From Prosthecobacter debontii (GTDB taxonomy: Bacteria; Verrucomicrobiota; Verrucomicrobiia; Verrucomicrobiales; Akkermansiaceae), in the NCBI GenBank assembly GCA_945885485.1, contig CAMCYT010000001.1, forward strand, positions 1 to 47,218: a DNA stretch of 47,218 nt, written 5' to 3'. Positions 1 to 47,218 of this stretch are shown piece after piece. Numbering within the stretch: the first letter of the stretch is position 1; every line of letters begins with the position of its first letter. The notes beneath the pieces were generated by a model. It ran no database searches. It was given only the letters and a program-made list of their open reading frames with translations, and had not been told where the DNA came from. The position numbers and the translations under genes are program-made.

Positions 1-1
1 G

Positions 2-895
2 GGCATTCTTTACTGCATCGATTTCGAGACCCAGAAATTACGCTGGAAAATGGAAACCGGTGATACGATCCAGGCCGCACCCGCGATTTCTAACGAAAAA
101 GTTTTCGTCGGCTCGGGCGACAAGCATTTCTACGCGCTCGATCTCAAGACCGGCGAAAAACTGTGGGCTGTCGAGGGCGGCGACAAATTTCCCTCTGCCG
201 CAAACTTGGTTAACGCTCCCGATGGTTCGGGCGTATGGGTCCTCGTGAATGGCTATGACGGAATCACCCGCTGCCTGCGCGCAGAAGATGGCTCCGTCGT
301 ATGGACTTACGCAACCAAAGACTTTATCAACGGCACACCCGCAGTCATCGATGGACGACTCATCGCTTTTGGCGGTTGCGACCAGGTGATTCATATTCTC
401 AATCTCGCCGACGGATCGCTCGTGAGTAAAATCGACACGGATGCTCAAATCACCAATTCCGTCGCCACCATTGGCACCACGGTTTACTGCGGCAATCACG
501 CCAACCAACTCGTCGCCGCCGAGGCGGATGCGAAAAAACTTTCCTGGGTCTACCAAGCTAACGAATTTCCCTTTTTCACCGCTCCAGCCGTCGATGACAA
601 AAATGTTTATATCGGCTCGCGCGACAAATCCCTCCACGCCATCAAACGCAGCGACGGCACCAGTGCATGGACTTTCAAAACCGGCGGTCGGATCGGCAGC
701 TCGCCCATCGCCTTTGACGACGGCATCGTCTTCGGCTCGAGCGATGGCCGCCTCTACGCCGCCAACCCAGCCGATGGAACTGAGCTTTGGCGCCTCGATT
801 TAGGAGAAGATCTCACCGCTTCGCCCGTATACGCTCAAGGCCGCATCATCATAACAGGTGGCAAAGGCACCCTTTATGTGATATCGGGTAAATGA
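2..895 (+). CDS. PQQ-binding-like beta-propeller repeat protein (BamB-like), 5'-truncated by window edge
   Basis: Repeated blade motifs (VFVGSGDKHFYALDLKTGEKLW, VYIGSRDKSLHAIKRSDGTSAW, VFGSSDGRLYAANPADGTELW); frame is open upstream of the ATG at 50 (GILYCIDFETQKLRWK) to the window edge. Confidence 0.85.
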   Translation, partial: GILYCIDFETQKLRWKMETGDTIQAAPAISNEKVFVGSGDKHFYALDLKTGEKLWAVEGGDKFPSAANLVNAPDGSGVWVLVNGYDGITRCLRAEDGSVVWTYATKDFINGTPAVIDGRLIAFGGCDQVIHILNLADGSLVSKIDTDAQITNSVATIGTTVYCGNHANQLVAAEADAKKLSWVYQANEFPFFTAPAVDDKNVYIGSRDKSLHAIKRSDGTSAWTFKTGGRIGSSPIAFDDGIVFGSSDGRLYAANPADGTELWRLDLGEDLTASPVYAQGRIIITGGKGTLYVISGK

Positions 896-922
896 TCCCA
901 CCAATTCCTGACTCTCATCACC

Positions 923-2254
923 ATGCCAGAAACCACTTCGAATCCACCCCCATCGCACGGCACCCGCGCGGGTAATTATTTCATCTCGAACTATCCGCCG
1001 TTTTCCTTCTGGACCGATGATCAGGCAGCTGCGGTCGAGGAGGCTTACTCCGCTCCCCATGAAGGCACACCACCTGCGCTTGGCCTTTATCATCACATCC
1101 CTTTCTGCCGCAAGCGCTGCCATTTCTGCTACTTCCGCGTTTACACCGACAAGAACGCCGACGAGATCAAGCACTACCTCGACTCCACCGTCCGCGAGCT
1201 GGAAATGATGGCGCGCAAGCCGCTCATCGCAGGCCGCAAACCGCACTTCATCTACTTCGGCGGCGGCACTCCGTCCTACCTATCCGCATCACAACTCGTC
1301 GATCTAACAGACAGAATGAAAGCCCTGCTCCCATGGGACGCGGCCGAGGAAGTCGCATTCGAATGCGAACCCGGAACCCTCAATCCCGGCAAGCTCACCG
1401 CCATCAAGGACATCGGCGTCACTCGACTCTCCCTCGGGATTGAGAACTTCAATGATCGTATTCTCGAAATCAACGGCCGTGCCCACCGCACCAAAGAAGT
1501 CTGGCGCGCTTACGAACGCGCCCGCGCCGAAAATTTCGATCAAGTCAACATCGACCTCATCGCCGGCATGCTCGAAGAAACCGATGAAAACTGGCAGAAT
1601 AACATCGCCAAAACTCTCGAGCTCGCCCCCGACTCCGTCACGATCTATCAGATGGAAGTGCCTTACAACACCGGCATCTACAAGGACATGAAAGCCAGCG
1701 GAAGCCTCGTCGCTCCCATCGCAGATTGGGAAACCAAACGCCGCTGGGTCAAGGAAGCCTTCGCCGAACTCGAAGCCAATGGCTACACGATCTCCTCCGG
1801 ATACACCGCTGTGAAAAATCCCGAACGCACCAAGTTTATCTATCGCGATTCCCTCTGGGGCGGAGCCGATCTGTTAGGCCTCGGCGTCGCCTCTTTCTCT
1901 CATGCCAAAGGTGTCCATTATCAAAATCTGACGGAAATTGACGACTACGATGCCGCCATCTCTGCGGGTCGCATGCCGACCAAGCGCGCCCTCAGAACCA
2001 CCGAAGAGGAACGCATGATCCGCGAGTTCATTCTCCAAATGAAACTCGGCCGCGTGAAAGCCGATTATTTCCAACAGAAATTCGGCATCAACATCCTCGA
2101 ACGCTTTGCCGCTCCGCTCGCCCAGATCCAATCCGAAGGCCTCCTCCAAATCGAGAGCGCCGCCATCCACCTCACCCGCGACGGACTCCTCTGCGTCGAT
2201 AACCTCCTCCACGACTTCTTCCTCCCTCACCACCACACCGATAAAATCGTCTAA
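923..2254 (+). CDS. HemN-like radical SAM enzyme (possible class C methyltransferase; not clearly HemN or HemW)
   Basis: YHHIPFCRKRCHFCYF (CxxxCxxC), IYFGGGTPS, ECEPGT, RLSLGIENF, NIDLIAGM; lacks the RNFQGY (HemN) and HNxxYW (HemW) motifs. Confidence 0.85.
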   Translation: MPETTSNPPPSHGTRAGNYFISNYPPFSFWTDDQAAAVEEAYSAPHEGTPPALGLYHHIPFCRKRCHFCYFRVYTDKNADEIKHYLDSTVRELEMMARKPLIAGRKPHFIYFGGGTPSYLSASQLVDLTDRMKALLPWDAAEEVAFECEPGTLNPGKLTAIKDIGVTRLSLGIENFNDRILEINGRAHRTKEVWRAYERARAENFDQVNIDLIAGMLEETDENWQNNIAKTLELAPDSVTIYQMEVPYNTGIYKDMKASGSLVAPIADWETKRRWVKEAFAELEANGYTISSGYTAVKNPERTKFIYRDSLWGGADLLGLGVASFSHAKGVHYQNLTEIDDYDAAISAGRMPTKRALRTTEEERMIREFILQMKLGRVKADYFQQKFGINILERFAAPLAQIQSEGLLQIESAAIHLTRDGLLCVDNLLHDFFLPHHHTDKIV

Positions 2255-2286
2255 CAATTTCTCCCATTCAAAAATCCAAAAGTTAG

Positions 2287-2472
2287 AACCACGAAACACA
2301 CAAAAATTTAAGATGAAAAATGGGAATACTTTATCATCAAAGAGTAGTGGGAGAAACTCGTGCAATCCTCTCTCCTTTCGTGTGCTTCGTGATTTTCGTG
2401 GTTATAAAATTGGTTTTTCGTCGGTTAAATCATCTCCCTGTTCATCTGCGTTCATCCTGTCCATCTGTGGTT
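2287..2472. repeat. Intergenic element with tandem-repeat inverted arms (AACCACGAAA type) plus an extra right arm
   Basis: AACCACGAAACACAC at 2287 is inverted to TTTCGTGTGCTTCGTGATTTTCGTGGTT (2376-2403, 9-nt period); second arm ATCTGCGTTCATCCTGTCCATCTGTGGTT at 2444-2472; AT-rich spacer. Confidence 0.7.
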
Positions 2473-2495
2473 AAATTACTCTTTCAGAACAAATC

Positions 2496-3029
2496 ATGCA
2501 GGCTCCCAAACTTCTCACAGAACTCAACCCCATCCTCGCCACCTCCCACCTCGGGGCGGTGCCGCTGTCTTGGATACCTGCAAATGAAGTCCCGCAGCCC
2601 TATCAGAAACTTCTTGTCCACGATCACGACATGACCTCGGAACTCGCCGCCTTCCATGGCGATTCCATCTCACTCACCGTCCTGCATTCGCAGCTCAACG
2701 ATTCAATCTACCTCCGCGAAGTCACGCTCCACGCCTCCTCCTCCGGCACCACCGTCGAATACGGCGTGATCGAGATCCTCCTCGACTCTTTCCCGCCCGA
2801 ACTCCGCCCCCGCATCCTCGCCGGAGATACCCCCCTAGGCACCATCCTCACCACCTCCGGCCTCCGCTTCCATAGCGAACCCCAAGGCTTCTTCACTATA
2901 CCTAGCCAGAAACTCGAAAGCATTTTTTTACAATCTCCCTCTGGAAAAATCTTATTTGGACGCTATAATCAATTGGTTGGAGATGAATCCAAGGTCTTCG
3001 CCCGCATTCTCGAAATCCTTCCTCACTGA
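2496..3029 (+). CDS. Chorismate pyruvate-lyase-like (UbiC/UTRA-fold) protein
   Basis: LLVHDHDMTSELAAFHG, YLREVTL, ILAGDTPLGTIL, GRYNQL and terminal ILEILP resemble the UbiC/Rv2949c chorismate-lyase pattern (LL..GS.T..L / R.V.L / PLG.IL / R / E.F.P); recognised by eye. Confidence 0.6.
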   Translation: MQAPKLLTELNPILATSHLGAVPLSWIPANEVPQPYQKLLVHDHDMTSELAAFHGDSISLTVLHSQLNDSIYLREVTLHASSSGTTVEYGVIEILLDSFPPELRPRILAGDTPLGTILTTSGLRFHSEPQGFFTIPSQKLESIFLQSPSGKILFGRYNQLVGDESKVFARILEILPH

Positions 3030-3051
3030 AATACTCAATACTCAATCTCCC

Positions 3052-4305
3052 ATGCAATACGATGCGATCATCATCGGCGGCGGCCCCGCCGGCACCACCT
3101 CCGCGACTCTCCTTGCAGAGAAAGGCCACCGCGTCCTCCTCGTCGAGAAAACCACCTTCCCCCGCTACCACGTCGGCGAGTCACTCATGCCCTTCTGCTG
3201 GTTCACCCTGAATCGTCTCGGTGTCATCGACCGCATGGCGGAAATCGGGTTCACTCGTAAACACAGCGTTCAGTTCGCCTCCATCGACGGGAGCGTCTCC
3301 GCACCCTTTTACTTCTTCCAACACTTCGATCATCCCGCGGCCACAACCTGGCAAGTCGAGCGCCAGGACTTCGACCTCATGCTCCTCGACAACGCCCGCT
3401 CCAAGGGCGTCGAAGTCCGCGAAAACACCACCGCCCTCGAATTTCTCAAAAACGGCGATCGCATCAACGGTATCCGCGCCCGCACTGGCGATGAGGATCC
3501 ATTTGAAGTTACCGCCCCAATCACCCTCGATTGCACCGGCCGCGACGCGCTCTTTCAGCGGAAACACGGCACCCGTAATCGCGATCCCCAACTCAACAAA
3601 GTCTCCATCTGGACGCTCTATCAGGATGCCAAACGTGACAGCGGCCTCGAAGAAGGCGCCACCACCATCGCCTACCTCCCGGGTGGCGGCTGGTTCTGGA
3701 ACATCCCGCTGCGCAACGGAGTTGTTAGCTCCGGCATTGTCGCCGAACGCGACTACCTTTTCAAACCCGGTGAAACCCGCGATCCTGCCGAAATTTACGC
3801 CCGCGAAATCGAAAACAACGCTTGGGTCAAAGACCACCTCTCCGTCGGCACACAATTCGGCGAATACTGGGTCACCGGCGAATACTCTTACCGCGCCGAA
3901 CACTGCGCCAACGATGGACTCGTCCTCGTCGGCGACGCCTTCGCTTTCCTTGATCCCGTTTTCTCCTCCGGTGTTTTCCTTGCCCTGAAATCCGGTGAAA
4001 TGGCCGCCGATGCCGCCCACGCCGCCCTCGAAAAAGGCGATACCTCCGCCGCCGCCTTCGCCCATTATGGAGAAACACTCTGCGGCCACATCGAAACCAT
4101 GCGTCGCATCGTTTATGCTTTTTACGACAAAGACTTCAGCTTCGCTAAACTCATCCGCAAATACCCCGATCTCCGCCCGAAACTCACCGATGTCCTCATT
4201 GGCAACGTCGAAGGCCAGGACTACACCGACCTCGCCCGCGCCATCGCCGATTTCGCGAAATTGCCCGAACCCCTCGACTACGGACGCGTCCCTGTCGTAG
4301 TCTGA
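3052..4305 (+). CDS. Flavin-dependent halogenase-like NAD(P)/FAD oxidoreductase
   Basis: GGGPAG FAD motif, RYHVGESLMP, Lys in GFTRKHSVQF at the position of the catalytic Lys, WFWNIP (WxWxIP), FLDPVFSSGV; start set at ATG 3052 (MQYDAIIIG), after the upstream stop at 3029. Confidence 0.8.
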   Translation: MQYDAIIIGGGPAGTTSATLLAEKGHRVLLVEKTTFPRYHVGESLMPFCWFTLNRLGVIDRMAEIGFTRKHSVQFASIDGSVSAPFYFFQHFDHPAATTWQVERQDFDLMLLDNARSKGVEVRENTTALEFLKNGDRINGIRARTGDEDPFEVTAPITLDCTGRDALFQRKHGTRNRDPQLNKVSIWTLYQDAKRDSGLEEGATTIAYLPGGGWFWNIPLRNGVVSSGIVAERDYLFKPGETRDPAEIYAREIENNAWVKDHLSVGTQFGEYWVTGEYSYRAEHCANDGLVLVGDAFAFLDPVFSSGVFLALKSGEMAADAAHAALEKGDTSAAAFAHYGETLCGHIETMRRIVYAFYDKDFSFAKLIRKYPDLRPKLTDVLIGNVEGQDYTDLARAIADFAKLPEPLDYGRVPVVV

Positions 4306-4318
4306 AACGGTAGAGCAC

Positions 4319-4341
4319 CCGCTTCGCTCCCATTGTGGTTC
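4319..4341. repeat. Solo repeat arm, exact 23-bp inverted copy of 7931-7953
   Basis: CCGCTTCGCTCCCATTGTGGTTC is the reverse complement of GAACCACAATGGGAGCGAAGCGG at 7931. Confidence 0.8.
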
Positions 4342-4429
4342 TCTTCATTATTTGTTCAGGTTTTATTCCTTGTGTAGAAACTCAGTCCGTGGGTTCTAGT
4401 CTTCTGTCTTTCAGTCTTGAGTCTCCAGC

Positions 4430-5713
4430 ATGAACTTCGCCTTCCTCACTCCCGGCACTGGATCTTATTATTGCGGAGCCTGCATGCGTGATAACGCGCT
4501 TGCGAAGTCGCTGCTCGCCGCAGGTCATCAGGTTTCCCTGCTGCCGATGTATCTTCCGCTTCAGCTTGATGAGGAAATGCTACCGCAGGAGCAAAACCCC
4601 ATCTTCTTCGGTGGCATCAATGTGTATCTCCAGCAGAACCTCTCAGTTTTCCGGCACACCCCGCGCTGGGTTGATGATTTGCTGAACAACACCAAACTTC
4701 TCCGCTTCGCCGCCAAGCGCAGCCACATGACTTCCGCCCGCGTCCACGGCGCGATGACGCTGGCCATGCTCCGCATCGAGGGCAGTCACTTCGGCAAGGA
4801 GCTCGATAAACTCATCGACTGGCTCGCCATCGAAAAACCCGACATCCTATGCTTGGGAACCGCTCTCCAAGCCGGCATGATCCGCCAGCTCAAGCAGCGC
4901 CTCGGTGTGAAAATTATCTGTTGTTTTCAAGGCGAAGACAGCTTCCTCGACGGGCTCCCCGAGCCGTTCAAATCCTCTTGCTGGCAAGAACTGCGCGATC
5001 GCCTCCAAGACGCGGATCTGCTCGTAGCTCCCAGTCAGTTTTATGCCGACCTCATGCGGGAGCGCCTCAATGCGCCCGATCTCCGCATCGAAATCATGCC
5101 CAACGGCATCGACCTCGAAGGTTACTTATCACCGCGCCCATCCTCGCCTCCCGTCATCGGTTATCTCGCCCGCATGATACGGGAAAAAGGTCTGTTAGAT
5201 CTGGTCGAGGCTTTCATTCATCTCCGCATCGCCCTCAAACACCCCGACGCCCGTCTGCACATTGCTGGTGCTGCCACCGCGGGCGATTCCGCACTCATCG
5301 CAGAGCTCAAACAGCAACTTGAAACCGCTGGGCTAAGCGATCAGGTCACTTGGTCGCCGAACATTTCCCGCGAGGAAAAAGCCAGCATGCTCTCCTCGCT
5401 GACCCTCTTCTCCGTCCCCGCAATTTATCCGGAAGCCTTCGGCCTCTATCTGTTAGAAGCCATGGCCAGCGGCTTGCCCGTCGTGCAGCCCAATGCATCC
5501 TCGTTTACTGAAATCATCACAAATAGCGGAGCTGGCGCTCTCGTCCCGCCCGGAGATACCCGCGCTCTCGCCGCAACTTGGCTGGAACTGCTAAATAACC
5601 CGGATGCCCTCCAATCTTTCCGTGAAAAAGGTCGCCATGCTGCCGAGCAATCCTATAGCATAGGAGCCATGCGTGACCGATTTCTCCACCTCGCCACACC
5701 ACTCGTTCCATGA
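4430..5713 (+). CDS. Glycosyltransferase family 4 (GT-B) with N-terminal CxxC
   Basis: IMPNGID, GYLARMIREKG, EAFGLYLLEAMASGLPVV (ExFGxxxxE motif); N-terminal YCGACMRD. Confidence 0.85.
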   Translation: MNFAFLTPGTGSYYCGACMRDNALAKSLLAAGHQVSLLPMYLPLQLDEEMLPQEQNPIFFGGINVYLQQNLSVFRHTPRWVDDLLNNTKLLRFAAKRSHMTSARVHGAMTLAMLRIEGSHFGKELDKLIDWLAIEKPDILCLGTALQAGMIRQLKQRLGVKIICCFQGEDSFLDGLPEPFKSSCWQELRDRLQDADLLVAPSQFYADLMRERLNAPDLRIEIMPNGIDLEGYLSPRPSSPPVIGYLARMIREKGLLDLVEAFIHLRIALKHPDARLHIAGAATAGDSALIAELKQQLETAGLSDQVTWSPNISREEKASMLSSLTLFSVPAIYPEAFGLYLLEAMASGLPVVQPNASSFTEIITNSGAGALVPPGDTRALAATWLELLNNPDALQSFREKGRHAAEQSYSIGAMRDRFLHLATPLVP

Positions 5714-6129
5714 GCAAGCCCGCCTTTGAAATACAACGCCATGTCGAGTTTTACGAAACCGACATGGCGGGCATCGTCCATTTCTCCAACTTTTTTCGCT
5801 TCATGGAAACCTGCGAGCACGCCTTCGTTCGCAGTCTCGATCACGAACTCCACGGCCTGCTCGACGGCCTCGAAACCGGCTGGCCACGCGTCAACGCCAC
5901 CTGCGACTACCGCTCGCCCGCGCGTTTTGGCGATCTCCTAACCATCCGACTGTTCATCGCGGAAGTCCGCAACCGCTCCGTCCGCTATCGCTTTGAAATC
6001 ACCCGCGAAGATACACTCATCGCAGAAGGCTCAATCTCCGCCGCCCACGTAGCCATCACCCCGGAAGGCATCAAAGCCGTCCCGCTCCCACCCACCCTCG
6101 CTCAAAAGCTCTCCGCACTGATCACTTGA
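5710..6129 (+). CDS. Acyl-CoA thioesterase (4-HB-CoA thioesterase/YbgC hotdog fold)
   Basis: ETDMAGIVHFSNFFRFME motif, DYRSPARFGD; ATGA overlap with the GT4 stop. Confidence 0.85.
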   Translation: MSKPAFEIQRHVEFYETDMAGIVHFSNFFRFMETCEHAFVRSLDHELHGLLDGLETGWPRVNATCDYRSPARFGDLLTIRLFIAEVRNRSVRYRFEITREDTLIAEGSISAAHVAITPEGIKAVPLPPTLAQKLSALIT

Positions 6130-6142
6130 AACTTCTTACTAA

Positions 6143-6679
6143 ATGAAATCCATGAACTGGTTCTCTCTCGCACTTGTCACCGTCGCCTGTTGGGGACTTT
6201 ACGGAATTTTTCTCCACGCCGGCCAAGTCGGCATGAAGGATCCACTACTCGGCCGTTACAAGGCGTTCCTGTTTGTTGGCATCGCCTATTTCCTCACCGC
6301 CGTCCTTGCTCCGCTGGTTATTCTGTTAGCCTCGAAAAACATGAATTGGAACATGCCGCAAAAAGGCATGTGGATTTCACTTTTCGCAGGGATCCTTGGA
6401 GCCATCGGTGCGTTCTTCGTTCTGCTTGCGATGGGATCGGGCGCGAAGGCAGGGATGAATCCCGCCATCGTCGCGGTCTCGGTCATGTCGATTATCTTTG
6501 CCGGAGCGCCCATCGTGAATGCGATCGTCAGCATCGCGATGCATCCGCCCAAAGGAGGATTCTCCGCCATCCCAATCCCGTTCATCCTGGGAATTTTGCT
6601 CGCCGCACTCGGTGGCTTCATGGTCACCAAATACAAACCGTCTTCAGCACCGCCGCCGAAAATCGCTGAGAAGCCCTAA
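6143..6679 (+). CDS. Integral membrane protein (about 5 TM, DMT/EamA-like)
   Basis: Five hydrophobic segments, N-terminal ACWGLYG, codon usage like neighbours. Confidence 0.65.
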   Translation: MKSMNWFSLALVTVACWGLYGIFLHAGQVGMKDPLLGRYKAFLFVGIAYFLTAVLAPLVILLASKNMNWNMPQKGMWISLFAGILGAIGAFFVLLAMGSGAKAGMNPAIVAVSVMSIIFAGAPIVNAIVSIAMHPPKGGFSAIPIPFILGILLAALGGFMVTKYKPSSAPPPKIAEKP

Positions 6680-6707
6680 CATACGACTTATAGGATTTAT
6701 AGGACCT

Positions 6708-7916
6708 ATGTCTTCTTCGCTCCAGAAACTCAATGACCTGATCCACGCCATCCTGCCGGCGAACCGTTTCTACGCCGAAAAACTTGGAGCGCCCGGAAAA
6801 TTCACCAGCCTCTCCGATTTCACCGAGCGTGTCCCTTTCACCACCAAGGACGAACTCGCCGCGAATCGTGAACAGCACCCGCCCTACGGCACAACCCACA
6901 CCTTCCCGCTTTCTAACTATCACCGCTTTCATCAAACCAGCGGCACCCGCGGCAAACCCCTCATCTGGCTTGACGATCCCGACAACTGGACATGGATCCT
7001 CGACAACTGGGAATGGGTCTGGCGCGGCGCAGGCGTAAAGCCCGGCGACACCGCTTTTTTTCCGTTCTCGTTCGGTCCGTTTCTCGGCTTCTGGGCGGGC
7101 TTCGAAGCGGCCACCCGCATGGGCATCCGCGCCGTTCCCGGTGGCGGGCTTTCTTCGGAAGACCGCCTTCAACTGCTGCTGCAAAGCCACTCGACCATCC
7201 TCTGCTGCACACCCACCTACGCCCTGCGTCTCGCCGAGGTAGGCGAAAAAATGAAGCTCCCGGTCTCTTCACTGGGCATCAAGAAAATCATCGTCTGCGG
7301 TGAACCCGGCGGCAGCATCCTCGAAGTCCGCCAACGCATTGAAACCGCATGGCAGGCTCACGCTTACGATCACCATGGCATGACCGAGATCGGCCCAGTC
7401 TCTGTTAGTTCGGAGACCGATCGTGATCTTCTCTTACTACGGCATGACTCCTATTTCTGCGAAGTCATCGACCCCACCAACGGCACTCCTACTGCATTGG
7501 GAGAAACCGGCGAACTCGTCCTCACCACCCTTGGCCGCTACGGCTCGCCTCTGCTTCGCTACCGCACAGGCGACCTCGTCATGCCCGTCGCACACGAAGA
7601 ACAATTCGCCCTCCGTGGTGGCGTTCTCAGTCGCACCGACGACATGATCGTGATCCGTGGCATCAACATCTATCCGAGTTCTATCGATGCCATCGTTCGC
7701 TCATTTCCTGACATCGCCGAGTATCAGGTGGAAATCGACCAACGCCCAGCTCTTGCCGAGATCCATCTAACAGTCGAGTCCTCCACAGAAACCGCGAGCG
7801 CGCTCTCCCAAAAACTCCGCTCCGTCTTCACCCTCCGCATCCCCGTCACCGCCGTGCCCACCGGCACTCTCCCCACCTTCGAGGTCAAAGCCAAACGCTG
7901 GAATATTCTCCAATAA
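6708..7916 (+). CDS. Phenylacetate-CoA ligase (PaaK)-family aryl-CoA ligase
   Basis: PFTTKDEL, QTSGTRGKP, CTPTYAL, CGEPG, DHHGMTE, LLRYRTGD, SRTDDMIVIRGINIYP; likely start ATG 6708 (ORF-track start overlaps the previous gene). Confidence 0.88.
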   Translation: MSSSLQKLNDLIHAILPANRFYAEKLGAPGKFTSLSDFTERVPFTTKDELAANREQHPPYGTTHTFPLSNYHRFHQTSGTRGKPLIWLDDPDNWTWILDNWEWVWRGAGVKPGDTAFFPFSFGPFLGFWAGFEAATRMGIRAVPGGGLSSEDRLQLLLQSHSTILCCTPTYALRLAEVGEKMKLPVSSLGIKKIIVCGEPGGSILEVRQRIETAWQAHAYDHHGMTEIGPVSVSSETDRDLLLLRHDSYFCEVIDPTNGTPTALGETGELVLTTLGRYGSPLLRYRTGDLVMPVAHEEQFALRGGVLSRTDDMIVIRGINIYPSSIDAIVRSFPDIAEYQVEIDQRPALAEIHLTVESSTETASALSQKLRSVFTLRIPVTAVPTGTLPTFEVKAKRWNILQ

Positions 7917-7930
7917 AACTAAAGAAATAT

Positions 7931-8080
7931 GAACCACAATGGGAGCGAAGCGGACATGGACGAACAACAAAAATTAAATCCTTTCGTTAAATGGACGCGG
8001 ATGTACACGGATTGTAAGAAATTTATAAAGAACTTATATCTTACTGTTTATCCGTGTGAATCTGTGTTCATCCGTGGTTC
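7931..8080. repeat. Intergenic element with 10-nt tandem-repeat inverted arms
   Basis: Left GAACCACAATGG... and AATGGACGCGGATGTACACGGAT (7990-8012); right ATCCGTGTGAATCTGTGTTCATCCGTGGTTC (8050-8080); AT-rich spacer. Confidence 0.75.
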
Positions 8081-8137
8081 CAATTCTTTTCTAAGATAAC
8101 CGTTGTTGGGCATCTTGCCCCAAACCCCTCTTCGATC

Positions 8138-8806
8138 ATGATCTCCGTTCTTAACCTCTCCAAAACCTACGAAACCCCAGGAGAAGCCATCCAGGTTCTC
8201 GACCGCCTAGACCTGACTCTCGCCGCCGGAGAAACCGCCGCCATCGTCGGCCCTTCCGGCAGCGGGAAATCCACGCTTCTCAATCTTCTCGGCGCCTTGG
8301 ATAGACCGACCTCCGGCTCGATCACGATTGGCGATCAGGATATTTCCACCTTCTCGGAGGAACAGGCAGCCGCTTTCCGCAACCACTCGCTCGGTTTCAT
8401 TTTTCAACAACAGCATCTTCTTCCGCAGCTCAACGTTCTCGAAAACGTCCTAGTCCCACGCCTCGCCGGCGATTGGCAGGAATCCGCCGACGACACAGAA
8501 AAACGTGCGCTAAAACTCCTTGAAAGCGTCGGTCTCTCCGGCCGCCTCCACCACCTTCCGTGGCAACTCTCCGGCGGCGAAAAACTCCGCACCGCCGTCG
8601 CCCGCGCCCTCATCAACCGCCCCAAACTCATCCTCGCCGATGAACCCACCGGCTCTCTCGATCCCGCTTCCGCCGACACCGTCGCCGACCTCCTCCTCGC
8701 CCTCAACCGCGACCACGGAGTCACCCTCATCGTCGTCACCCACAACCTCGCCATCGCGAAGCGCATGGGAAAAACCTTCGAGCTGAGAAACGGCAAGCTC
8801 CACTGA
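8138..8806 (+). CDS. ABC transporter ATP-binding protein (LolD/MacB-like)
   Basis: Walker A GPSGSGKS, LSGGE signature, ILADEPTG, VTHN. Confidence 0.92.
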   Translation: MISVLNLSKTYETPGEAIQVLDRLDLTLAAGETAAIVGPSGSGKSTLLNLLGALDRPTSGSITIGDQDISTFSEEQAAAFRNHSLGFIFQQQHLLPQLNVLENVLVPRLAGDWQESADDTEKRALKLLESVGLSGRLHHLPWQLSGGEKLRTAVARALINRPKLILADEPTGSLDPASADTVADLLLALNRDHGVTLIVVTHNLAIAKRMGKTFELRNGKLH

Positions 8807-8863
8807 CAAGAAGTAGTGAAAATTCATCTTTAAATCTGATTCTATTCATGTTTTACTACGGCT

Positions 8864-9145
8864 GTGCCACTTGATCTTAGAATTAACGAGATTCATCCCA
8901 TTTCAGATTTCGTCCGTAATGCCAGCGCGCATACCGCCCGAATTCGCCTAACCAAGCGGGCGGAAATTCTCACCCAACATGGCCGCCCCAGCCTCGCGGT
9001 GATGCCGGCCGAGGAATACGAACGCTTGTCCGTTGCCGCCGAATATCTCGATAGCATCGAGGCGATTAGGATCGGCCTCGAGGCTGCGGAGGCGGGACGT
9101 TCAAAACCTTTGTCCGAATCGATTCTCGGGTGGGAAGCACTCTGA
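8864..9145 (+). CDS. Type II antitoxin, Phd/YefM family
   Basis: IHPISDFVRN...ILTQHGRPSLAVMPAEEYERL; directly upstream of a ParE-like gene. Confidence 0.8.
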   Translation: MPLDLRINEIHPISDFVRNASAHTARIRLTKRAEILTQHGRPSLAVMPAEEYERLSVAAEYLDSIEAIRIGLEAAEAGRSKPLSESILGWEAL

Positions 9146-9151
9146 CCGCAA

Positions 9152-9475
9152 ATGCTCCACCGAGTAATCATCACTGATCCAGCGGATGAGAATTTTCGCG
9201 ACCATTTTCTATGGATCCGGGAACGCTCTCCGCAAGGTGCGGAAGCGTGGCGCACCCGCATCATCAACGCCATCAAATCACTTGAAATCGCACCGGAACG
9301 ACATGCACTTGCAAGGGAATCCGCCGCCTTCCCTGTCGAGATCCGCTGCCTGCTCTCAGGAAAAAACCATTCCGCATTCCGTATTCTCTACCAGATCAAA
9401 GGCGACGAGGTTCGGGTGCTCGCAATCCGTCGGCCTTCACAGGATCTCATGGAGCCAGAGGATCATTCAGAATGA
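9152..9475 (+). CDS. Type II toxin, ParE/RelE family
   Basis: RVIITDPADENF...WIRERSPQGA...FRILYQIKGDEVRVLAIRRPSQ. Confidence 0.8.
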   Translation: MLHRVIITDPADENFRDHFLWIRERSPQGAEAWRTRIINAIKSLEIAPERHALARESAAFPVEIRCLLSGKNHSAFRILYQIKGDEVRVLAIRRPSQDLMEPEDHSE

Positions 9476-9516
9476 TTTTTTATGACTCCTGACCCCTTCT
9501 CCCTAACTCGTTCCTC

Positions 9517-12500
9517 ATGACCTCCTCAGCTTTCATCCTCCGCGGCCTCCGGCATTACCGCAGCGCTTACCTCGGCGTTCTGTTAGGTTCCGCCCTCGGC
9601 GCGATGGTTCTGTTAGGCGCGCTATTCGCCGGGGATTCCGTGAAATCCACGCTTCGCCAGATCGCTGAACAACGCACCGGCCGCACCACCCTCGTCCTAG
9701 CCGGTGGCGAAAATTTCTTCCGTGCCCGTCTTGCGAACGACCTTCCCGGCACCGCTCCGGTTCTCCAACTCCGCAGCCAAGTCGATACCCCGTCCGGCCG
9801 CTCGACCGGCCAAGTCAACCTGTTCGGCGTCACTCCGGAGTTTTGGAAATTCGCTCCCGGAAATATAAACCCGCCCGCCCTCGATAAAAGCTCTTGGGCG
9901 ATCAACCGCGAACTCGCCCGCACCCTCGATCTCTCGCTCGGCGATACGCTTGTCATCCGTCTTGGAAAACCCGGCCTCGCTTCTCGCGACGCCCCGCTTT
10001 CCGGCGAACCCGAGGAACTCATCACCATCCGCGGCACCGTTGCCGAAATCCGCGAGGACGACGCCATGGGTCGCTTCAATCTCCAAGCCACGCAACTCCC
10101 CGCACCGGCCATTTTTCTCCCCATCGAAGCTCTCGCCGCCGCAATCGAGCGACCTGACAGCGCGAACCTCCTGCTGTTTCAGGAAAATCTAACCACGGAT
10201 GAAGCCACCGCTCGCATCCGCAAATCCGCCCAACTCGCCGATTACGGACTGTCCCTGTTAGATGTCCCGCTTTCTAGCGCCACCGAGATCCGCACCGACC
10301 GCATTTTCCTCCCCACTCTCATCGAGGAAAAACTCCGCACTCTCCTTCCTTCATCCCGCCCCGTCCTCACCTACCTCGCTAACACCATCGCCGCTAACGG
10401 CAAGGAGACACCCTACTCGATGGTCACCGGCATCGACCCCGCCGCCGTATCTTTTGTCCCCGACGATCTCGCGCCCGACCAGATCGTCCTCAATTCCTGG
10501 GAAGCCGAAGACCTCGCCGCCAAGCCCGGCGACACCGTCACACTCCGCTATTTCACACTCGGCAACGGCAATCAACTCATCGAGAAATCCTCCACGTTCC
10601 GCGTCCATAGCATCGTCCCGCTCGAAGGAGCTGCTGCCGACAAACTCTGGATGCCGGATTTCCCGGGCATCGCCGAAGCTGACAATTCCGCCGACTGGAC
10701 TTCCGGCCTCCCACTCGATCTCAGCCGTATTCGCGATAAGGACGAAACCTATTGGGATGACCATCGCGGCACGCCCAAAGCCTTCATTACCCACGATGCC
10801 GCTCGCGCCATGTGGAGCAACCGTTGGGGCAACGCCACCTCGCTCAGAATCAGCAGCGAGCAAATTTCTATCCCCGAGTTAGAAACTAAAATCCTCAACA
10901 CCCTCACTCCCGCCGACGCTGGCTTGCTGATCCGCGACATCGCCACCGAAAGCGCAAGCGCCGCATCTTCTCCCGTCGATATCGCCAGCCTGTTCCTGAG
11001 CATGTCGTTTTTCCTCATCCTCGCCGCCGTCGCTCTAACAGCCATGTTGTTCCGCTTCAATGTCGAGCAACGCAACCACGAGTCCGGCCTGCTCGCCGCA
11101 CTTGGCATTCCCGCGAAAAAAATTCTCCGCTGGCGTCTGCTCGAAGGCTTGGTCGTCGTCACGATCGGAAGCGCGCTCGGCGCACTGCTCGCCTTCGCCT
11201 ACACCCGTGGCTTGCTGCTATTTCTCGAATCCATTTGGAACCGAGGTGATGATCGCATGTTCCGCTTCCACGCCGCCCCGGCATCCATCGGCGGCGGCAT
11301 CATCGGCTTCATCTTCCTGATGATGATCACGATCTGGTTCGTCACCCGCCGCCAAGCGAAACGCTCCGCCAGCCTGCGCCTCGAATCCGGTAGCGAGGAA
11401 ATCCTACGCAGCGGGAAATCACGCGCTCGCTGGATCGCCCCCGCAGCGGCCATCATGGGTGTTGCCGCACTGTTGGGATCGAAAATGATCGGTACTCAAG
11501 GCGCATTTTTCCTCGCTGGATTTTCCTTCCTCATCGCCGGCCTCGCGCTCTTCCGCGTGGCTGGAACATCTCGCTCCAGTTCTTCTCTAACCATCGCCCA
11601 CCTCGCCCGACTCAACATCTCCCGCCGCCCGACCCGTTCGTTAGTCGTTGTCGGTAGTCTCGCCGCCGGACTTTTCCTCGTCGTCTCCGTCACCGCTTTC
11701 CAAAAACACGGAGGCGGCGATTGGCAGAAACGCTCCGCTCCCTCCGGAGGTTTCGCGTTCTGGATCGAAACCACCACTCCCGTCCACCGCAGTTCCGCCT
11801 CAGACTCCACCGCCGACATCCTCAACCTCGGCGACCAACGCGGAAAACTCGGTGACATCCTCCCTTTCCGCATCGGCACCGGCGACGACGCCTCTTGCTT
11901 CAACCTCAACTCCGTCTCTCGTCCTCGCCTTCTCGCCACCGATACCAGCGCCCTCGAACAACGTGGTTCCTTCACCATCAAATCCACCGCCCCCGGCATC
12001 GAACCAACTTGGAAATCCCTTCGCGAAGGCGATACCATCCGCGCCTTCATCGATGAAACCACCCTCATGTGGGTTCTGAAAAAAAAGCCCGGCGACCGCA
12101 TCGACTACACCGATGAACAGGGCAATACCTTCCCACTTGAAATCGCTGGAACTCTAACAGCTTCTGTTTTCCAAGGTAGCTTCATCGTCGATGAACAACG
12201 CTACCTCGAACGCTACCCCTCCACCGGAGGCTATCAGCTTTTCCTCGCCGAAACTACCAACGATCTAACAGAAAACCGAAACATTCTCCAACGCGCCCTC
12301 ACCGACCTAGGAGCCACCGTCACCACCACCACCGAGCGCCTCGCCGCATTCAACAGTGTGGAAAACACCTACATCTCAATCTTCAACGTCCTCGGCGGCC
12401 TCGGCGTGATCCTCGGAGCCGCCGGCCTCGGCATCGTCACCGCCCGCAATCTAGCAGAACGCCAACACGAGTTCACACAACTCCATCAGATCGGCATTTC

Positions 12501-12729
12501 ACGGAAAATCATCCGCTCCCTCATCGTCCGAGAAACCCGACAGTTCATCCTCTGGGCCATCGGTATCGGCCTCATCGCCGCCATCATCTCCGTCCTCCCA
12601 GCCCTACCCGCCACCGGCCTGCTCACCTCCCTTGCCTGGATCACCGCTCTGGCCATCCTGTTTCTCCTCACCGCCACCTCCTGCGCCTGGATTGCTTACC
12701 GAAAGTCGGTGCTGTTTGGGTTAAAGTGA
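9517..12729 (+). CDS. ABC transporter permease, tandem MacB/FtsX-type
   Basis: Two TM-periplasmic-TM halves; NVEQRNHESGLLAALG and NLAERQHEFTQLHQIG are FtsX-type ER.RE.G.L.ALG motifs. Confidence 0.85.
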   Translation: MTSSAFILRGLRHYRSAYLGVLLGSALGAMVLLGALFAGDSVKSTLRQIAEQRTGRTTLVLAGGENFFRARLANDLPGTAPVLQLRSQVDTPSGRSTGQVNLFGVTPEFWKFAPGNINPPALDKSSWAINRELARTLDLSLGDTLVIRLGKPGLASRDAPLSGEPEELITIRGTVAEIREDDAMGRFNLQATQLPAPAIFLPIEALAAAIERPDSANLLLFQENLTTDEATARIRKSAQLADYGLSLLDVPLSSATEIRTDRIFLPTLIEEKLRTLLPSSRPVLTYLANTIAANGKETPYSMVTGIDPAAVSFVPDDLAPDQIVLNSWEAEDLAAKPGDTVTLRYFTLGNGNQLIEKSSTFRVHSIVPLEGAAADKLWMPDFPGIAEADNSADWTSGLPLDLSRIRDKDETYWDDHRGTPKAFITHDAARAMWSNRWGNATSLRISSEQISIPELETKILNTLTPADAGLLIRDIATESASAASSPVDIASLFLSMSFFLILAAVALTAMLFRFNVEQRNHESGLLAALGIPAKKILRWRLLEGLVVVTIGSALGALLAFAYTRGLLLFLESIWNRGDDRMFRFHAAPASIGGGIIGFIFLMMITIWFVTRRQAKRSASLRLESGSEEILRSGKSRARWIAPAAAIMGVAALLGSKMIGTQGAFFLAGFSFLIAGLALFRVAGTSRSSSSLTIAHLARLNISRRPTRSLVVVGSLAAGLFLVVSVTAFQKHGGGDWQKRSAPSGGFAFWIETTTPVHRSSASDSTADILNLGDQRGKLGDILPFRIGTGDDASCFNLNSVSRPRLLATDTSALEQRGSFTIKSTAPGIEPTWKSLREGDTIRAFIDETTLMWVLKKKPGDRIDYTDEQGNTFPLEIAGTLTASVFQGSFIVDEQRYLERYPSTGGYQLFLAETTNDLTENRNILQRALTDLGATVTTTTERLAAFNSVENTYISIFNVLGGLGVILGAAGLGIVTARNLAERQHEFTQLHQIGISRKIIRSLIVRETRQFILWAIGIGLIAAIISVLPALPATGLLTSLAWITALAILFLLTATSCAWIAYRKSVLFGLK

Positions 12730-12832
12730 TGGGCGGCATGGGGCATCGAGTTTCACTAAATGGTACCAGGTGCCGCATATTAACATTGCACGCTCAAATG
12801 GAGGGAGCGAGTCATCGTCGCCAAATGAAATC

Positions 12833-12860
12833 TTGGCAAAGTGTTCTGTAGAGCTATGCT
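12833..12860 (+). promoter_or_regulatory. Putative sigma70 promoter, leaderless geometry
   Basis: TTGGCA-N16-TATGCT followed by 7 nt then ATG 12868. Confidence 0.5.
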
Positions 12861-12867
12861 CGCGGCG

Positions 12868-13347
12868 ATGAATACCAACGACTCCAACCAACTGAATCCG
12901 GAACCTAAGAAAAGCTCGACCAAGAAGTGGCTTCTCGGAGGCTGCGGCTGCCTGACTATCATCGCAGTAGTGTTGGGTATCGGGACCTTTATGGCCTATA
13001 AATCGGGCAAGGGCTTCTTCGGCGACATGATGAATCTTGCTAAGGCCGCGGAAGAAACGATGCAGGCTCCCGAAGTCATCGAAGCCTTCGGAACACCTGT
13101 GGAACAAAGCGGTACCCAGCAGCAATCGACGAGTAATGTCAACGGCAAGAGCGTGACGGAAATCACCCAAGGTCTCAAAGGACCGAAAGGCGAGGGCAAA
13201 CTCGTCATGACCATGGAGCAAAGCGGCGGGTCCGTTATGCCTAAACTGTCATCCGCCAAAATTATCACCCCGGACGGAACGGAAATCCCAATCAAATTGG
13301 GTGCTGCGACTGCCGCGCCATCAACAGACCTGCCGGCACCGGAATAG
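12868..13347 (+). CDS. Membrane-anchored hypothetical protein (Coa1-like C-terminal domain)
   Basis: KKWLLGGCGCL TM anchor; EVIEAFGTPV...LKGPKGEGKL resembles Coa1-family motifs. Confidence 0.6.
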   Translation: MNTNDSNQLNPEPKKSSTKKWLLGGCGCLTIIAVVLGIGTFMAYKSGKGFFGDMMNLAKAAEETMQAPEVIEAFGTPVEQSGTQQQSTSNVNGKSVTEITQGLKGPKGEGKLVMTMEQSGGSVMPKLSSAKIITPDGTEIPIKLGAATAAPSTDLPAPE

Positions 13348-13444
13348 TGACACGGAGTCAATCCGTTATTTAAAATTAAGCAGGGCTCTTTCGGTTTGAT
13401 TGACTGCGTTGCACTCCGTCCAAGCAGTTAGGATCATTCGGTTT

Positions 13445-13891
13445 GATTGACGATTGATGATTGTTGAGGTTTGATTTTTGAATGAAGAAATTGTCCCCCC
13501 AAGAACTTGAAGATCGGCTGATAGATTTTGCAGTAGCGATTATTGACGTCACGGAAGCTTTACCTAATTCAAAAGCAGGTAATCATGTTTCTGGTCAGTT
13601 GATACGATCAGGAACATCTCCGGCACCAAACTACGGTGAAGCACGTAGTGCTGAATCAAGAAAAGATTTCATACATAAGATGAAGATTTCTCTGAAAGAA
13701 TTGAGAGAAACAATGATCTGGCTCAAGATTGCTTCGCGCAAACGAATGATCACTGGTGAAGGCGTCGTTGCGTCGATACAAGAATGCGACGAACTGATTT
13801 CCATCTTCGTAAGCAGCACCAGAACCGCCGATGCAGGGTAAAAGATCTTCTAAATCAAAAATCAACATTCGTCACTCATCAATCGTCAATC
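13445..13891. repeat. 37-bp inverted arms built of 7-nt repeats enclosing the four-helix-bundle gene
   Basis: Left GATTGACGATTGATGATTGTTGAGGTTTGATTTTTGA (13445-13481) vs right TCAAAAATCAACATTCGTCACTCATCAATCGTCAATC (13855-13891): perfect 16-bp and 11-bp blocks. Confidence 0.8.
13482..13841 (+). CDS. Four helix bundle protein (23S rRNA IVS protein / bAvd-like family)
   Basis: QLIRSGTSPAPNYGEARSAESRKDFIHKMKISLKELRETMIWL family motif; lower GC than flanks. Confidence 0.88.
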   Translation: MKKLSPQELEDRLIDFAVAIIDVTEALPNSKAGNHVSGQLIRSGTSPAPNYGEARSAESRKDFIHKMKISLKELRETMIWLKIASRKRMITGEGVVASIQECDELISIFVSSTRTADAG

Positions 13892-14031
13892 CATTCTTCC
13901 AACCACACGCAGGGTTCTTCCTGTTTAACCTAAATGTTAAAATGGGAGCCCTGTCTCCTTTAAAGAGTCTCCAAAAGGCTTGTCCGCTGTGCGGCGTGAT
14001 GATTTAAACAACACAACAACAATTCTTACTC

Positions 14032-15477
14032 ATGTCCGCTCTCAAGCTCACTCGCACCCAATGGCTGATTTGCGTCATCGCCGCCTTGGGTTTCGCCTTC
14101 GATATTTATGAACTGCTGATGCTGCCGCTGATCGTCGGGCCTGCCTTACAGGAACTCATCGGCGCGGCGCCGGGGTCGCCGGAGTTCAACAGTTGGATAG
14201 GGAAATTGTTTTTCATCCCGGCCATCGCGGGCGGCATCTTCGGGTTGCTGGGCGGGTATCTAACAGATCGCTTGGGGCGTCGCCGGGTGTTGACGTGGAG
14301 TATTTTGCTTTATGCTTTTTCAGCCTTCGCGGCCGGATACTCGACGAGTGTGGAGATGCTGTTGTTCTTCCGCTGCCTGGTTTTCATCGGCGTATGCGTC
14401 GAGTTTGTCGCGGCGGTGGCATGGCTTGCCGAGCTTTTTCCCGATCCGAAACAGCGAGAGAAAGTGCTCGGCTACACGCAGGCGTTTTCATCCATCGGTG
14501 GTCTGATGGTGGCAGTGGCATACGGCATTTGCGTAAAATATTCCGGCAGCTTTCCTGCGATTCATCTGCCCGATTTCCTCAGTGGCCTGTTTGGGGGAGG
14601 AACGGTGGGGGACGAGAATGCCGCTTGGCGCTATACTCTTATGTCCGGTGTGATTCCCGCCATCCCGCTGATCATCATCCGCCCCTTCCTGCCCGAGTCA
14701 CCCGCATGGGCGCAGAAAAAGGCCGCAGGCACTCTCAAGCGTCCCAGTATTCGCGAGCTTTTCACCCCAGAACTCCGCCGCACCACGCTAGTCACTACAG
14801 CGATGTTTGCCATGGCCTACGGTGCCGCGTTCGGAGCCATCCAGCACATCCCACGCATCATTCCGGGTCTGCCGGAAGTGAAGGTCGCCTCGCAGGCCGC
14901 CTCGGCCGCCGCCGCCAAGGCGAATGCCGGGAAACCTGCGGGTGTCATCAAAAAAGCCGCTATCGTCGCCGGGAAAAAAGCGGAGCAATCCATCGCGGCG
15001 AACACCACGAAGATCCAGGAAGTCGGCGGCTTGGTAGGTCGCTTCTTGCTGGCGTATCTGGCCGTCATCATCATCAGCCGCCGCAAGCTGCTTCGTTTGT
15101 TTGTTATTCCCGGCCTGATCGTCATGCCTTTGGTCTTCGCCTACTGCGGCGTAACCGGACTGCTGCCCTTGCAAATCGGCATCTTCTTCGCGGGCTTGCT
15201 CACCGTCGGGCAGTTCAGCTTTTGGGGAAATTACCTCCCACGGGTCTATCCCATGCATCTCCGTGGCACGGGCGAAAGCTTCGCCGCCAACATCGGCGGC
15301 CGACTGATCGGCACCTCATTTGCTTGGATCACCACCACTCTCGCCACCACCACAGATTTGGCAGCAGCACCGGCCAAGCTAGCCTACACAGCGGCGGCGG
15401 TGGGTTGCGGCGTGTATCTTGTCAGCCTGATTCTTTCCTTCTTCCTGCCCGAACCCAAAGAAGAGCTACTGGACTGA
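14032..15477 (+). CDS. MFS transporter
   Basis: GFAFDIYE, motif A GGYLTDRLGRRRVL, PESP; about 12 TM. Confidence 0.9.
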   Translation: MSALKLTRTQWLICVIAALGFAFDIYELLMLPLIVGPALQELIGAAPGSPEFNSWIGKLFFIPAIAGGIFGLLGGYLTDRLGRRRVLTWSILLYAFSAFAAGYSTSVEMLLFFRCLVFIGVCVEFVAAVAWLAELFPDPKQREKVLGYTQAFSSIGGLMVAVAYGICVKYSGSFPAIHLPDFLSGLFGGGTVGDENAAWRYTLMSGVIPAIPLIIIRPFLPESPAWAQKKAAGTLKRPSIRELFTPELRRTTLVTTAMFAMAYGAAFGAIQHIPRIIPGLPEVKVASQAASAAAAKANAGKPAGVIKKAAIVAGKKAEQSIAANTTKIQEVGGLVGRFLLAYLAVIIISRRKLLRLFVIPGLIVMPLVFAYCGVTGLLPLQIGIFFAGLLTVGQFSFWGNYLPRVYPMHLRGTGESFAANIGGRLIGTSFAWITTTLATTTDLAAAPAKLAYTAAAVGCGVYLVSLILSFFLPEPKEELLD

Positions 15478-15529
15478 TTGGAGCGCCAATAAAATTTTGG
15501 CGGCATGGGAATGTGAATTTTCTTACAGA

Positions 15530-15722
15530 TCAAAAATTAAAAATTAACAATCATCAATCGTCAATAAATCTTCGCGCGATGTAGAGTTAATAAAATGTTA
15601 GATAATGCGCTTTAAATGCCTCTATTGTAATCCGTTAGGCAGTTAGAACTACGCCATGAAATGAAAGTTCGCTAAGCTCTCAAGGCATTGACGATTGATG
15701 ATTGTTAATTTTTGATTTTTGA
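15530..15722. repeat. Gene-less pair of the same 7-nt-repeat arms, in reversed order, between convergent genes
   Basis: TCAAAAATTAAAAATTAACAATCATCAATCGTCAAT (15530-15565) vs ATTGACGATTGATGATTGTTAATTTTTGATTTTTGA (15687-15722): 35/36 inverted match. Confidence 0.85.
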
Positions 15723-15763
15723 ATGAAGAGAAAGGACGCTTCATCTGCGAAGTCCCCGCTGCT

Positions 15764-17059
15764 TTATATCTTCGATTCCGCCGAAGCGGCTCTCATGCGC
15801 CGACCGTAAACCAGCTCGAACACTGGCGATGCCATCAGCGTCGTGACGATCGCCATCACCACGAGGATAGAAAACAGCGCCTCGCCGATGATGCCGTGTT
15901 GGAGGCCGATATTGATGATGATCAGCTCCATCAGACCCCGCGCATTCATCAGCGCGCCGACGGCAAGCGAGGTCGAATTGTCCTCACCGTTGAGGCGCGC
16001 GGCGGCCCAGCAGGCGACGCCTTTCCCGAGAATCGAGGCGATCAGGATCACCAAGCCAACCAGCAACAGCCTCGGATCCACCAGCAAATCCAGTTTGGTA
16101 TTTAAGCCTGAGAAGGTGAAGAACATCGGCAGCAGGAAAACCACGGCAAAGGGTTCGATCTTGCGGCGGATGTCATCGGCGTAAACGCCGCGCGGCATCG
16201 AAATACCCAGGATAAACCCGCCGAACACCGCATGGACTCCGATGATATCTGCATACCAAGCCGACGCACAGAAAAGCGCCAGAGTGACGGCCATCATCGG
16301 ATGGGAAACTTCTCCGTCCCTCTCGGCCTTGCGTCCAAGACCGGCGAGTAGCTTTTTCCCCACCGTCAGCATCAGCGCGCCGTATAGCAGCGATCCGCCG
16401 ATCGCGATCACCTCAGCGCCGATGCTTACGCCACCGATCTGCAGTGGCTGCGATGCGCCGAACGATGCCAGCACGATGGCGAGCACACACCAGGCCGCGG
16501 CGTCATCGATGGCTCCCGCAGCCAACGTAAGGGTGCCGAGGGGTGTGCCGGAAAGCCCCCTTTCCGAAATGATCCGCGCCAGCATCGGAAACGCCGTGAT
16601 TGCGATGGCCGCGCCGAGGAAGAGAGCGCCCTCGTGATAGCGAACCTTCGGCATGAAGATGCCCGGCACATCAATCAGCCACAGCACTAGCAATGCACCT
16701 AGGATGAATGGAACCACCATGCCAGCGATCGAAACACATGCCGCGCTGCGCGCCCTTTTCCGGAAGTGATCCGTGCGGAACTCCAACCCCACTAGAAACA
16801 TATAGAGTCCCACTCCAAGCTGCGCCCCCACATAGAGGATGCCGCGCGATTCTTGGGTGAAAATGAGCTCCGTTGATCCCGGCCAGATCAACCCTAACAG
16901 GGACGGTCCGAGCATCACGCCCGCGATCATTTCTCCTACCACCTGTGGCTGCCCGATGCGTTTCGCCGCTATTCCTACCAACCGGCAGACAACCAAGATG
17001 ATCGCCATCTGTAGGAAAAAAGAGGCCGAGAGCGCGTGCATGTGCTGAAGAGAATCCAT
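15764..17059 (-). CDS. Cation:proton antiporter (CPA2/KefB-like)
   Basis: GQPQVVGEMIAGVMLGPS, ITAFPMLARI, AGAIDD, MNARGLMELI; start chosen at ATG 17059. Confidence 0.9.
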   Translation of the reverse strand: MDSLQHMHALSASFFLQMAIILVVCRLVGIAAKRIGQPQVVGEMIAGVMLGPSLLGLIWPGSTELIFTQESRGILYVGAQLGVGLYMFLVGLEFRTDHFRKRARSAACVSIAGMVVPFILGALLVLWLIDVPGIFMPKVRYHEGALFLGAAIAITAFPMLARIISERGLSGTPLGTLTLAAGAIDDAAAWCVLAIVLASFGASQPLQIGGVSIGAEVIAIGGSLLYGALMLTVGKKLLAGLGRKAERDGEVSHPMMAVTLALFCASAWYADIIGVHAVFGGFILGISMPRGVYADDIRRKIEPFAVVFLLPMFFTFSGLNTKLDLLVDPRLLLVGLVILIASILGKGVACWAAARLNGEDNSTSLAVGALMNARGLMELIIINIGLQHGIIGEALFSILVVMAIVTTLMASPVFELVYGRRMRAASAESKI

Positions 17060-17152
17060 AGCAGGCAGAAGGTAAAGGACGAAGCATCTTGTCTCAACAT
17101 CCACTGGTGCTAGCCGGCCGGGAACGGTCTAAAGAGAACCATGCCCGCGCAA

Positions 17153-17602
17153 TCAGGGCACGGGGCGCTTCAAAGACATCGTGCCGTGGTCGCTCGCGCT
17201 TTGATAGGTGGCGCTGAATGTTTCGCGAGTTAGCTTGCCTTTGACCTGATAGATTCCGAGGCCGCCGGGAAGTTTCATTTCGCCGGAAAGTGCGAGGGAG
17301 CCATCTTTACCCAGCTTGGTGGGGACGGTGTGAGTGTAGTCGCCGAACTTCAAAACACCCCAACCAGCGCGGTAACGGAAGTCGTATTTACCGGGGTCTT
17401 CGAGGCTAGGTTGGACGATGCACCACAGTGGGCCGCTATGGCCGTTGACCTCGCTGACCCACTTGCCAAGCCATGGACCTTCGGCTTTGGTGGGTGGATG
17501 AGGAAGATTCGAAGAGGCTTGGGCGAAGCCGCTGCGGTAGGAATTCGCCCCACAGGAGCAAAGCACCAGCGTGAGAACGGTTGCGATGAACTTGGATTTC
17601 AT
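17153..17602 (-). CDS. Hypothetical lipoprotein
   Basis: MKSKFIATVLTLVLCSC lipobox-like signal; beta-rich body. Confidence 0.65.
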   Translation of the reverse strand: MKSKFIATVLTLVLCSCGANSYRSGFAQASSNLPHPPTKAEGPWLGKWVSEVNGHSGPLWCIVQPSLEDPGKYDFRYRAGWGVLKFGDYTHTVPTKLGKDGSLALSGEMKLPGGLGIYQVKGKLTRETFSATYQSASDHGTMSLKRPVP

Positions 17603-17625
17603 AACGTGGATCAGTTAGGTGAAAA

Positions 17626-18864
17626 TCACTTGCCGGTGATTTTCCAAAGGTGTTTTTCGGTGCGCAGATAAAGAGCTCCACCCAGCAGGATAGGAGAGGC
17701 AAGCGTGCGCTCGGCAAGATCGGTTTCGAACTGAATCTCCGCTCCGTCGGGAGAGATTTTCACGACATAACAAACTCCGTCTTCGGTGACAGCGTAGAGG
17801 GTGTCACCTGTTAGAATCGGCGAGGCAGAGAAATTTCCGGGGAGCTTTTCGTTCCAGACTGGCTCGCCAGATTTCGCGTTCAGACCGGTGAGTGCACCGG
17901 TGTCATCAAGCACCAAAATCTGTCCTTGGGTGGCGATCATCGATGGAGTTTTCGGCATCCTGCGTGTGACTTCCCATACGATATGGGTTTTTGTAACATC
18001 ACCAGTGGCCTTGCCGAGACGGATCGCGATGAGCTTGGGAACGTTGTAGCCGGTGGCTACGTAGGCGATGCCCTCGGCAACAACCGGCCGGGGAACCACC
18101 GAATAGCCCTCACCGTAAGTAGCTTTCCAAAGCAGACGTCCGTCTTCTGGCGCGTAGGCTCCGATCATGCCGCTGCCCGCACTGAGAATTTCCTTTCGGC
18201 CATCTGTCTCGACCACGAGCGGGGTGCTGAAGGAAAAAGCACTGCGGACTTTCTGGTCGCGCGGGGTGCGCCAAGCGATTGTGCCGTCTTTCCGGTGAAA
18301 CGCGACAATGGTGGGATCGATCTCGGCGTCCGCGTTCACCACCAACAAATCGCCGACGATGATAGGCGAGCCGCCGTTGCCGTGCATCGGTTTGTAGGAA
18401 ATCTGTTTTTTCCAAACCACTTCGCCATCAGCGAGACGCAATGCGGCGGTACCCATGTGGCCGAAATGAACATAAACGATGCCGTCTGCAATGACCGGAG
18501 TGGAACTAGCCAGACTATTCTTGCCGTGCTGAGCCGCCGTTTCCTCGGCAGTGGGCTTGAATAGATCGATGTTCCAAAGCGTTTTGCCAGTGGCGACATC
18601 AAGAGCGAAAGCTGTTAAATGCGTGGCATCGCCGTCTTTGCGTGAGCCTGTGAGAATGATTTTCCCATCGGCGATGACGGGCGATGACCAACCCTGAGCC
18701 GACAGTGGCATTTTCCACGCGATCCCGGTATCCTTGCTCCATTTAAGCGGACCGGCTCCGCTCGCAATTCCTTGGCCGGTCGGCCCACGGAATTGTGGCC
18801 AAGCCTCGGCGGCCATCGCGGTGCTTGCCAAAAGCCCGGCGAAGAAGAAGCAATGAAATATCAT
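17626..18864 (-). CDS. Secreted PQQ-binding-like beta-propeller protein
   Basis: Signal peptide ending AMA, WPQFRGPTGQG, GWSSPVI, ASSTPV, FSTP, FSASP; true start ATG 18864 (ORF-track extension runs through the tRNA). Confidence 0.88.
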   Translation of the reverse strand: MIFHCFFFAGLLASTAMAAEAWPQFRGPTGQGIASGAGPLKWSKDTGIAWKMPLSAQGWSSPVIADGKIILTGSRKDGDATHLTAFALDVATGKTLWNIDLFKPTAEETAAQHGKNSLASSTPVIADGIVYVHFGHMGTAALRLADGEVVWKKQISYKPMHGNGGSPIIVGDLLVVNADAEIDPTIVAFHRKDGTIAWRTPRDQKVRSAFSFSTPLVVETDGRKEILSAGSGMIGAYAPEDGRLLWKATYGEGYSVVPRPVVAEGIAYVATGYNVPKLIAIRLGKATGDVTKTHIVWEVTRRMPKTPSMIATQGQILVLDDTGALTGLNAKSGEPVWNEKLPGNFSASPILTGDTLYAVTEDGVCYVVKISPDGAEIQFETDLAERTLASPILLGGALYLRTEKHLWKITGK

Positions 18865-18871
18865 GATGTGA

Positions 18872-18899
18872 AGCGTAGAGCGCGAGATCATCAAGTCAA
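18872..18899 (-). promoter_or_regulatory. Putative sigma70 promoter, leaderless geometry
   Basis: Minus strand TTGACT-N16-TACGCT then 7 nt to ATG 18864. Confidence 0.5.
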
Positions 18900-18953
18900 C
18901 CATACAGGGTGTTCTGAGGTTGGTCTGGCCCCGTAAATTACTGATTGTGAAAG

Positions 18954-19026
<73 letters not shown>

Positions 19027-19097
19027 ATTTGTATTTGGATGAAGAAAGAATGATCTAGTGCTGAACATCGGTGCAAGGCTAAGGTTTACGAAGTTTA

Positions 19098-19176
19098 AAC
19101 CCACGACCAACCCCGACGATGTCGGGGCTGCTCTAAAACCGGCCCCCCGATAAAATCGGGGCTGAGCTACAGCCCC
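19098..19176 (-). pseudogene. Degenerate 3'-truncated tandem copy of the tRNA with two 17-nt hairpins
   Basis: Shares GGGGCTGTAGCTCAG, AGAGCAG and TTGGTCGTGGGTT with the tRNA; anticodon arm replaced by CCCCGACATCGTCGGGG, D-loop carries CCCCGATTTTATCGGGG; upstream ~60 bp also duplicated (19027-19088 vs 19177-19239). Confidence 0.8.
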
Positions 19177-19229
19177 TTTGTGTTTGGACACGGGGAAAGC
19201 ATGATCTAGCGATGAACGCAGGTGCAAGG

Positions 19230-19895
19230 CTAAGGTTTATAATGAAGTAAACTTTTTTCAGATAAAGCCGCTGCGAGCTGCTCCATGGTTTCGACAATGA
19301 CATCCGCTTCCTTCAGCCGCTCGCGATCATGGTAACCCCAAGTAACAGCTATGGATTTCATCCTGGCGTTTATGGCGGTGTCCAGATCCATGGTCGAATC
19401 GCCGATGATCGTGCAATCCTCTGGGGCGATCCCCAACGCTTTGGCGATTTCCAGCGCACCGGCGGGATCGGGTTTGTGTGGTAGGGCTTCGCGGTTTCCT
19501 AAAACCACGACGAAATGGCTGTTGGGGAAAAGTTTTTCCACGATCTCCACGGTGAAGGCATGAGGTTTGTTAGATAGCACGGCGAGAGGAATGCCGCGTG
19601 CTTCAAGATCAGCGAGCAGCTCAAACATCCCAGGGTAAACCGATGTTCCACCGGGCCATGAAACCGCATAATCGGCTGCGAAATGTTTCAAGATGCTATC
19701 AGTGAGATCGATTCTGGACACGGTTGCCAGAGCGCGCTGGACGAGTTTCACCGCGCCGTCTCCGATGAAGCTGCGGACGTTGGCATGGCTCTGGCCGGGA
19801 AGTCCGTGTTGGATCAGCGCGCGGTTCAATGAGGCCGCAATACCGGGGAGCGACTCCACCAGAGTGCCATCGAGATCAAAAATCAAAGCGCGCAT
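19230..19895 (-). CDS. HAD-family hydrolase (phosphoglycolate phosphatase-like)
   Basis: FDLDGTL, VLSNK, KPDP, IGDSTMD. Confidence 0.9.
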   Translation of the reverse strand: MRALIFDLDGTLVESLPGIAASLNRALIQHGLPGQSHANVRSFIGDGAVKLVQRALATVSRIDLTDSILKHFAADYAVSWPGGTSVYPGMFELLADLEARGIPLAVLSNKPHAFTVEIVEKLFPNSHFVVVLGNREALPHKPDPAGALEIAKALGIAPEDCTIIGDSTMDLDTAINARMKSIAVTWGYHDRERLKEADVIVETMEQLAAALSEKSLLHYKP

Positions 19896-20003
19896 GAAGG
19901 AAATGGAAACAAAGATAAGTGGTCTTGAACATGGTTTTTCTACATCTGTAATATGGCGAAAATTATGCTCTGCATTCTAGGCGGGCTACTCTAGCTTGCC
20001 TGC

Positions 20004-20954
20004 GTGTCAGATGAGATAGTAAAAAAATCACAGGGCAGTTCGCTGTGGCAGGACGCGTGGCATCGGTTGTCGAAAAACAAACCGGCGCTGGTGAGCCTCG
20101 GTATTCTAGGCATTATTGTCATCGCATGTTTTATCGGGCCATTTCTTCCGTTTGTGAAAAGCCCGACTGTAATCAAACTGGAAGATGCGTTTGCGGCACC
20201 AACGGCTGAGTATTGGTTTGGAACCGATCAGCTCGGCCGGGATGTTTTCTCGCGGGTGCTCAATGGGGGTCAGGTTTCATTGTTGGTGGGATTTGTCGCA
20301 ACCGGCGTTGCGGTGATGATCGGCGTCATTTACGGCGCGATCTCCGGCTACGTCGGAGGCATTGCCGATTCCGTTATGATGCGTTTTGTCGATATCATGT
20401 TCGCTTTGCCGTTTCTGGTTTTGGTTATTTTGTTTGCGCTGGTGGTGGATGAGCCTTCGTCAAAATTTACGACATGGATCGTTGAAACGACGGGTTGGCA
20501 GCGGGACCGTGTGGCGCCGATCACCACTTTGATTCCGTTATTCATCGCGATTGGAGCGATTGGCTGGCTGACGATTGCGAGGATTGTCCGAGCGCAGGTG
20601 TTGAACGTGAAAAATCTGGAATTTGTTGAAGCTGCGGTTTCCTTGGGCTTGAGCCGTGCGAGGATTCTTTTTCGCCATATTTTACCGAACGTTATCGGTC
20701 CCATTATCATATATACCACGCTCGCGGTTCCTGGGATCATGTTGTTAGAAAGCGTGCTGTCGTTTCTTGGTTTGGGAGTGAAGCCGCCGAATTCTTCATG
20801 GGGTATTTTGATCAAAGAAGGTGCGGATCGCATGGAAATCACACCCTATCTCTTGCTTTTCCCCTCCTTGTTTTTCGCGACGACCTTGTTCGCCCTCAAT
20901 TTCCTAGGTGACGGTTTGCGAGATGCGTTGGATCCGAAATCCTCCAAAGATTGA
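20004..20954 (+). CDS. Oligopeptide/dipeptide ABC permease (OppC/DppC-like)
   Basis: FGTDQLGRD, EFVEAAVSLG, RHILPN, NFLGDGLRDALDP. Confidence 0.9.
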   Translation: MSDEIVKKSQGSSLWQDAWHRLSKNKPALVSLGILGIIVIACFIGPFLPFVKSPTVIKLEDAFAAPTAEYWFGTDQLGRDVFSRVLNGGQVSLLVGFVATGVAVMIGVIYGAISGYVGGIADSVMMRFVDIMFALPFLVLVILFALVVDEPSSKFTTWIVETTGWQRDRVAPITTLIPLFIAIGAIGWLTIARIVRAQVLNVKNLEFVEAAVSLGLSRARILFRHILPNVIGPIIIYTTLAVPGIMLLESVLSFLGLGVKPPNSSWGILIKEGADRMEITPYLLLFPSLFFATTLFALNFLGDGLRDALDPKSSKD

Positions 20955-20972
20955 TTTTTATTTCCATACCGC

Positions 20973-21716
20973 ATGATCCCCCCCTTCATGAAGCTAGTCC
21001 TCGACGGATTGTATCCGCCCATTTGTGAGCTGTGCGGTTGCGGGCTTTCGGAAGGAAAGGCGCTGTGCGAAACGTGTTCGGAAAAACTACCACGCATCGT
21101 CAGTCCGTTTTGTGGAACGTGCGGTGAGAGCTTCGCGGGAATGATTGATGGCGCGTTCGACTGCCCAAACTGTAAGGATATTTCGTTCCACTTTGAATTC
21201 GCATTAGCGGCGATGGATCGCTGTGAGGAGACGTTGGAGCTGGTGCATCGCTTGAAATATGGAAAAGAAATACATCTAGCAGGTGCACTTGGAAAACTTG
21301 CATGCGGAGTGTTTTCGGATCGCAGGTTCGCCATCGCCTTGCAGGAGAAATGGTTGTTGGTTCCCGTGCCTTTGCATCAAAGCCGACTGCGCAAACGCCA
21401 TTTCAATCAAGCAGAGGAAATCGCGCACGCTGTGGCAAAGTGTAGTGAGCTTCCGATGGCTAAGATACTTAAGCGCGTAAGAAGAACCGAAACCCAAACG
21501 CGACTTACGCGTAAGCAGCGGATGGAAAATCTCAAGAAAGCCTTCGCGGTTCGCACAACATGGAACAAGAAAATACCCGCCGCTCTAACAGGAGCTCCGG
21601 GTGTGATTTTGGTGGATGATGTTTTTACTACGGGATCCACCGTAGATGCCTGCGCCAAAGTGTTGCGCAAGGCAGGCGTGAAACGGGTGGCAGTAATTAC
21701 AGTTCTTCGAGGGTGA
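20973..21716 (+). CDS. comF: ComF-family protein (double zinc ribbon + PRTase domain)
   Basis: Four CxxC pairs, VPVPLH, R.FNQA, ILVDDVFTTGST. Confidence 0.85.
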   Translation: MIPPFMKLVLDGLYPPICELCGCGLSEGKALCETCSEKLPRIVSPFCGTCGESFAGMIDGAFDCPNCKDISFHFEFALAAMDRCEETLELVHRLKYGKEIHLAGALGKLACGVFSDRRFAIALQEKWLLVPVPLHQSRLRKRHFNQAEEIAHAVAKCSELPMAKILKRVRRTETQTRLTRKQRMENLKKAFAVRTTWNKKIPAALTGAPGVILVDDVFTTGSTVDACAKVLRKAGVKRVAVITVLRG

Positions 21717-22272
21717 TATCTCGGAACGAGATTTTCATTTCTTTTCCAGGATGCACCTGCAGTCCGATCGGACCTTTTTCCTTCGCGGTTTCTGAAGTGT
21801 AAGTCATCACTTCTTTACCGTTAAGCTCGACTGTATAAACGGATTCTTTAGCGGTAATTTTGATGATGTTCCATTCACCTTCTTTGAGAAGTTCTGCAAC
21901 GCCCTTGGCCTCGACAGGATATCCCTTCTTGGAAGCGATGTATGGAGAAGCCGTCATATCACGCTTCAATGAACCGGAAATGCCGATTTGGATCTGATCG
22001 TTTTCATGACGAAGAAAAACGCCGGAATCGATCTTCCCTTCGTATTTGAAAGCGCATTGGAAAACGAAGTTGGTGTATTCTTTCTCTGTCCAGAGAATCG
22101 AACCCTTCTTCTTAGGATCATTTTGGCCCTGGATTGCTCCGTCTTGTACAGTCCAATCTTCAGAACCGGTAATTATCCAGCCACTTAGGGTTTTGCCATC
22201 GAAAATGGGTTGCGGGGCAGCTTGGGAAAACAAGGTGGTGGCGAAGAGCGCGAGGAGTGTGGGAATTTTCAT
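21697..22272 (-). CDS. DUF1080 / 3-keto-disaccharide hydrolase family secreted protein
   Basis: Signal peptide, IFDGKTLSGW, DSGVFLR, GEWN, GPIGLQVH. Confidence 0.85.
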   Translation of the reverse strand: MKIPTLLALFATTLFSQAAPQPIFDGKTLSGWIITGSEDWTVQDGAIQGQNDPKKKGSILWTEKEYTNFVFQCAFKYEGKIDSGVFLRHENDQIQIGISGSLKRDMTASPYIASKKGYPVEAKGVAELLKEGEWNIIKITAKESVYTVELNGKEVMTYTSETAKEKGPIGLQVHPGKEMKISFRDITLEEL

Positions 22273-23237
22273 ACTAGATTGGGTTTCGATAATTTACGAA
22301 CGGTGTAGGCGCAAACTATCGAGCAAATGCAGAGCGCCGCTAAAGGAAGGATGCCGGATTTGAGATCGTTGCCGATCAACCACGGATACATGGGCGATTC
22401 CATGTTTATACTGCAGTTGCGAGAGAAGATTTTAAACGAAAACACAAGTCCTGCGTGTAGGCCGATGGGAAACCAGAGCGAATGGGTCCGCGTGCGGGTG
22501 TAAGCAAGAATGAGGCCCAGCGTTGTAAGCGTGAAGAAATTGGTGATAAAAAACAATGGGTTCGTGAAATGACCGAGAGTGCCATCCAATACTTCAAATC
22601 CTGAATACCAGACGCTTGGATTCGCAATGATCGTTTCGGCTGGTGGTTTGAGGAAATGAACGAAGGAAAACATCAGGGAGCTGCCGATCCATGCACTTCG
22701 CACCGAGTAAGCTCGCAGCCAGATACCTAACAGAAGTCCGCGGAAAAGAAGTTCTTCGATGATACCTGCTCCGAGAGATGGAATGACGGCTTTAGGGATG
22801 AGCTTGGAAAGTGAAAATACTTTGTCATTTGCTTCACTCGCGCCGGTGTAATGTAGGATGAGCGCGAGTGCGCCGAGTGAAGCGGCTCCGATGGTCAAAC
22901 CACAAAAGAGATGAATGCATCGCTGACTCCAAGTGAGTTTGCGCAGCGCGTAACGTGCATGATCGTCAAGTTTAGGAATGCGACGCACGCGGAGAATTAG
23001 AAATGGCAACAAAGCCAGCGCAGAGACGAGGAGACATCGGCTGAAATATCGATCGAGCTTAGCGCGATCCGCCGAGCTAGCGATGGATTCGATCCAGCCG
23101 GGGTAGTCAGTGGTCTTCGCGTTTTCTGCTAGAGTTTTTCCAGCCTCATAAAGATGCGGTGTGAATAAGGCCGCGAGGAAAAGCGCTGAAGCCAGCCACA
23201 AAACAATCGCACCTGCTTCTGACTTGAGGAATCGCAT
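22269..23237 (-). CDS. CPBP (CAAX/Abi) intramembrane metalloprotease
   Basis: EELLFRG, FSFVH, IGLHAG motifs; multiple TM. Confidence 0.85.
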   Translation of the reverse strand: MRFLKSEAGAIVLWLASALFLAALFTPHLYEAGKTLAENAKTTDYPGWIESIASSADRAKLDRYFSRCLLVSALALLPFLILRVRRIPKLDDHARYALRKLTWSQRCIHLFCGLTIGAASLGALALILHYTGASEANDKVFSLSKLIPKAVIPSLGAGIIEELLFRGLLLGIWLRAYSVRSAWIGSSLMFSFVHFLKPPAETIIANPSVWYSGFEVLDGTLGHFTNPLFFITNFFTLTTLGLILAYTRTRTHSLWFPIGLHAGLVFSFKIFSRNCSINMESPMYPWLIGNDLKSGILPLAALCICSIVCAYTVRKLSKPNLV

Positions 23238-23240
23238 GGC

Positions 23241-24521
23241 TTAGATTTTATCTGCACCGAAATATGGCACCAACGCGGCCGGGATCTTGATCGATCCGTC
23301 GGGTTGCTGACATTGTTCTAACAGCGCAACGTAAAGGCGTGGCAATGCCGTGCCGGAGCCATTGAGGGTCGCGGGGAAACGGTTTTTGCCTTCTTTATCT
23401 TTAAAGCGAAGTTTCATGCGGCGTGCTTGGTAATCGCCGAAACATGAGCAGCTGGAAACTTCGAGATACTTACCGTGGCCGGGAGCCCAAACTTCGATGT
23501 CATAAGTCTTTGCGGAAGACTGACCGACATCGCCGGTGCACAGCTCGATGACTCGGTAATGCAGGCCAAGCTTTTGCAAAATGCTTTCGGCGTGTCCGGT
23601 GAGTTCTTCGAGAATCTCGAAACCTTTTTCCGGATCCACCACTTGCACGAGCTCGACTTTATCGAACTGATGCATACGGATGATGCCTTTGTTGTCGCGA
23701 CCGGCAGATCCAGCCTCACGGCGGAAACACGGGGTGTAAGCGACCAGTTTCAACGGCAGGTCGCTTTCCGCAACGATCGTGTCGCGGTAAAGATTGGTGA
23801 CCGGAACTTCAGCCGTTGGCGCGAGGAAGAGGTCGTTGCGGCCGTCGGTTTCCGAAGGTTCAGTCCCATACATATCGTCCTCGAATTTTGGGAGTTGCCC
23901 GGTGCCTTCCATGCACTCGCGCAGCACGAGATGCGGGACGTTGACTTCTTCGTAGCCGTTCGAAGCTTGGGTATCTAACAGGAAATTGATCAGCGCACGC
24001 TCGAGTTTTGCACCTTTACCGCGATACACCGCAAAGCCGGAACCGGAAATCCGGATCGCATCCTCCCATGAAATCAAACCGTGTGCAGTGGCGAGCTCTA
24101 CGTGATCTTTCGGATCAACCAGCGCGGGTTTCACGCCCCATTCGCGGACGATTGGATTCGCTTCTTCGCAATCACCCACTGGGCAATCCGCATGCGGGAG
24201 GTTGGGAATGTTCAGCAGGAGATTCGTTTGCTTCGCGGTCGCTTCTTCGGCGAGGAGATCGAACTTGGATATTTCATCATTGATCTCGCGAACCTCTGTT
24301 TCGATCGCGGAGCTATCCTCGCCCTTAGCTTTCATCATGCCGATTTGCTTGGAGATCGTCTTGCGCTGGTTTTGGAGTTCTTGTTTGGAGGTTTCCGCAG
24401 CGCGGCGTGATTCATCGCAGGCCAACACCTCGTCTATGAGTTTCCAATGATTTCCGCCGCGTTTTTTCAAACGCTCGCGAACTTCCTCTGCATTTTCTCG
24501 AATGATCCTGATATCCAACAT
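23241..24521 (-). CDS. serS: Serine--tRNA ligase
   Basis: MLDIRIIRE, PTAEVP, CFRREAG, RMHQFDKVE, EVSSCS, TLNGSG. Confidence 0.97.
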   Translation of the reverse strand: MLDIRIIRENAEEVRERLKKRGGNHWKLIDEVLACDESRRAAETSKQELQNQRKTISKQIGMMKAKGEDSSAIETEVREINDEISKFDLLAEEATAKQTNLLLNIPNLPHADCPVGDCEEANPIVREWGVKPALVDPKDHVELATAHGLISWEDAIRISGSGFAVYRGKGAKLERALINFLLDTQASNGYEEVNVPHLVLRECMEGTGQLPKFEDDMYGTEPSETDGRNDLFLAPTAEVPVTNLYRDTIVAESDLPLKLVAYTPCFRREAGSAGRDNKGIIRMHQFDKVELVQVVDPEKGFEILEELTGHAESILQKLGLHYRVIELCTGDVGQSSAKTYDIEVWAPGHGKYLEVSSCSCFGDYQARRMKLRFKDKEGKNRFPATLNGSGTALPRLYVALLEQCQQPDGSIKIPAALVPYFGADKI

Positions 24522-24619
24522 GTCGGCGCGAACTTTTGTGGATTGCGGGGTATGAAAGCAAGGCAAACGTGTGTGACATCTCTTGTCAGTTGGGAAGGGT
24601 TGTGTATGGAATCTCTCGC

Positions 24620-25210
24620 GTGCTTCTTCTTTTTCACAAACCCTATGATGTGCTGTGCCAGTTTACGCCGGACCAGCCAGGCCAGAGAACGCTGGCGGAT
24701 TTTGGTTTTCCGAAAGGGGTTTATCCGGTCGGGCGACTGGATATGGATTCCGAGGGCTTGCTTTTGCTTTGCGATGAGCCGGGTTTCAATCACCGTTTCC
24801 TCGATCCAGAACAGGGACACCCGCGGGCGTATTGGGTGCAGGTGGAAGGGCTGCCGGATGAATCTGCTTTGAAAAAGCTCAAATCCGGTGGGTTGGAAAT
24901 TCAGGGCCACAGGACCCGGCCGTGTCGGGTCGAGTTGCTTGAGAACGAGCCCAGCGTCCCACCGCGCGACCCGCCGGTGCGTTTCCGAAAATCTATCCCG
25001 ACCTCATGGTTGCGTATCGAGTTGGTCGAAGGAAAAAACCGCCAAGTCCGGCGGATGACCGCCGCAGTTGGCTATCCAACCCTGCGCCTGATCCGCTGTG
25101 CGATTGGCGGCTTGGAGGAGATCCAGCTCAACCAAGGAGAGTGGATAGAGTTAAGTACGGAGGAGCGGAAGAACTTGACCGGCAAGGATCGAGCCCTTCG
25201 CCACCTTTAG
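24620..25210 (+). CDS. Pseudouridine synthase, RsuA family (RluE-like, no S4 domain)
   Basis: FHKPYDVLCQF, GRLDMDSEGLLLL (catalytic Asp), [15 protein letters not shown]; start uncertain (GTG 24620 chosen). Confidence 0.88.
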   Translation: MLLLFHKPYDVLCQFTPDQPGQRTLADFGFPKGVYPVGRLDMDSEGLLLLCDEPGFNHRFLDPEQGHPRAYWVQVEGLPDESALKKLKSGGLEIQGHRTRPCRVELLENEPSVPPRDPPVRFRKSIPTSWLRIELVEGKNRQVRRMTAAVGYPTLRLIRCAIGGLEEIQLNQGEWIELSTEERKNLTGKDRALRHL

Positions 25211-25235
25211 CACTTAATCTTGTTAAATCGTCTGA

Positions 25236-28172
25236 TTAGAACGAGTAGGAACCACCGATGTTCACACCGTTTGCAACTTCTGCATCTGTGCTGAATTCCG
25301 CACGGTAGTTGATTCCAAGGCGGACATTTTCGGTCACTTGGTATTGAGCACCCATACCGATTGAGAAGAAATCATTGCCAAGCCCTGGAGAAGCTACCGC
25401 AAATGGGGTACCACCTAAGCTTGCTCCGATATTCTTTTCGCTACCGCTGACGTTTTGAGTATAGCTGAGATTGCCATTCAAGCTAAATTGCTTGGTAAAT
25501 TGATATTCAGCTTTAACACCAATCTCTGAGAAGAATGCATCGTAGTCGTGAGCATCCACTGAGAGAGCGCCAGGACCCGTTTCGGTGAATGCTTCGGTAT
25601 CGGAGTTGATGTAATGGAATCCAACGAACGGTGTTACGCGAATATTGTCAGCAGCATAAGCGTCTCCTTCCAGTCCGACATGGATGTCAAAGACATCGGA
25701 ACCCACTTCATCGAATGCGGCATTACCTATACCGGTAAAGCGAGTGCCGCTGAAGTCATAGCAACCGTAGGTGATTCCGCTAGTAGCGATCAGATTGATC
25801 TCAGGCTTGATTGTGTAGCTGGCAATCGCGCCGAGGAGGAAGGCATCAGAGTCGGAATTTAAGGTGGATGAGTTAACATCACCCTCGTCCACTCCGAGGA
25901 AACCTCCAAGCATTAAGCCATTAACATCATGGCGAACACCTACGATGCCACCGTAGCTTTTGATATCATAGTCAGCTCCGTTGATTGAGGAATCCGTTCC
26001 TGTGCTGTAGTGAGTGTAGCCAGCGAATACAGAGGTAACCGACTCACTTGAAACCCCACTGACCACCGGCTCGGAAGATGTGCCGACTGGAATTCTTACC
26101 GAACGAGCCGATCCGTTATTACTGAAGCCCGGCATACTGAGTGCGGCTTTACTATATGACCTGATGGTCTCAACTCCGTAATCCGTAAATCCGGCATAAA
26201 CTTCAGGTGAGATCAAGTTAAGACCGGCAGCTGGAGGGCCATCGCAATCTCCGATGATAAGCAGTGCCATCTGGTCATCTGAATCCGATGCATCCAAGAT
26301 ATTGCCATTGCCAGAAATGTTGGTGTTGATCACGTCGGCGATGACCATCTGGTTTCCGGTGAGTCCTACGATGTCAGCGAGGCTAGCGCCATCGGCAACA
26401 CCGGATCCAAGAAGGGTTACAAGGCCATTCGTATTATCGATCACTAGGAAGTTTCTGTTCGCGAAATCATCCGTGAAGTTATCAGGCAACCCATCGATAT
26501 CACCAGGGGTGCCATCGATAAGAATGGCACTCTCTCCGCGTGCGAATTCGTTTGTTCCGCCTTGGATGACATGGATCGTTCCACCAAGTTGCGTAACACC
26601 GCTGACATAAAGCACATCATTGTCGGTGCCGGGTATCAACTGGCAATTGACGAGTGGAGAGCCGGAATGCGTGACATCAAAGTTGATGGTGCCAGCGGTT
26701 TGAGTGAAGCTCGAAACACTCTCGCTATCTACGAAAGTCAATTCACCGCCATCAATAACCAGAGATGAAGATGAAGCTAGACGACCTGCGGCACTCAATG
26801 CAAGGGTGCCCTCGTTGATGGTGGTAGTGCCGGTGTAGGTGTTGCTGCCGGTGAGGGTCAGTGTGCCGGTTCCATTTTTGGTGAGTCCGCCGACACCTGA
26901 TAGAGTGTAAGCGGATTCTACTGCAAAGCTATTACTGTCGAGCAACAACTCGCCCAGTAGTGAAACATCGCCATCTTCGAAGCCCGTGAAGAGCGTGGAT
27001 TGAGCGGCGGAGATAATTAAGGTGGTATTGTCGAAAGTGACCGTGCCCGAGCCCACACCCTCAGAGATCTGACTGGTGGTAATGGTGCCGGTGCCGAAAT
27101 CCGCAGAGCCGCTGGAGTCAGCCAGCTCGCCAAAGATAATCTGGGCCGCCGAGAGAGAGGCCGCATCAGAGAGGTTGAGTTCATTGTTCGTACCGGAGCG
27201 ACCAACGAGAAGGTTTCCCCCGATATTGAGAGCAGAGCCGGTACCGGAGAGGGAAAGGGTGTTGTTGGCGGAAGTGCTATCGCGACCAATCACAACGAGA
27301 CCATTAGATACATTAACTTGAGCGCCATTGTTGATGTTGAGAGTATTGCTTGAGCCGCCAGAGCCAACGCGAATTTGTGTTCCTGTTATAGTCCAGGTAG
27401 TACCACTATCAGACACAGTAACTGTGTTAAGATTGGAAAGGGCATTTCCACCTATGCGAACATTTTTAGATGTGGTTTGAGAACCTTGCTTAAGTTCCAG
27501 CGTATTATTGTCACCCCGATCACCCACGTAAAGGGTAGCATCATTGGTGAAAGATGAGCCAGCACCCGTGACGGTCAATGTGTTGCCATTTGAACCATCA
27601 AGAGAGCCGATGACGAAATCTTTGTTGAGGGCTGTTGCCTGAAGCAGTCCCCCAGAAGAGACTGTCACCTCGTTTTGAGAGCCAGAGTAGCCAAGATGAA
27701 AAGTATCACTGACGATCCAGCTGGAGGACGTGCCAGCAATTGTTACGGCGTTAACGTTGGATGCGCTGTTGTAGCCCAGGAAAGCACCCGCACTACTGAC
27801 GCTTCCACCGTTCTGGATATCGAGTGAGTTGCTAGAAGCGCTGTAGCCGACGGTCAGGTCGAGTGAGTTCGTCCAGATACCTCCGTCGACATCAACCGAG
27901 CTGCCCGTTGAAGCGGGTTCCACTCCGATGAACGCTTTGGTATTTGTGACGGTGCCACCTGTCAATATATCGAGGGTGCCTATTCCGGTGCTATCACCGA
28001 TGCGTAGCTCACCTCCTACATTCCAAGTTGGGCTGGCGAAAGGAGTAGGAGTGTAGTCACCTGTTGCAGTAACTTGAGCGTGTAAAAAAGGTGCCGCAAG
28101 AAAGACAGACAGCGTGGGAACTATAATAAATGTAAATTTCACAGTTGTAATTCTTATAAAGATTTGTCGCAA
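25236..28172 (-). CDS. Autotransporter (type Va) with beta-helical passenger
   Basis: Signal peptide ending LHA, G/S/T/N-rich repeats (VGYSASSNSLDIQNGG, VGDRGDNNTLEL), PATR-like GGLTKNGTGTLTLTGSNTYTGTTTINEGTL, C-terminal barrel ending GGSYSF; lower GC; exact start uncertain. Confidence 0.85.
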   Translation of the reverse strand: MRQIFIRITTVKFTFIIVPTLSVFLAAPFLHAQVTATGDYTPTPFASPTWNVGGELRIGDSTGIGTLDILTGGTVTNTKAFIGVEPASTGSSVDVDGGIWTNSLDLTVGYSASSNSLDIQNGGSVSSAGAFLGYNSASNVNAVTIAGTSSSWIVSDTFHLGYSGSQNEVTVSSGGLLQATALNKDFVIGSLDGSNGNTLTVTGAGSSFTNDATLYVGDRGDNNTLELKQGSQTTSKNVRIGGNALSNLNTVTVSDSGTTWTITGTQIRVGSGGSSNTLNINNGAQVNVSNGLVVIGRDSTSANNTLSLSGTGSALNIGGNLLVGRSGTNNELNLSDAASLSAAQIIFGELADSSGSADFGTGTITTSQISEGVGSGTVTFDNTTLIISAAQSTLFTGFEDGDVSLLGELLLDSNSFAVESAYTLSGVGGLTKNGTGTLTLTGSNTYTGTTTINEGTLALSAAGRLASSSSLVIDGGELTFVDSESVSSFTQTAGTINFDVTHSGSPLVNCQLIPGTDNDVLYVSGVTQLGGTIHVIQGGTNEFARGESAILIDGTPGDIDGLPDNFTDDFANRNFLVIDNTNGLVTLLGSGVADGASLADIVGLTGNQMVIADVINTNISGNGNILDASDSDDQMALLIIGDCDGPPAAGLNLISPEVYAGFTDYGVETIRSYSKAALSMPGFSNNGSARSVRIPVGTSSEPVVSGVSSESVTSVFAGYTHYSTGTDSSINGADYDIKSYGGIVGVRHDVNGLMLGGFLGVDEGDVNSSTLNSDSDAFLLGAIASYTIKPEINLIATSGITYGCYDFSGTRFTGIGNAAFDEVGSDVFDIHVGLEGDAYAADNIRVTPFVGFHYINSDTEAFTETGPGALSVDAHDYDAFFSEIGVKAEYQFTKQFSLNGNLSYTQNVSGSEKNIGASLGGTPFAVASPGLGNDFFSIGMGAQYQVTENVRLGINYRAEFSTDAEVANGVNIGGSYSF

Positions 28173-28271
28173 ATGAAAGGCTTATTTGGATGACACTCCC
28201 TCGGAAACTGGAGAGGTTGAAAAGTTGATCCAGCTGGCACAGAATAAATATGCTAGGCATACTATCGCAAG

Positions 28272-28577
28272 ACTAGGCCGTGTCGGGTGGAATTGATGGG
28301 AAATGAGCCAAACGTCCCGCCGCGTGATCCACCAGTGCGTTTCCGAAAATCCATCCCGACCTCTTGGCTGCTTATCGAGTTGGTTGAAGGCAAAAACCGC
28401 CAAGTCAGGCGCATGACCGCAGCGGTCGGGTTCCCAACCCTGCGCTTGATCCGCTGCAAAATCGGGGGATTGGATGAATTCACTTTAGCGCCCGGCGAAT
28501 GGCGAGAACTTAGCTCTGAGGAGCGGAAGAGCTTGATGGGCAAAGATCCAGGCCGGGATCACAAAACCGCACGATAA
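28272..28577 (+). pseudogene. 5'-truncated second copy of the RluE-like pseudouridine synthase (C-terminal half)
   Basis: [32 protein letters not shown]...GKDP aligns with 24914-25190; in-frame stop at 28254; lacks the GRLD catalytic motif. Confidence 0.85.
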
Positions 28578-28608
28578 TCTATTTATTACTCTCATTCTAA
28601 ACCTTCTG

Positions 28609-28670
28609 GCATCCCTGCCGGGATGCGAATATTTTTGAAACGTATCAACCCGAGGTCTCCGACCATCGGG
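28609..28670. repeat. REP-like double hairpin between convergent genes
   Basis: GCATCCC-TGCC-GGGATGC (28609-28626) and CCCGA-GGTC-TCC-GACC-A-TCGGG (28649-28670). Confidence 0.55.
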
Positions 28671-28707
28671 CTAATATCTGCGATCTCGCTGAGGTGAGAA
28701 GAGAACA

Positions 28708-29388
28708 TCATCTCGGCAACGCGACCCTCGGCATTTTCACGAAGAAGCTGCCTAGTAATATACCTCCGATTAAGCCACCGAGGTGGGCGCCGTGGGCGAT
28801 GTTCGAGACTCCACTGGTGAAGCCCATGATATCGAACACCAAACCAATGATTGCGACCATTGCCAGTTTGCCCGGCGCGATGGGTCTTGCCATTGGCCAG
28901 ACATGAGGATCGGGCAAGCGCCAGCGGACGGCCATGGCGAGGTATAAGCCTTCAAATCCCATCACCGCCCCTGATGCGCCGAGGCAGGCATTATCTGGAT
29001 TCAGCAAGATGTGGCATAGGCTGCCTGTGATGGCAGTGAAAACGAAAACGAAAAGCATGCAACGTTGTCCAAGCAACTCTGCCGCGAGCGCACCGAAGAT
29101 CCACAAGAAGATCATATTTCCAATGATGTGATTTATATCCGCATGGAGCATCGCTGGAGTGAACAGTGTTAGAAACTCAGCCCATTGTACGTGTTGAAAA
29201 TCGCCTGCGCGTAGGTTGTTCCATGCGTTGATGAGTTCTACGGGAACGAGCACGAAATCGTTGTAAAAGCCCTCGCCGAGAACCTTCTGAAGTAAGAACA
29301 CCAGAAACATCACAATGATGATCGATAGCAGAACGCCCTGAGCTTTCAGGAAAGGGCCGAAACGCATCAACATCCAGCGACGAGCCAT
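28708..29388 (-). CDS. Rhomboid-family intramembrane serine protease
   Basis: HADINHIIGNM, GASG, AHGAHLGG. Confidence 0.9.
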   Translation of the reverse strand: MARRWMLMRFGPFLKAQGVLLSIIIVMFLVFLLQKVLGEGFYNDFVLVPVELINAWNNLRAGDFQHVQWAEFLTLFTPAMLHADINHIIGNMIFLWIFGALAAELLGQRCMLFVFVFTAITGSLCHILLNPDNACLGASGAVMGFEGLYLAMAVRWRLPDPHVWPMARPIAPGKLAMVAIIGLVFDIMGFTSGVSNIAHGAHLGGLIGGILLGSFFVKMPRVALPR

Positions 29389-29392
29389 GCAA

Positions 29393-31363
29393 TTAGGCGT
29401 AACTGCGGACTGAGAGTTTCACCGTTTCGTATTTTAGCTCCTCTTTGTGGAGCGTAGGAGCCTGGCCGGGGCCGTGGTATTCCCATGCGGAAACGTATGC
29501 GAACTCGCTGTCATGACGTTTGGCTTCGCCCGGTTGGGTTTTACCTTCTAACACTTCCGGATCTTTCTCGGTGAACTGATGCTCGCCACGGAAATGTCCG
29601 CCACAGGATTCCTCGCGTTGGAGAGCGTCGTGGCACATCAGCTCGCCGAACTCCAAGAAGTCTGCGACGCGGCCGGCTTTTTCGAGCTCCATGTTTGCGC
29701 CCTCGCCGGTGCCGGGGATAAGAACGTTGTTCCAGAACTCCTCGCGGATTCTTGAGATTTCCTGAAGTGCCCATTTGAGACCTTCTGCGGTGCGTTCCAT
29801 GCCGCACTTGTCCCACATGACTTTTCCGAGATCGCGATGAAAGGAATCGACTGTGCGTTTGCCTTTGATGGAAAGTAATTTAGCAATGCGCTCGCGGACT
29901 TCGCCCTCAACCTGCGCGAAGGCCGGATGAGCGGTGGTGATCGTGCCGGGTTTCTGCGTTGCGAGATAGTTGGCAATCGTGGTTGGGATCACAAAATAAC
30001 CATCGGCAAGACCTTGCATTAGCGCGGATGCACCGAGGCGGTTCGCACCGTGGTCGGAGAAGTTCGCTTCGCCCAACACGTGCAGGCCGGGGATGTTAGA
30101 CATCAAGTTGTAGTCCACCCAAAGTCCACCCATCGTGTAATGGACGGCGGGATAAATCATCATCGGGCGCTCGTAAGGATTCTCGCCGGCAATTTTTTCA
30201 TACATCTGGAAAAGGTTGCCGTAGTTGGCGCGGATTTTGTCCTCTCCGAGGCGCTTGATCGCATCGCGGAAATCGAGATATACGCCGAGACCGGTGGGAG
30301 CGACACCACGGCCGTCATCACAGGCTTCTTTGGCTGCACGGGATGAAATGTCGCGCGGTGCGAGGTTTCCGAACGATGGATACTTCCTCTCCAAGAAATA
30401 ATCGCGATCTTCCTCGGAGATATCGTTGGGATGCATTTCCTTGGAGCGGAGTTTGGCGGCTATTTCTCGGGATTTAGGAGCCCAGATGCGCCCGTCGTTG
30501 CGGAGCGATTCCGACATCAGGGTGAGCTTGGATTGGTAGTCACCAGAAACGGGAATGCAGGTCGGGTGAATCTGCGTATAGCACGGATTCGCCATGAGTG
30601 CGCCACGTCTGGCGGCGCGCCATGCGGCCATCACGTTGCAACCCATCGCGTTGGTGGAGAGGAAAAACACGTTGCCGTAACCACCGGTTGCGAGAATCAC
30701 TGCATCCGCGGCGTGGGTGGAAATTTCTCCGGTGTTCAGATCACGGACGACGATGCCTTTCGCGTGGCCATCGACTTGCACGAGATCTAACATCTCGGTG
30801 CGCGGATACATTTTCACGCCGCCTTTGCTGATTTCTTTTTCGAGTGCTTGGTAGCAACCAATCAAGAGTTGTTGTCCGGTTTGACCACGGGCGTAAAACG
30901 TGCGGGAAACCTGCGCGCCGCCGAAGGAGCGGTTGTCGAGCAAGCCGCCGTATTCACGAGCGAATGGCACACCTTGGGCAACGCATTGGTCGATGATGCT
31001 GTTAGAGACTTCGGCAAGGCGATAGACGTTTGCCTCGCGAGAGCGGAAGTCGCCGCCTTTGATCGTATCGTAAAAGAGGCGGTAAACTGAGTCGCCATCA
31101 TTGCGGTAGTTTTTCGCGGCGTTGATACCACCTTGAGCAGCGATCGAGTGCGCGCGGCGCGGGGAGTCTTGGTAGCAGAAGCATTTCACGTTGTAACCAA
31201 GCTCGGAAAGCGTTGCGGCTGCAGCACCGCCGGCGAGTCCGGAACCGACCACGATGATGTTGAATTTCCTTTTGTTTGCCGGATTGATCAGCTTCGAGTC
31301 CATTTTGTGTTTGGACCATTTCTGCTCAAGTGGGCCAGCCGGGATTTTGCTATCGAGTGACAT
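29393..31363 (-). CDS. sdhA: Succinate dehydrogenase/fumarate reductase flavoprotein subunit
   Basis: [52 protein letters not shown]. Confidence 0.95.
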
Positions 31364-31381
31364 GATGATTTTAAAAAGGAG

Positions 31382-32107
31382 TTATTTGACGAACCCGAAG
31401 AAGATGGAGAGAGGCACGGAAATGAAGCCGGCCCAGATGACATAAGCGTATCCCAATGAAACTTTACGGATCAGGTCTTGGGATTTTTTAGAGCGCCAGC
31501 CGAGGGTTTGGAACATGGAGCCAACCCCGTGGCTGAGGTGCGAGCAGAGCAGGGTCATGGCGAGGATGTAGAACCCGACGACCAGCGCATTGAGCCCGGA
31601 GGATTGAAACCCAGCGATGACCATGCCGTAGGCGTCGTGGCGGGATTCGCCGGTGGCGGTGTGGTATGGTTCATCCATCATTTCTGAGAAGCCACCTGCG
31701 ATTTTCACCGTGAAATGCAGGATGTGGAAAATAATGAACGCGAGAATCGTCAAGCCGCTCCAGATCATTAGCAGTGAGGATTTTTTCGCCTGGATGACGG
31801 TCTTATATTGGTATTGCTCGCTGCGGGCGGCGCGGTTCTCTCGAGTCAGTTGGATCGTGGCGATCACGTGCAGCACGACAGTGACGAGTAAGCTAATTCG
31901 AGCCACCCAGATTAACGCGCCGTGTCCAGCCTCGTGGAGAAATTGGGCGTAATCGTTGAAAGCTTCACGACCCGCGAAAATCAAAAGGTTTCCAGTCAAA
32001 TGGCCTGCGAGGAAAAGCACCATCGCGGCCCCGGTGACGGCAACGATGAGTTTTTTTCCGATGGAAGATTGCCAATAGGCGGTGGCACTGCGAGTAAGGG
32101 CGTTCAT
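31382..32107 (-). CDS. sdhC: Succinate dehydrogenase cytochrome b subunit
   Basis: SSIGKKLIVAVTG, heme-ligand His (GHLTGN, LHVI, FHILHF, HLSHG), 5 TM; upstream of sdhA. Confidence 0.92.
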   Translation of the reverse strand: MNALTRSATAYWQSSIGKKLIVAVTGAAMVLFLAGHLTGNLLIFAGREAFNDYAQFLHEAGHGALIWVARISLLVTVVLHVIATIQLTRENRAARSEQYQYKTVIQAKKSSLLMIWSGLTILAFIIFHILHFTVKIAGGFSEMMDEPYHTATGESRHDAYGMVIAGFQSSGLNALVVGFYILAMTLLCSHLSHGVGSMFQTLGWRSKKSQDLIRKVSLGYAYVIWAGFISVPLSIFFGFVK

Positions 32108-32300
32108 TTTTTAGAGAGATGTGGCTCGTCCACGCGCAATCTGGTATCGAGTTACGAAAAACTCAAACTCTAATACCCAAATTTTGGCAAGAATCTGAAA
32201 GCCTCCCCAGAACCCGTTGCAGCGATAGCGCGGAACAAATATTACCACCCATTTACAGATCGCCACGGCAAGACCTTCCCGTCTAGCTTTGCGCTGAAAT

Positions 32301-34013
32301 ATGCTCCGCCTTATCCGTCATACCCTGCGCTTCCCTCTGATGAGTGGGTTTTCTCTGCTTTTGGCCATTGCCTGCACCTCGCTGGTGCTGGTGCTGCCGG
32401 GTGTCACGATGCGTTTCATCGATACGATCATTGGCCAAAACCGTCCGGATCTTATTTTATCCACTGCGCTCATCGGCGCCGGAGCCATTCTTGCACGCCA
32501 GGCGCTTTTCACTCTCCGGACCTATCTTAACAACGCCCTTGAACTGAAGCTGACCCACCTGATTCGTGTTGAACTCTATGACAAGCTCCAGCGCCTACCG
32601 GTCAAGTGGTTCGATAAAAACTCCTCCGGTGAGATTATGTCGCGCGTGGCGGACGACGTTCCGACGATGGATAGGGTCATTATCGAGGGGTTGGACCAAG
32701 CGCTCGCAGCAGTGCTCCAGTTCCTTATCGTGATCGGCTATCTGCTCTATCACTCGTGGGAACTGACTTTGGTTACGCTGATACCGCTACCATTCATCGG
32801 ATTTCTTACTGCGTGGTGGTCGAAAAAGGCAGAGCCGAAATGGCGCGCCTCTTCCGAGGCCTCTTCCGCACTCAACGCTATCCTCCACGACAATCTTGCC
32901 GGCATTCGCCAGATTAAGGCATACACGGTCGAGCCGCAGGCACTTTCCGACTTCGGTGAGGCTTCTCTCAAGGTCGGGGACAAGCACATGGATGTCATGA
33001 AAGGCCAAGCCATTGTCTGGCCCACCGTGTCCTTTATCGCGGAGGCGGGCATCATTCTCATGGTCGCGTTTGGCGCATGGTGGACGCTTAACGGTCAGCT
33101 ATCTCCCGGTGTGGTCATTGCGTTTCTTGTCGCATGGGGTTTTCTCTTCGACCCCATCTCCCGCATCAACCCGCTTTCACAGACATTTACTAGAGGCCTA
33201 GTATCTGCAAAACGTGTATTTGCCATCATAGATACCCCGGACGAAACGCATCTAACCGAAGGAAATCGCCCGGAAAACTTCTCCGGTAAAATCGAGTTCC
33301 GTGATGTCTCTTTTTCATACAACGACGACGCGCCCGCCCTGCAACACATTTCCTTAACCGCACTTCCCGGCCAGACACTGGCACTTGTCGGTTCGACTGG
33401 ATCCGGAAAATCTACCGTGCTCAATCTCCTTTCCCGTTTCTACGAGCCGATCTCTGGTAAAATTCTGTTAGACGGTGAGCCAATCTCGGAAATCTCTAAG
33501 GAATGGCTACGCGACAACACTGGCTTCGTCACTCAAGAGACATTTCTTTTCAACACCACCATCCGTGAGAATCTCACTCTTGCGAAGCACCAGGCCAGCG
33601 ACGAAGAGTTGTGGTCCGTGCTTGAAGCCGCCAATGCCGCAGACTTTATTCGCGCCCTTCCAGAAGGTCTTGATGCGAAAGCCGGTGAGCGCGGCATCCG
33701 CTTCTCTGGTGGCGAAAAGCAGCGCCTCTCCATCGCGCGCGCCCTCTTGAAAAACCCCCCGCTTCTTTTGTTAGATGAAGCCACTTCCGCCCTCGACAAC
33801 CATACCGAGAAACTCGTCCAACAAGCCCTTGACCGTCTCCGCTCCAACCGTACCTCCTTTGTCATCGCCCACCGTCTCAGCACCATCCGCAATGCCGATC
33901 TTATCTGCGTTCTCCATAAAGGCGAACTCGTCGAAAGCGGCAGACATGAAAAATTGTTAGAAAATAACGGACACTATGCACATCTCCAGCGCGGGAAAGA
34001 TGCCACTATCTGA
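32301..34013 (+). CDS. ABC exporter, fused permease/ATPase (MsbA-like)
   Basis: TM domain + GSTGSGKS, FSGGEKQR, LLLDEATS, IAHRLST. Confidence 0.92.
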   Translation: MLRLIRHTLRFPLMSGFSLLLAIACTSLVLVLPGVTMRFIDTIIGQNRPDLILSTALIGAGAILARQALFTLRTYLNNALELKLTHLIRVELYDKLQRLPVKWFDKNSSGEIMSRVADDVPTMDRVIIEGLDQALAAVLQFLIVIGYLLYHSWELTLVTLIPLPFIGFLTAWWSKKAEPKWRASSEASSALNAILHDNLAGIRQIKAYTVEPQALSDFGEASLKVGDKHMDVMKGQAIVWPTVSFIAEAGIILMVAFGAWWTLNGQLSPGVVIAFLVAWGFLFDPISRINPLSQTFTRGLVSAKRVFAIIDTPDETHLTEGNRPENFSGKIEFRDVSFSYNDDAPALQHISLTALPGQTLALVGSTGSGKSTVLNLLSRFYEPISGKILLDGEPISEISKEWLRDNTGFVTQETFLFNTTIRENLTLAKHQASDEELWSVLEAANAADFIRALPEGLDAKAGERGIRFSGGEKQRLSIARALLKNPPLLLLDEATSALDNHTEKLVQQALDRLRSNRTSFVIAHRLSTIRNADLICVLHKGELVESGRHEKLLENNGHYAHLQRGKDATI

Positions 34014-34030
34014 TTTCAGGCAGAACAATC

Positions 34031-34732
34031 TCAATCCTCATCCATGAGTTCGCGTTCGGCTTTGCTTTTGTGGCGGATGTCTCTGGCGTGTTCGAGGAAA
34101 ACGGCGTCTTCGCCGATGTTGCAGGAGAGGTCGCCGACACGTTCGAGTGAGCGAACGATGATAATAAGGTGAAGATATTCCTGACTACGGCCGACGGTGT
34201 CTTCGATGCGAGCGCTGAATTGGGCGGTCACTTCTTTATGCATTTTATCGAGCTCTTTGTCGCGAACGTAGAGGGAGGCGCCGAGTGGGCCGTTGCCATC
34301 GCTGTAAGAGGAAATCGCATCGCGCAGCAAGTGATCGGCAAGTGAGTAGATAGGCTCGACCAAGGTGACATCGCTAAGCTCATGGGTTGTGGTGATTTTT
34401 TTCGCACGTTTGGCGATGCTGACCGAGTGATCCGCGATGCGCTCAAGGTTCATGGAAATTTTCATGGATGCAACGACGAGGCGGAGATCGGAGGCAAGAG
34501 GGTGATATTTGACGAGGATTTCCATCCCGAGCTTGTCGATGGAGCGCTCGAGTTCGTCGATTTCATCGTCGTCTGCGATGACGGAGTTCGCGAGTTCGGA
34601 GTTGCGTTCGAGCAAGGCTTGGATCGCTCGCTCTAAGTTGTGTCGGGTTTTTGCTGCCATTCTTAACACCTCGCCTTTCAAGGTTGAAATGGCGTGATCA
34701 AAATCGCGGAGAATGTGAGGGGAGTTACTCAT
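34031..34732 (-). CDS. phoU: Phosphate signalling protein PhoU
   Basis: DDEIDELE, P.ASDLR, LERIADH, LERVGD...NIGED; start ATG 34732. Confidence 0.9.
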   Translation of the reverse strand: MSNSPHILRDFDHAISTLKGEVLRMAAKTRHNLERAIQALLERNSELANSVIADDDEIDELERSIDKLGMEILVKYHPLASDLRLVVASMKISMNLERIADHSVSIAKRAKKITTTHELSDVTLVEPIYSLADHLLRDAISSYSDGNGPLGASLYVRDKELDKMHKEVTAQFSARIEDTVGRSQEYLHLIIIVRSLERVGDLSCNIGEDAVFLEHARDIRHKSKAERELMDED

Positions 34733-34820
34733 GATGGCACTCGACAATGAACTCAAGGCTAGAGGAACAGTCGAGGCTAAATATACCGACAGGCATGGCT
34801 ATCGGCGGGGAGTTGTAGGA

Positions 34821-35777
34821 TCATTCGACGACGTCTTCCCACCATGGAGTGAAATCAGGGTCGGTGGTGAAATCGGAAATGGCCTCGAGTTCTTCCAAAT
34901 GTTCCGGCGATGGGTCGGAGCCGTTATCGTTGGCTTGTAGTGCATAGGTGGAAACCATGACGAAGGGCAGGAAAGCCGCCAACCAGGTCGGGGCGTGTTT
35001 GTGAGCGTATAGCAAAGCTTCGTCTGGGCCGCCCATCGAATACAGCTCAGGTTGTTCCATTTCCATGATGCCCGGCATGGTCATGATCAAGCCGACGTAG
35101 GGGTTTGCCTTTATGGCGCTCTTCATGGCCTTATCCACGACAGGGAAATTTTTTCCAAAAAACTTTTTGAATCCCGCAGTGTCCGATGGTTGTTGACGCT
35201 CGATTTCATCCATCCATGCATCTTCGAAATCCTCCATCGCGACCATGATTTCCAAGAGGGCGGTGCCGTAGGCGAGACTTGTATCCGTTTCGACGATGTT
35301 ATCTAAACGTTTGAGCATGGCTCTGGCGTCGGCGGTTTGATTCAGCACGATGTAATCGTGAAGTAGGTCGCCGCGAACGCCTTGGTTGTCGCCGGGGTTG
35401 AGGCGGAGCATTTCCTCATAGATTTCGACGGCTTGTTCGAGCTCATCCGTTGCATCGTAAAAAATAGCGAGGTCGTGGAGGAGGCACATGAAATCGCGGG
35501 CTTCGATGTGTCCCCAAATTCCATCTTCAGGATCGACCGAAGCGATGAGTTCGGCATGCAATTCCCGACCATGATCGGCGCCTTTTTTGAGAAGAGTGAT
35601 GGCATCTTCATCCGTATCCGCGAGTTCGGAAAGGATCTGCCAAGCGCCCAAGCAATAAGGGCTGATCGCGAGTGCCTGTTCAGCGGCATTTTTCAAAACC
35701 TTATCACTCGCATCATCGTGCAGAGCGGAGAGGATTTCCTCGGCACGAGCCATATCACTGGAAATTTTGGGATTCAT
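34821..35777 (-). CDS. TPR-like acidic hypothetical protein
   Basis: Helical repeats, AVEIYEEMLRLNPGDNQGVR; ATG overlaps the carB stop (TGATG). Confidence 0.65.
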   Translation of the reverse strand: MNPKISSDMARAEEILSALHDDASDKVLKNAAEQALAISPYCLGAWQILSELADTDEDAITLLKKGADHGRELHAELIASVDPEDGIWGHIEARDFMCLLHDLAIFYDATDELEQAVEIYEEMLRLNPGDNQGVRGDLLHDYIVLNQTADARAMLKRLDNIVETDTSLAYGTALLEIMVAMEDFEDAWMDEIERQQPSDTAGFKKFFGKNFPVVDKAMKSAIKANPYVGLIMTMPGIMEMEQPELYSMGGPDEALLYAHKHAPTWLAAFLPFVMVSTYALQANDNGSDPSPEHLEELEAISDFTTDPDFTPWWEDVVE

Positions 35778-38700
35778 CAAGCGTGGTATTCTTGGATGCT
35801 CTTCACGGTGAGATCGGATTCCTTGAGTGAACGTATGGCTTTTACTGAGGCTTCGGCGGCGGCCATGTTAGTGGCGTAGGAAATTTTCTGAGCGATCGCG
35901 GTGGAGCGGATCAGAATTTCATCGGCGCGGGACTCGTGAGTGGCGGGTGTGTTGATGAGGAAATGGATCTCGCCGTTCTTCATCATGTCGATGACGTTCG
36001 GGCGAGCTTGCTCGAGAACTTTGTAAACCCGGTCGGCGGGGATTCCAGCTTCGGCGAGTTTCGCGAGAGTCCCGCCGGTGGATACGATTTTGAAACCGAG
36101 TTCATGCAGGCCGCGGGCGACGACGATGGCGCGTTCTTTATCGCGATCTGCGACGGAGAAGAAAACGGTGCCTTCTTTCGGGAGTGGGTTGAAGGCGGCG
36201 ATCTGGGATTTGGCGTAGGCCATGCCCCAATCTTTATCGATGCCCATCACCTCACCAGTGGATTTCATCTCCGGGCCGAGCACGATGTCGATGCCTGGGA
36301 AGCGGTTCCATGGGAACACGGCTTCTTTCACGGAGATATGGCTGGGGATGATAGTTTTCGTATAACCCATATCGACAAGTTTTTCTCCGACCATGATTTT
36401 GGCGGCGAGCTTGGCTAGGGAGACACCGGTGGCTTTCGAGACAAAAGGTACAGTCCGAGAAGCGCGAGGATTGACCTCGATGACGTAGAGTTCTTCGTCT
36501 TTCACAGCGAACTGGATGTTCATTAAGCCACGAACTTCGAGTTCGCGAGCGAGGTCTTTAGCGGCTTTTTCGATTTGAGCTTTGATGTTGTCCGAGATTG
36601 AGAAGGCGGGAATGACGCAAGCGGAGTCGCCAGAATGAATACCGGCTTGCTCGATGTGCTGCATGATCGCGCCGACGACGGAGGTTTCACCATCGCTGAT
36701 GCAATCGACATCAATTTCGGTGGCGTTATCGAGGAAACGATCGACAAGCACAGGGCGCTCAGGAGAGGCGGTGACCGCCTCGCGCATGTAGGTGGAGAGT
36801 TCGGAGTCCCGGTAGACGATCATCATCGCGCGGCCGCCAAGAACGAAGGATGGTCTAACAAGAACTGGGTAGCCGATGCGGTTGGCGACGACTATGGCTT
36901 CTGCCTCGTTGGTGGCGGTTCCGGCTTCGGCTTGTTTGAGATGAAGTTTATCTAACAGCGCGGAGAAAAACTTGCGGTCTTCGGCCTGCTCGATGGATTT
37001 AGGTGAGGTGCCGATGATGGGAACGCCGTGGCGTTCGAGATCCGCAGCGAGGTTGAGTGGAGTTTGACCGCCGAACTGGACGATCACGCCGTAGGGTTTT
37101 TCTTGATCGCAGATATTGAGAACGTCTTCAAGTGTAAGGGGCTCGAAGAAAAGTTTGTCTGAAGTGTCGTAGTCGGTGGAGACTGTCTCAGGGTTGGAGT
37201 TCACCATGATCGTCTCGTAGCCGAGCTCTTTGAGCGCGAAGGCGGCGTGGACGCAGCAGTAATCGAACTCGATACCCTGGCCAATTCTGTTAGGTCCGCC
37301 ACCGAGGATGATGATTTTCTTTTTGTTGGACTGGCGCGCTTCGTTTTCATCGCCGTAGGTGGAGTAGAAATACGGAGTGTAAGCTTCGAACTCCGCGGCG
37401 CAGGTATCGACGAGGCGATAGGTTGGGATGACGCCGTGTTTTTTGCGGAGTGCGCGGACTTCGTCTTCGGTGGAATTCCATGCTTTGGCAAGCTGGCGGT
37501 CGGAAAATCCGAGTTTTTTGAGACGGCGCAATTCGCCCGAAGATGCGGGCGGGGCGCCCGCGCTCCCATTGAGTGAGCTCCCTTCTTCAGCGATCTGTTG
37601 GAGATGGCGTAGGAACCATGGATCGATCGCAGTAGCGGCGTGGACATCGTCGAGCGTCCAGCCATTCACGAAAGCGGTTTGCAGCCAGAAAATGCGTTCG
37701 GCGTTGGGAATTTGGAGTTTGCGGGTGATCTCGTCTTTGGTCGGCGCTTTCGGGTCTTTGTTGTCGAAGCCGAAGCCCCATCGTCCCGTTTCGAGGGAGC
37801 GCAAGCATTTCTGCATGGACTCTTTGAACGTGCGGCCGATGGACATCGCTTCGCCGACCGACTTCATCGAAGTGGTAAGTACGGGATTTGCTGTAGGAAA
37901 CTTTTCGAAGGTGAAACGCGGGATCTTGGTGACCACGTAGTCGATGGTTGGCTCGAAGGATGCGGGGGTGACGCGGGTGATGTCATTGGGGAGTTCGTCA
38001 AGCGTGTAGCCGACGGCGAGTTTCGCAGCAATTTTTGCAATCGGGAATCCGGTTGCTTTGGAGGCTAGAGCGGATGAGCGGGAAACGCGTGGGTTCATCT
38101 CGATGACGATCATGCGGCCGGTTTTAGGATCGGTGGCGAACTGGATATTAGAACCACCGGTTTCGACGCCGATCTCGCGGATCACGGCGAACGATGCGTC
38201 GCGCATGATTTGGTATTCGCGATCTGTTAGGGTTTGGATCGGCGCGACGGTGATGGAATCTCCGGTGTGCACGCCCATGGGGTCGAGGTTTTCGATGGAA
38301 CAGATGACCACGCAGTTGTCGGCGCGGTCGCGCATGACTTCCATTTCGAATTCTTTCCAACCGAGTAAAGATTCATCGATGAGAACTTCTGAAACCGGCG
38401 AGAGATCGAGGCCGCGGTGGACGATTTCCTCGAATTCTTCTTTGTTGTAAGCGATGCCGCCGCCTTGGCCGCCTAGGGTGAAGGCGGGGCGGACGATGAG
38501 TGGGAGAGTGCCGATATCGTCTGCGACTTTTTTCGCTTCTTCCATCGTGCGGGCGATTCCGGAGCGAGGCATATCGAGGCCGATTTTTTCCATCGCTTCT
38601 TTGAAAAGGTGGCGGTCTTCGCCTTTGTCGATCGCTTCGGCATTTGCGCCTATCATACGGACGCCGTGTTTATCGAGGACGCCGGATTTGAAAAGTGACA

Positions 38701-38998
38701 TCGAGGTGTTGAGCGCGGTCTGGCCACCGAGGGTAGGGAGAAGCGCATCGGGTTTCTCGCGGATGATGATTTTTTCAACCACTTCGGGAGTGATGGGCTC
38801 GATGTAAGTGCGGTGTGCGAACTCCGGATCGGTCATGATCGTGGCGGGGTTCGAGTTCACCAAAATAACCTCATATCCTTCCTCTTTGAGCGCTTTGCAG
38901 GCTTGGACTCCGGAGTAATCGAATTCGCAGCCTTGGCCGATAACGATGGGGCCGGAGCCGATGACGAGAATTTTGCGGATTGAGGTGTCTTTAGGCAT
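35777..38998 (-). CDS. carB: Carbamoyl-phosphate synthase large subunit
   Basis: [62 protein letters not shown]-terminal MGS domain. Confidence 0.97.
37545..37567 (-). repeat. REP-like hairpin inside carB coding sequence
   Basis: Minus strand GGGAGC-GCGGGCG-CCC-CGCCCGC, read in frame as GSAGAPPA. Confidence 0.55.
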
Positions 38999-39016
38999 GT
39001 TGCGCGTGCGAGGTGG

Positions 39017-39202
39017 TTAAACTTTCAGGGGTGTGACAGGGGATCGCCAAATTGTAAAGGCGAGTTGCGCAACATTTCCACAAAATGGGAAAAATTTCGT
39101 TTTTACCGCCGTTCGGCAAGTTTCCAAGAGTCTGGTCTTTGTTGCAGCAACTTCCTCAGAGATTTCTTCAAGGCATTCTTTGAGTTCGTTGAAGTCATGC
39201 AT
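39017..39202 (-). CDS. Possible small hypothetical protein
   Basis: ATG 2 nt after the acs stop, fills the acs-carB gap; no recognisable motif. Confidence 0.25.
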   Translation of the reverse strand: MHDFNELKECLEEISEEVAATKTRLLETCRTAVKTKFFPFCGNVAQLAFTIWRSPVTPLKV

Positions 39203-39204
39203 GA

Positions 39205-41181
39205 CTATTTTTTCACAAGCGTCTTGAGATGATCGATGACGCTCATGTCGTCGAGGGTCGTGACGCTGCCAGAAATGACGCCGGTGGTGACGAGTTCTTT
39301 GAGGAGGCGGCGGATGATTTTCCCAGAGCGGGTTTTTGGCAGGGCGGGAGTGAAATAGACATCGTCGGGTTTGGCGATCGCGCCGATCACTTTACCGACG
39401 TGATTACGGAGTTCGTTTTCGAGAGCAATGTTAGAATCGTAACCCATTTTTAAGGTCACGAAGCAGGCGACTGCCTGACCTTTGAGATCATGCGGACGAC
39501 CGACGACGGCTGCCTCTGCAACGGCTGGGTGAGCAACGAGGGCGGATTCGATTTCCGCGGTTCCGAGGCGGTGGCCGGAAACGTTGAGCACGTCATCGAG
39601 GCGACCGATGATCCAGAAATTGCCTTTTTTATCGCGGCGTGCGCCGTCGCCAGCGGTGTAGATTCCTGGATAATCCGAGAAGTAGGTTTTTTTGAACCGT
39701 GCTTTGTCGCCATAAATCGTGCGGGTCATGGACGGCCATGGTTTACGAATCACGAGGCGGCCATCGACGTTCGGTGGGCATTCCTTTCCAGCATCGTCGA
39801 GGATGGCGGCATCGATTCCGAAGAACGGGCGGGTCGCGGTTCCGGGAATGCAGGTGGTTGCGCCGGGGATGGGTGAAATGAGGATGGCACCGGTTTCGGT
39901 TTGCCACCAGGTATCGACAATCGGGCAGCGGCCGCCACCGATTTTTTCGTGATACCAGTGCCAGGCTTCTGGGTTGATCGGTTCGCCGACCGAACCTAAC
40001 AAGCGCAGCGATGAGAGATCGTGATTTTCAGGAAACGCGTCGCCGGCTTTAATGAAGGCGCGGATCGCGGTTGGGGCTGTGTAGAAAATGGTGACGCGGT
40101 GTTGCTCGATCATTTTCCAGAAGCGGCCGAAGTCTGGCTCGTTCGGCGCGCCTTCATACATGACTTGGGTCGCGCCGTTGGCGAGTGGCCCGTAAACGAT
40201 GTAGGAGTGGCCGGTGATCCAGCCGACATCGGCGGTGCACCAGTAAACATCTTCATCGCGCATATCGAAGATGTATTTGCAAGTGGAGTAAGTGCCGGTG
40301 AGGTAACCGCCCGAAGTATGAAGAATGCCTTTGGGTTTTCCGGTGGAGCCAGAGGTATAGAGGATGAAAAGCGGATGCTCGGAATCGAATCCTTTCGGCT
40401 CGTGTTTCGCGGAGGCGGAGGCCATTTCATCGTGCCACCAAAGATCGCGCTTCGCGTCCATAGAAACTTCATTTCCGGTGCGATTGACGACGAAGATGTT
40501 TTTGACCTTCTTGTATTTTTTCAGCGCTTCATCGACGGCGGGTTTGAGCGCAACGATTTTTCCGCGACGCCAGCCACCATCTGCGGTGATGACGGCGGTT
40601 GCTCCGGAGTCTTCTAGACGATCGAGGATGGCTTCTGAAGCGAAGCCACCGAACACGACGTTGTGCACCGCGCCGATGCGGGCGCAGGCGAGCATGGCGA
40701 TAGCGGCTTCGGGAATCATCGGCATGTAGATGAGCACGCGGTCGCCGGCTTTCACTCCGCGAGTGAGGAGGACGTTGGCGAATTTGCAGACTTCGCGGTG
40801 GAGCTGCGAGTAGGTGATCGTACGGGTATCACCGGGTTCGCCTTCAAAAATGATCGCGGCTTTGTTCGCGCGCGGGCCTTTCGCGTGGCGATCTACACAG
40901 TTTTCCGCGACGTTGATTTTCCCGCCGGTAAACCATTTCGCATCCGGGCATTTCCAATCGAGAACTTTGGTAAAAGGCTTTTGCCAATGAAGCTCTTTTG
41001 CCTCGGTTGCCCAAAATTTTTCCGGTTTCTCGATGGAGGATTTATAAAGCTTTTCGTAGGCGGCCATGGAACCGATGCGGGCCTTTTTCGAGAACTCTGC
41101 GGAAGGCTTGTAAGAAGCGGTCAGAGCTGCGCTGTGATCGGAAGTTTGTTGTTTGGCGGATTTGGATTTTTTGGAACTCAT
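39205..41181 (-). CDS. acs: Acetyl-CoA synthetase
   Basis: [54 protein letters not shown]. Confidence 0.96.
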
Positions 41182-41199
41182 GGTGTGCAGTGGGGATGC

Positions 41200-41228
41200 A
41201 GACTAGAGAGCAGATTGCAACTGGGCAA
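41200..41228 (-). promoter_or_regulatory. Putative sigma70 promoter of acs
   Basis: Minus strand TTGCCC-N17-TAGTCT, 18 nt upstream of the ATG. Confidence 0.45.
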
Positions 41229-41262
41229 TGCCATAGTGAAGGGTTACCGAGCTGGTTTTTGG

Positions 41263-42090
41263 TTACTGTTCCGCGCGCTTTTCAAGTTCACCACGCAGGC
41301 CCCCTGGGCGGTCTGTGATAAGAAAATTCACACCACGTGTCACCGCTCGCGCCGCGGATTCAGGCGTGTTTATCGTCCAACTGGCGAGTATTTGATTTTC
41401 CCCAGCTATTTTGGAGAGCCATTTCGCTGGGATCGACTCTTGTTCTTTGTATGCCAATCCCTGGGAACCGCTGGACTTGATGATCTCGAGGTATTTGTCC
41501 GCTTGGCCGGTTTTGTTGAAATCGCTGAGCGCGTGAAGCAAGCAAGCGCGGTATTCAGGCATGATTTCCCGGCATTTTTTGATCACATTAGCGTCGAACG
41601 AAATGAGAACCACGCGGGTTGAATCGGCTTTTTTCAAGCGAAGGATTTCCGCAATGGGCTGGACGATTTTATCGGTATCTTTGATCTCTAGAAGAAACCA
41701 TTTTTCCTTGGGTAGTTCATCCAGGACATCACCTAGCAGGGGAAGGGGCTCGCCTTTGAACTTCGGATCTTTCCATGATCCGTATTCTAGCTTACGCAAT
41801 TCCGCGAGCGTGCTTTTTCCCACGGGCAAATTTTCAGATCCGGTTCTCTTGGTGTCTTTATCATGGATACAAACGATCTGGCCGTCTTTGCTCAGGAAAA
41901 AGTCCCCCTCAATCCCATCCGCACCCTGCTGCCACGCCAAACGAAACGCCGACATGGTGTTCTCTGGCGCGTCATGCGACGCACCGCGATGCGCGATGAA
42001 TTTCGGAAGCTCCAGCGCAAGGGATCCACACATGGAAATCGCGGGACGCGCGATGCCTAATATAATACGACCGAAGAGCTGAGGAAACAT
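41263..42090 (-). CDS. Glycerophosphodiester phosphodiesterase family protein
   Basis: IAHRGAS..APENT, ADGIEGD, CIHD, LEIK, WTIN, ITDRP. Confidence 0.9.
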   Translation of the reverse strand: MFPQLFGRIILGIARPAISMCGSLALELPKFIAHRGASHDAPENTMSAFRLAWQQGADGIEGDFFLSKDGQIVCIHDKDTKRTGSENLPVGKSTLAELRKLEYGSWKDPKFKGEPLPLLGDVLDELPKEKWFLLEIKDTDKIVQPIAEILRLKKADSTRVVLISFDANVIKKCREIMPEYRACLLHALSDFNKTGQADKYLEIIKSSGSQGLAYKEQESIPAKWLSKIAGENQILASWTINTPESAARAVTRGVNFLITDRPGGLRGELEKRAEQ

Positions 42091-42193
42091 AAGTTGTTTA
42101 AGATGCTATGTTTCCCTTACGGGTTTGCACATCATGGTTTTTCGCCCATTTTCACCTTTCCCATCCTTCCTTTCAGGCGTAGATATAAGCATC

Positions 42194-42511
42194 ATGAAAT
42201 TCATCTATCTCCTTCTGCCTGCTTTGTTCCTTGTTTCTTGTAAGACTGAGAAAAGCGAGAAAGCTCCAAGCGCAACTCCGATTGATGTGACAGAGACAAA
42301 GCCCGCCGCATCTGAGTTTGATGTGAAAGATGCGACTTCGCTGGTCGGCAAAAAACTGGAAGCTGTGCAGCCAGCGCTGGAGGCGGCGGAGATTCGTTTT
42401 CGGGTGATTGAAAAGGATGGTGAACCGCTTATTATGACGATGGATTACATCGAGGACCGTTTGAATTTCAAAATCAAAGCCGGGGTGATTGCCGAAGTTT
42501 CCAAAGGATGA
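42194..42511 (+). CDS. Lipoprotein with peptidase-inhibitor I78/I13-like C-terminus
   Basis: LVSC lipobox; MTMDYIEDRLNF...VSKG matches the T.DY...R reactive-loop pattern. Confidence 0.65.
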   Translation: MKFIYLLLPALFLVSCKTEKSEKAPSATPIDVTETKPAASEFDVKDATSLVGKKLEAVQPALEAAEIRFRVIEKDGEPLIMTMDYIEDRLNFKIKAGVIAEVSKG

Positions 42512-42523
42512 AATGCTATGCGC

Positions 42524-43321
42524 TTAGGCGCTTCGGAGTTTTGGAATCGATGCGAGTAAGCGCTTTGTGTATGCATCTTTCGGTGAGTGAAACACTTCGC
42601 CTGCGGGGCCGACCTCGACGATTTTCCCCTGATACATCACGGCAATGCGATCCGCGATGTAATGCACCACGCCGAGGTCGTGCGAGATGAACACCATGGT
42701 CAGGCCGAGATTGCGCTGCAGATCTTTGAGGAGGTTGAGGATTTGGGATTGGATGGAAACATCGAGGGCGGAAACTGGTTCGTCGGCGATGATGAGTTTC
42801 GGCTCCGGGGCGAGCGCTCTGGCAATGGCGATCCGTTGGCGTTGGCCGCCGGAAAATTCATGCGGGTAACGTTTCATCTGACTGGCGTCCAAACCGACGG
42901 TTGCCATGAGTTCGGAAACTTTTTTTTCTAACTCCGTGCCTTTCATTTTCAGATGACGTTGGCGAACGGCCTCGGCGATGGTGGAGAAAACCGTCATGCG
43001 CGGATTGAGTGAAGCGTAGGGATCTTGGAAGACCATCTGGAAATCGAGGCGACGGCGGCGGACTTCGGAATGACTGAGGAGCGAAAGGTTTTCGCCATCT
43101 AACACAATCGACCCAGCGGTTGGGCGTATGAGCTGCATCAGCGTCCGGGAGAGCGTCGATTTTCCGCAGCCCGATTCCCCAACTAAGCCAAGGATCTCAC
43201 CTTTCTGAATTTCCAAAGAAACGCCATCGACTGCTTTGATGGTTTCTTTTTTAGAAGAGAGCATGCCTCCGCTGGCTTTCACGAAATGCTTTTCAAGATT
43301 TCTGATTTCCAAATACGCCAT
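42524..43321 (-). CDS. Oligopeptide ABC transporter ATPase (OppF/DppF-like)
   Basis: GESGCGKS, FQDPYASLNPRM, RYPHEFSGGQRQR, DEPVSALD; start ATG 43321. Confidence 0.92.
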   Translation of the reverse strand: MAYLEIRNLEKHFVKASGGMLSSKKETIKAVDGVSLEIQKGEILGLVGESGCGKSTLSRTLMQLIRPTAGSIVLDGENLSLLSHSEVRRRRLDFQMVFQDPYASLNPRMTVFSTIAEAVRQRHLKMKGTELEKKVSELMATVGLDASQMKRYPHEFSGGQRQRIAIARALAPEPKLIIADEPVSALDVSIQSQILNLLKDLQRNLGLTMVFISHDLGVVHYIADRIAVMYQGKIVEVGPAGEVFHSPKDAYTKRLLASIPKLRSA

Positions 43322-43388
43322 GCGAAGGAATGAAGCAGGAGCAGCACCAATCGGCAACGAAGTTCGTAAAGTCGAATCAAGGTTTCGG

Positions 43389-43548
43389 TTTTCACCGCAG
43401 AGGCGCAGAGGTCGGAGAGGGACGCAGAGAATTTGAATTGGGTAAAACATGAATCCTCACGACTCAAAGTTGGATCATCTTAAATATATCAGTTCACTGA
43501 ATTTCTCCTCCGCGATCCTCTCCGATCTCTGCGCCTCTGCGGTGAAAA
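43389..43548. repeat. Intergenic element with 9-nt tandem-repeat inverted arms (CGCAGAG type)
   Basis: TTTTCACCGCAGAGGCGCAGAGGTCGGAGAGG (43389-43420) vs 43517-43548: 31/32 inverted match; AT-rich spacer. Confidence 0.85.
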
Positions 43549-43557
43549 TCTCCCAAA

Positions 43558-44268
43558 CTACTTCGTATCCCCGCCGAGGAGCATTTTGACTTCCTTGGCG
43601 TTGAGGACTGCCCAACGGCCGGTTTCGAGATCGCCAAGCCAAAGATTTCCGATCCGCACGCGGAGCAGTTTGGTGACTTGGTAACCGAGAGCTTCGAACA
43701 TCACGCGGATCTGGCGTTTCGCGCCGTGGTCTAGAACGACTTTGAGGCGCCGCGCGGAAATCCGCTCGATGCGTTTGGCCTTGAGCTTGCCTTCCTCGGT
43801 GAAAACACCGGCGAGGAATTGATCAAGATGCGCGTTTTCGAACGCTTGGTTCGAGGTTACGAGATATTCTTTTTCCACCGATTTCGATGGATGCATGAGT
43901 TGCTGGGAAAGGTCACCATCATTGGTGAGAATCAACATGCCTTCGGAATCGGTATCGAGGCGGCCCACGTGATGGAGGGCGTGCAGCGAGACGGGAAGGA
44001 GGCTGTAAATCGTATCGCGGCCAAGTTCGTCGTTGCGAGTGCAGACATAACCACGCGGTTTGTGGAAAATGACGACGATCTCTTCTTTCGGGAAAACCCG
44101 TTTGCCATCGACGCGAACGCTATCGGTTTCAGAAACGCGGGTGGCGAGCTTGACGCAAGGCGCGCCGTTGACTTCGACCCGACCAGTTGCAATCAAATCA
44201 TCGCAGGCGCGACGTGATCCAACCCCACAAGAAGCAAGATATTTGTTGAGACGGACTCCCTCGGACAT
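43558..44268 (-). CDS. Pseudouridine synthase with S4 domain (RluB/RsuA-like)
   Basis: RLNKYLASCGVGSRRAC, HKPRG, VGRLDTDSEG, RQIRVMF. Confidence 0.9.
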   Translation of the reverse strand: MSEGVRLNKYLASCGVGSRRACDDLIATGRVEVNGAPCVKLATRVSETDSVRVDGKRVFPKEEIVVIFHKPRGYVCTRNDELGRDTIYSLLPVSLHALHHVGRLDTDSEGMLILTNDGDLSQQLMHPSKSVEKEYLVTSNQAFENAHLDQFLAGVFTEEGKLKAKRIERISARRLKVVLDHGAKRQIRVMFEALGYQVTKLLRVRIGNLWLGDLETGRWAVLNAKEVKMLLGGDTK

Positions 44269-44328
44269 GGTGTTATAAAATTTCCGTGGGTTTCACACGG
44301 AGGCTGGGAGTAAGGAAATGACGAAGAA

Positions 44329-44484
44329 TTAGCCTTCGTGCTTGGTCTTAGGAAGACCGATAGGGGATTTACCCTGTTTCCATTCGCCACGCTCTTTAAG
44401 AAGCTTCACGCGCTCGAAACGTTTAAGGACGGAGCGTTTGCCACCGACGGTGGTGTTTGATTTAAGTGAGTTGTGCTTGGACAT
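44329..44484 (-). CDS. PVC-superphylum small basic signature protein (51 aa; below ORF-track cutoff)
   Basis: Translated by hand: MSKHNSLKSNTTVGGKRSVLKRFERVKLLKERGEWKQGKSPIGLPKTKHEG*. Confidence 0.9.
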   Translation of the reverse strand: MSKHNSLKSNTTVGGKRSVLKRFERVKLLKERGEWKQGKSPIGLPKTKHEG

Positions 44485-44515
44485 CTTGAGGCGTGGTTAG
44501 ACGGTTGGGGCGCGG

Positions 44516-44544
44516 AAGCTATGGTGCTTTTTCTCCAGTGGCAA
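44516..44544 (-). promoter_or_regulatory. Putative sigma70 promoter of the small basic protein gene
   Basis: Minus strand TTGCCA-N17-TAGCTT. Confidence 0.5.
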
Positions 44545-44677
44545 TGCGAAAATAGCGGAATTTTTTAAAAAAATGATCCGTGGCATTTTGGGGCATTAAA
44601 ATCCCCGCCAGCGCCCAACGCATCGGTGTTTGGTCTACCTCGCGCATGGGCGATCCGGTCAAAGAGGCAAAGCTATT

Positions 44678-44742
44678 TTTACCCTAGAAACAGAAATGGA
44701 ACCACAATGGCCATTGTGATTCATTTTCTTCTCTAGGATAAA
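44678..44742. repeat. 65-bp imperfect palindrome with no spacer, centred on two fused GAACCACAATGG arms
   Basis: TTTACCCTAGAAACAGAAATGGAACCACAATGG|CCATTGTGATTCATTTTCTTCTCTAGGATAAA. Confidence 0.75.
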
Positions 44743-44760
44743 TTAAAAAACATTCCGTAT

Positions 44761-45042
44761 CTATTCTGAGATGCGGTTGTGGAAGACTTCGTAAATCCAT
44801 TTTCTGGGTCCGGCGAATACGCAGGTGATGGTTCTTTTTTCATCGATGAGTTGGTATTCAAAAATGACTCGGTTTGAGCCGACGCGGAGACGATTGAAGC
44901 CTTCGAGTTCGTCGCAGAGTGCTTTGATGTCGCCTTTTTCTTGAGCGAGTCCTTTGATCGCTACTTTCAACGCGTGCCTCGGCTGGGGTGCTAGGAGCTT
45001 GAGGTAATCGAGAACTTCTTGCTGGATCCGGACTGGGATCAT
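44761..45042 (-). CDS. Type II toxin, RelE/ParE family
   Basis: GDIKALCDELEGFNRLRVGSNRVIF...FAGPRKWIYE; ATGA overlap with antitoxin. Confidence 0.8.
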   Translation of the reverse strand: MIPVRIQQEVLDYLKLLAPQPRHALKVAIKGLAQEKGDIKALCDELEGFNRLRVGSNRVIFEYQLIDEKRTITCVFAGPRKWIYEVFHNRISE

Positions 45043-45287
45043 AGCGAATCGAGAGCGGAAAGTTCGTGATAACTCGCTTTGCCAGAGCGGTGCTTACGAA
45101 TCGCGGTCATCGCTTTCGGGTCGGCTAGAAGCTCCATGGTTTCGGCGATGGCCTCCATGCGATCCATGGATATCAAGACTGCCACAGCGCGACCTTGCTT
45201 GGTGATCGTCACGGGATGATCCGCCGCTTCATCGACCACAGCGGAGAATTTCTGCTGTGCGGTTTTGATCGTGTAGGAATCAGACAT
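45039..45287 (-). CDS. Type II antitoxin, Phd/YefM family
   Basis: TIKTAQQKFSAVVDEA..HPVTITKQGRAVAVLIS..ETMELL. Confidence 0.85.
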   Translation of the reverse strand: MSDSYTIKTAQQKFSAVVDEAADHPVTITKQGRAVAVLISMDRMEAIAETMELLADPKAMTAIRKHRSGKASYHELSALDSL

Positions 45288-45310
45288 AGAAAAAAGGTAT
45301 CCTTTTTTCT
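45288..45310. promoter_or_regulatory. Palindrome immediately upstream of the antitoxin, probable TA autoregulatory operator
   Basis: AGAAAAAAGG-TAT-CCTTTTTTCT perfect 10-bp inverted repeat abutting the start codon. Confidence 0.5.
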
Positions 45311-45344
45311 GGAGAAAGGAATACCTAAATTTCTCCTGTTTGTC

Positions 45345-46727
45345 CTAGAAATGGATCGCGTGGCCTTCCGCGGCGAGCGTGGCTTCGTGAATCACTTCCG
45401 ACATGGTTGGGTGGGCGTGGATGGTCGCGTGGATGTCATCGATGGTGAGTTCTTGATCGAGGGCGAGGCCCATTTCAGCGATGAGCTCAGTGGCGTTGTC
45501 ACCAATGATGTGTGCGCCGAGTAGCTCACCGTGTTTTTTGCCGTAGAGGAGTTTGGTGAAACCTTCGATTTCAGAAGCTGCAACAGCTTTGCCAATTGCG
45601 GCGAACGGGATTTTTCCGACCACGTATTCGATGCCCTCTTCTTTAAGCGCACGTTCAGTTTTGCCAACCGAAGCGACTTGTGGATGGCAGTAAGTGCAAC
45701 CCGGGAAATTCGTGACTTTGCGTGGTTTGTAGCCATCGACAAACAGGCCATCGACGCATTGGAACGCCTCGAAAGATGCGACGTGAGCTAGCCATGGTGG
45801 GCCGTTGATATCGCCGATCGCATATACGTTCGGGAGATTGGTTTCGTAGCGATCACCGATTTTGATGTAACCGCGATCCGTGAGTTCAGGTTGGGTGCCG
45901 CTTGGAAGGACTGGTTGGATGCCGATGGCGACGAGGCAAACCTCTGCGGAAAGCGTGCCATTTTCTTTCGGGCCTTCGACGGTGATTTCGACGCGATCAC
46001 CAAGATCTTTCGTCGCGGTGACCTTGGTGTTGGTGAGGCAGCGAATGCCTTGCTTAGTCAGAGATTTTTCAAGTGCCTCACCCACTTCGGTGTCTTCCAC
46101 AGGAAGGATGTTTGGAAGCATCTCGATGATTGTGACCTTGGTGCCAAAGGCATTGTAGATGTAAGCGAATTCAACTCCGATCGCGCCGGCGCCGATGATG
46201 ATCATTTCCTTCGGTTGCTCGGCAAGAACCATGGCTTCTTTAGAGCCGATGACGGATTTACCATTAAATGGAAGCGGGGGAAGTGGGCGAGAGACACAAC
46301 CCGTTGCGATGATGATATGTTGGCCTTCGAGAACTTGTGTCGTTCCATCAGCTGCGGTCACGCCGACTTTGCCTTCGCCTTCGACCGATCCGTAGCCACG
46401 AATGTAGTCGACTTTGTTTTTCTTAAATAAGAATTCGATGCCACCAGCGAGCTTGTCGGAAACTTTACGTGATCGGCCGATCACAGCGGACCAATCGTAG
46501 GACAGCCCTTCGATTTTGAGACCCATTTCGCCAGCTTTGTGTGTGAGTGTCTGATAGAGCTCGGCGTTTTTCAGGAGAGCCTTGGTTGGAATGCAACCCC
46601 AGTTGAGGCAGGTTCCTCCAGCGCGGTCTGCTTCGACGCAGGCAACTTTTTTTCCATGTTGAGCCGCGCGGATTGCAGCGACATATCCGGCAGGGCCGCC
46701 ACCAATAACAATGAGATCGTAAGCCAT
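45345..46727 (-). CDS. lpdA: Dihydrolipoyl dehydrogenase
   Basis: GGGPAGY, GGTCLNWGCIPTK, GAGAIGVE, HAHPTMSE. Confidence 0.96.
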   Translation of the reverse strand: MAYDLIVIGGGPAGYVAAIRAAQHGKKVACVEADRAGGTCLNWGCIPTKALLKNAELYQTLTHKAGEMGLKIEGLSYDWSAVIGRSRKVSDKLAGGIEFLFKKNKVDYIRGYGSVEGEGKVGVTAADGTTQVLEGQHIIIATGCVSRPLPPLPFNGKSVIGSKEAMVLAEQPKEMIIIGAGAIGVEFAYIYNAFGTKVTIIEMLPNILPVEDTEVGEALEKSLTKQGIRCLTNTKVTATKDLGDRVEITVEGPKENGTLSAEVCLVAIGIQPVLPSGTQPELTDRGYIKIGDRYETNLPNVYAIGDINGPPWLAHVASFEAFQCVDGLFVDGYKPRKVTNFPGCTYCHPQVASVGKTERALKEEGIEYVVGKIPFAAIGKAVAASEIEGFTKLLYGKKHGELLGAHIIGDNATELIAEMGLALDQELTIDDIHATIHAHPTMSEVIHEATLAAEGHAIHF

Positions 46728-46753
46728 AATGTTTCTAAAAGTGAGTCGCGGGA

Positions 46754-46782
46754 AGAGTGATAGCCCGTGGCGGGATTGTCAA
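46754..46782 (-). promoter_or_regulatory. Putative promoter of lpdA
   Basis: Minus strand TTGACA-N17-CACTCT. Confidence 0.4.
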
Positions 46783-46827
46783 AGAGTGAAACAGGAGAAA
46801 AATAGGAGTAATCAAAAAGAAAATGCG

Positions 46828-46971
46828 AACCGCGAATGAACGCGAATGGACGCGAATAAGATCATTTCTTCCATTTATAAGGCTTCCTAAAAAAACTTCT
46901 GTTCCAGAATACGATTACGAGAATGATTCATATTCTTCAAAATTCGCGTTCATTCGCGTTCATTCGCGGTT
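46828..46971. repeat. Intergenic element with 10-nt tandem-repeat inverted arms (CGCGAATGAA type)
   Basis: AACCGCGAATGAACGCGAATGGACGCGAAT (46828-46857) vs ATTCGCGTTCATTCGCGTTCATTCGCGGTT (46942-46971): 29/30 inverted match. Confidence 0.88.
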
Positions 46972-46990
46972 AAAATTCTAATCAGATTGC

Positions 46991-47218
46991 TCAGATCAAG
47001 CTGTCCAGCCAAGCGAGCATTTTTTTCCGATATGCTCCATCATCCCGCGAGAGTGCATCGCCGTGGTCGCCATCTTTAACCTCGAATAACGTTTTCGGCT
47101 CGTTTGCGAGATCGAAGAGTTGCCTGCCTTGGGCAAACGGGACGACCGAATCTTTCTGGCCGTGAACAATCAGCATCGGTGTGCCGTTGATTTTCGAAAT
47201 GAAATCTTTGGGTGAAAA
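46991..47218 (-). CDS. Alpha/beta hydrolase, C-terminal part (truncated by window edge)
   Basis: PMLIVHGQKDSVVP and DGDH carry the catalytic Asp/His; frame open to the edge. Confidence 0.8.
   Translation of the reverse strand, partial: FSPKDFISKINGTPMLIVHGQKDSVVPFAQGRQLFDLANEPKTLFEVKDGDHGDALSRDDGAYRKKMLAWLDSLI

What the first reader, a model, noticed from the sequence alone, without database searches (positions are those of the whole stretch)
1304..43104. Over-represented CTAACAG/CTGTTAG motif written into coding sequence on both strands
By eye, CTAACAG starts at 1304, 7767, 11035, 12154, 12265, 14260, 16894, 21585, 22727, 23318, 23975, 36952 and CTGTTAG at 1871, 5192, 5450, 6323, 7402, 9580, 9610, 10255, 17808, 30999, 33465, 37287, 38224: at least 25 copies, against roughly 5 expected if the window is about 55% GC (my estimate). 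About a dozen further TCTAACA/TGTTAGA variants occur. Most copies force otherwise rare CTA/TTA Leu codons (CTG TTA G, CTA ACA G) in genes that strongly prefer CTC. The 12:13 orientation split argues against polarised Chi/KOPS. I saw none in the autotransporter island. Inference: a lineage-specific DNA uptake sequence, HIP1-like methylation-linked motif or chromosome-organising protein site; I know of none described for Verrucomicrobia.
Basis: partly seen in the sequence, partly recalled or inferred. Interest (0 to 1): 0.75.

Follow-up and report, generated by a model that had tools for sequence, protein, structure and literature searches.

The report
Genome-wide TCTAACAG sites, AP2-like binder
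Many free-living Akkermansiaceae bacteria keep hundreds to over a thousand copies of the short sequence TCTAACAG or its near-matches inside their genes but away from promoters, and these are likely docking sites for a small AP2-fold DNA-binding protein that would help organise the chromosome.

Summary
All 25 coordinates are right, and the motif is real: 25 copies in the window against 1.6 after synonymous shuffling. Genome-wide, TCTAACA is the top 7-mer (8.4x). The consensus is (T)CTAACA(G). Sites lie on both strands without replichore polarity. They are conserved at synonymous positions (200/230 vs 141 expected), depleted in close pairs, and not enriched within about 200 bp of promoters.

Enrichment of the exact 8-mer was seen only in the window's family, and patchily. 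Some lineages have a hollow consensus: the perfect site sits at chance level while weaker variants are enriched 4-30x. In motif-poor relatives about half of the perfect sites are intergenic, like operators.

An 86-aa basic protein with a predicted AP2-like fold occurs in 80/80 family genomes tested. Its own upstream region carries the motif in 41/71 homologues, against 34/1049 control genes. HU-gene promoters carry it too.

Best reading: a sequence-specific nucleoid-type protein whose dispersed, strength-tuned sites are under selection. Binding is untested, and the protein is also present in motif-poor genomes. DNA uptake sequence, HIP1 and Chi fit less well. Ten literature searches found no description.

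The parts
1304..1310 (+). CTAACAG site (perfect TCTAACAG from 1303), in radical SAM HemN-like gene, codons CTA ACA
1871..1877 (-). site (CTGTTAG on +), CTG TTA
5192..5198 (-). perfect site in glycosyltransferase gene
5450..5456 (-). perfect site in glycosyltransferase gene
6323..6329 (-). site
7402..7408 (-). site (TCT GTT AGT frame)
7767..7773 (+). perfect site
9580..9586 (-). site; by eye the matching context in locus L010 reads CTAGCAG
9610..9616 (-). site; by eye the matching context in L010/L014 reads CTAGCAG
10255..10261 (-). perfect site
11035..11041 (+). perfect site
12154..12160 (+). perfect site
12265..12271 (+). perfect site
14260..14266 (+). perfect site in MFS transporter gene
16894..16900 (+). 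site
17808..17814 (-). perfect site
21585..21591 (+). perfect site in comF-like gene (DZR_2 + PRTase)
22727..22733 (+). site
23318..23324 (+). perfect site in serS
23975..23981 (+). perfect site in serS
30999..31005 (-). perfect site in sdhA-like gene
33465..33471 (-). perfect site in ABC transporter gene
36952..36958 (+). perfect site in carB
37287..37293 (-). site in carB
38224..38230 (-). site in carB
1303..43104 (.). all 43 CTAACA cores of the window (20 +, 23 -). The candidate binder gene lies outside the window at G000:C123:4231-4491(-) = L240:1732-1992; the hup promoter cluster lies at G000:C4:20819-21296
25236..28172 (-). autotransporter gene without any CTAACA (3.5 expected in 24911-28707)

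Best explanation
TCTAACAG and its tolerated variants are a selectively maintained chromosomal DNA signal inside genes, and they are likely the binding site of a small, basic, probably abundant protein with a predicted AP2-like fold (G000:C123:4231-4491) that likely represses its own promoter and likely acts as a sequence-specific nucleoid protein. Shown: enrichment, synonymous conservation, orientation neutrality, depletion of close pairs, exclusion from promoter-proximal DNA, lineage-specific shifts of the preferred site strength, and a conserved footprint upstream of the AP2-like gene and of hup. Inferred: the AP2-like protein is the binder; binding near a promoter blocks RNA polymerase, which would explain both autorepression and the exclusion zone; single moderate sites every 0.4-1 kb in gene bodies are favoured because they dock the protein evenly along the chromosome (compaction, or titration that ties free protein and HU synthesis to DNA content); strong or paired sites are costly in transcribed DNA, so lineages with more protein (extra gene copies) shift to weaker sites. 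In motif-poor relatives the same protein would act as an ordinary regulator.
For: Conservation against G555: 200/230 synonymous codons in sites identical vs 140.6 expected (p=6e-18). First 200 bp of genes behind divergent promoters: CTAACA 18 observed / 19.5 expected, against 73 / 13.5 at starts of operon-internal genes (p=3e-14); the same direction in G555, G110 and G317. Divergent intergenic TCTAACA 2 / 3.3, convergent 14 / 1.9. Close pairs depleted: G317 11 vs 41.7 below 50 bp; G110 21 vs 38.9. Hollow band in G317 coding DNA: perfect site 2 / 1.7, CCTAACAA 35 / 2.2, GCTAACAG 33 / 2.5. Genome-wide perfect vs VCTAACAG: G272 28 vs 1079, G211 1568 vs 486. AP2-like gene: codon-bias rank 32 of about 2085, pI 10; 80/80 panel genomes; strong orthologues in only 2 of 80 genomes outside the family. 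Model pLDDT 80.7 with beta3-alpha fold; best structural match Plasmodium SIP2 AP2, Z 7.7, rmsd 2.3 over 67 residues. Upstream site in 41/71 homologues vs 34/1049 control genes; 48/71 within 120 bp vs shuffle mean 5, max 11, in 9 of 10 genera. In G000 the two sites follow a -35/-10-like pair (read by eye). hup upstream: three sites in G000; 14/29 close homologues vs 4.5 shuffled, and two or more sites in 7/29 vs 0.5. Extra strong gene copies in 10/16 hollow, 3/27 solid and 0/31 motif-poor genomes. Perfect sites are intergenic in 16/30 sampled from motif-poor genomes vs 2/30 from hollow ones.
Against: No binding was measured. The protein is present and nearly identical in motif-poor genomes, and 13/24 of their homologues keep the upstream site, so it does not by itself explain who has genome-wide enrichment. 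Neither its residues nor its codon bias separate motif-rich from motif-poor genomes (0.71 vs 0.69, p=0.41). The fold match is below Z 8, Foldseek E was 0.93, and Pfam AP2 hit only 1 of 10 homologues scanned, under cut-off. The G195 copy is frameshifted in the assembly although G195 is motif-rich. Upstream footprints and copy numbers come from related genomes and are not independent. A footprint shows that the gene is a target, not that its product is the binder. Close-pair depletion was weak in G000 and G555 when all 26 variants were used (z -2.0 and -1.6). Genes were called with my own hexamer-model caller.
Confidence: 0.6

Rival explanations
1. Another, unidentified cytoplasmic protein binds the motif, and the AP2-like gene and hup are merely among its regulated targets. 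A second factor may also decide which lineages fill their genes with sites.
For: The AP2-like protein is present in motif-poor genomes. The assembly is 82% complete. Other basic, highly codon-biased candidates exist: an HTH protein with a Lys-rich linker, H1-like proteins and a Whirly-like protein.
Against: The HTH-K-rich gene has no conserved upstream site (4/20 vs 3.0 shuffled), while the AP2-like gene has 51/71 vs 9.5 in the same 250-bp window. Among 1049 G000 genes it is the only one with two distinct sites in its upstream 90 bp. Its strong orthologues are nearly confined to the motif's family.
Confidence: 0.17
2. It is a DNA uptake sequence: a pilin receptor favours import of motif-bearing DNA, and recombination drives the motif up, as for neisserial DUS and pasteurellacean USS.
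For: Density about 1 per 2 kb, both strands, a strict core with graded flanks, conservation and even spacing. G000 encodes ComEC, ComF, DprA, ComM, PilB/C/T-like ATPases and platform, secretins and pilins. Genes with atypical codon usage and low GC3 carry fewer perfect sites.
Against: No inverted pairs, whereas these are frequent in all DUS dialects (PMC3630211, passages). Non-coding DNA is less enriched (3.5x) than coding DNA (8.4x). A promoter-proximal exclusion zone and absence of the best site in hollow genomes are not expected from uptake drive. ComEC 80/80 and the FimT-like pilin 77/80 do not discriminate. Short ComEA-like hits occur in 19/38 motif-rich vs 9/28 motif-poor genomes, p=0.21; none was found in closed motif-rich G110.
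Confidence: 0.12
3. It is a HIP1-like, methyltransferase-linked motif, maintained by methylation-directed repair or recombination.
For: Like HIP1, it is conserved in coding DNA beyond codon effects, with conserved one-mismatch variants (PMC5861425, abstract and passages). G000 has two DNA methyltransferase genes.
Against: It is non-palindromic with graded flanks, and in several genomes the exact site is at chance level while variants at positions 1, 3, 5 and 7 are enriched. One methyltransferase sits in an Eco57I-type restriction island and the other is a contig-edge fragment. No deamination precursor is depleted.
Confidence: 0.06
4. It is a Chi- or KOPS-like oriented signal for AddAB or FtsK.
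For: AddA- and AddB-like genes are present. TGTTAGA is 56-59% on the G-rich strand, and G015 shows long stretches of one orientation (hand count).
Against: 7-mers of the same composition are more skewed (61-66%) than the motif. Closed genomes G110 and G195 show mixed orientation throughout.
Confidence: 0.02
5. It is a codon-pair or peptide artefact.
For: 22 of 25 window sites fall in Leu-Thr or Leu-Leu codon pairs.
Against: It is enriched in every usable frame on both strands and in non-coding DNA, survives amino-acid-pair-preserving shuffles, and the dipeptides LT and LL are at 1.06 and 1.00 of expectation.
Confidence: 0.01

Closest known systems
Cyanobacterial HIP1 (GCGATCGC)
   Same: Hyper-abundant, mostly intragenic, conserved at synonymous positions with conserved one-mismatch variants, proposed to act in chromosome structure (PMC5861425: abstract and passages seen).
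   Different: HIP1 is palindromic and methylase-linked; that paper found no link to promoters and reports that no binding protein was found by EMSA. This motif is asymmetric, avoids promoter-proximal DNA, can be hollow, and has a candidate binder with an upstream footprint.
DUS (Neisseriaceae, ComP) and USS (Pasteurellaceae, predicted ComN/PpdA)
   Same: Family-restricted, thousands of copies, both strands, strict core with graded flanks (PMC3630211 passages; bioRxiv 10.1101/2025.10.24.684340 passages; PMC12616744 listing only).
   Different: No inverted pairs; non-coding DNA less enriched; several variants coexist in one genome instead of one conserved dialect; the candidate binder has no signal peptide or pilin leader.
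Sequence-specific nucleoid proteins with many sites: Pseudomonas aeruginosa ParB at parS-related motifs, Mycobacterium tuberculosis EspR
   Same: A regulator-type protein that also occupies many chromosomal sites (PMC5961200 and PMC3315491: search listing and start of abstract only).
   Different: Different fold. Here the sites are visibly selected into coding sequence at 4-30x excess and their strength shifts between lineages.
AP2/ApiAP2 domains (Plasmodium SIP2 on SPE2 sites; plant AP2/ERF)
   Same: Predicted three-stranded sheet plus helix; best structural match 6sy0, SIP2 AP2 bound to DNA.
   Different: A stand-alone 86-aa bacterial protein with an extra hairpin and helix, below the Pfam AP2 cut-off. 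From recall, bacterial AP2 domains are usually fused to HNH nucleases or integrases.
Chi and KOPS
   Same: Over-represented asymmetric octamers in coding DNA (recalled).
   Different: No polarity beyond compositional skew.

Membership tests
DNA uptake sequence (DUS/USS) | Most over-represented short word, hundreds to thousands of copies on both strands | tested here: met
DNA uptake sequence (DUS/USS) | Frequent inverted pairs in terminators; accumulation in permissive intergenic DNA | tested here: not met
   At most 5 and 4 opposite-orientation TCTAACA pairs within 80 bp, at no fixed spacing; non-coding 3.5x vs coding 8.4x. Convergent intergenic regions are enriched, 14 vs 1.9.
DNA uptake sequence (DUS/USS) | One conserved best-matching dialect dominates each genome | tested here: not met
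   Perfect site at chance level in G317, G014, G272 and G046 while variants at several positions are enriched
DNA uptake sequence (DUS/USS) | Competence machinery present, with a pilin receptor co-varying with the motif | tested here: inconclusive
   Machinery present; ComEC, one FimT-like pilin and ComEA-like hits do not track the motif; other pilins were not tested across genomes
DNA uptake sequence (DUS/USS) | Motif raises DNA uptake | not testable with these tools
   needs a transformation assay
HIP1-like | Palindromic octamer | tested here: not met
   TCTAACAG is asymmetric
HIP1-like | Conserved in coding DNA beyond codon and peptide effects | tested here: met
HIP1-like | Methylated by a cognate methyltransferase | not testable with these tools
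   no methylome available; two methyltransferase genes seen in G000
HIP1-like | 10-90 kb periodic spacing | not tested
   G000 contigs are 47 kb or shorter; full site lists of closed genomes were not obtainable
Chi/KOPS | Orientation polarised by replichore | tested here: not met
Macrodomain sites (matS, SBS, NBS, parS) | Palindromic and confined to, or excluded from, one chromosome region | tested here: not met
   Sites occur around the whole chromosome in G110, G195 and G015; a 2:1 excess opposite dnaA was seen in G110 only
AP2/ERF domain (candidate binder) | Three-stranded antiparallel sheet packed on one helix | tested here: met
   predicted model; the top four structural matches are a SIP2 AP2 domain and three Toxoplasma mitoribosome chains (AP2-type by recall), Z 6.0-7.7
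AP2/ERF domain (candidate binder) | Pfam PF00847 above cut-off | tested here: not met
   no hit for the G000 protein; 1 of 9 homologues at E 0.0085, 16.8 bits against cut-off 33.3; an Atlas neighbour cluster has PF00847 in 10% of members
AP2/ERF domain (candidate binder) | Sequence-specific DNA binding | not testable with these tools
   only the indirect upstream footprint
Nucleoid-associated protein | Small, basic, abundant | tested here: inconclusive
   86 aa, pI 10, codon-bias rank 32; RNA contigs were uninformative
Nucleoid-associated protein | Genome-wide occupancy and effect on DNA compaction | not testable with these tools
   needs ChIP-seq and imaging

The most novel reading that the evidence does not exclude
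A bacterial family has repeatedly turned an AP2-fold transcription factor into a chromatin-like protein by writing its binding site into synonymous codons about once per kilobase. Each lineage tunes site strength to protein dosage: perfect sites where the gene is single, deliberately imperfect sites where it is duplicated. The dispersed sites titrate the protein so that its own synthesis and that of HU track DNA content.
Probability: 0.33. Interest if true: 0.92.

Novelty: new variant of a known kind. Interest (0 to 1): 0.8.

Why it matters
Hyper-abundant chromosomal motifs such as HIP1 have long lacked an identified binding protein. Here the motif comes with a small, easily purified candidate binder and three natural states (solid, hollow, operator-like) among close relatives, so the function of such motifs becomes directly testable. 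A hollow consensus would be a visible case of stabilising selection on binding affinity across a whole genome. The motif also shapes codon usage in abundant freshwater Verrucomicrobia and may matter for gene design and DNA delivery in Luteolibacter-type bacteria.

Tried and rejected
Bipartite or type I-like second half-site: no information beyond about 5 bases from the core.
Deamination product: no precursor is depleted.
Separate dialects (TCTATCAG, CTAGCAG): rejected once mismatch tables showed several one-mismatch shells in the same genome.
Silencing of cryptic promoters: -10-like hexamers are not denser near sites (slightly lower), and gene-level rho is -0.07.
Second factors that do not track the motif: ComEC, FimT-like pilin, HTH-K-rich protein 74/80, ComEA-like hits.
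The first expression test failed because its reference set was empty. The repeat shows a lower density in the top 5% of genes (31 vs about 52 per 100 kb), but still about 11x the bin's own shuffle.
The homodimer prediction gave no answer (score 0.07).
RNA runs were contigs of relatives; three of four did not cover the gene.
No homologue was found in viral contigs with this query. PDB sequence search: no match.
Three look-ups of earlier scan findings returned nothing.
The terminus bias in G110 did not repeat in G195 (21 vs 19, hand count) and was not evident in 20 evenly spaced G110 samples.
Full report
Observation. The 12 CTAACAG and 13 CTGTTAG positions are exactly as listed. All 25 lie in genes and 22 use CTA or TTA. 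Within-gene synonymous shuffling gives 1.6 on average (max 7 of 1000). The window is contig C1 of a 2.52 Mb, 281-contig, 82%-complete assembly. The closest named records are Akkermansiaceae/Luteolibacter MAGs, and the DNA runs that hold it are lake, freshwater and sediment metagenomes. Genes were called with my own hexamer-model script (2085 genes).

The motif genome-wide. CTAACA is the top 6-mer and TCTAACA the top 7-mer (1157 copies, 7.8x order-3 Markov). In coding DNA TCTAACA is 8.35x over synonymous shuffles, in every usable frame on both strands, and about 5x when amino-acid pairs are kept. Non-coding DNA is enriched 3.5x. The core CTAAC tolerates almost no change. T before it and A after it matter strongly, and one further base each side weakly; nothing lies beyond.

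Selection, orientation and spacing. Against relative G555 (182 genes, 180 kb aligned), synonymous codons inside sites are identical in 200 of 230 cases against 140.6 expected from the same codons elsewhere. The motif is less strand-skewed than 7-mers of the same composition (56-59% vs 61-66%) and is mixed in closed genomes, so it is not Chi or KOPS. Neighbouring sites within 200 bp are rarer than random, and there are no inverted pairs. With all 26 variants the depletion is clear in G317 and G110 and weak in G000 and G555.

Promoter exclusion. In 385 genes that follow a divergent intergenic region, CTAACA is at 0.8 and 1.1 of expectation in the first and second 100 bp, 3.1 at 200-400 bp and 4-5 beyond. 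In 276 operon-internal genes it is 5.5 from the first base. Divergent intergenic DNA has 2 TCTAACA against 3.3 expected, convergent 14 against 1.9. G555, G110 and, less sharply, G317 repeat this. Mis-called starts could blur the boundary but not the contrast.

Distribution. In 300 family genomes the perfect 8-mer is patchy: 19 of 54 genomes of the own genus reach twice the reversed-word control, several other genera have rich members, and none of 55 g14 genomes (probably Akkermansia, my inference) exceeds about 1.1. None of 229 genomes sampled outside the family reaches twice the control (read from the table). That search would miss hollow forms.

Three states. Solid genomes (G000, G555, G211) favour the perfect site. 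Hollow genomes have it at chance level while weaker variants are abundant: in 394 kb of G317 coding DNA the perfect site is 2 against 1.7 expected, TCTAACCG 29/2.3, GCTAACAG 33/2.5 and CCTAACAA 35/2.2. Genome-wide perfect vs VCTAACAG is 28 vs 1079 in G272, 37 vs 784 in G317 and 13 vs 364 in G046, against 405 vs 255 in G000. The enriched variants are those partly tolerated in G000; the easy synonymous escapes at core positions 4 and 6 are not enriched, so these are not decay relics. Motif-poor genomes (G163, G084, G123, G056, G083; 100 kb each) show 0.7-1.2x in coding DNA. There 16 of 30 sampled perfect sites are intergenic, against 2 of 30 in hollow genomes (first ten listed per genome, crude ORF calls). 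On a tree of the candidate protein (70 rows, G195 left out as frameshifted, few columns) the motif-poor state needs 13 changes, at least 6 forced by well-supported branches.

The candidate binder. A protein covering thousands of sites should be abundant, so I listed basic, soluble proteins with high codon bias. Rank 32 is an unannotated 86-aa protein, G000:C123:4231-4491, divergent from rpoA and single-copy in G000. Its model (pLDDT 80.7 for the best of five; the others 54-63) has a three-stranded sheet and helix. The best of 48,161 chains is the Plasmodium SIP2 AP2 domain bound to DNA (Z 7.7, rmsd 2.3, 67 residues), followed by three Toxoplasma mitoribosome chains. The score is middling and Pfam AP2 is not reached. 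The protein is in 80 of 80 panel genomes, most divergent in g14. Outside the family, strong hits occur in 2 of 80 genomes and weak ones in 20; some of those carry Lys/Ala-rich tails.

The footprint. I defined 26 variants from coding enrichment in G000 and G317 only, and examined 71 homologous loci (G000, the 30 best hits and 40 chosen for genus spread). 41 have a site within 90 bp upstream, against 34 of 1049 G000 control genes, among which this gene alone has two distinct sites. Within 120 bp the count is 48 against a shuffle mean of 5 (max 11 of 500), in 9 of 10 genera, at different offsets and orientations, and in 13 of 24 motif-poor homologues. In G000 the sites follow a TTGGAT-17-TAAAAT pair, a repressor position by established promoter anatomy. 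The hup promoter of G000 holds three sites, two of them perfect, in a divergent region. 14 of 29 close HU homologues from metagenomes have sites, each with at least one 140-215 bp upstream (shuffles 4.5; three loci with short upstream or partial matches dropped; distant HU 4 of 30). A rival candidate, an HTH protein with a Lys-rich linker, shows no such footprint (4 of 20 vs 3.0). Extra strong copies of the AP2-like gene occur in 10 of 16 hollow, 3 of 27 solid and 0 of 31 motif-poor genomes (my classification; p=0.001 ignoring kinship).

Mechanism. Shown: selection on a graded DNA site, exclusion near promoters, an upper limit on site strength that differs by lineage, and a conserved footprint at two nucleoid-type genes. 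Inferred: the AP2-like protein binds the site and represses itself (about 0.7). Dispersed moderate sites are favoured for nucleoid organisation or titration, and strong or paired sites interfere with transcription (about 0.5). Unexplained: why near-identical proteins coexist with motif-rich and motif-poor genomes. A second factor or a difference in protein level is needed. Silencing of cryptic promoters was tested and not supported.

Comparison with known systems. It works like HIP1 in being intragenic and selected, and like ParB/EspR-type regulators in doubling as a nucleoid protein. It fails membership of DUS (no inverted pairs, no single dialect), HIP1 (not palindromic), Chi/KOPS (no polarity) and macrodomain sites (genome-wide). 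G000 does encode competence genes, so uptake is not excluded. Papers: PMC5861425 abstract, outline and passages; PMC3630211 passages; bioRxiv 10.1101/2025.10.24.684340 passages; all others were search listings only; no supplements were read, and k-mer tables in supplements could list this word. Ten full-text searches listed no paper on this motif or protein. Only the top 3-30 rows of each were seen, and the library lacks most subscription journals.

Verdict. A real, selected, family-restricted chromosomal motif with an unusual strength-tuned distribution and a well-supported but untested binder. Interest 0.8; new variant of a known kind.

Noticed in passing
G000:C120:4949-5143 and panel: The long HHH_3-bearing protein (about 800 aa, Tex-like by recall) is found in 35/38 motif-rich vs 17/28 motif-poor genomes (p=0.005); much of the absence is whole genera, so it may reflect kinship only.
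   Followed up: partly
G110:C1 (closed): 54 of 81 listed sites of two sub-patterns lie in the half opposite dnaA (p=0.004); not seen in G195 or in evenly spaced G110 samples.
   Followed up: partly
G123:C1:2.10-2.46 Mb and 3.31-3.34 Mb: 14 of 19 perfect sites of this motif-poor genome cluster in two regions; possibly DNA acquired from motif-rich relatives.
   Followed up: no
L241:1148-1450 (G000:C59); L359:1783-2241; L390: Family-wide HTH (Brinker-like) + Lys-rich linker + coiled-coil protein, 74/80 genomes, as a tandem two-domain form in one clade. The G000 copy lacks an evident ATG and lies next to a transposase-like gene. Possible second nucleoid protein.
   Followed up: partly
window 13446, 13881, 15556, 15687; 43390-43550; 46820-46980: Intergenic inverted repeats and AATCGTCAAT-type REP-like repeats, also in relatives; two genes with a Y1-transposase-like motif in G000.
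   Followed up: no
G000 genome: Strong avoidance of GTAC (0.24), CCWGG, GGCC, CTCGAG, CCGCGG and CGATCG, suggesting past restriction systems; an Eco57I-type island lies at C23:13267-19045.
   Followed up: no
L339, L346, L347: Distant AP2-like proteins in other Verrucomicrobia families carry histone-H1-like Lys/Ala-rich tails.
   Followed up: no
G000:C11:295-756 (L245): Whirly-family protein (Pfam E 1e-9) with high codon bias.
   Followed up: no
window 9152-9475 and G000:C111:5059-5409: A ParE-like gene sits between ABC transporter genes in the window, and a MazF-like gene sits between pilB and pilC.
   Followed up: no
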